Assembly: GCA_965195285.1 (NCBI GenBank)
Contig: CBDAFS010000060.1
Span: 1-36,472, forward strand
DNA length: 36,472 bases
Reading direction: 5' to 3'
DNA from: an uncultured Aminicenantes bacterium
GTDB lineage: Bacteria; Acidobacteriota; Aminicenantia; UBA2199
This document shows, one piece after another, positions 1-36,472 of this stretch. The notes beneath the pieces were generated by a model. The model did no database searches and was not told the origin of the DNA. It saw only the letters and a list, made by a program, of their open reading frames with translations. Positions within the stretch are counted from its first letter, which is position 1. Each line of letters starts with the position of its first letter. Position numbers and translations under genes: made by a program.

Positions 1-216
1 ATAAAAGATTACTGGATTAATTTACCAAAACATCTTGAAACCAACCTGTTAATTGATGCAGGTATTCTTTCAAGTGAAAAAAAATGGATTTCAAAAGGAA
101 TCGGTTTAATAGACAGTGTAATTATGGTAATTGCAAGAAAAGCAAGATCTAAAATTTGGACCTTAGATAAAAAATTGAATAATCTCCTGAATGATAATGA
201 GAAATACAAAACATAA
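1..216 (+). CDS. PIN-domain (VapC-like) toxin, C-terminal part; gene starts before the window; integron cassette
   Basis: Frame 1 is open to TAA 214-216 and reads ...GIGLIDSVIMVIARKARSKIWTLDKKL..., the typical PIN C-terminal pattern (D..I..A....IWTxD). The stop codon lies inside an attC R'' box. Not in the ORF track because the start is missing. Confidence 0.75.
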   Translation: MKDYWINLPKHLETNLLIDAGILSSEKKWISKGIGLIDSVIMVIARKARSKIWTLDKKLNNLLNDNEKYKT

Positions 217-280
217 CGAATCGCTGCTCCTAATCCTCAACTGCCCAGCGGTTTCGGACAGGTGAGCTTCGTCGTTAGGT
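211..280 (+). mobile_element. Integron attC site (70 bp)
   Basis: ACATAAC at 211-217 and GTTAGGT at 274-280, with an imperfect internal palindrome and a CAGGTGAG(C/T)TT right arm like the attC sites at 31495 and 33219. Confidence 0.85.
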
Positions 281-307
281 GGATAATCGATAATAATACA
301 GTTTAAA

Positions 308-540
308 ATGATTGAAAATTTAGATTACCAGAAAGTTGCCAAAGAAGTTTTTGATAATATTCAAAAAATACAAGTGAAAAACACTCCGAATCTTAGAAGA
401 ATTCGTAAGATATATTCAAAAAAGCTTGAAAATGCAGCACCCGAACAAATGAACAAGTACTTGCCTCGCGAGTAAAGCGCGAAGTAAAAAATAAACTGAC
501 AACAGGATTAAAAAACCCCATTTTTTTTCAGGGAATATAG
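308..540 (+). pseudogene. Internally deleted DNA alkylation repair (AlkD-like) cassette gene
   Basis: N-terminus (MIENLDY...NTPNLRRIRKIYSKKL, 308-475) is joined out of frame to a C-terminus reading VLASRVKREVKNKLTTGLKNP, which I recognise as the end of this family. GAACAA is repeated at the junction (443-448 and 451-456). Confidence 0.6.
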
Positions 541-604
541 AACATTCTGAAATCCATGACATTGGTTCCGGTGGGGCTGTTTTGAGTAAACCCTTGATTT
601 TTTT
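528..604 (-). pseudogene. Displaced, diverged copy of the glycerate kinase 3' end
   Basis: Minus strand reads KKIKGLLKT-(1-nt deletion)-PTGTNVMDFRMFYIP*, versus KSLNQLLTTGPTRTNVMDFRMFYIP* in the intact gene. Positions 538-566 are identical to 2253-2281 (29 bp). Confidence 0.9.
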
Positions 605-906
605 ATTAATGGATCCGCAAACGCTCAAAAAATATATATTGAAAAATACATTTGTTCATATTATTAATATTTGTTAGAAGTTAAGGGGGATTTTTTATTA
701 ATTTCCTCTGAGATGGATAATCTAAGAATATTAAATTCTAACCGAAAATTTCGGTATTGGCGAAAACCTGGGTGAATTTATAAAGGTTCGAATAATCTAT
801 TATATAACTAAATCAACAACTTATAGATCATGATATTTAATATTATAAATATAGACAAATTAAATCACATTTTCACTAATTAATGAATAAACGAGTCAAC
901 TTTCTA

Positions 907-963
907 TTGAAATTTATTTAGGATTTTAATAAAATATATACTGATGTTTATTAATAGTTAGGG
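907..963 (+). promoter_or_regulatory. Sigma70-like promoter fused to an attI-like site (copy 1)
   Basis: TTGAAA(907-912)-N17-TAAAAT(930-935), then AATAGTTAGG. 47/56 identical without gaps to 28276-28331; shares AATAGTTAGG with the attI at 32533. Confidence 0.55.
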
Positions 964-975
964 GTTAGAGAAGTT

Positions 976-1030
976 GGGTTAGTCATCAAATTTTGATAGC
1001 AGATTGCACAATGATGACTGGCCCCATTTT
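976..1030. repeat. REP-like palindromic element, left copy of a direct repeat
   Basis: Internal inverted repeat GGGTTAGTCATCA / TGATGACTGGCCC. Aligns with 2015-2068 at about 41/55 positions. Confidence 0.6.
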
Positions 1031-1055
1031 TAACTGACCCGGTGTCTCGCTGTCA

Positions 1056-1988
1056 ATGAGATCGTTTAAGATAGCTAAGGTTTTCATCATCGTGTTCATA
1101 GGGTTGGGTCTCGCTTTCTGGCTTTGGCCTTCAATCCTAATCAGATCCGTATGGCTTGTGGCTTTCTGGACATCGCTCACCGCCTCATTGTGGGTGGCGC
1201 TGGCGTCGCTCCCGCATTTGTTTCTTGGCTACCTCACGATGCCGGCTTCACGAGGCACGGTTTTTAGACGCCTCGTTCTGGTCGATTTTGGGTCCGAAAG
1301 CAGCAGCACGAGACGGTTTATATCCTCGATACCTCTTAGTCTGATCTTTCTGGGAGTGGCATGGAGCGTCGGCTTGCTTACCTATGCTATCGTCCTAGTA
1401 GCTTTCTTTCTGTCTACCGAAATAAACTATTTGGTGGAACGATTAACGCCGCTGCTCGTGCTCTATCTCGGCTCGTCCGATCCGCATGACTCGCAACGCT
1501 CGTCATCCTTGATCGCTGCCACACTCTACCCCAGGCTAAGGCGCCTCGTGACCATTCTACGGCCTACTGAACGCAGTATCGCACCATCGTTCACTAGGTA
1601 TACCTCTTATCGAACCCACGATGATCTGTGGGTCACGATGTTAGACGAGCTACTGGAACTCACTCGAATTATAGTCATTGATCTTCGCACACCCACAGCG
1701 GCTCTTTCTTTTGAACTCAATAGAGTTTTGGAAAAACGCCTCGCCTACAAAACGCTGGTTCTGGTGGACTCCCGTCAAGTGGATAAGATTAAACCCGTCT
1801 TGAGTGAAATCACAGTAAATGGCGGCGTCTGCCTGACGGACTATAGTCTGCTGGTGAATCTCCTTTATATGTTTTGCAATCCACGAATGCGACTGCCGAC
1901 CTCCGGCTTAACGATGCACTCCCTTGTTGACGACATCCGCAGCGTGAATCCGAAAATCGAGATTCCAGTTTGGGATGATTCGGAGTAG
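1056..1988 (+). CDS. Foreign (GC-rich) membrane protein with a C-terminal Rossmann-like, possibly TIR/NDT-like, domain
   Basis: 310 aa with 3-4 N-terminal hydrophobic helices and the C-terminal motif W..MLDELL..T.IIVIDLR..T.AL.FEL. GC content is visibly higher than in the flanking DNA. Confidence 0.6.
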   Translation: MRSFKIAKVFIIVFIGLGLAFWLWPSILIRSVWLVAFWTSLTASLWVALASLPHLFLGYLTMPASRGTVFRRLVLVDFGSESSSTRRFISSIPLSLIFLGVAWSVGLLTYAIVLVAFFLSTEINYLVERLTPLLVLYLGSSDPHDSQRSSSLIAATLYPRLRRLVTILRPTERSIAPSFTRYTSYRTHDDLWVTMLDELLELTRIIVIDLRTPTAALSFELNRVLEKRLAYKTLVLVDSRQVDKIKPVLSEITVNGGVCLTDYSLLVNLLYMFCNPRMRLPTSGLTMHSLVDDIRSVNPKIEIPVWDDSE

Positions 1989-2014
1989 ACTATTACTCAT
2001 GACTTCCGGTAATA

Positions 2015-2068
2015 GGGTTATTTAGTAGTTTTTGACAGAAATTTGAATATTGATGACTGCCCCATTTT
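2015..2068. repeat. REP-like element, right copy of the direct repeat
   Basis: GGGTTA...TTTTGA...TGATGACTGCCCCATTTT, aligning with 976-1030. Confidence 0.6.
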
Positions 2069-2077
2069 ATGCTCAAC

Positions 2078-2201
2078 ACCTAATCAGACGCTGGAGTCGA
2101 TCCAACGCTCCATCTCTCCGCTCGAGGCGCAGTGGGAGTTCGCATACGCCGTTCATGATCAAGCTTGCGTGTCAGGCGGCGGGTGAGATCGGGCGTTAAA
2201 A
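2078..2201 (+). mobile_element. Degenerate long attC site (124 bp)
   Basis: ACCTAAT (AAC changed to AAT) followed by CAGACGCTGGAG, and ending GGTGAGATCGGGC-GTTAAAA; GC-rich internal arm. Confidence 0.6.
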
Positions 2202-2242
2202 TGTGAATGAAATATAGAAGAATGGAGGAAATAGGGAGATGT

Positions 2243-3601
2243 TTAGGGGATGTAGAACATTCTGAAATCCATGACATTGGTCCTGGTGGGTCCGGTCGTT
2301 AGCAGTTGATTGAGGCTTTTAAAAAACGCATATGAATTATTATTGTTGAGATGCATATCAATATCAAGTTTTTGTTTTTTTGTTTTTTTTATGGTTTTTT
2401 CAGTTATCCAGGCACCGGCTGCATCAGTGGGCCCATCGATACCATCAGTACCCATACTTAACACATAAAACGGATGTTCCATATGCTGCAGTTCTTTCAA
2501 CATTTGCAGTACAAATTCCTGATTTCGCCCTCCTTTCCCTTTTCCCCTGAGGGTCACGGTTGATTCCCCACCGCTAATAAGAAGCACGGGTGGTTTAAAG
2601 GGCTGTCCATTCTTAAAAATCTCCATCATTATTGACGCGTACAATTTGGCAATTTCAGTTGCATCTCCTTTATCTCTTGAGGTCAGGATATGGGTTTTTA
2701 TTCCCCTTTTCTCAGCGGATAGCTTGGCTGCCTTCAGAAAAACACCATTATCTCCCAGCAGAAAATGATGATTGTTCTTGAATTTATCCAGTTCGGGTAG
2801 TGGCGTGTCCTTTATTCTCCCCTTTCTTCCTTTTAGAAAATAATTTTTTAGTTCGGGTCCCAGCGTATTAATCAGATTATATTTTTGAAGAATGGCATAT
2901 GCATCGAAAAAAGATGTGGAATCTCCTATTGATGGTCCGGATCCGATATCTTCCAAAGGAGAATCAATGATATCGGAAAGTATCAGTGATATGATTTTCG
3001 CTGGAAATATTAATTCTGCTAGCCTTCCTCCCTTAAAAGCCGAGATATGCTTCCGGACACAGTTAATTTCCCTGATATTTGCAGAAGATGTTATCAATTT
3101 TTGGGTTAATTTGATTTTACCCTTAAAACTGATTTCTGGGCGAGGATATGAAAGTAATGCCGATGCCCCCCCTGTAATCAATACAAAAACCAGATCATTC
3201 TCTGAGACCTTGTTTTTCACATATCTGATCACTGCTTGACCGGCATGAAAATTTTGTTTGTCCGGAATCGGATGATTTCCAGGATAGCATTTTATTTTGT
3301 TGTCTGAAAATGCCTGGTATTCTGGCGATATGATGATACCTCCGTTTATATTCTTATTTAAGATTTTTTTTAGACCTTTGTGTAAAAAAGATACTCCTTT
3401 GCCGGCTCCGATAATATGAATTTTTTCATATTCCTTCAGATTAAAACGCTTTCCCTGGATTATCAATCGATTGTTTTTGAATTTGATCTGTTCCTGTATT
3501 AGCTTAGCAGGATCGACCGCTCCCAATCCCTCTTTTAAAATATGGTTTCCCAGGATTTTGAAATCACTGTATCTTTGGGGGGGTAATATCCTGTTGATCA
3601 T
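2243..3601 (-). CDS. Glycerate 2-kinase / hydroxypyruvate reductase family (DUF4147 + MOFRL)
   Basis: Motifs IGAGKG, HPIPD, LITGGASAL, RKHISAFKGGRLA, GGESTV, GKGGRNQE, GTDGIDGPTDAAG, TGPTRTNVMD. Confidence 0.92.
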   Translation of the reverse strand: MINRILPPQRYSDFKILGNHILKEGLGAVDPAKLIQEQIKFKNNRLIIQGKRFNLKEYEKIHIIGAGKGVSFLHKGLKKILNKNINGGIIISPEYQAFSDNKIKCYPGNHPIPDKQNFHAGQAVIRYVKNKVSENDLVFVLITGGASALLSYPRPEISFKGKIKLTQKLITSSANIREINCVRKHISAFKGGRLAELIFPAKIISLILSDIIDSPLEDIGSGPSIGDSTSFFDAYAILQKYNLINTLGPELKNYFLKGRKGRIKDTPLPELDKFKNNHHFLLGDNGVFLKAAKLSAEKRGIKTHILTSRDKGDATEIAKLYASIMMEIFKNGQPFKPPVLLISGGESTVTLRGKGKGGRNQEFVLQMLKELQHMEHPFYVLSMGTDGIDGPTDAAGAWITEKTIKKTKKQKLDIDMHLNNNNSYAFFKSLNQLLTTGPTRTNVMDFRMFYIP

Positions 3602-4115
3602 TGTATTTTCCCTTTAGTTCTTTGTAGGAGAAAAGGGGAAGGGCATTGCTCTCTAAAAAAATCACCTGAGCGATTCCCTGCATGGGAAAAAGAAGAACGG
3701 GTTTTCCGGAAATATTGGATATGGATATGGTCAAAAAACCATTCCATTCCGGTTCCAGCGGAGTCACATTGATTAAAATTCCGCTTCTGGCATAAGTTGA
3801 TTTCCCCAGCACGAGTCCCATCACTTTTTTAGGGATTTTAAAAAACTCCAAACTTCTTCCCAGAATATAGGATCCGGTTTCCAGAATGATTTGGTCTTCG
3901 GTGAAGGTGTCATAATGACTTTCACTCATATTATGTGGATTGATCTGTTGGATATTGGTTTTTATTTTTTTATAAGTATTGTGCAGGCGAATATCGTAAC
4001 CATAGGGACCCAGGCCATACGAAATGACTCCCTCTCTCACTGAATAGGGTAAAAAGGGATTCAGCAACTGGTGTTCTTCAGCTTGGGTTTTTATCCAGGT
4101 TGAAGATTTCAACAT
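3564..4115 (-). CDS. dcd: dCTP deaminase
   Basis: Motifs ISYGLGPYGYDIRL, GKSTYARSGI, VTPLEPEWNG, GIAQVIF and KY.DQ. Confidence 0.93.
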   Translation of the reverse strand: MLKSSTWIKTQAEEHQLLNPFLPYSVREGVISYGLGPYGYDIRLHNTYKKIKTNIQQINPHNMSESHYDTFTEDQIILETGSYILGRSLEFFKIPKKVMGLVLGKSTYARSGILINVTPLEPEWNGFLTISISNISGKPVLLFPMQGIAQVIFLESNALPLFSYKELKGKYNDQQDITPPKIQ

Positions 4116-5011
4116 TTGCTAATCGGAAAGCCTGAGATTCTCAAATGCATATGGGTGGATAACTTTCTCAGATACAAAATACCATTTTTTAAATCCTTGG
4201 AAAACTTGGTTAGGTATTTGGCAAAACCGATTTCCTTGTTCATTCTTAATTTGTTTTCGAATTCGATGTTCAATTCCCGTAATTCGATCATTAAATTTTG
4301 CAAATATAAAATGTTATCCAAGGTTTCAATTAATTTCACAGTGGAAATATCACTTATTTTGGTCTCAGGAGTCATCTTAATCCTGTCTATTGAATCAGAT
4401 ACCATTTCCTTTACCGAGTAATCAATTTCGTTCAGGTAGGGTTTTTTATAGTCTTTATAATATCTCAATTTGTGCTTGGCGCGTTCTTGGATTTTTTTGT
4501 TCTGTTCAATGAAAGAAAGGTAAAAACTTTTCAACCCGAGGTATTTTTTTTCAAACTGAAGTATATTGATGAAATCACGGCCGATATATATTTTGTCGCT
4601 ATATGAGTTTTGCAATTCATCTTCATAGTGGGAATAAAATTTTAATTCAAATTTACCATCCCCATGGGGAATCACCCTGGTAATGGTAATATTCTGGGGA
4701 TCTGTAATATAATATGTGTTTTCTTCGATAATGGCACTGTAAATGAATAGTGAATTGATAATGAAATTTTTTAATGAATCAAAAAACGAATTATGTTGAG
4801 ATAGGAAGTCTCTGAATTCAGCCGGGGGTTCACCGATTAACGATATATATAACGGTGAAAACAGGTATTTCTCTTTATCAGAAACGAATTCAAAGTAAAA
4901 ATTATTCAGTACTTTTTTATATAGATTTGAATATTTTATTGCCGGGAAATTTGTCAGGGGGTTATCACTGTATTCCTTGAAATAGGTTTGAAGCTCCACA
5001 TTATTCTCCAT
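4109..5011 (-). CDS. Hypothetical protein (helical C-terminus), co-oriented with and overlapping dcd
   Basis: Long ORF overlapping the dcd start. ATG at 5011 (MENNVELQ) preferred over the upstream TTG at 5050. Confidence 0.7.
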   Translation of the reverse strand: MENNVELQTYFKEYSDNPLTNFPAIKYSNLYKKVLNNFYFEFVSDKEKYLFSPLYISLIGEPPAEFRDFLSQHNSFFDSLKNFIINSLFIYSAIIEENTYYITDPQNITITRVIPHGDGKFELKFYSHYEDELQNSYSDKIYIGRDFINILQFEKKYLGLKSFYLSFIEQNKKIQERAKHKLRYYKDYKKPYLNEIDYSVKEMVSDSIDRIKMTPETKISDISTVKLIETLDNILYLQNLMIELRELNIEFENKLRMNKEIGFAKYLTKFSKDLKNGILYLRKLSTHMHLRISGFPISKC

Positions 5012-5157
5012 TAAAATTATATTGTAAAAATATTCAAATGTAAATATCAAATTTTAAAATTCCAACCTGATTGTTGAATCTACCGGGCGGGTATTTTATA
5101 TTAATATCTGGTCAAATGGCTTTACTTTGTTATATTTTTTTGTTAATTGATACATAG

Positions 5158-6243
5158 ATGAAAAAAATAAAACCGTTGATTTCAGCTCCTTTGATGGCTT
5201 TAATTTTATATTTTTTCATCATTTTATTCATTATCTTGAGTTTAAAAAACTTCACCCTTCTCGCGGCGCCTGTTTTTTTTGCCCTGGTCATTGCATATTT
5301 ATTCAATCCATTGGTCAGTTTTTTGGAAAAACGGACACCTTTATCCCGTCCCCTTATCTCAGCCCTTTTAATGTGTGTTTTGGTGTTGGCATTTTCGTTT
5401 TTGGTGGGAATTTTATTGCCGGATTTCATTGACAGAATAAAGAACGCAGCTGTGAAAATACCTCAATTGTTAAAACAGTTTGCAGAAAAAGTTGAGGTTG
5501 TCAGTAATTATTTAACCAAAAATTTTTCAGAATATATTGGAAATGTTGATATAAGGGGGAGTATCGAGACCACCACAAGCAAAATTCTTTATAATTTTTC
5601 AGATTTGCTGATAAAAGGTTTTTCCAGTCTTTATGGTGTGTTTTTTATTATGGCTTTTCTCTTTTTAACCCCTCTTTTTTCATATTATTTTCTTAAAGAT
5701 TACTATAAAATAAAGAAAAGTTTATTTGAATTGGTGCCGGTTCGGGTTTCCAAAAAATTTTTAAAAAAAACCGAAAATATGAACCGGATATTATCGTCAT
5801 TTATCAGGGGTCAGGCTATTGTTGTTGTAATTCTGGCTGTTTTGTACTCTATTGGATTGAGTTTAATTGGATTGCCCTTTCCGATTTTAATCGGGATCCT
5901 TTCAGGCATCGGAGATATTATCCCCTATCTTGGAACCATAGTGGGTTTTATTATTTCTCTTATAATAGGAATTGCCTATTTTCAATCGATCGAAAAATTG
6001 TTATTGGTGGTACTGGTTTTTGCGGTGGTTAAAGGGAGCGAAAACTGGTTTTTCTACCCCAAAATAGTGGGAAAAGAAGTGGGCCTTCATTTTGTTTGGG
6101 TTTTGGTATCCATTATCCTTTTTGGTCGCTTATTTGGTTTTTGGGGGTTATTGATTGCCATTCCGGCTTCTGCCGGATTTAAGGTTTTCATTACAGATTT
6201 GGTCGATTACTATAAAAAGTCCTCTTATTTTAAAAAAAAATGA
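5158..6243 (+). CDS. AI-2E family transporter (PerM/TqsA-like)
   Basis: Multiple TM helices; motifs AYLFNPLV, YYFLKD, FIRGQ, IPYLG, PKIVG..VGLH, GLLIAIP. Confidence 0.9.
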   Translation: MKKIKPLISAPLMALILYFFIILFIILSLKNFTLLAAPVFFALVIAYLFNPLVSFLEKRTPLSRPLISALLMCVLVLAFSFLVGILLPDFIDRIKNAAVKIPQLLKQFAEKVEVVSNYLTKNFSEYIGNVDIRGSIETTTSKILYNFSDLLIKGFSSLYGVFFIMAFLFLTPLFSYYFLKDYYKIKKSLFELVPVRVSKKFLKKTENMNRILSSFIRGQAIVVVILAVLYSIGLSLIGLPFPILIGILSGIGDIIPYLGTIVGFIISLIIGIAYFQSIEKLLLVVLVFAVVKGSENWFFYPKIVGKEVGLHFVWVLVSIILFGRLFGFWGLLIAIPASAGFKVFITDLVDYYKKSSYFKKK

Positions 6244-7553
6244 AGAACATTATTATTTTTTTTGTGATTTTCCTGACATCTATCGCTTTGCCCGCTCAAA
6301 AAACCAAAAATGAAAATCAAAGTACATTTATCATTCAACCTGATTTGAATAAACTGAATTTGGATGAGAAGTCAAAAAAAATCGCTCAAGTATTTTTTGA
6401 GATTTCTGGCCTATGTGATCAAATAAACCGAAATAGTAAAACACCTGAAGACCGGGAGAAAGTTTTGTTGGAGATCACCCGATTGTTGAATAGTGCTGTT
6501 GAAATAGAATCCGACTCAAAAAATAAGATCTATTTATCTGCTCTGGCCGAAGATATTTTAAAAAATGATTTTGGCTCCAGTTATTCAAACTGGCTGAATA
6601 TGGAAAACTCCAAAATTGATATTCTTTATCAAACAGACAAATCAAAAAAGTTGACTGTATCTGTTTTGGCGTATGATCATAAATTAACTCAAAAGGCCGG
6701 ACGTTACAGCTCGCTTATTGATAAAATGAAAGCAAATACCACACGGAAGTATTATTCGATTTCATCATCCACATCATTCAGATATCCCTTTCTTATTGCT
6801 GATCTGCTTCAAACTACAGGTACAGGCCGGAGCGTTCTGACTTATCCTCCAATCCAAAAAGCAGGCAAGCAAGATCAGATAAAAATTATTATTCTTCGGA
6901 ATGTGGCCAGATATTTTTTCAAAGAAATTTTAAGACCTGTGGCTGAAAAGGCCTTTCCTTCACGGTTGGCCAAATTGGTTGATTTTAAAAGTTATTTTTC
7001 AAATATTATCATGCATAAAATTGCCCATTTTTTAGGCCCATATTTTACCAAATCAAAATCCGAAGAGCCCGAATTGATTAGAAAAAAATTGAAAGACTTA
7101 TTTTTATGCATTGAGGAAATTAAGGCTGATACGGTTGCTCTAAGCAATACGTCTTTATTGATCAAAGAAAAAATTTTGTCCAAGCAGAAGGAAAATCGGG
7201 TTTATGCGACTTATATTACCCATTTGCTGGCAAAGGTCAGGCAAAATAAGAATCTTGTGGAAAAAGACCCGTATTTGGTTCAAATCAATTATTTCCTGAA
7301 GAATCAGGGATTGATTTTTAGCCTGGGAAACCAGGAATTGTTAATCAATTTTGACAGGCTTAAGCGTGAGATTAGAAAATTAATGGATATGGTTTTAAGG
7401 ATTGAGCAAAGCGGCAATTATCCCAGTGCAAAACAATTTGTAAAAAATTATTCGGTGATACCTCAGGAATTGAAACAGATTTTAAAAAAAATGGAAAGTA
7501 TTCCTGTTGAAATAAAGATCAAAACCACCAGAGAAAAGAATCAATTAAGCTGA
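6240..7553 (+). CDS. Secreted peptidase M49 (DPP III / Nudix-hydrolase-3-like) homologue, probably catalytically impaired
   Basis: Signal peptide; NIIMHKIAHFLGP in place of HExxHGLGP, and CIEEIKAD matching EExKAD. Confidence 0.7.
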   Translation: MKNIIIFFVIFLTSIALPAQKTKNENQSTFIIQPDLNKLNLDEKSKKIAQVFFEISGLCDQINRNSKTPEDREKVLLEITRLLNSAVEIESDSKNKIYLSALAEDILKNDFGSSYSNWLNMENSKIDILYQTDKSKKLTVSVLAYDHKLTQKAGRYSSLIDKMKANTTRKYYSISSSTSFRYPFLIADLLQTTGTGRSVLTYPPIQKAGKQDQIKIIILRNVARYFFKEILRPVAEKAFPSRLAKLVDFKSYFSNIIMHKIAHFLGPYFTKSKSEEPELIRKKLKDLFLCIEEIKADTVALSNTSLLIKEKILSKQKENRVYATYITHLLAKVRQNKNLVEKDPYLVQINYFLKNQGLIFSLGNQELLINFDRLKREIRKLMDMVLRIEQSGNYPSAKQFVKNYSVIPQELKQILKKMESIPVEIKIKTTREKNQLS

Positions 7554-7647
7554 TTGCCGAGGAGTAAGCAATGTCTGAACCTATCGATGCCAGTGTCAAT
7601 CAGAGATTTTCGTCTTCGGATTAAAATCTGAATTGAGGTTTTATTAT

Positions 7648-9633
7648 ATGATTCACCAAGTTTCCTACAATTTTAAACTGGATGTATTTCAACAGAAGGC
7701 AATTGAAGCGGTTGAAAATGATTGCTCCATTGTTGTATCAGCGCCTACCGGATCAGGAAAAACCGTTATAGCCGAGTATGTGATTAAGAAATGTTTGAAT
7801 CAAGGATACGGAGTTATCTATACGGCCCCTATAAAAGCACTGTCCAATCAAAAATTCAGGGAATTTAAAATGTTGTTTCCGGATCAGGTGGGAATCATTA
7901 CCGGTGATGTCAGTATTAATCCATCGGCACCGTTTTTAATCATGACAACTGAAATTTTTCGTAATCGAATTCTTGAGAACGATTCCAGTTTTGCCAAACA
8001 TTCATGGATTATTTTTGATGAAATTCATTATCTCGATGACATTGAGAGGGGGACCGTATGGGAAGAGTCACTGATTTTCTTACCTAATCATATGCGTTTT
8101 GTAGGCCTCTCCGCAACAATTCCCAATTTAACTGAGTTTTGTTCATGGTTAAAGGAAATTCATCGGAATGAGATTACTATGATAAAGGAAGAGAATCGAC
8201 CCGTACCGCTTCATCATTATTTTCAATGTAGAGGGAAAATCCTCAACAATCTTTTTACCGTTAAGCGAGTTGCCTACACAGGAAAAAGAAGCTTTCATCA
8301 TGGAAGGAATTATGGAATCTCAAATTCCCGTTATTTAAAAAATTCTTCTCAATCAAATAAACCGGAACGTTTGATGACCCATCTTTTAAAATCTGACCAG
8401 CTCCCCTGTATTTATTTTGCCTTTAGTCGAAAGCGCTGTGAATTTTTGGCTTTACGAGCACTTGATTTCGATTTTATCACCCTTGATGAAAAAACGGTAG
8501 TCCTGAAAACTTTTGATACTTTATGTCTGCAGTTGGGAATAGAGGCCTCGGAACGTGCTCAGACCCTGAGAAAATGTGTTGAGAAGGGTGTTGCCTATCA
8601 TCATGCCGGATTGCATCCCTTGCTCAAGGAGGTGATTGAACAGCTTTTCTCCAGAAGGTTGATTAAATTAATCTTTACGACCGAAACGTTTGCCCTGGGA
8701 ATTAATATGCCGGCCCGAACCGTTGTCCTTGATGATTTAAAAAAGAAGTATGGCCGTTTTTATCGTCACTTGAAGAGGCGTGATTTTTCACAGATGGCGG
8801 GCAGATCCGGGAGAAGGGGAATTGATAAAGAGGGATTTGTCTACAGCCGGATCAATCCTGATGAGTTGTCTTTCCAGGAATTGAAACAGATTTATACCGG
8901 TTACCCGGAACCCATCTTAAGCCGGTTCAATATTTCCTATGCAACCATTTTGAGTTTGTATGAAATTTACGGTGATCAACTCATTGATATTTATCCCCGT
9001 TCATTTCATTTTTTTCAGCAAAAAAATAAAAAACGCAGCAATCAGCTCGAACAGATAAAATCAAGGTTGAAAATACTCAAACAATTGGAATATATAAAAA
9101 ATAATGAATTAACTGAGAAAGGGTTGTTTGCCAAAAAAATATATGGCTATGAACTTCCGCTTTCGGAATTGTTCGGATCGGGGTTGCTGGAAACTTTTAC
9201 TGCCCCACAATTGGCCATGATTTGCTTGTCCATGGTTTATGAACCTCGCCCCAGGAGAAGATTTCCCAAGGGGAGCAGAGAAGTAAAAAACATGAGGTCC
9301 ATAACCAACCAAATATCCAAACATATTAACCTTATTGAAACCAGATTCAGGATTACCCCGCTTAGCAAAAAATGGTATTATGACTTGGTTCCTTCGCTTG
9401 TCTTATGGATAGATAACAAATCCTTTGATGAAATCATGACCTTTGCAGACCACGATGAAGGGGAAGTTATTCGGTTTTATCGCATGTGCCTTCAAATTTT
9501 GCGTGAGATCAAGGATGCACCTATACCGGCCAACTTTGAATGTAAGGTTGATGAGGCTATTGAAATGATAAATAGGGGAGTTATCGATGCGGCACAGCAA
9601 TTGAAGCAAGTCTCTACAATGGATGAAGCATAA
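7648..9633 (+). CDS. helY: Ski2/HelY-like DExH RNA helicase
   Basis: Motifs APTGSGKT, YTAPIKALSNQK, MTTEIFRN, DEIH, LSAT, HHAG, TETFALGINMPAR, QMAGRSGRRG, and a DSHCT-like C-terminus (DEGEVIR). ATG 7648 follows GAGG. Confidence 0.88.
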   Translation: MIHQVSYNFKLDVFQQKAIEAVENDCSIVVSAPTGSGKTVIAEYVIKKCLNQGYGVIYTAPIKALSNQKFREFKMLFPDQVGIITGDVSINPSAPFLIMTTEIFRNRILENDSSFAKHSWIIFDEIHYLDDIERGTVWEESLIFLPNHMRFVGLSATIPNLTEFCSWLKEIHRNEITMIKEENRPVPLHHYFQCRGKILNNLFTVKRVAYTGKRSFHHGRNYGISNSRYLKNSSQSNKPERLMTHLLKSDQLPCIYFAFSRKRCEFLALRALDFDFITLDEKTVVLKTFDTLCLQLGIEASERAQTLRKCVEKGVAYHHAGLHPLLKEVIEQLFSRRLIKLIFTTETFALGINMPARTVVLDDLKKKYGRFYRHLKRRDFSQMAGRSGRRGIDKEGFVYSRINPDELSFQELKQIYTGYPEPILSRFNISYATILSLYEIYGDQLIDIYPRSFHFFQQKNKKRSNQLEQIKSRLKILKQLEYIKNNELTEKGLFAKKIYGYELPLSELFGSGLLETFTAPQLAMICLSMVYEPRPRRRFPKGSREVKNMRSITNQISKHINLIETRFRITPLSKKWYYDLVPSLVLWIDNKSFDEIMTFADHDEGEVIRFYRMCLQILREIKDAPIPANFECKVDEAIEMINRGVIDAAQQLKQVSTMDEA

Positions 9634-9690
9634 AGACCCGTTTTTTTTGGTTGGAGTTTATGGTAAAATAAAAAGAAAACCGGACTGGAG

Positions 9691-10836
9691 ATGATTGAAA
9701 AATCTGAAGGCATGACAGTGGAATCCGCAGGGAAAATCCTATTCTATAAAGTTGATAAAAATTATATCCCTATTTTTAGGAAAACATTTTCAGATTCCCA
9801 AATTGAAGTACTGGAATCAGATGAATTTTCGATCGCAGAAGAAATGATCAAAAGCGAAAATCCGGATATTGTTTTAACCGATTTTGATTCGGGGAATGAA
9901 GATGCCATTCGATTACTGAAATTTGTAAAAGAGCGATTTCCGTCCATATATCGAATGGTTATCTTGAAAACAGAGGAGCAAAAGAAAGCCATTTTTTTTG
10001 TTTTTAAAGGCATTGCCAATAATTGTTTTGAGAAGCCCCACGGCATGGTGGGATTAATGTCCAATGTCATCCATATTCTGGAAATTAGGAAGACCTTAAA
10101 AAGCAAAAACCTTCTTGAACTTCTGAGTACAATTGAAAATCTGATTGCCTTACCCAGTACCTTTATCAAATTTAATGAAGCGTTGGATGCCGACAAGCCA
10201 ACTGATGAAATCATTGCAATTTTGGAAGATGACATGTCCATTGCCACCAAAATTCTTCAGATTACCAATTCTGCTTTTTTCAGGGAACATAAAATCTCCT
10301 CAATCGCCAAAGCGTATGATTACCTGGGTGCTCACAATATAAAAAATATTGTGACCATTTTTTGTTATCACAGTATGGAGAAACTGGAAGAAAGTTATAA
10401 CCAGGCATTCAAAGCCATTATTAAGCATTCAGTCCGTGTCAACCGTGAACTTTTTTCCTCTTATGAACTCAGGACCGGAGAGAAATTATCCGAATTGTTT
10501 GCATCGGCGGGAATTACCCATGATATAGGTAAAATAATTCTTTTAAAGTACTTGCCAGATCGATTCAAGGAAATTATAAATTTTCAGGAAGACAATCCTC
10601 AGGATGACTTTTATTCCAGTGAGATCAAGCTGGGTTACGAAGGGATTACCCATGAAGAGATCGGTGCCTTTTTTCTTGATCTCTGGAACTTACCTGAGGA
10701 AAATGTCAATACTGCTTTGTACCATCACAACTATTCAGAAGCAATGGAATACCATAAAAAAATGTTTGAAATATTTAAAGACGTCAACTATGATATGGAA
10801 ATTATTGAATACACCAAGATGTTCGAACATATATAG
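9691..10836 (+). CDS. Receiver-domain + HDOD-domain signalling protein
   Basis: N-terminal PDIVLTD and FEKP receiver motifs; HDOD motifs LPS, D..IATKIL..NSAFF, AGITHDIGK, THEEIGA...W.LP, HH. Confidence 0.85.
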   Translation: MIEKSEGMTVESAGKILFYKVDKNYIPIFRKTFSDSQIEVLESDEFSIAEEMIKSENPDIVLTDFDSGNEDAIRLLKFVKERFPSIYRMVILKTEEQKKAIFFVFKGIANNCFEKPHGMVGLMSNVIHILEIRKTLKSKNLLELLSTIENLIALPSTFIKFNEALDADKPTDEIIAILEDDMSIATKILQITNSAFFREHKISSIAKAYDYLGAHNIKNIVTIFCYHSMEKLEESYNQAFKAIIKHSVRVNRELFSSYELRTGEKLSELFASAGITHDIGKIILLKYLPDRFKEIINFQEDNPQDDFYSSEIKLGYEGITHEEIGAFFLDLWNLPEENVNTALYHHNYSEAMEYHKKMFEIFKDVNYDMEIIEYTKMFEHI

Positions 10837-10899
10837 CATTATCAACAGTACTTGATCCTAAATGTATTTCATTTATCGATTCGAGTTTTACTTCTTCCC

Positions 10900-10928
10900 T
10901 TGACAAAGTGAGCGATTTGAAATATAAA
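10900..10928 (+). promoter_or_regulatory. Sigma70 promoter for the tRNA-Leu / purN / recG run
   Basis: TTGACA(10900-10905)-N17-TATAAA(10923-10928). Confidence 0.6.
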
Positions 10929-10959
10929 TAAAAGCTGTTGGTCTGTTTTATTACCTCAA

Positions 10960-11043
10960 GCCGAAGTGGTGGAATTGGTAGACACGCAGGTTTCAGGTAC
11001 CTGTGGGAGTAATCCTGTGGGGGTTCGAGTCCCCCCTTCGGCA
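10960..11043 (+). tRNA. tRNA-Leu (anticodon CAG), CCA not encoded
   Basis: Acceptor stem GCCGAAG/CTTCGGC, D loop with GG, anticodon arm CAGGT-TTCAGGT-ACCTG (CAG at 10994-10996), long variable arm, T loop TTCGAGT. Confidence 0.96.
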
Positions 11044-11050
11044 TTTTAAT

Positions 11051-11659
11051 ATGAATAAGGGAAAAGTTGCCATTTTTTTATCCGGGAGGGGTTCAAATTT
11101 CGAGGCGATATATCAATCATCTCAACATCCTGGGGCCAATTTTGAGATTGCCGTGGTTATCAGTGATAAAAAAGATGCCCCGGGTTTGGAAAGAGCAAAA
11201 GAATTTGGTTTACCGGCTCACCTGGTATTGCCCGAATTGTTTAATTCGAAAGAAGAATATGAAAAGCATCTGGTTAAACTCTTAAGGGAAATGGATGTAG
11301 ATTTGGTATGCCTGGCCGGGTATATGAGAATTGTCGGTGAAGACTTGTTGAAGGCCTTTGAAAACCGGATTATGAACATCCATCCTGCGCTTCTCCCCTC
11401 ATTCCCTGGATTACATGCTCAGAAGCAGGCCTTTGATTATGGGGTTAAAATCAGTGGTTGTACGGTTCATTTTATTGATTCCGGAGTTGATACCGGTCCA
11501 ATTCTTCTGCAACAGCCGGTGGAAGTCCTCGAAGATGATAATGAGGAGACATTGAGTAATCGAATTTTAGCCGTAGAGCATAAAATATATTCCCAGGCTA
11601 TCCGATTATTTTTTGAAAATCGTTTGAAGCTTAGGGAAAGAAGGGTTATAATATCTTGA
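11051..11659 (+). CDS. purN: Phosphoribosylglycinamide formyltransferase
   Basis: Motifs SGRGSNF, LAGYMRI, NIHPALLPSFPG, GCTVHF..GVDTGPI, EH. The real start is ATG 11051; the ORF-track start lies inside the tRNA. Confidence 0.96.
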   Translation: MNKGKVAIFLSGRGSNFEAIYQSSQHPGANFEIAVVISDKKDAPGLERAKEFGLPAHLVLPELFNSKEEYEKHLVKLLREMDVDLVCLAGYMRIVGEDLLKAFENRIMNIHPALLPSFPGLHAQKQAFDYGVKISGCTVHFIDSGVDTGPILLQQPVEVLEDDNEETLSNRILAVEHKIYSQAIRLFFENRLKLRERRVIIS

Positions 11660-12216
11660 ACATGAAATTAAAAGGTTTCATAATTGGATTAATTTCTTTT
11701 TCTGTACTCCTTTTTTCCGCCGAATTTTCTGTTGTCAAAGCCAAAAAGATGGATGATTTTCTGAGGCGGATCAGAGAAAAAACAAAAGATGCAGTCTATT
11801 TGAAAAAGATGACTTTCAGCGAAATGGAAGTAAACTCTTATATAAATATCTTCTATTTGAAGCGCTATTCCCCGGAAGTCAAATATTTAAAACTTGATTT
11901 TAGAAAAAACAATTATGTTTCCGGGATTATGAAAGTTTATCTGGCCGGGAAAAAATATGAAAAGGTCCCGTCATTTTTAAAAGACATAAAGATTGAATTT
12001 TCCGGCAAACTGGAATGTAAGAACTATAGAGTCAGGTATATATTTGAAAAGATGGAAATAAACGGGACTCACTTTTCACCTGAAATACTGGATGAGGCTT
12101 TTAATGCAGCCCAGGCCGGTTTTAATGTGAGAAAATCCATATTTGACTGGTTTTCCCTTCTCCCGGGATTAAAGAATGTTGTGATTGGTTATAAAAAGAT
12201 CACTGTCTATTACTAA
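11656..12216 (+). CDS. Hypothetical exported protein
   Basis: Signal-peptide-like N-terminus; overlaps the purN stop codon (start is TTG 11656 or ATG 11662). Confidence 0.7.
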   Translation: MNMKLKGFIIGLISFSVLLFSAEFSVVKAKKMDDFLRRIREKTKDAVYLKKMTFSEMEVNSYINIFYLKRYSPEVKYLKLDFRKNNYVSGIMKVYLAGKKYEKVPSFLKDIKIEFSGKLECKNYRVRYIFEKMEINGTHFSPEILDEAFNAAQAGFNVRKSIFDWFSLLPGLKNVVIGYKKITVYY

Positions 12217-12225
12217 TTAATCCTT

Positions 12226-14262
12226 TTGATTTTAAAACTGAGTTCCCCTATCGGAAAAGTCAAAGGTATTGGTGAAAAGTATATCCAGATTTTAAACCAC
12301 CAGGGTATATTCTCTGTATTTGATCTGTTGTTGCGCTTTCCGGTATATTATATTGATTTTTCTTCGAGCCCTTCTGAATTGTTAGTGGGACAGGAAGGAT
12401 CATTCCCGATTGAATTAAAAAATGCCAGGCTCACCCGCAATTTTAAGAAAAGAATATCCCTGCTCAAAGTAAATGGATATTTTAAACAACAACCGATTCA
12501 AATAGTTTTTTTTAACCAGCCTTATTTATTGGAGTTTTTTCAGAAGTACGAGAAAGTATGGATTTATGGTAAGGTTGAAACACGGGATCAGGTTTTTCAA
12601 TTCACAAATCCGGTATTTTTTCCAGATATAAAAGAGAAGAAAATCATTCCCGTTTATCGTCGAATCACCACCATTAAATCCGGTCAGATAAGAAGGATTA
12701 TGGAGAATGTTTTTGAAAACCTGGAAGATGATTATGAAAATCTACCTCAATCCCTTTTAGAAAAATATAATTTTAAAACCATATCTCATTCCTTGAAAGA
12801 AGTCCATTCTCCAGAAAAATACAATGAGAATTATATAAACAACCAGAAACAACGGTTTGTCTACACCGAGTTCCTTTTATTTGAACTGGAATTACAGAAA
12901 ATAAGGGCTTTTTTTAGCCATGTTTCCCGTATTCATGATTATGTGATTAATGATAAAATCAAGCGTTCGATTGAAAACAGTCTGTCGTTTGAACTGACTG
13001 CAGACCAAATCCATGCTTTTGAGGATATAGTCAATGATCTGAAGTCCGACTATACCATGAAACGACTCATACAGGGTGATGTCGGGTCAGGAAAAACCGT
13101 TGTTGCTTTTTTGGCACTTCTGGTAGCAAAAGAAAATGGATATCAAGGTGCATTTCTGGCTCCTACGGAAATTTTGGTCAATCAACATTTCAGAAAAGCA
13201 ATCGATTTTTTTACAGGTGCTCAAATTGGAATAATAACTGGTTCCACGCCACTCCAGGAGAAAAAAAGGATTATTGAAGGTTTAATGAAAGGAAATATTG
13301 ACATCATTTTCGGAACCCATGCCCTGTTAAATGAGAAAATTCAATTCAGACACCTTTCTATGATTGTGATTGATGAACAGCACCGATTCGGGGTTTCTCA
13401 ACGAGCGGCTTTGTATTATAAAAGCAAATCCGTAGATCTTCTGGTTACCACAGCCACTCCAATTCCCAGAACGTTGCTCCTCACCTTATTCAATGATCTT
13501 CGGGTTTCAAAGATTGAAAGTATGCCTGCGGGGAGGAAACCCATCATCACCAAGATTATCAAACCAGAGAGCAGAAACTCTTTTTATATATGGCTTCGGA
13601 AAAAAATTGAGAAAGGGGCCAAAACCTTTATTGTATTACCATTGATTGAGAAATCTGACTTTTTTCATAGCTTGAGATCCATTGAGGGAGAAACCGAATA
13701 TTATAATCAGGTTTTTGCTCCTTTCAAAGTGGAATTTATTTCCGGGAAAAGCTCCTCTCTAAAAAAAGACAGGGCCCTGAAGGCTTTTTTTTCTGGAAAG
13801 ATTAAGATTCTTGTTGCCACAACACTCATTGAAGTCGGTATCGATATTAAGGATTCTGATATTATTGTCATTGAGAATGCGGATCGGTATGGTCTGGCTC
13901 AACTTCATCAACTCAGGGGGAGGGTGGGAAGAGGGGAACTTCAATCGTATTGCTATTTACATCCTTCTCCCAATCTCACCAGGAACGGAAAAAAACGTTT
14001 AAAAACAATTGTTTCCAGTTGCAATGGTTTTGAGATAGCCGAGATTGACTTGAATATGAGAGGGGGTGGTTTTATTTCCGGTTTGGAGCAATCGGGATTT
14101 CTTGACTTTAGAATCGGAGATGTAAAAGGGGATTATTCTGTTCTGATTGAGGCTCAGAAAGATGCCGAACAAATCATGAAAAATAAGTCCCTGCATAATA
14201 ATTTTATTTCAGATTTTCTGTTATCGGTTCAACGTAAAATCGAGACCATCAGTTTCAGTTGA
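12226..14262 (+). CDS. recG: ATP-dependent DNA helicase RecG
   Basis: N-terminal wedge (KGIG, FFNQPYL); motifs QGDVGSGKT, APTEIL, DEQHRFGV, TATPIPRT, GLAQLHQLRGRVGRG, GFEIAEIDL.RG.G. Confidence 0.96.
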   Translation: MILKLSSPIGKVKGIGEKYIQILNHQGIFSVFDLLLRFPVYYIDFSSSPSELLVGQEGSFPIELKNARLTRNFKKRISLLKVNGYFKQQPIQIVFFNQPYLLEFFQKYEKVWIYGKVETRDQVFQFTNPVFFPDIKEKKIIPVYRRITTIKSGQIRRIMENVFENLEDDYENLPQSLLEKYNFKTISHSLKEVHSPEKYNENYINNQKQRFVYTEFLLFELELQKIRAFFSHVSRIHDYVINDKIKRSIENSLSFELTADQIHAFEDIVNDLKSDYTMKRLIQGDVGSGKTVVAFLALLVAKENGYQGAFLAPTEILVNQHFRKAIDFFTGAQIGIITGSTPLQEKKRIIEGLMKGNIDIIFGTHALLNEKIQFRHLSMIVIDEQHRFGVSQRAALYYKSKSVDLLVTTATPIPRTLLLTLFNDLRVSKIESMPAGRKPIITKIIKPESRNSFYIWLRKKIEKGAKTFIVLPLIEKSDFFHSLRSIEGETEYYNQVFAPFKVEFISGKSSSLKKDRALKAFFSGKIKILVATTLIEVGIDIKDSDIIVIENADRYGLAQLHQLRGRVGRGELQSYCYLHPSPNLTRNGKKRLKTIVSSCNGFEIAEIDLNMRGGGFISGLEQSGFLDFRIGDVKGDYSVLIEAQKDAEQIMKNKSLHNNFISDFLLSVQRKIETISFS

Positions 14263-14365
14263 GGAAGCCAAAATTTGAAATTCAAATTAAAAAAAGACTT
14301 GAAATTTTCCGGAGCCTCATTTATATTATTGATAGAATCTATTGGTTCGATATAAGGAGATAATA

Positions 14366-14671
14366 ATGGTTAAGAAAGCAGTTGCCTCAATTTTATTTTC
14401 AATCTTTATGATAATGCTCTTTTCAGCTTGTCTGCGGCCACCCCGGCATTATTATAATCCTCCGCCTCCTAAAAAGATGCACCGGGCAAGGGCTCCTCAT
14501 CCAAGCCATATTTGGGTTCAGGGTTATCATGTATGGCGAAGTGGCCGTTGGATCTGGATGAGTGGGTACTGGCAGAAACCCAAAAGAGGTTATAAATGGA
14601 TTCCGGGTCATTATGAAAAGAGAAAAAAGCACAAGGTATGGATTCCTGGTCATTGGAAACGGAGACATTGA
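14366..14671 (+). CDS. YXWGXW-repeat lipoprotein
   Basis: RBS AAGGAG before ATG 14366; lipobox LFSAC; Pro-rich linker; repeats WVQGYH, WMSGYW, WIPGHY, WIPGHW. Confidence 0.85.
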   Translation: MVKKAVASILFSIFMIMLFSACLRPPRHYYNPPPPKKMHRARAPHPSHIWVQGYHVWRSGRWIWMSGYWQKPKRGYKWIPGHYEKRKKHKVWIPGHWKRRH

Positions 14672-14684
14672 AGAAACATGCTTT

Positions 14685-15467
14685 TTATAGAGGATTGAGT
14701 CCAATTTTTTTCAGGGTATTGGAAAGGGGGAATGGATATTCTTCTGTAGTCATATAAATTTTTGTGACCAGTTCAAGAGGCACTTTTTCGAAATAGTGAG
14801 TCCAGCCAAATTGATTTTTTACTTTTTTCATTTTATAAAAAGGCATTAGCGTTTCGGTCAGTATTTTATCTCCTGAACTCAATATATATAATGGTTTTTT
14901 AAAGTATTTTGCAGCCAAAGCAAGTGAAAGACTGCCGGATTTATTGATGATGTGTTTTTTGCCAATTAAATCTGCCCCAAGAATAATACCATCTGTTTTT
15001 CTAATTTCAGAACCCAGTCGGCTATCTTCATACACCTTAACATTGTGATAATCTTTTAATAGATTATAGGTAATGAGGCCCTCTTTATCAGGGTATGAAA
15101 TGCCCGCTTTAATCTCACATCTGGATCGATTGTGCTTTAAACATTCAATCACCCAGTGACTCATGGACAGGGTAATCCATTTTAGAGAGTTTTGGTTTTC
15201 GGCCCAAAATTGTTTAAAGATTTTTTCATGGTATGATTTAATTCCAGTTATGGGCTTTCCTTCTTTGATCAAGCAGAGGTAATTAATCCGGTTGATTACC
15301 GAGGCCATTGAGGAATGGACCGAGAGAAACTGTCCCATTGTTTTTTGAAAAATACCCTCGGGAATGTAGGGAAAAACATCTTCTATTCGGGCTGATATAA
15401 CAGAACTACCCGAGGTGTTGTCATTTAAAATATTTTGAATTCTTTTGCTTAACTCAGTTCGATCCAT
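14685..15467 (-). CDS. eIF-2B alpha/beta/delta-like (ribose-1,5-bisphosphate isomerase-like) family protein
   Basis: Motifs NDNTSGSS, H.SMA, ITLSMS, P..EG, GADLI, INKSGS..LAL.A, FEKVP. Confidence 0.75.
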   Translation of the reverse strand: MDRTELSKRIQNILNDNTSGSSVISARIEDVFPYIPEGIFQKTMGQFLSVHSSMASVINRINYLCLIKEGKPITGIKSYHEKIFKQFWAENQNSLKWITLSMSHWVIECLKHNRSRCEIKAGISYPDKEGLITYNLLKDYHNVKVYEDSRLGSEIRKTDGIILGADLIGKKHIINKSGSLSLALAAKYFKKPLYILSSGDKILTETLMPFYKMKKVKNQFGWTHYFEKVPLELVTKIYMTTEEYPFPLSNTLKKIGLNPL

Positions 15468-15495
15468 TTTTTCATTTTATGGATTTTGTTCTGTT

Positions 15496-16242
15496 TTACC
15501 CTGGCTGGGTATCTTTGGTTTGATTCCATTCGAAATCGTCTCCCAAGAAAAGATTTCTGGTTTTTTCCTCTTTGGCAACATCGGATGGGGTACCTTTGCT
15601 CAGAATTTTTCCCTTATGGATAATATATACTCTTTCAGTAATATTGAAGGTGTCCTTAACATTGTGATCGGTTATGATGATTCCAATATTTCTCTTTTTT
15701 AATTTTAGAATGGTTTTCTGGATTTCAAGTATGGTAATCGGATCAATTCCGGTAAAAGGTTCGTCCAAGAATAGGAATTTTGGCTTCATGATCATGGCTC
15801 TGGCAATTTCCAATCTTCGCTTTTCCCCGCCTGATAGTTGGTGCGCTTTTGAATTTTTGACATACATAAGTCCGAAATCATTGAGCAATTCAATGGCTTT
15901 CTGGTTGGCATTTTTTTCATTATTATATAGTTCGAGTATTTGGTATAGATTTTGGTAAACCGAGGTTTTTAAAAAAACCGAGTGCTGTTGGGGGAGATAA
16001 ATCAATCCCTTCTCTGCTCTCATATAAGACGGAAATCTGTTGATATTTTCATTATTTAGAAAAACCGATCCTGAATTCGGTTTGACAATGCCAGATAACA
16101 TTAAAAATGTTGTTGTTTTCCCAGCCCCATTGCGGCCCAGTAATCCAATGATTTCACCGGACTTAATGGTTAAATCGATTTTGTTCACGACAGGAATTTT
16201 ATTATAGATTTTCTTCAATTGGTCAGTTTTAAGTATGTCCAT
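15496..16242 (-). CDS. lptB: LPS export ABC transporter ATP-binding protein
   Basis: Motifs GLLGRNGAGKTTTF, YLPQ..SVF, LSGGEKRRLEIARA, LDEPFTGIDP, ITDHNV, FLG..F. Confidence 0.9.
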   Translation of the reverse strand: MDILKTDQLKKIYNKIPVVNKIDLTIKSGEIIGLLGRNGAGKTTTFLMLSGIVKPNSGSVFLNNENINRFPSYMRAEKGLIYLPQQHSVFLKTSVYQNLYQILELYNNEKNANQKAIELLNDFGLMYVKNSKAHQLSGGEKRRLEIARAMIMKPKFLFLDEPFTGIDPITILEIQKTILKLKKRNIGIIITDHNVKDTFNITERVYIIHKGKILSKGTPSDVAKEEKTRNLFLGDDFEWNQTKDTQPG

Positions 16243-16414
16243 TTAAGGTTTGAAAATAGAGCCTTCCCGATATGATTTAAGTGTAATCATAATCATTTAA
16301 GCGGCAAAAGTCAATTGTCTGGGAAGGCACAACATATCGTACTCCCTCCAATTTGGATATTGTATTTAGGCTTAAAATAATTTATAATCATTTTCGTGTG
16401 CGATTGACAGAAAA

Positions 16415-17206
16415 ATGAATGTTAACAAACCATCAACTTTTAATCTAGAGGAGTTTTTCAAATCCGGGCAGGTTCCTGATGAGCTGAAAAAATGCATCCT
16501 TGAGTCCCAGAAAGCAGAAGTGTTCATTGAAATGTTACCGGACATATTTCACAAATTAAGAAACAAACTGACCCCTATTATGGGATATACACAGATCTTA
16601 TATTTGAAGATTTCTGATGATGAAACCCGGGATAAATTAAATAAAATTGAAAAAAACGCTGATGAGTTATGTCTTCTGCTGGATCAACTCCGGAATTATT
16701 TTAAAAAAGGAAAAAATGTTAAAACCAGAATAAACCTGAATGACATCATTCATCATTTAAAAACATATTTTAGAGATATTGAAAAGCACAATAAAATAAA
16801 AGTGAAAATTGATATGGATAAAAATATCCCTGATGATTATTTGAATCATGGTCAAATAGAAAACCTGATTATGAATATGATCGATAATGCGGTTCTGGCA
16901 ATTGAGAAAATAAATGAAAAGAATTCGAATTTCAGAAGTTCGCCTTTGAGATCTGGAAAAATTCAGATAAAAACACAGCGGCTGGAATCAGATTACCAAT
17001 TAATCATAAAGGATAATGGAATCGGAATAAAAAAGGAAACACTATCGAAAATCTGGCTTCCATTTTATTCGAGATTTTCTGGAAGAACCGGTATTGGGTT
17101 GTTGGGTTGTAAAAGAATCATATCCAATCACAATGCCCGGGTTCAGGTCCATTCCCAAGAGGGAATTGGAACCGAATTTGAAATATTATTCCAGATAAAA
17201 CCCTGA
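16415..17206 (+). CDS. Small cytoplasmic histidine kinase (HisKA + HATPase) with an atypical H box
   Basis: FHKLRNKLTPIMGY, NMIDNA, DNGIG, PFYS, GTGIGL-like G2 box, GTEF. Confidence 0.82.
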   Translation: MNVNKPSTFNLEEFFKSGQVPDELKKCILESQKAEVFIEMLPDIFHKLRNKLTPIMGYTQILYLKISDDETRDKLNKIEKNADELCLLLDQLRNYFKKGKNVKTRINLNDIIHHLKTYFRDIEKHNKIKVKIDMDKNIPDDYLNHGQIENLIMNMIDNAVLAIEKINEKNSNFRSSPLRSGKIQIKTQRLESDYQLIIKDNGIGIKKETLSKIWLPFYSRFSGRTGIGLLGCKRIISNHNARVQVHSQEGIGTEFEILFQIKP

Positions 17207-17288
17207 ATTGATCTAGGTTTATTTTGGTGGATTTAGTGAAATTTAGGACTTATTTTCAGTATATTTAATAAGATAATTTGGAGGAGAT

Positions 17289-19916
17289 ATGTCATTGAAG
17301 TACGTATATTTTTTCTCAAAGGAAACCACAGAAGGCAATCGTGAGTTGAAAGAAATTCTGGGAGGAAAGGGCGCTGCTCTTGCTGAGATGTGTGATCTTG
17401 GACTTCCTATTCCACCTGGTTTTACCATCACTACTGAGGTCTGCAACCTGTATTATGAGAACAAAAAGAACTTTCCACAGGGATTAAAAAAGCAGGTAGA
17501 TGAGAAAATCGATCAACTGGAAATAGTTTTGGGAAAGAAGTTGGGTAGCCATGAAGATCCATTGCTACTTTCGATTCGTTCGGGAGCTGCCATTTCGATG
17601 CCCGGAATGATGGACAGTATCCTAAACCTGGGTTTGAATGATTTGACTGTGGAGGGGCTGGCAAAGTGTTCAAACAATGTACGGTTTGCCTACGATTCAT
17701 ACCGGCGATTCATTCAGATGTTTGGAGATGTTGTTTTCGGGATAGATCGTGATAGATTTGAAAATATACTGGAAAACATAAAATCCAGACGGGGGGTTTT
17801 TCATGATGTTGAACTAACCGGTGAAGATTTAAAAGAAGTTGTATCCAGGTATAAAGAATTATTTAAAAATGAAGTCGGGTTTGATTTTCCGCAGGATTTT
17901 AAAGTTCAGTTGTGGAAGGCCATTGCGGCGGTATTTGAATCCTGGAACAATGAGCGGGCAAAAACCTATCGGCGACTGGAAAATATAACCGGCCTGCTGG
18001 GAACAGCAGTCAACATTCAGGCCATGGTATACGGGAACCTTGGCGAAACTTCCGGAACCGGAGTAGCGTTTTCCAGAAATGCCTCAACCGGTGAAAATGA
18101 ATTTTTTGCAGAATACTTGATGAATGCCCAGGGAGAAGATGTGGTGGCCGGGATTCGAACGCCCAGGCATATCAATGAGTTATCCAAACAATTACCGGAG
18201 ATATACCAGCAATTGTTACAGTATAAAGATATTTTAGAGAGACATTATCGAGATATGCAGGACATTGAATTTACCATTCAAGAAGGGACCCTTTATATTT
18301 TACAGACCAGAACCGGAAAGAGAACCCCTCAAGCGGCTATAAAAATCGCCCTGGATATGGCTAAAGAGGGAATGATTTCCAGAACCGAAGCCATTATGCG
18401 GGTAAATCCAAAACAGTTATCTCAGCTTTTGCATCACAATATTGATGCCAGCCAAAAATATGAGACCCTGGCCACCGGGCTTCCGGCATCACCTGGGGCT
18501 GCTGTCGGTAAGATTGTTTTTACTGCCCGTAGTGCAGAAAAAATGGCAGCCAAGGGAGAACGGGTGGTTTTGCTCCGCAAAGAAACATCGCCAGAGGATA
18601 TTGCCGGGATGGATGCCGCCCAGGGAATTTTAACTTCTACCGGAGGATTAACTTCACATGCTGCCGTGGTTGCCAGAGGAATGGGAAAGTGTTGTGTGGC
18701 TGGATGTGGTGAACTGATTATAAAATCAGGCACCACCTGTGAAATTGCTGGAAAATTGTTTGAAGAAGGCGACTATCTTACTCTTAATGGTTCAACCGGT
18801 GAAGTGATAGAAGGTCAGCTTCAGTTAGCCATGCCTGAAATTTCAGGTAGTTTTAAGGAGTTTTTGCAGTGGGCGGATGAGGTAAAGACAATCCGGGTTA
18901 GAACAAATGCCGATAGTGCCAAAGACAGTATCATCGCACGTGAATTCGGAGCTGAAGGTATCGGACTATGCCGAACCGAACATATGTTTTTTGAAGAAGA
19001 GCGAATTGATGCAGTCAGGGAGATGATTTTTTCAGAAGAGAAAGAAGAAAGAATATTGGCTTTAAATAAAATTCTTCCCATGCAGATGAATGATTTTATC
19101 ACAATCTTTGAAGCCATGGATGGTTTCCCGGTAACCATAAGGCTGCTGGATCCTCCACTCCATGAGTTTTTACCCCATTCTGATGAGGATTTGGAAAAAT
19201 TATCCAAATTAATGGGTGCCGATATTTCCCGTCTGGAGCAAAAAAGGCAGAGTCTGAAGGAATTTAATCCCATGCTTGGTCATCGGGGCTGCCGATTGGC
19301 TATCTCCTATCCTGAAATTGCCGAAATGCAAACCGAAGCCATTATCAAAGCGGCCTTAGCGGTTAAAGCCAAAGGGATCAAGGTTTTCCCTGAAATCATG
19401 GTCCCCCTTATTGGAATCGAAAGGGAATTCGAGTTCTTGAAGGAAGTGATTGATCAAAAAGCAGAAGAAATATTCAGCCTGGAGAAATGCCGGATTGAGT
19501 ATAAGGTCGGGAGTATGATAGAAATCCCACGGGCCTGCCTGGTGGCTGACAGGGTTGCCGAAAATGCGGAATTTTTTTCTTTTGGCACCAATGATTTAAC
19601 CCAAATGACTTTTGGTTTTTCCAGAGATGATACCGGACCCTTTCTCAAGGAATATTTGAGAAGAAAAATATTAACCGAAGACCCCTTTCAGATTTTGGAT
19701 CAAACTGGAGTCGGCGAATTAATTAAAATTGCAATTAAAAGGGGAAGATCGGTAAGAAAGGATCTGAAAGTTGGTATTTGCGGAGAACATGGAGGTGAAC
19801 CGAAATCAGTTGAGTTTTGTGTGAACAACCAGATGGATTATGTTTCATGTTCTCCCTATCGAGTACCTATTGCCAGATTAGCTGCAGCCCAGACAGAAAT
19901 TAAAAATTCAGTATAA
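17289..19916 (+). CDS. ppdK: Pyruvate, phosphate dikinase
   Basis: Motifs LGGKGA, PPGFTITTE, RSGA..SMPGMMD, GEDVVAGIRTP, GGLTSHAAVVAR, GIGLCRTEHMF, FSFGTNDLTQ, GICGEHGG. Confidence 0.97.
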   Translation: MSLKYVYFFSKETTEGNRELKEILGGKGAALAEMCDLGLPIPPGFTITTEVCNLYYENKKNFPQGLKKQVDEKIDQLEIVLGKKLGSHEDPLLLSIRSGAAISMPGMMDSILNLGLNDLTVEGLAKCSNNVRFAYDSYRRFIQMFGDVVFGIDRDRFENILENIKSRRGVFHDVELTGEDLKEVVSRYKELFKNEVGFDFPQDFKVQLWKAIAAVFESWNNERAKTYRRLENITGLLGTAVNIQAMVYGNLGETSGTGVAFSRNASTGENEFFAEYLMNAQGEDVVAGIRTPRHINELSKQLPEIYQQLLQYKDILERHYRDMQDIEFTIQEGTLYILQTRTGKRTPQAAIKIALDMAKEGMISRTEAIMRVNPKQLSQLLHHNIDASQKYETLATGLPASPGAAVGKIVFTARSAEKMAAKGERVVLLRKETSPEDIAGMDAAQGILTSTGGLTSHAAVVARGMGKCCVAGCGELIIKSGTTCEIAGKLFEEGDYLTLNGSTGEVIEGQLQLAMPEISGSFKEFLQWADEVKTIRVRTNADSAKDSIIAREFGAEGIGLCRTEHMFFEEERIDAVREMIFSEEKEERILALNKILPMQMNDFITIFEAMDGFPVTIRLLDPPLHEFLPHSDEDLEKLSKLMGADISRLEQKRQSLKEFNPMLGHRGCRLAISYPEIAEMQTEAIIKAALAVKAKGIKVFPEIMVPLIGIEREFEFLKEVIDQKAEEIFSLEKCRIEYKVGSMIEIPRACLVADRVAENAEFFSFGTNDLTQMTFGFSRDDTGPFLKEYLRRKILTEDPFQILDQTGVGELIKIAIKRGRSVRKDLKVGICGEHGGEPKSVEFCVNNQMDYVSCSPYRVPIARLAAAQTEIKNSV

Positions 19917-19924
19917 TAAATCAT

Positions 19925-20833
19925 ATGAAGGCTTTAGAGATAACAAATTTAAAAAAGTCGTTTTCATCTAATTTTTTTTTGAAAAAGTATAACATCCTCA
20001 AATCTATCAATATGAATGTCGAAAGAGGTGAAATATATGGCTTTCTGGGCCCTAATGGCGCGGGGAAAACCACTACCATAAAATGTGTTCTTGGGTTAAT
20101 ATTCCCCGATTACGGAAATATTTTGATCGACAATAAGCCAGCTCATAGTCCAGAGATAAGACAAAAACTGGGATTCTTACCTGAGAATCCCACTTTCTAT
20201 GATTACCTGACGGCCGAGGAGTTACTCCTTTTCTCTGCGAGACTCTTTTCGATTCCATCGAAAAAGTCCTCAGAAGTCATAAAGTATTTGATTTCCATGG
20301 TGGGATTGGATGGCAAGGAAAATGTAAAGTTAAAAAACTTTTCAAGGGGCATGATTCAGCGAATTGGTTTTGCTCAGGCCTTGATAAATGACCCGGATAT
20401 CATTATTTTAGATGAACCCTTTTCAGGCCTTGATCCGATTGGGCGAAAGGAATTAAGGAATATTATTATTGCCTTGAAAAAAAAGGGGAAGACCGTATTT
20501 TTTTCTTCTCATATCCTTCAGGATATGGAATTAATAGCAGATAAGGTTGGGATTATATTTAATGGGGAGATTATCAAAGAAGGAAAACTCTCGGAATTGA
20601 TCTCCCACAGTGTTCAATATTATGAACTCATTTTTTCGAATATTGATGAAAACCGAATCAGAGCCAACAATTTGAGTTTTGAGTGCAGGGAAGGAAATTA
20701 TATCATTAGAAGTCCGGAAATTGATGAGTTGAACAGGGTAATTGAATTTGTCATTTTAAATAGAGGAAAAATTATTTCGGTAACTCCCGCAAAAATGACT
20801 CTTGAAGATATCTTTTTAAAGGAAATTAAATAA
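19925..20833 (+). CDS. ABC transporter ATP-binding protein (PilH-like)
   Basis: GPNGAGKTT, FSRGMIQR, LDEPFSGLDP, SSH; context next to pilD. Confidence 0.88.
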   Translation: MKALEITNLKKSFSSNFFLKKYNILKSINMNVERGEIYGFLGPNGAGKTTTIKCVLGLIFPDYGNILIDNKPAHSPEIRQKLGFLPENPTFYDYLTAEELLLFSARLFSIPSKKSSEVIKYLISMVGLDGKENVKLKNFSRGMIQRIGFAQALINDPDIIILDEPFSGLDPIGRKELRNIIIALKKKGKTVFFSSHILQDMELIADKVGIIFNGEIIKEGKLSELISHSVQYYELIFSNIDENRIRANNLSFECREGNYIIRSPEIDELNRVIEFVILNRGKIISVTPAKMTLEDIFLKEIK

Positions 20834-21597
20834 TGAAGCTTTGGGCAATTGCTGTTAACACTTTTAAAGAAGCGGTTCGGAATAAAATTTTTTATTTGTT
20901 ACTGGTATTTGGAATTATTTTTGCCCTTAGTTCCCGATTGGTTGGCCTATTAACTCTTGGTGATTCCACAAAAGTTTTGAAGAATGTCGGATTGGCGTCT
21001 ATTAATTTTTTCAGCGTTTTGATCGCTATTTTTACTGGCATAAATCTTATATACAAAGAGCTTGATAAAAAAACCATATATAATATCCTCAGTAAACCCA
21101 TTTCCAGATCCGATTTTATCATTGGAAAATTTTTAGGGCTGGCCTATACGATTCTGGTTGCCTTGGTTTCCATGGGAATTGTTTTCTTCGTATTTCTGTT
21201 TATCTCAACCGGAGAGTTTGATTGGCGAATTCTTATTTACTTTGGCCTGTTGTATTTGGAGCTGTTAATCATCACTTCAATTTCACTGGTTTTTTCGTCT
21301 TTTTCCACACCAATTCTCTCTTCAATCTTTACCATCATCATTTATTTGGTGGGTCATGTCTTATGGACGTTTAATGAGTTTAAACACAAGTTGGTGGAGC
21401 CTGTTTTCAAGGTGATTGTTCATTTCTTTTATTATATTCTTCCCAATCTGGAAAAGTTCAATCTAAGGGATCAGATTGTTATGAATATGAAAATCGACAT
21501 GAAAATTGTATTTGTTTCCGTTATTTATGGAATTCTATATATTGCAGCTTTACTCATACTGGCAATTTTAATATTTAACAAAAGAGAATTTAAATAA
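20833..21597 (+). CDS. ABC-2 permease (PilI-like)
   Basis: IA.NTFKEAVR, KE.DKKTIY.ILSKPISR..FIIGKF; about six TM segments. Confidence 0.85.
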   Translation: MKLWAIAVNTFKEAVRNKIFYLLLVFGIIFALSSRLVGLLTLGDSTKVLKNVGLASINFFSVLIAIFTGINLIYKELDKKTIYNILSKPISRSDFIIGKFLGLAYTILVALVSMGIVFFVFLFISTGEFDWRILIYFGLLYLELLIITSISLVFSSFSTPILSSIFTIIIYLVGHVLWTFNEFKHKLVEPVFKVIVHFFYYILPNLEKFNLRDQIVMNMKIDMKIVFVSVIYGILYIAALLILAILIFNKREFK

Positions 21598-22439
21598 TGA
21601 GTCAAAAGTGGTGGTTTGTATTTGTAGTGCTGATCATTTTATCGGGATTTTTACAATTTAGTTATGATACCCGGATTGAGTATTTTGCGGAAAAGGAGAC
21701 ATTTATTTCACTTCCCTCCGGTAACACCTTGAAGATTTTATCATTTGGAAATTCAAATTTTGTGGCCGATATGTTGTTTATCTGGTCTGTTCAGTTTTAT
21801 TCAACCTTGAATCTTACCAACCGGTTTGACTATATTGAGGATGTTTTCAATGTGATTACCGATTTGAATACGCAATATAGATCAGCTTATTATTATGGAG
21901 CCATTATAATGGCTTTGGAAGCCAGGGAATATAAGATGGCTATCAGATTGCTGCAGAAGGGATCCCGACATATGAACCACGAATGGATTTTTGATTATGA
22001 ATCGGGTTATTATGCCTATAAGTTTCTTAAGGATTATAAGTTGGCTGAATCGTATTATTTGAAGGCCAGTCAGAATCCGGATGCGCCCTCTTTATTAAAA
22101 AGAAGGAGGGCACACATGGTTTATATCAGAGATGATTTAGCCCTGGCCCATGAACTGTGGACAGAAATATACGAGCATGCCAAAACCCAGTTGGAGAAGG
22201 ATGCTGCCATATTCCATCTCTATCAGATTAAATTTGAATTGGATAAAAGGCTATTGGAACAGAAAATTCAGTTATATAAAGCGAGGTATGGTCGAAATCC
22301 AATAGATTTGGATGAGCTGAAACGGGTGGGTTTTATAGATAAAATACCCATCGATTTTCATGGTAATGACTATATATATGATATCAAAAAAGGGAAAATA
22401 ATGGCAAAGAGGATTTACAGATGGAAGAAATCTCATTAA
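21597..22439 (+). CDS. Membrane-anchored TPR-like protein (PilG-like)
   Basis: N-terminal TM helix, ADML...VQ, ITDL...Y, helical repeats, and a C-terminal GRNP.DL.EL...G...IP.D..G..Y motif. Confidence 0.65.
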   Translation: MSQKWWFVFVVLIILSGFLQFSYDTRIEYFAEKETFISLPSGNTLKILSFGNSNFVADMLFIWSVQFYSTLNLTNRFDYIEDVFNVITDLNTQYRSAYYYGAIIMALEAREYKMAIRLLQKGSRHMNHEWIFDYESGYYAYKFLKDYKLAESYYLKASQNPDAPSLLKRRRAHMVYIRDDLALAHELWTEIYEHAKTQLEKDAAIFHLYQIKFELDKRLLEQKIQLYKARYGRNPIDLDELKRVGFIDKIPIDFHGNDYIYDIKKGKIMAKRIYRWKKSH

Positions 22440-23185
22440 TATTACTGGGCTTAATCATCGGTAGTTTTTTAAATGTTGTTATTTTCAGGTTACCCCTGGA
22501 AAAAAGTATTGTTACACCCGGATCATACTGCCCCCGCTGTAAAACACATATAAAATTTTACGACAATATCCCGGTTCTGAGTTTTATTTTTTTAAAGGGA
22601 AAATGCAGAAGCTGTAAAAATAAAATACCTATTCAATACCCGATGATCGAAATTCTGACTGCTTTCAGTTTCTGGTTTACCTTCAAAACTTTTGGCTATT
22701 CCCCGATTTATACCGGCTTTACGATTGTTTTTATTTGTCTGCTTATTGCCTTGGCATTGATCGATTTAAAGCATATGATACTTCCGAATGAACTCACTCT
22801 CGGGGGGGGGCTGGTGTTTCTGGTTTTCTCCTTTTTTAATCCTGAAATTACTTATTGGGATGCATTTGCCTCTGCTTTTGGGTCAGCCTTAATTTTTGCC
22901 GGTTTGTATTTCTTCTATTTAAAGGTCAGGAAAATAGAAGGCCTTGGATTTGGGGATGTTAAAATGATGATCCTGCTGGGGGCCTTCCTGGGTTTGAAGA
23001 AATTGGTCATCGCTGTATTAATCAGTTCTCTTTCTGGTCTGCTGGTGGGCATCCTTATTATTATCTTCAAGAAAAAGAATTTAAGATTTCAGCTGCCTTT
23101 TGGTACTTTTCTCGGTTTTGGGAGTTATGTTTCAATATTTTGGGGAGAGGAAATTTTAACATTTTTACATTCCCTTTACCGGTAA
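22421..23185 (+). CDS. pilD: Prepilin peptidase / N-methyltransferase
   Basis: GSFLNVVIFRLP, CPRC...CRSC, DNIP, ALID, GLGFGDVKM, LPFG.FL. Confidence 0.95.
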   Translation: MEEISLILLGLIIGSFLNVVIFRLPLEKSIVTPGSYCPRCKTHIKFYDNIPVLSFIFLKGKCRSCKNKIPIQYPMIEILTAFSFWFTFKTFGYSPIYTGFTIVFICLLIALALIDLKHMILPNELTLGGGLVFLVFSFFNPEITYWDAFASAFGSALIFAGLYFFYLKVRKIEGLGFGDVKMMILLGAFLGLKKLVIAVLISSLSGLLVGILIIIFKKKNLRFQLPFGTFLGFGSYVSIFWGEEILTFLHSLYR

Positions 23186-23217
23186 TATGATTGGGAATCA
23201 TTCAGGGGAGTAATACC

Positions 23218-24540
23218 ATGAAAAAGTACGTTATAGTCATTTTAATCATTGTTCAATTGCTACTATTGTTCTTCTTTCAAAATCTCTATTTTTTATTCAA
23301 GGAACTGGAGGCAGTTGATTTAAATGATATGAAAGCCAAGGTTGAATTGGTGGATCATATCGGTCAAATGAAGAAAATATTCTCACTGTTTTCAATCTTA
23401 ATCGGACTGTTTTTAATTGCCTCTGGAATATATCTGGGTTACCTATTTAAAAAGTCCAAGGATGAGATAAAATTTAAAGATGTTTCTCCGCTTCAGACTT
23501 ATCTGCAAGAACTGAGAAACAGTGAAATTGAATTGAAAGGTATAGTTGAGAAGCAGCAGGAAAAAGTCAGTGGAAAGGAAGAGTTGAGCAGAAGTATTAT
23601 CAATAATATAAATGCAGCTATCATATTTTTAAATCAATTCAATCGGATTGATATCTTCAATGTCAATGCAGAAAAAATGTTTAACCAGAGTTATGTCAAT
23701 GCCAGAAATAATAACCTGGAAAATGTGTTGCGCCCATTCCCGGAGCTGATAAGCTTTCTAAATGCCAACCCGGGAAAAAAAGTATATTCTGACATTGAAT
23801 CTTCAGGAAAGATATTCCGTCTGGATTTAATTCCCATGAAGAAAACGGGAACATTGATCATCATTAGAGATGTTACTGAAGACAAACAACGCGAGGAAAT
23901 TGACAGAAGAAATAAAAATTTCATCATGCTGGGAGAGATGACCGCTTATCTGACCCATGAAATGAGAAATTCTTTGGGAGCTATTTACGGTTATGCCAAA
24001 GCGCTTCAATCTGAACTGAAAAATACGGGCACACAGAAGATTGCCCATAAGGTCAATAAAGTAAATCAGGAAATTGAGCTTTTGACCGCTTCCATGGAAA
24101 GTTTCCTTAATTTTTCAAAACCCATTTCTGTGGAAGTGAAAAAGGAAATTAATATTATTGAGTTGATAAAAAAAATCGGGCAAGAGAATAAGATAAAAAT
24201 CAATCTTCCCCGGACAGAGGTTATTTTAAAGTGCGATCCCGTATTGATCAATTCGATTTTTTTCAACCTGGTTTTAAATGCCAAAGAAGCAAAAGCAGAC
24301 CGGATTGATATTGTCTTTGAAAACCAAGAACCTATGGAAATTCTTTTTAAAGATAATGGCCAGGGCATGAAATCTGAAATCCATGAAAAAATATGGTTGC
24401 CTCTGTTCACCACCAAGGAAAAGGGTACCGGAATGGGTCTGGCTATCGTTAGAAAGATTGTTAATTCGCTTCAGGGAGATATTTGCTTGATTGAATCAAC
24501 ACCAAAAGGCACAACTTATAAAATTGTTTTATTTCCCTGA
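23218..24540 (+). CDS. Membrane PAS-domain sensor histidine kinase (PilS-like)
   Basis: Two TM helices, PAS domain, LGEMTAYLTHEMRN, NLVLNA, DNGQG, FTTKEKGTGMGL. ATG 23218 follows GGGGAG. Confidence 0.88.
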   Translation: MKKYVIVILIIVQLLLLFFFQNLYFLFKELEAVDLNDMKAKVELVDHIGQMKKIFSLFSILIGLFLIASGIYLGYLFKKSKDEIKFKDVSPLQTYLQELRNSEIELKGIVEKQQEKVSGKEELSRSIINNINAAIIFLNQFNRIDIFNVNAEKMFNQSYVNARNNNLENVLRPFPELISFLNANPGKKVYSDIESSGKIFRLDLIPMKKTGTLIIIRDVTEDKQREEIDRRNKNFIMLGEMTAYLTHEMRNSLGAIYGYAKALQSELKNTGTQKIAHKVNKVNQEIELLTASMESFLNFSKPISVEVKKEINIIELIKKIGQENKIKINLPRTEVILKCDPVLINSIFFNLVLNAKEAKADRIDIVFENQEPMEILFKDNGQGMKSEIHEKIWLPLFTTKEKGTGMGLAIVRKIVNSLQGDICLIESTPKGTTYKIVLFP

Positions 24541-24599
24541 ATCCCAGACTTGAACCCGGTTTTTGTTGCTGACCCACAGAAGAACTGTTTTCATTGTGG

Positions 24600-27500
24600 T
24601 CAGGAACGGTCTTCCGGAACCAATTGATTTTTTCCGGTCATTTTCATAGAGTAAATGGTTGAGATACCCGGTTCATTCATGGTTATTCCATAAATATAAT
24701 CAGCTTCTTCCATGGTTTTAAAGTTATGGGTAATAATGAGAAATTGGGTTCTTTCTTTTAGTTTGTGTACGAATGTCAAAAACCTCTGAACATTTGCTTC
24801 ATCCAATGAGGCATCAACTTCATCAAAAACACAGAATGGCGACGGTTTGTATTCAAACAAAGCAAAAAGAAATGCCAGGGAGGTCAGTGCTTTTTCTCCT
24901 CCCGAAAGCAAACGCAGGCTCTGCAGTCTTTTCCCGGGTGGCTGGGCCTTGATTTCCAGTCCGGTTTCCGTGATGTTGTCTGCATCGGTGAGCATCAGTT
25001 CTGCCTCCCCACCTTCAAATAGTATCTGAAAGTTTTTCTGGTAGTTTTTCGTTATTTCCTTAAATGCTTCTAAAAAAGAAATCTGGGACTCTTCATCGAT
25101 CTTTTTTATGGCATTGTTCATATCCGTAATTGATTTTTCTATGTCTTCTTTTTGAGATAGCAGAAAATGATGATCTTTGGAAAGGATTTCGTACTCGGAT
25201 TCAGCTGAAAAATTAAGGCGATCACTATCTCTCATTTTAATCATTCTATCATTGGAAGTTTGGTATTGGGTTTCCAGAGCTGAAACATCCATGTGTTGTA
25301 GACCTTCTTGCTCATCAATCTGATCCAATTCGGTATTTAATTCTTTAAAAGCAGAATCTTGCAATTGGAAAATGTCTTTCTTGATGGATGAAAAATCAAT
25401 TTCCATTTTGCTTTTATTCTCTTTTATTTCGTCCAGGGTTTTTCGTTTTTGTTTCAGATCAGCCGTAATGGCTTTCAGTTCTTCATTGACGTTTTCAAAT
25501 TCCTGATCAAGATTTTTGGTTTGTTTTTCCATTGTGTCTTTATTCAGGTTTAGATTCCGGGTGTCTTTTTCAATATTTTTGATCTTTTGATCGGTTTCTG
25601 ATAATTCCTTTTCCAGTTTTGAGATTTCCTTCAAATTGAGGTTGTTTTGATTTGAGAGTTTGAGTTTATTTGCCTCCAATTCCCTTAATTTGGTCCGGGT
25701 AGAGGTCAGTTTTTCGTTTAATAGATTGATCCGGCTGTCTTTTTGCAGAACGTTTTTTTCCTTTTGATTGACATCTCCCTCTAACTCTTGAACATTTGCC
25801 TCAAATTCTTTTTGTTTCTTCTCCAATGTTTGATATTCTTTTTCATGAAGTGCGCGCTGCTTTTTTGATTTTTGCAGTTCATTATGATTTTTCTCTTTTT
25901 CAAGGGCAAGTAATTCCAATTCTGATTCATTAAGCTTTACACGGTTCAAATAGGTGCCTCTATTTTTTTTCACTTCATTCAGCTTGGCATCGACTTGGAT
26001 ATATTTTTCCTTTAAGTTACTCAGGCTATTTTTTTCCTTTTCTACTGTTTCTTTGAGATCCTGATATTTTATTTGCTCCTGTTTCAGACTTTGACCTGAG
26101 ACTTGCAGTCTTTTCTCCAATTCCGTTTTTTTGATGTTGATTTTTTTGATCTCATCTATGACATTCAGAATGCCTTTTCCTCTCTTTCTTATTATTAAAC
26201 CATCTTTGTTAATGATTTCGGCATTTTGGGTTACCACATCAACGGCATACTTTTTAAAAATCTTTATACCATTTTGGATATTATCGACCAGGATTCCTTT
26301 TTTCAGGAATGGTTCGACTTTCTTGTTCCGGAGAACAACTAAATTTGTTACATAGGCCTGAAATCCAGTTTCTTTTTCAATTTCCCGGGGAATGAGCGGA
26401 TTGCCTTGTCTGGTTATTAGAAATTTGTTGGCCTTTTTTTGGGAAATATCCTTTTCTTCTGTCAACATGATGGCATCCAATTCTTCATAATAGAGGTTTT
26501 CGATAATGTCGTGATATTCTTTTTTTACCTCAATGGAATCCTGGAGCAATTCATTATTCCGGGAATCAATGGATTCGTTTTCAAAACCCATAATTTTTTT
26601 CTTTATTTCCCCATACTTTTGTTGCTGATTTCCCAAACCGATTATCTCATTTTCCAGGTTCCTCAGTTCCGTTTCCAGTTTTTCAATTTTTTCTGCATAC
26701 CTTATCTCGGCTTCCTCTTTGGTTTTGTATTGAAACTCCCCTTTCTCGATTTCTTCTGTCAACTTTTCTATTTCATTTTGAATCTGCCGAATTTCCAGCT
26801 CATTGATTTGTTTATGCAATTCATTGATAAAGTTTTTTTTGCTGTCCATTTCATTTTGAATACGATTGATCTTACTTTCCATATCCAAAATTTTGTTTTG
26901 GCTAAGAGCCTTTTTTCCTTGAATATTAAATATCTCTGCTTTAATATCTGATAAATGGGCTTTCAATCCAACAATTTTTTGCTGCACATGGGATAAGTCA
27001 GATTTATTTTTTTCATTAATAGATGCTTCGTTTTGCATTTGCACCTGTAATTCATTCGTTTTCTGGTTCTCGGTTTCAACCCACCTGGTTAAGTTTTGAA
27101 TTTCGAGTTTGTTGGATTCAATTGTTTCCTTTTTTTCCTTTATTTTTTGCCGGTTAAAGTCATTTTGTTGTTGAAATTTTTCAACTTCACTATTATTCGA
27201 AAATATATTGCGGTTTGTGCTGAAGGTATTCTGTTGATTCTGCTTTAGATCTTTATCTGTCTGCCACAGTTTCTCTTCCAATTGAATGTCCTTTTTTTCC
27301 AAGACTGAAATTTCTTTTACTTGAATGGCCTCTTGATTGATTAATTTCTCGATTTCAGATTTTAAAACATCAAAATCCTTCTGAAAAACCAGATGTTTTC
27401 TTTTCAGCAGTGCCTGGAGAAAGCTATTTCTTTCCTTTTTAAGATGTCGGAAACGGCTTACATAATTAACCTGATTTTTCAGTTCTCTTAATCTGCCATC

Positions 27501-28079
27501 CTTATCCGTGATGAGGATTCCTATATTTTCCAGGTTTTGTTCGGCAATAATCAATTTATTGGTGGTTTCTTTCTTTCTTTCCAGATACTGTGATATTCCG
27601 GCAGCTTCTTCAATCAGCAGTCTTTTTTCACTGGGTTTCAATGATATGAGTCGGTCAATGCTTCCCTGTTCAAATATGAAGTATTTTCTCTCTCCCAATT
27701 GCATTTGAAATAGTGCATTCTGGATATCTTTATTTCGGCAATATTTTTCATTTAAAATATATTTACTCTCTCCGGATCTAAAATATCTTCGGGCAAAATA
27801 GAGTTGCTCTCCATGATTCATGAAATAAGAGCCCACTTCAGTCATCCCCAGGGGTTTTTTTGAATGACTTCCATTGAAAATCAAATCTTCGTTATTTTCT
27901 CCTCTCAGGTTTTTAATACGCTGTTCTCCCAGCACCCAGAGAATGGCATCAACAATATTGCTTTTTCCACAGCCGTTGGGGCCCACAACAGCCGTAATGC
28001 CTTTGTGAAATTTTAATACGGTTTTATCAGGGAATGATTTAAAACCATGCAATTCAAGTTTATCGAGATAAATGTCCAT
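24600..28079 (-). CDS. smc: Chromosome partition protein SMC
   Basis: GFKSF, VGPNGCGKSN, long coiled coils, PPGK, LSGGEK, FDEVDASLD, ITH. Confidence 0.95.
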   Translation of the reverse strand: MDIYLDKLELHGFKSFPDKTVLKFHKGITAVVGPNGCGKSNIVDAILWVLGEQRIKNLRGENNEDLIFNGSHSKKPLGMTEVGSYFMNHGEQLYFARRYFRSGESKYILNEKYCRNKDIQNALFQMQLGERKYFIFEQGSIDRLISLKPSEKRLLIEEAAGISQYLERKKETTNKLIIAEQNLENIGILITDKDGRLRELKNQVNYVSRFRHLKKERNSFLQALLKRKHLVFQKDFDVLKSEIEKLINQEAIQVKEISVLEKKDIQLEEKLWQTDKDLKQNQQNTFSTNRNIFSNNSEVEKFQQQNDFNRQKIKEKKETIESNKLEIQNLTRWVETENQKTNELQVQMQNEASINEKNKSDLSHVQQKIVGLKAHLSDIKAEIFNIQGKKALSQNKILDMESKINRIQNEMDSKKNFINELHKQINELEIRQIQNEIEKLTEEIEKGEFQYKTKEEAEIRYAEKIEKLETELRNLENEIIGLGNQQQKYGEIKKKIMGFENESIDSRNNELLQDSIEVKKEYHDIIENLYYEELDAIMLTEEKDISQKKANKFLITRQGNPLIPREIEKETGFQAYVTNLVVLRNKKVEPFLKKGILVDNIQNGIKIFKKYAVDVVTQNAEIINKDGLIIRKRGKGILNVIDEIKKINIKKTELEKRLQVSGQSLKQEQIKYQDLKETVEKEKNSLSNLKEKYIQVDAKLNEVKKNRGTYLNRVKLNESELELLALEKEKNHNELQKSKKQRALHEKEYQTLEKKQKEFEANVQELEGDVNQKEKNVLQKDSRINLLNEKLTSTRTKLRELEANKLKLSNQNNLNLKEISKLEKELSETDQKIKNIEKDTRNLNLNKDTMEKQTKNLDQEFENVNEELKAITADLKQKRKTLDEIKENKSKMEIDFSSIKKDIFQLQDSAFKELNTELDQIDEQEGLQHMDVSALETQYQTSNDRMIKMRDSDRLNFSAESEYEILSKDHHFLLSQKEDIEKSITDMNNAIKKIDEESQISFLEAFKEITKNYQKNFQILFEGGEAELMLTDADNITETGLEIKAQPPGKRLQSLRLLSGGEKALTSLAFLFALFEYKPSPFCVFDEVDASLDEANVQRFLTFVHKLKERTQFLIITHNFKTMEEADYIYGITMNEPGISTIYSMKMTGKNQLVPEDRS

Positions 28080-28275
28080 CAGTGTTATGATTAACCCGCT
28101 TTATTTTTATGTTTTTACAAAAAAATGATAAAAATTTATTCTATAAAATACCACAATTCAATAGAATTGTAAATCAGGTTTTTTCTGATAGTTTATATTA
28201 ATCAAACTCATCCCAATTATTATAAAAATTTGAATATTTCATATCACCTTGTTTGGTTGAAAAGCGATCAATTTT

Positions 28276-28332
28276 TTGAAATTTATTCTTTATTTTAATA
28301 AAATACATACTGAAATATATAAATAGTTAGGC
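28276..28332 (+). promoter_or_regulatory. Sigma70-like promoter fused to an attI-like site (copy 2)
   Basis: TTGAAA(28276-28281)-N17-TAAAAT(28299-28304), then AATA-GTTAGGC (GTTAGGC at 28326-28332). 47/56 identical to 907-962. Confidence 0.55.
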
Positions 28333-28447
28333 GAAAGGGATTATAATATGAAAGAGTAAAAAAATGGTCCTTGTGGAGTAGCAGATCGGGCTGGTTGTCA
28401 AGGCAACAGATGAATATTAATGTTGGGCATTTGAAAGAACAGAAGAT

Positions 28448-29110
28448 ATGATTAAGAAAATACCTGTTCAGAAATTAAGAAAGGTAGCATCCAAAAGTGT
28501 TAACCGCATTTCTAATCACGATAAAGATGAGATGGCGTTCCCATCATATCTTCACAGGAATTTCTTGATACGTTGGTTGATGTGGAGAAGGTATGAACAA
28601 ATCTCGTATCTAGCAGCCTTCACAGGTGATATGTCGGTTTTGGAGTTTGGGTGCGGATTAGGTGTTTTTCTTCCAGAATTGGATGAGAAATGCAGGAAAG
28701 TCTATGCTATTGACATTTTTCCTGAATATGCGAAACTGGTAACCAAAGAACTTAATCTGAATACTCATTTCATTGACAATCTTTCAGAAATCCCAAATAA
28801 TTCTTTAGATATTATTATTGCAGCCGATGTTCTTGAACATATCAAAGATAGAGAACTACTTGGATATTTGGAAGTGTTTTCTGAAAAGCTAAAAAAGAGT
28901 GGCCGGTTAATAGTGTCTGGTCCAACCGAGAATATTGCTTACCAGATTGGACGATTAATTGCAGGGTTTGCTGATAAAGGTGACTACCACAATACCAATA
29001 TCAATAAACTAATCAGTGTGATTTGCAGATATTTTGATTTAGAAAGAACAAAATATCTGCCTTTTAAATGGCCACCTTTTCTGTTTAAGGTATGTGAATT
29101 CGTAAAATGA
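28448..29110 (+). CDS. Class I SAM-dependent methyltransferase
   Basis: VLEFGCGLG, AID, DIIIAADVLEHI, LKKSGRLIVSGP. Confidence 0.9.
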   Translation: MIKKIPVQKLRKVASKSVNRISNHDKDEMAFPSYLHRNFLIRWLMWRRYEQISYLAAFTGDMSVLEFGCGLGVFLPELDEKCRKVYAIDIFPEYAKLVTKELNLNTHFIDNLSEIPNNSLDIIIAADVLEHIKDRELLGYLEVFSEKLKKSGRLIVSGPTENIAYQIGRLIAGFADKGDYHNTNINKLISVICRYFDLERTKYLPFKWPPFLFKVCEFVK

Positions 29111-29249
29111 CCGACAAAACCTGACCCCTTATGACAGATGGCAAAAGCAAACATTTTTGATTTTGCATTGTATTTCCACTTGATTTAAGATACTGATAAA
29201 TTTATTATTTAATAAATCTATGTTAATTCATTAAATAGGAGTAGAATTC

Positions 29250-30548
29250 GTGGATGATTTATTCAAAGAATATTATGAAACAACCTCAAGGATTTTAAAT
29301 CCTCATGGAGGGAGATCAGCAAAGCTTTGCCTAACCCCATTTTATTATGACCAGGAATTTTGGGATAAAATGGATAGAATCACCAGGGCTTATGCCGATC
29401 TGTTGGAGTTTGTATTTCAAAACTTTTCGGTTAATGAGCGAATACAAAACGTACTGGATTACCCCGATGACCTGGAAAAATATATCCGTTCCTTGAACAT
29501 TTATTCAAAGAATATGGCTGCCGCCAGGATAGATATTTTTCTTACGAAAGACGGAATCAGGATGGTGGAATCTAATTGTGAGATTCCCGGCGGGAGTGAA
29601 GAGAGTTTTTTTCTTGAAACGGAATATCTCAATATTATTCAACCGGAAAATGTCGAACAAATTCCCAGGTTGGAAATTGTATACAACACACTAATGCATC
29701 ATTATAAAATCCAAGCCCAGGCAAAAGACCTTCCCTTGAAGGATAAAATGAATATTTATCTTATCCAATGGCAGAATGAAATAGACAGAATTCAGGGTGA
29801 GTACGCTATTTTAATTGATTATATCAAGGCGAAAGGTCATCATTGCGGAGTGATTGATCCCAACACCCTTTTAATAGAAGAAAACAAGGTGAAAACTCCG
29901 GATGGACAGGTAATTGATTTAATTTATAGGCGTTTTACAGGTGACGAACTGCCCAAATATGCTGATAAGAGCTGGCAAATGGCTATCGATCTTAATAATG
30001 CCGATGTGGCAATTACCAATCCGTTTTGCACCAAGCGCGTCGATTCAAAAAATATTATGGTTTTGTTTAAAGATGAACGGTATGATGATGTTTTTCCGGA
30101 AGAACTAAAAGAAGACCTGAAAATCGTGCGTGAGATTATTCCATGGACTAAAAAAATTGAAGAAAAAATTCTTATAGGCGGAAAGAAAGTTGATGCAAAA
30201 GATTATCTCCTTGGCAATAGAGAAAGATTGGTAATAAAACACGCCAATGCCTATTCCAGTGTAGCTGTTTTTCTTGGTGATGATTGTGATGAAAAAAAAT
30301 GGAACGGTATAGTAGAGGAGGCTTTAAAGGGAGACTGGATCGTGCAGGAAATTATTGACTTGCCCGAAAGGGAGATTGAATATTGGGAAAACAACAAAAT
30401 AAACAAAGCCAAGTGTATCTATAATGTTAATCCTTATATGTACGATGGAAAACTGGGCGGATTTTATGTAAGGGCTTCCACGGACAGGTTAACTTCCTTT
30501 AAAGTTGGTGAGATTGCTACTGTTATGCCCTGTTTTAAGAAGAAGTGA
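29250..30548 (+). CDS. Circularly permuted ATP-grasp ligase (glutathionylspermidine-synthase-like / CP_ATPgrasp)
   Basis: ARIDIF, MVESNCEIPGG, DLIYRRF, NPF, IPWT, LVIKHAN, WIVQE. GTG start after AGGAG. Confidence 0.8.
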   Translation: MDDLFKEYYETTSRILNPHGGRSAKLCLTPFYYDQEFWDKMDRITRAYADLLEFVFQNFSVNERIQNVLDYPDDLEKYIRSLNIYSKNMAAARIDIFLTKDGIRMVESNCEIPGGSEESFFLETEYLNIIQPENVEQIPRLEIVYNTLMHHYKIQAQAKDLPLKDKMNIYLIQWQNEIDRIQGEYAILIDYIKAKGHHCGVIDPNTLLIEENKVKTPDGQVIDLIYRRFTGDELPKYADKSWQMAIDLNNADVAITNPFCTKRVDSKNIMVLFKDERYDDVFPEELKEDLKIVREIIPWTKKIEEKILIGGKKVDAKDYLLGNRERLVIKHANAYSSVAVFLGDDCDEKKWNGIVEEALKGDWIVQEIIDLPEREIEYWENNKINKAKCIYNVNPYMYDGKLGGFYVRASTDRLTSFKVGEIATVMPCFKKK

Positions 30549-30580
30549 CTTAATGAAGTTATAAAAAGAGGATAAAAACC

Positions 30581-31396
30581 ATGAAAGCTCCGATTTTAGT
30601 CTCTATCCCTCACGGCGGCTGGAAAGTAGCTGACGAAATAAAAGATATTTGGGCTTTAAGCAAAAAGGACGCCTTTCATGACGGCGATCCTTTTACAAGT
30701 AGAATATTCGATTTTTCTGACAGGATAGAATTTCAGATTGTGATGGAATATTACAGGGCTGTGATTGATTTAAATCGCCGGCCTGATGACATTGCCCCCA
30801 AAAATCCTGACGGCGTTATCAAATCGCATACATGTTGGAATGTCCCGGTTTATAAACAGGAATCTCTACCGGATGAAACGCTCAAAAAAATTCTTTTGGA
30901 AAAATATTATTTTCCCTACCATAAGCAAATGGAAGAGCAGATAAAAAATCCTGATATTAAATTTGCTGTTGACTGCCATAGTATGGCAGCTAAATCACCT
31001 CCTATTGAAGCTGACGCCGGAGCCGTCAGGCCGTTGATTTGCCTCGGGAACCTCGGTGATGAGAACGGTGAAATAGAACCTGTTTTTAACAGAGTGACCT
31101 GCGATCCGGAGTTAATCAGGTTTATGGCTGATGAATGTAGAATTGTGTTTCAACATGAAGACCTGGAGGTTGACCCTCCGGCCCTTGCAACGATGAATGT
31201 GCCGTTTAACGGTGGAAACATAACCAGGCGTTATGGTGGACGAGGTGTGCCCTTTGTTCAAATTGAAATGAGCAGGGCTCTGTATTTAACCAGAAATTAT
31301 TTTGATGAAACCAACCTTGAAATAAAAGAATCCAGAATCAAGGATTTGAATGAAAAAGTATGGAAGGTGCTATCTAATACGGCAGGAAATTTGTGA
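30581..31396 (+). CDS. N-formylglutamate amidohydrolase family protein
   Basis: SIPHGG, RAVIDLNR, YYFPYH, DCHSM, N.PF.GG.I, QIEMSR.LY. Confidence 0.9.
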   Translation: MKAPILVSIPHGGWKVADEIKDIWALSKKDAFHDGDPFTSRIFDFSDRIEFQIVMEYYRAVIDLNRRPDDIAPKNPDGVIKSHTCWNVPVYKQESLPDETLKKILLEKYYFPYHKQMEEQIKNPDIKFAVDCHSMAAKSPPIEADAGAVRPLICLGNLGDENGEIEPVFNRVTCDPELIRFMADECRIVFQHEDLEVDPPALATMNVPFNGGNITRRYGGRGVPFVQIEMSRALYLTRNYFDETNLEIKESRIKDLNEKVWKVLSNTAGNL

Positions 31397-31401
31397 TATT
31401 A

Positions 31402-31500
31402 AATGGTGCATCATTCCCTGTGAGAAAGAGAGGTTGCAGTTTGTGCGCTATGAGAGAAACATGCCCCGGGAGTGCAGCAAAAAGCAAACAAATTACCTAA
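31402..31500 (+). pseudogene. C-terminal remnant of a cassette gene with a CxxCxxxxxC motif (RecB/Cas4-like nuclease tail)
   Basis: Reads NGASFPVRKRGCSLCAMRETCPGSAAKSKQIT* with its stop inside the attC R'' box; no start codon or N-terminal part. Confidence 0.35.
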
Positions 31501-31566
31501 CAAGGTGCTGCACCTGACATTTTTCCGCTGCGCTCCATAGCGGCAGGTGAGCTTGGTCAGTTAAAG
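31495..31566 (+). mobile_element. Integron attC site (72 bp)
   Basis: ACCTAAC...GCACCTGAC...GGCAGGTGAGC...GTTAAAG; closely related to the attC at 33219. Confidence 0.85.
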
Positions 31567-31618
31567 GAAATCAAAAATGAAACTTTTTTATGGTCATGGA
31601 TGACCTTGATGACAATAT

Positions 31619-31810
31619 TTATGATTTGACTAATTGTTGAATCAACTCTACCAATCGATTTGAGGCTTTTTCAGGTTTTAGTTCTTCGATCATTTTCCCA
31701 TTTTTAAAAATATAGCCGCGCTTTTTTGAGAATGCGAGACCTATATCGGCATCCATGGCCTCTCCGGGCCCGTTCACCTCACATCCCATGATGGCAATTT
31801 TTATTTTTAT
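31619..31810 (-). pseudogene. ispG: Orphan 3' fragment of ispG (HMBPP synthase, GcpE)
   Basis: Minus strand reads IKIKIAIMGCEVNGPGEAMDADIGLAFSKKRGYIFKNGK...LVELIQQLVKS*, containing the IspG signature MGCxVNGPGE. An in-frame stop lies just upstream (31832-31834). Confidence 0.88.
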
Positions 31811-32015
31811 AGAATTTCCCTTATATTTTTCTCTAGAAAAAATAAAATTTATAAATTAAAAATTTGCAATATTTTTTTTTAAATATATATTATTTTTAGG
31901 TGAGGGAATATTTTTTCCCGTTGGAGATGGACAATCCAGGGAGTTATTGCAAAATCCGACATTTTCGGCAACGGCGGTAGCCTATTTGAACAGGAAATTA
32001 AGGTTTTATACTTTT

Positions 32016-32371
32016 TCAGAGTTTATCAAGAGGGCTGATTACATCCGAATATTTTTTTCTGATAACATGAGTATAAATCATCGTGGTATTCACATTTTTA
32101 TGACCAAGCAATTCCTGAATGGTTCTGATATTATACCCTGCCTCAAGTAAATGGGTGGCAAAACTATGTCTAAGGGTATGGCAACTGCCTTCCTTTTTCT
32201 GATTAAATGTAAATATGTTTTAATATTATCATCTAATTTCTCTGTATAATGTCTCTGGCAATAGTAGATAAATTTCTTTACCCAGTATTTGTAGAACTGC
32301 GTTTTATTTTTAGGAACAAATCCTGTTTTTTCCAGAAAGTTTTTAAAATCGTATAATTTTGAGATATTCAT
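32016..32371 (-). pseudogene. intI: Integron integrase, internally deleted
   Basis: N-terminal SAM-like segment (F..FL....VPK....FY.YWVKKF) is fused out of frame near 32190 to [43 protein letters not shown]...VISPLDKL*. It is divergent from attI and the cassette array. Confidence 0.92.
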
Positions 32372-32499
32372 TTTTTATGTTAATAAATAACGTTAATGTT
32401 ATGATGCACGCAGTATAATAGTATATTTAAATACAAATTATTGCATTACTTGCAATTTATTTCAATATTTTAATTGGTTTCTCCAAAAAATATCTTTAT

Positions 32500-32539
32500 A
32501 ATAAAAAAAAAATTGCATACAGTAGAGTAATAGTTAGGT
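32500..32539 (+). mobile_element. attI site (crossover G|TT at 32533/32534)
   Basis: GTTAGGT (32533-32539) lies just before the first cassette ORF and is the exact complement of that cassette's R'' ACCTAAC. It is about 160 bp from the intI start; candidate Pc TTGGTT-N17-TATAAT at 32474-32502. Confidence 0.8.
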
Positions 32540-32548
32540 TTAATAAAT

Positions 32549-33205
32549 ATGGATATTGAAACATATATAAAAAGTAACTACGCAAATGCATGCAAAATAC
32601 AGCGAAGTATCACCAAAGATGAAAAAATAAAATCTATGTTGCAAAAAGGTGATGAAGATAAAAAACTGGTCATATCGTGGATGAGAGATTATGGTTTATT
32701 TCAAGGCATTACCACCATATACAGAGAAGAAGTTGCACAGAATTTTCTTTCATTTGCTAAAAATATTGACTCAACAATTGATATTACAAACAAAGACATG
32801 CTCAGAAGTATATATTCAAAACTATTCAAAGTGTTATTCAATACAGTTAATAGAAGCTGGATGTCCGCGACATCAAAATTATTATGGTGTATTTATCCAG
32901 ATAATATAGTCATTTATGATTCATTTGTTGAACGCGCGTTGGTCGTAATGCAGTGTTTCGACACAGAACTATCTAAATTCTCGAGAATTGGCGTTGCACC
33001 CAAAGTTACACGCGAATCAGACATTGCATTCGCAACAAATCATTATATAAATTATCAGGGAATGGTTAAGGCCATATACGAACGCAATATTAAAATCTTA
33101 AACGAACTACGAAATAAGAATAAAGAGACATATCCTCACGATATAAGAATAGTTGATAAGTTGCTTTGGATGATTGGTAACCCGAAGCATAAGTTTTTAA
33201 ACTGA
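32549..33205 (+). CDS. Cassette 1: hypothetical protein, possible HhH-type DNA glycosylase-like fold
   Basis: Motifs SATSKLLW..YP..IVIYDSFV..AL and IRIVDKLLW. Confidence 0.6.
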   Translation: MDIETYIKSNYANACKIQRSITKDEKIKSMLQKGDEDKKLVISWMRDYGLFQGITTIYREEVAQNFLSFAKNIDSTIDITNKDMLRSIYSKLFKVLFNTVNRSWMSATSKLLWCIYPDNIVIYDSFVERALVVMQCFDTELSKFSRIGVAPKVTRESDIAFATNHYINYQGMVKAIYERNIKILNELRNKNKETYPHDIRIVDKLLWMIGNPKHKFLN

Positions 33206-33218
33206 ATATTAAGAAAAG

Positions 33219-33296
33219 ACCTAACAACGCACTACACCTGACCTTTTCCCGCGCCGAAACGGCGCGCTCAAAGGCAGGTGAGTTTGAATGTTATAT
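33219..33296 (+). mobile_element. Integron attC site (78 bp)
   Basis: ACCTAAC...CACCTGACC...GCGCCG-AAA-CGGCGC...GGCAGGTGAG...GTTATAT. Confidence 0.92.
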
Positions 33297-33330
33297 GGAC
33301 CTTCCGGAAAAAAAATGATTATTTTAAAGG

Positions 33331-33990
33331 GTGAATAAAATGAAAGACATTGAGCTACTAGAAAATATTAGAAAAGAATATTTGAACGCAGGAGAAGCAA
33401 AAATTCCTGGCAAAAACATTATTCGTGGAACCAATCATACTATATCTTCTATTGCTGAAGATTTATTTGCAAAATACGTGTCAGATATTGTTGGAAGTAA
33501 ATATGAAGTGTGGATCGATCCTCAGATTACAATTCCAAACTTGAGAAATGAAACTGGAAAAAGAGCATTACTTTTCCGACCTGATGTTTGTATAGTGCAA
33601 AAGAAAAGCCTAAGAATAAATATGCTATTTGACCTTAAAATGGACTTGGGTTATAAAAGAAAAGAATTTCTTAATCAAGTTAAGCATAGAGTATCCAAAT
33701 TAAATGAAATAAAGAAAGAAAAAGCGAAATGTTCAATAAAACAGAATATGGAATTATCCTTTGCAAAGGAACTTATTTGGAATTATATAATTATATCATC
33801 AGGAAATATATCGGAAAAAGATATGGAGCCCATAGCTAATTATTTCAATAATACTAAAGAAGTAAATATATTCAAATTGTCAAACGGTAATCATTTGAAT
33901 GATAATAGTGATGATTTTGAAATACAGTTGTGCAAAGAAGATCTCAAAGAACTAAAAAGAGAAATAAGAGAGAATATTTCGACCATATAA
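33331..33990 (+). CDS. Cassette 2: PD-(D/E)XK nuclease-like protein
   Basis: AEDLFA helix, FRPDVCIV, LFDLKMD; stop codon inside the attC R'' box. Confidence 0.65.
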   Translation: MNKMKDIELLENIRKEYLNAGEAKIPGKNIIRGTNHTISSIAEDLFAKYVSDIVGSKYEVWIDPQITIPNLRNETGKRALLFRPDVCIVQKKSLRINMLFDLKMDLGYKRKEFLNQVKHRVSKLNEIKKEKAKCSIKQNMELSFAKELIWNYIIISSGNISEKDMEPIANYFNNTKEVNIFKLSNGNHLNDNSDDFEIQLCKEDLKELKREIRENISTI

Positions 33991-34107
33991 CAAAACGCTG
34001 GAGTAGATTTGGCTATGGCACGGTTTTTGAGTAAGATGTTCGGGACTAATCGTCCCTCACTCAAAAACCGTGCCATGTACGCCAAACTACTCAGCTTGGC
34101 GTTAGCA
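33985..34107 (+). mobile_element. Integron attC site (123 bp)
   Basis: ATATAAC (complement of the upstream GTTATAT) to GTTAGCA, with a perfect 18-bp stem 34015-34032 / 34059-34076. Confidence 0.92.
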
Positions 34108-34153
34108 CTGAAAAAAACTGGATAAATATTCATAAATTTTAAGAGGGTGTCGT

Positions 34154-34693
34154 ATGAGAATGTTTTTTGGCGAGATCTGGATCCCTTTCCTAATCGGGTT
34201 ATTGATAGTTGCAAGTCCACCTCTTTTACTAAAAGTTCGCTCGGATTATAAAACAAAAGCCGGACTATCAAAACCTGGAGTCGTATCTGCATACATACTT
34301 TTGGGCCTGTTTTGCATGACTATAATAAATGCAACCCTGTACTCGAGATGGGTGTTTGCACCAAACAATATACTTTACAAAATTATCGGATACATATTCA
34401 TCTTGACCGGAATTATAATTCTGACTGAAGCTCTTGTTGAGTTCGGATCATTTAAAAGAATATTCTTTCTCACAAATTCCGGTCTTAAGGCTGACAAAGT
34501 TATTTCTACTGGCGTTTACAGGTTTTCAAGAAACCCTCAATACATAGCCTATCATTTATTGCTTATAGGATACACACTGCTTTCCAGGTCGATTATCGGG
34601 CTTATTATTGTACCGGGGGAAGAAAAATACTTGGAAAAATCATTAGGTGACGAATACGTGCAATATAAAAAGCGAGTAAGAAGATGGCTTTAG
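34154..34693 (+). CDS. Cassette 3: isoprenylcysteine carboxyl methyltransferase / PEMT family membrane protein
   Basis: TGVYRFSRNPQY, EEKYL...G.EY..YKKRVRRW; TM helices. Confidence 0.85.
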   Translation: MRMFFGEIWIPFLIGLLIVASPPLLLKVRSDYKTKAGLSKPGVVSAYILLGLFCMTIINATLYSRWVFAPNNILYKIIGYIFILTGIIILTEALVEFGSFKRIFFLTNSGLKADKVISTGVYRFSRNPQYIAYHLLLIGYTLLSRSIIGLIIVPGEEKYLEKSLGDEYVQYKKRVRRWL

Positions 34694-34729
34694 TGCAAGA
34701 CCAATGTCGAATTTATCTAAACTCATATG

Positions 34730-34785
34730 CGCTAACAAGTTCAATCCAGCCGATCGCTACGCTCCGGCTGATTTCTATGTTAGGC
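34730..34785 (+). mobile_element. Integron attC site (56 bp)
   Basis: CGCTAAC...AATCCAGCCG...CGGCTGATT...GTTAGGC. Confidence 0.9.
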
Positions 34786-34800
34786 GTATAGGAATCACCA

Positions 34801-35757
34801 ATGCAAGAGATGACTCATAGATTAACGGAAGAATTAAGACGTCTCGCATTTGAAAATCATGATAAATGTGTTTCTTGCGGTTACGAGTTTAAAGAATCAG
34901 ATACGTCACACTTAGGTTATGATTCCAATGATAAGCCGTTATACGTCTGCGATTCGTGCTCCAAGCAATTAAAAGAAACTGCAATAAGACATTATTTCTC
35001 TCCACATCCCTACGAAGTTCCAAATCCAGATAGTCACTTGTGGAGGTATATGGATTTCACTAAGTACGTGAGCATGCTCTCTACATCAGGGGTGTACTTT
35101 CCGCGAGCTGATACTTTTGAAGATCATTATGAAGGCGCAAAAGGTGTAAAAAGCAATAAAGATAAATGGGACGACCATTATCGTACCTTTTTTAAGGAGG
35201 CTATGAAAAACCCTCCAGAAGGTGTCGAATGGAATCAATCTGATGAACATGTTGAAAAAGATGCTGAACGTTTATTAAAAGAGCTTAATGCCGGTGGCGA
35301 GGCAATCAAAAAAAGAGTGTTTATAAGCTGCTGGCATGAAAACGAACACGAGTCAGAAGCAATGTGGAGACTTTATTCAAGCTATCTAGCTAACGCCGTA
35401 GCTATTAGAACGACATACAACTCACTATATGAATCTTTAGGGGAAAACCCATCAATAGCCATAGGAAGAGTAAAGTACATTGATTTCAATAAGAGCTTTG
35501 CTGGAGTGAATGACTCATTTTGGAGAAAGCGGAAGTCCTTTGAACACGAAAGAGAGGTTCGAGCTTTAATTCATGATCATGAATGTAGTGATAAAGGAAA
35601 GATTATAAAATGTGACCTAAATACTCTAATTGAAGAGGTCTTTTTGTCTCCTAGTTCTCCTGTATGGTTTCTTGATCTAATTAATGATGTTAATAAAAAA
35701 TTCGGAATAAATGTGCAAGTTAGTCAGTCGCGCTTAAATGATGAGCCATTCTATTAA
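34801..35757 (+). CDS. Cassette 4: DUF2971-like protein with an N-terminal zinc ribbon
   Basis: CVSC...CDSC; LWRYMDF.K, F.D.YEG, ISCWH...ESEAMW.LY, KR..FEHEREVR. Confidence 0.8.
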   Translation: MQEMTHRLTEELRRLAFENHDKCVSCGYEFKESDTSHLGYDSNDKPLYVCDSCSKQLKETAIRHYFSPHPYEVPNPDSHLWRYMDFTKYVSMLSTSGVYFPRADTFEDHYEGAKGVKSNKDKWDDHYRTFFKEAMKNPPEGVEWNQSDEHVEKDAERLLKELNAGGEAIKKRVFISCWHENEHESEAMWRLYSSYLANAVAIRTTYNSLYESLGENPSIAIGRVKYIDFNKSFAGVNDSFWRKRKSFEHEREVRALIHDHECSDKGKIIKCDLNTLIEEVFLSPSSPVWFLDLINDVNKKFGINVQVSQSRLNDEPFY

Positions 35758-35763
35758 TAAAAC

Positions 35764-35823
35764 GCCTAACAAGGCACTCCAGTCGACGCCAAAAAGCGGC
35801 GCGACTGAGCTTAATCGTTAGCT
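35764..35823 (+). mobile_element. Integron attC site (60 bp)
   Basis: GCCTAAC...CTCCAGTCGACGCC...GGCGCGACTGAG...GTTAGCT. ACGCCTAAC complements the upstream GTTAGGCGT. Confidence 0.93.
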
Positions 35824-35866
35824 ATACAAAATTAAAATTACAATACCCCAAGAACTGGAGATAAAA

Positions 35867-36367
35867 ATGATCATAAGAAAAGAAACAATTGCTGATATTG
35901 ATGCCATAACTGAAGTTACAATTGCCGCCTTTAAGAATCTTGCAGTCAGCAATCAAACTGAGCAATATATAATAAACGCATTACGTGATGCAGATGCGCT
36001 AATCCTCTCTCTTGTGGCAGAAATTGATGGGCTTATTGTCGGGCATATTGCTTTTTCACCAGTAATCATTTCTGACGGTTCAGCAGACTGGTACGGTCTC
36101 GGCCCGGTTTCTGTGTTGCCGGAGTATCAGAAGCAAGGCATTGGAAAATCGCTTGTCAACGAAGGTTTGTCCTTGCTGAAACAATTGGGTGGCCAAGGTT
36201 GCGCTCTAGTTGGTGATCCGAACTATTATAAACGGTTCGGTTTCAAGAATTTTCCAGAACTAATTTCTGAAGGAATTCCACAAGAAGTTTTTGTGGTCTT
36301 ACCGTTCAACGAAAAGGTCCCGAAAGGTACTATTGAGTTTCATAAAAGTTTCTTGGCAACAGGCTAA
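35867..36367 (+). CDS. Cassette 5: GNAT N-acetyltransferase (YhbS-like)
   Basis: SLVAE..G.IVGHIAFSPV, LGPVSVLPEYQKQGIG, LVGDP.YY.RFGF. Confidence 0.93.
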   Translation: MIIRKETIADIDAITEVTIAAFKNLAVSNQTEQYIINALRDADALILSLVAEIDGLIVGHIAFSPVIISDGSADWYGLGPVSVLPEYQKQGIGKSLVNEGLSLLKQLGGQGCALVGDPNYYKRFGFKNFPELISEGIPQEVFVVLPFNEKVPKGTIEFHKSFLATG

Positions 36368-36400
36368 CCACTCCAAATTCTGGGGACAGTATAACTAATT
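36362..36400 (+). repeat. Truncated attC (R'' only) followed by a GGGGACAG REP-like motif
   Basis: GGCTAAC (36362-36368) overlaps the GNAT stop codon, but no matching right arm is visible; TGGGGACAGTATAACTAATT follows at 36381-36400. Confidence 0.45.
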
Positions 36401-36472
36401 ATTTCAAATTGTAAATTGAAAATTTGTATTTTTTTTTATACAATATTTTTCGTACCCACCTGGGGTATTAAT

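Follow-up and report, generated by a model that had tools for sequence, protein, structure and literature searches.

An integron is described as having a single integrase, a single attI site and a single promoter that serve a single array, and isolated cassettes count as strays at loosely defined genomic sites. CALIN elements, as far as the definition at hand extends, consist of attC sites alone, a conserved promoter or entry site at the head being no part of it. Putative mobile promoters are near-identical promoters upstream of unrelated genes; to our knowledge, that concept includes neither a link to integron cassettes nor a fixed recombination point. For attG sites, the accessible part of a preprint describes GWT insertion and hot spots with an 18-nt minimum (10.1101/2022.09.11.507474). 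We analysed a window, the whole of a 36,472-nucleotide stretch from an uncultured Candidatus Aminicenantes MAG from sediment (G000; 3.28 Mb, 95% complete), together with three congeners (G001, G002 and G003) and further relatives, all compared genomes being MAGs. Judged by sequence, several integrase-less copies of a repeated module, M, appear to act as extra landing-and-expression sites for cassettes, and the phenomenon is a variant of known integron biology (SALIN, attG and attI).

Like the integron platform (Pc plus attI), M spans about 65 bp of duplex DNA and has a putative G/TT crossover (the slash marks the junction) at its extreme right end, and at some copies its predicted promoter reads into co-oriented attC-ended cassettes; a second family, I, includes the site beside an intI remnant. 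Unlike that platform, 12 M copies and three to four solo family-I copies stand without intI, attCs are missing behind most of the genes that M heads, and M has no significant similarity to the intI-linked site outside 11 nt, recognition by IntI being putative here. CALIN elements have a parallel here in intI-less attC clusters, namely the left array, which comprises C13 and the window attCs 211-281 and 2100-2201, and the arrays that follow M at G002:C166, and a highly similar promoter before non-homologous genes in one genome recalls putative mobile promoters. With SALIN cassettes at attG sites, as the available text of the preprint presents them, the loci share lone attC cassettes apart from any integrase, a GWT junction and a placement suited to expression from a resident promoter, but attG sites are there scattered and have a short motif only (10.1101/2022.09.11.507474). 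The receiving sites here are instead two repeated families of 65-130 bp in which the same nucleotide is reused at several loci and genomes. Tandem module-gene-module arrangements at C40 and C56 resemble the attI-gene-attI and delta-attI cassettes of class 1 and class 2 integrons, in which attI-type sites and not attCs bound the genes, although those, in the portion of the source available, lie inside mobile integrons with a working IntI1, whereas recombination of M is putative (PMC12901181).

The initial annotation had reported two 56-mers, at 907-962 and 28276-28331, identical at 47/56 positions without gaps, each reading TTGAAA-N17-TAAAAT (907-935 and 28276-28304), neither adjoining intI and the second divergent to smc (24600-28079, minus strand); all of this was reproduced. 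A repeat search of the window extends the pair to 65 nt at 80% identity, and the family profile scores against the 3.28-Mb genome (Table 1) mark a non-chance repeat. At E<=1.2e-8 the profile recovers 12 M copies on nine contigs of the genome, and model R3 returns the identical 12. The family, 65-70 bp long, reads TTGAWA-N17-TAAAAT, 21 nt, then TAATAG/TTAGG. A co-oriented ORF starts 19-128 nt downstream of every copy (12/12), and the products of the genes so headed are mutually unrelated. Public pattern scans add few copies, species genomes contributing 8 stretches and metagenome records 4.

Table 1. Features of the window (positions of the whole stretch)
Feature	Position	Strand	Details
attC of leftward array	211..281	+	array runs on into contig C13, with 4 more attCs
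second MOFRL gene remnant, last ~17 codons	527..585	-	527-575 90% identical to 2242-2290
stretch upstream of copy 1	633..777	+	recurs just 5' of M copies at G002:C220 and G002:C166 (two other loci, congener)
module M copy 1	895..963	+	-35 TTGAAA 907-912, -10 TAAAAT 930-935, core TAATAG/TTAGG, G at 957; E=1.7e-13, 60.5 bits
cargo 1	964..2099	+	310-aa ORF 1056-1988, no Pfam family; 48.6% GC
probable attC of cargo 1	2100..2201	+	R'' ATCCAAC (2100-2106), R' GTTAAAA; fold only
module M copy 2	28264..28333	+	-35 28276-28281, -10 28299-28304, G of GTT 28326; E=3.7e-11
cargo 2	28334..31494	+	methyltransferase 28448-29110; 432-aa ORF 29250-30548, no Pfam match; N-formylglutamate amidohydrolase (FGase) family 30581-31396
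attC closing cargo 2	31495..31567	+	R'' ACCTAAC, R' GTTAAAG; 76.6 bits R1, 62.7 bits R2
GcpE/IspG gene C-terminal remnant	31622..31855	-	Pfam positions 284-342 of 343
intI remnant	32019..32371	-	~57 N-terminal aa running down from 32371, followed at 32219-32019 by the C-terminal box-II part in a shifted frame; ~200 aa missing
intI-linked promoter/attI (family I)	32409..32538	+	TTGGTT 32474-32479, N17, TATAAT 32497-32502, ends GTAGAGTAATAG/TTAGG, G at 32533
cassette array behind intI-linked attI	32539..35824	+	attCs 33219-33297, about 33990-34108 (fold only), 34730-34786, 35764-35824

Each hexamer pair of the window modules matches the sigma-70 consensus at 10/12 positions, with 17-nt spacing and a co-oriented gene downstream, and we treat it as a predicted promoter; a sigma-70 scan finds 6 sites in each region where shuffles yield about 3.5, and a consensus match therefore says little by itself. 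As had also been claimed, AATAGTTAGG occurs at 953, 28322 and 32529, always on the plus strand, the third being the end of the intI-linked attI (G of GTT at 957, 28326 and 32533). Its mean in shuffled sequence is 0.07, and 0/100 shuffles reach three occurrences. The 11-mer TAATAGTTAGG is common to M and the 3' end of the intI-linked attI. Searched with the M profile, that attI gives a best E of 15 over the core only, with nothing significant beyond the 11-mer; M is therefore not a copy of it.

Other identities for M were considered and rejected. A 26-copy alignment contains no consensus secondary structure, as expected of a duplex site but not of an attC, no attC covariance model matched the modules, and M lacks the paired R''/R' and L''/L' hairpin of an attC. 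On an informal look, the contexts viewed showed no adjoining transposase and no inverted partner of the kind expected for an IS end or MITE. Acidobacteria-type LexA operators are GTTC-N7-GTTC direct repeats; the GTTT-N7-GTTA of the module is only loosely like the GAAC-N7-GAAC of the G000 lexA promoter, and no M copy precedes lexA or recA in G000. An Rfam search at gathering thresholds, covering the window and three related loci, returned a single tRNA (10960-11043); the modules and the shared upstream stretch had no match.

Both window cargoes had been called foreign. The first, at 48.6%, departs in GC content from the 36.7% of the contig; the second, at 37.7%, is unremarkable. Of the R'' elements assigned to their attCs, ACCTAAC at 31495-31501 is correct for copy 2, and ACCTAAT at 2078-2084 is wrong for copy 1, where a different element pairs (Table 1). 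No attC lies between the genes of cargo 2. The attC proposed for cargo 1 folds at -17.5 kcal/mol with AAC and GTT paired, its 3' arm resembles those of other attCs, and 41 nt separate its end from the stop codon at which a convergent MOFRL gene terminates; both covariance models, R1 and R2, miss it. Formally, copy 1 sits between this attC and that at 211-281 and could be the interior of a large cassette.

Across the genome, the cargo ends in an attC behind 4/12 M copies (window 2100-2201, by fold only; window 31495-31567; C56:2364-2437; C2:2344-2416). At the remaining 8/12 none was found with the loci scanned with filters off, nor by eye past the first ORFs; such calls are not firm, because R1 and R2 miss two window attCs, 2100-2201 and 33990-34108, both resting on folds. 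A structural scanner of our own (AAC...GTT constrained folds) recovered a2 and a4, missed five known attCs and matched coding regions, and was dropped. The single-cassette attCs C56:2364-2437, C2:2344-2416 and C40:58388-58459 have no intI or other att site nearby, and their junction triplet is GTT. Among relatives, an attC follows 4/28 M copies, all in the genus of the window, several contigs ending too early to tell; 14 M copies in other genera gave 0 attC matches within +/-1.5 kb.

In the congeners, the order of module, cargo and attC recurs at G002:C220, G002:C246 and G002:C166, and an RRM gene and then an attC follow the module at G003:C121. Metagenome contig L057 carries a module, a 158-aa ORF and an attC of 28.2 bits. 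The smc locus keeps its module in G000, G001 and G002 with three different cargoes. G000 and G003:C147 are 89-97% identical in the upstream gene and module at the C56 locus and diverge after AATAGTTAGGC. Metagenome contigs L051 and L053 have a methyltransferase gene directly after the module (AATAG/TTATGTGGAG...); in L054 a 205-aa ORF and a weak attC of 18.8 bits, ending ...AAACG/TTATGTG, stand between the module (AATAG/TTAAAAAC) and the same methyltransferase gene. These contigs provide one empty/occupied comparison in which both junctions fall at G/TT, within the closing 8 nt of the module, and the spacing from GTT to start is constant at 29-32 nt. By sequence comparison, an attI-type G/TT junction (a GTTRRRY-like core closing the site on its right) was found at L054, C56, smc (three genomes) and, for family I, a serC-like locus.

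We propose, at a probability of roughly 55%, that M is a promoter/attI-like module whose terminal GTT has repeatedly received attC cassettes, most likely via IntI. M, as a duplex carrying a sigma-70-type predicted promoter, heads accessory genes in this Aminicenantes genus; an integron integrase would recombine an attC with the attI-like core of M at GTT, presumably by specific recognition, and a promoterless cassette would then sit 40-120 nt behind a ready-made, putatively active promoter. The initial annotation had gone further and called the copies solo Pc-attI landing pads. They are indeed dispersed, integrase-less and promoter-like, with cargo that varies while the module stays and, in part, ends in attC; the missing attCs at most copies, the dissimilarity of M to the intI-linked attI outside the core and the lack of an intact intI all weigh against the stronger wording. 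The insertion-and-expression half of the integron is here multiplied apart from the integrase in one uncultured sediment lineage, with defence, toxin-antitoxin and metabolic cassettes joined at the same nucleotide behind a predicted promoter. Should the modules prove to be genuine substrates of an integrase, array heads and not only attCs become searchable by sequence, and our view changes both of how SALIN and CALIN elements originate and of the number of cassettes that one cell can express simultaneously. For studies of attI recognition outside Proteobacteria, M and family I, with the natural variants of both, offer a concrete set of test sites.

An integrase elsewhere had been supposed to serve these sites in trans. 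No intact intI is present in this 95%-complete assembly, whose sole intI is the internally deleted remnant of the window; its TIGR02249 match (98.3 bits) covers only model positions 254-315 (C60:32019-32204). No TIGR02249 match met the cut-off in G000 (matches at C60:32019-32204, C7, C58, C3, C43:50851 and C50), and the three congeners have no intI at E<=1e-30. Since the integrase of the assembly is a deletion remnant, the cassettes seen would be products of past or externally supplied activity. Adjoining and diverging from intI, a feature of attI, is seen in none of the 12 M copies and only in the family-I copy at 32409-32538. Family I is laid out like M, with a promoter, 30 nt and the same 11-mer, and the intI-linked attI region is repeated, away from any intI, at C27, C35, C40 and, weakly, C57. 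The C40 copy adjoins an Aminotran_5 gene and carries a HigB/HTH_3 (higBA) cassette with an attC of 29.8 bits; its orthologue in G003:C59 has other cargo, homology breaking at AATAG/TTA. Because family I combines the same layout with integrase-less, cargo-bearing copies, the platform half (promoter plus insertion site) occurs in many copies that lack the integrase. Solo family-I copies with a cassette had escaped the initial annotation. As a clean empty/occupied pair the serC-like locus was rejected, the G000 DNA after the attC differing from the kinase-like gene of G003.

A broader version, a distributed integron, is tentative and rather improbable: M and I (at least 15 copies), as related families of dedicated Pc-attI sites, would be true substrates of one dispensable or horizontally supplied integrase, with platforms chromosome-wide, the stretch from -10 to +26 would hold accessory integrase-binding sites, and module-gene-module tandems would be attI-bounded cassettes that spread the platform.

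M might alternatively be an ordinary lineage-specific promoter or operator of a small regulon, the cassettes being off-target attG-type insertions that selection kept behind a strong promoter with no special recognition. Its distribution (15/72 family genomes, mostly 1-2 copies each), the finding of attCs in the genus of the window only and their absence from 8/12 copies in the genome itself agree with such a regulon, as does the strongest conservation within M, from -10 to +26, which is what an operator or leader would show. The accessible text of the attG preprint also describes GWT insertion genome-wide, with expression near a resident promoter (10.1101/2022.09.11.507474). We nevertheless consider a regulon unlikely: all placeable junctions fall on the same GTT of one 65-bp family and not elsewhere in the 5' leader, and 11 nt of the core are identical to a true attI. 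R2, moreover, returns only 15 matches at E<=5 genome-wide, and of the seven outside the two arrays, three lie behind M and two behind family I (one weak, C57, E=0.011), among all promoters of 3.3 Mb; the other two are at C6, 183 nt from a contig end, and C42 (E=4.9).

Less probable still is that gene and module move jointly, as units of promoter and gene that spread by module-module recombination, homologous or site-specific, or inside large two-attC cassettes, so that nearness to attCs merely reflects life in arrays. Tandems of module, gene and module, at C40 (with 935 bp between the two copies), C56 (3087 and 524), G002:C220 and G001:C29, speak for this, as do the duplicate 3' terminus of the upstream gene that both C56 copies share, the recurrence of window 633-777 with the module at two other G002 loci, and the attCs that flank copy 1; for class 1 integrons, the consulted part of the source reports functional attI-gene-attI and delta-attI cassettes (PMC12901181). 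Several M copies share additional upstream DNA or stand in tandem, which also counts against our own proposal: the module is evidently mobile or duplicated by means that IntI cannot supply. In the congeners the flanks of the C40 tandem lie on other contigs or are divergent, so that locus offers no empty-site comparison. Against travelling units, the C56 and serC loci keep their upstream DNA and module or attI between genomes and break at GTT, and L054 differs from L051 and L053 by an insertion downstream of the module. The RRM cassette, furthermore, occurs without a module in other populations: in runs X6 and X11, from one study, its leader follows sequence like the 3' end of another attC, with the break at most 13 nt from GTT.

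Simple decay, each copy being left over from a complete integron after intI deletion, is very improbable in spite of the decayed intI in the window and flanking-gene remnants that attest repeated rearrangement, since 12 M and three to four solo family-I copies would need as many deletions, each ending just 5' of the promoter, M lies near intI in 0/4 same-family genomes with an intact intI (other genera, in which M is rare, so this null says little), and G000 and G003 have the same solo family-I copy next to the Aminotran_5 gene.

We propose that gene cassettes have entered at promoter-plus-core modules lacking an adjacent integrase, which is the best-supported reading of the sequence comparisons presented here. 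A cassette would join between the G and the TT of the module's GTT, as at an attI, and would end up behind the module's predicted promoter. Such an entry point is consistent with known chemistry: the attG preprint (10.1101/2022.09.11.507474) reports that cassettes insert at GWT sites, that there are hot spots, and that resident promoters drive expression, and PMC10127599 describes GTTRRRY secondary sites. What differs here from those descriptions is that one conserved 65-bp family and an attI family are each reused in several loci and genomes, always at the same nucleotide. We found no description of dispersed promoter/attI modules in a search, mostly of non-subscription journals, on Aminicenantes integrons and on attI-like sites; among the papers listed for the first topic, none names Aminicenantes or integrons in its title or abstract.

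The window is the whole of contig C60, one of 62 in a 3.28-Mb MAG that is 94.9% complete. The initial annotation described a 56-bp repeat with a promoter-like layout and a 10-mer in common with the intI-linked attI, and this description is borne out: the two copies match at 47 of 56 positions (80% identity across 65 nt), both contain TTGAAA-N17-TAAAAT, and their 3' end, AATAGTTAGG, occurs a third time in the window, with 0.07 occurrences expected by chance. The repeat also extends beyond these two copies. A fuzzy search followed by a profile search identified 12 genomic copies of this module family (family M) at E<=1.2e-8, spread over nine contigs, together with a weak thirteenth, and a sequence model from 26 copies recovers the same 12. 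The conserved unit spans 65–70 bp and opens with a short AT-rich segment, after which come TTGAWA, 17 nt, TAAAAT, and then ATATACTGATGTTTATTAATAGTTAGG; conservation is best from the -10 onwards, the only portion retained in truncated copies, and no consensus secondary structure emerges from the alignment. All 12 copies have a co-oriented ORF 19–128 nt downstream, and these ORFs are mutually unrelated, including an Asp/Glu racemase, DUF5698/DUF2179, a zinc-ADH, an RRM RNA-binding protein, an SMC-like ATPase, a SMODS fragment, and a methyltransferase, among others. At least one copy is present in 15 of 72 genomes of the taxonomic family, with 12 in this genome, 3–6 in three congeners, and 1–2 in other genera. 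Exact-pattern scans yielded no more than 8 stretches from species genomes and 4 from metagenome records. The contig of one congener (CAZOWT010000029.1, C29 of G001) is titled "uncultured Clostridia bacterium"; its genome groups with Aminicenantes MAGs, probably a labelling issue.

Coordinates of features in the window and on other contigs (C) and extracted loci (L) of the genome and its relatives
Feature	Contig or locus	Position	Strand	Remark
Family M, copy 1	window	895–963		
Family M, copy 2	window	28264–28333		
Third 10-mer	window	32529–32538		
attC, left array	C13 and window	211–281 (window)		C13 overlaps the window's first 123 bases
attCs, intI-linked array	window	33219, 34730, 35764		
attC behind copy 1, probable	window	2100–2201		
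attC directly behind copy 2	window	31495–31567		
attC directly behind family M	C56	2364–2437		
attC directly behind family M	C2	2344–2416		
Family I, intI-linked	window	32409–32538		
Family I copy	C27			81% over 126 nt
Family I copy	C35			84% over 103 nt
Family I copy	C40			86% over 80 nt
Family I copy	C57			weak; precedes 89-aa ORF and attC-like site (26 bits)
GcpE/IspG fragment	window	31622–31855	-	
SMODS-matching ORF	C15 (L018)	27934–28131 (5935–6132)	-	
lexA promoter	C15	33590–33640		
Stretch upstream of RRM-gene module	C2 (L017)	2905–5086		
Locus with two family M copies	C56 (L011)	461–3100		
~145-nt stretch	window	633–777		
~145-nt stretch	L035	2377–2519		
~145-nt stretch	L038	3453–3597		
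MOFRL/DUF4147 gene	window	2243–3601		
Duplicated MOFRL/DUF4147 end	window	527–585 and 2242–2290	-	
tRNA gene	window	10960–11043	+	
purN-like ORF	window	11003–11659		mechanically listed

Comparison of shared loci places the junction at the core, among relatives that are few and not independent and that are all MAGs, with many contigs ending inside the regions of interest. The module adjoins smc in this genome and in two congeners (C166 of G002 and C29 of G001), followed by three different cargoes, and similarity among the genomes ends after A(G/A)TTAG. At the C56 locus, the upstream gene and module are common to this genome and C147 of congener G003 (89–97%), with divergence after AATAGTTAGGC. 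Two metagenome contigs (L051 and L053) have an empty site, in which the module stands immediately before a methyltransferase gene (AATAG followed by TTATGTGG), and in a third (L054) the site is occupied by a 205-aa ORF and a weak attC (18.8 bits). The junctions in L054 read AATAG followed by TTAAAAAC on the left and AAACG followed by TTATGTG on the right, and the spacing from GTT to start codon is preserved at 29–32 nt. This is the pattern expected of recombination between an attC and GTT. A fourth metagenome contig, L057, carries module, ORF, and attC (28.2 bits), and the order of module, cargo, and attC is also present at C220, C246, and C166 of G002. The RRM gene and its attC lie behind the module in this genome and in G003, while the G002 contig stops short of the attC position. 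In contigs from a single study (two runs), the RRM cassette leader is preceded by sequence resembling the 3' end of another attC and not by the module, and the break lies within 13 nt of GTT. Separately, a 2.2-kb stretch upstream of the RRM-gene module is missing from a contig of sequencing run X7 (joint 2904->5091) and from C121 of G003, and G003 also lacks ~690 nt that follow the RRM attC.

Sites of attC type were sought with two covariance models built from the window's own sites and those that they recovered; the models are home-made and miss some sites. Across the whole genome, the second model gives 15 matches at E<=5, eight of which fall in an intI-linked array and a left array. The first 123 bases of the window match the beginning of C13, reverse-complemented, without a difference, and C13 bears four more attCs on that strand. 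An attC array of at least 24 kb therefore has its tail in the left end of the window; no integrase was seen in this array (C13 and window 1–281). Five of the seven matches outside the arrays lie behind family M or the intI-linked promoter/attI family (family I), and the remaining two are on C6, at a contig edge, and on C42, at E=4.9.

Of the 12 module copies in this genome, four precede attC-ended cargo (three model matches and one site recognized by fold only); at the other eight, neither a scan with filters off nor inspection by eye found an attC. For the 14 copies belonging to other genera, no attC was found within +/-1.5 kb. Behind copy 1 come a 310-aa ORF, which lies in a stretch of 48.6% GC (contig, 36.7%), and then a probable attC, which is identified by its fold and 3' arm and is missed by both models; its paired R'' is ATCCAAC at 2100, replacing the ACCTAAT at 2078 first assigned. 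Copy 2 is divergent to smc and its cargo, three ORFs, is closed by a clear attC, as the initial annotation had it.

The intI of the window is a remnant comprising ~57 N-terminal residues, a frame shift, and a box-II C-terminus, which matches TIGR02249 over positions 254–315 at 98 bits (cut-off, 265). No other intI in the genome attains this cut-off. Between the remnant and the first cassette, the family I region is promoter-like (TTGGTT-N17-TATAAT, 30 nt, then GTAGAGTAATAG followed by TTAGG), and its copies on C27, C35, C40, and C57 have no intI match nearby. The C40 copy is divergent to an Aminotran_5 (SerC-like) gene, and its cargo is a HigB/HTH_3 pair with an attC (29.8 bits). This gene and this site (93%) recur on C59 of G003, but there the site is followed by a kinase-like ORF, and homology breaks between AATAG and TTA. 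The two families have layout and the final 11 nt in common, and the family M profile has no match to family I beyond this shared part.

A rival view is that promoter-gene units move as such. This is supported by extra upstream DNA common to some family M copies, namely the 3' end of a neighbouring gene at C56 and the stretch at window 633–777 shared with two G002 loci, and by two modules in tandem at four loci. Alternatively, family M may be a dedicated attI whose integrase recognizes more than the core, although eight of 12 copies show no attC, those of other genera show no cassettes within +/-1.5 kb, family M resembles family I significantly in the core only, and no working integrase was found.

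Several further observations concern the surroundings of these modules. At C56, the two family M copies are 2.5 kb apart, separated by a 182-aa ORF with attC and by an AbiEi/AbiEii pair, and both carry the duplicated 3' end of one and the same upstream gene. Some copies are immediately preceded by a stretch of ~145 nt that is found at three loci (71–78% identity), includes a short GC-rich motif resembling a hairpin, looks like what is left of the 3' end of a small decayed ORF, and has no Rfam match at gathering thresholds. The 65-aa ORF behind the C15 module appears to be a truncated defence gene; its match to the SMODS (CBASS-type cyclase) domain covers only positions 1–65 of 164. On the same contig, GAAC-N7-GAAC lies in the lexA promoter, after a TATAAT and before the start codon, and is the direct-repeat SOS box of Acidobacteria and Alphaproteobacteria.

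In the window, the last ~17 codons of a MOFRL/DUF4147 gene are duplicated (90% identity over 49 nt). The orphan remnant sits 1.7 kb off, beyond copy 1 and its cassette, and the duplicated gene end looks like a scar of recombination importing 586–2241. An orphan C-terminal GcpE/IspG fragment (Pfam positions 284–342 of 343), between the attC of copy 2 and the intI remnant, is the second stump of a housekeeping gene to border an array. Finally, the purN-like ORF begins inside a tRNA gene (Rfam RF00005, 55.5 bits).
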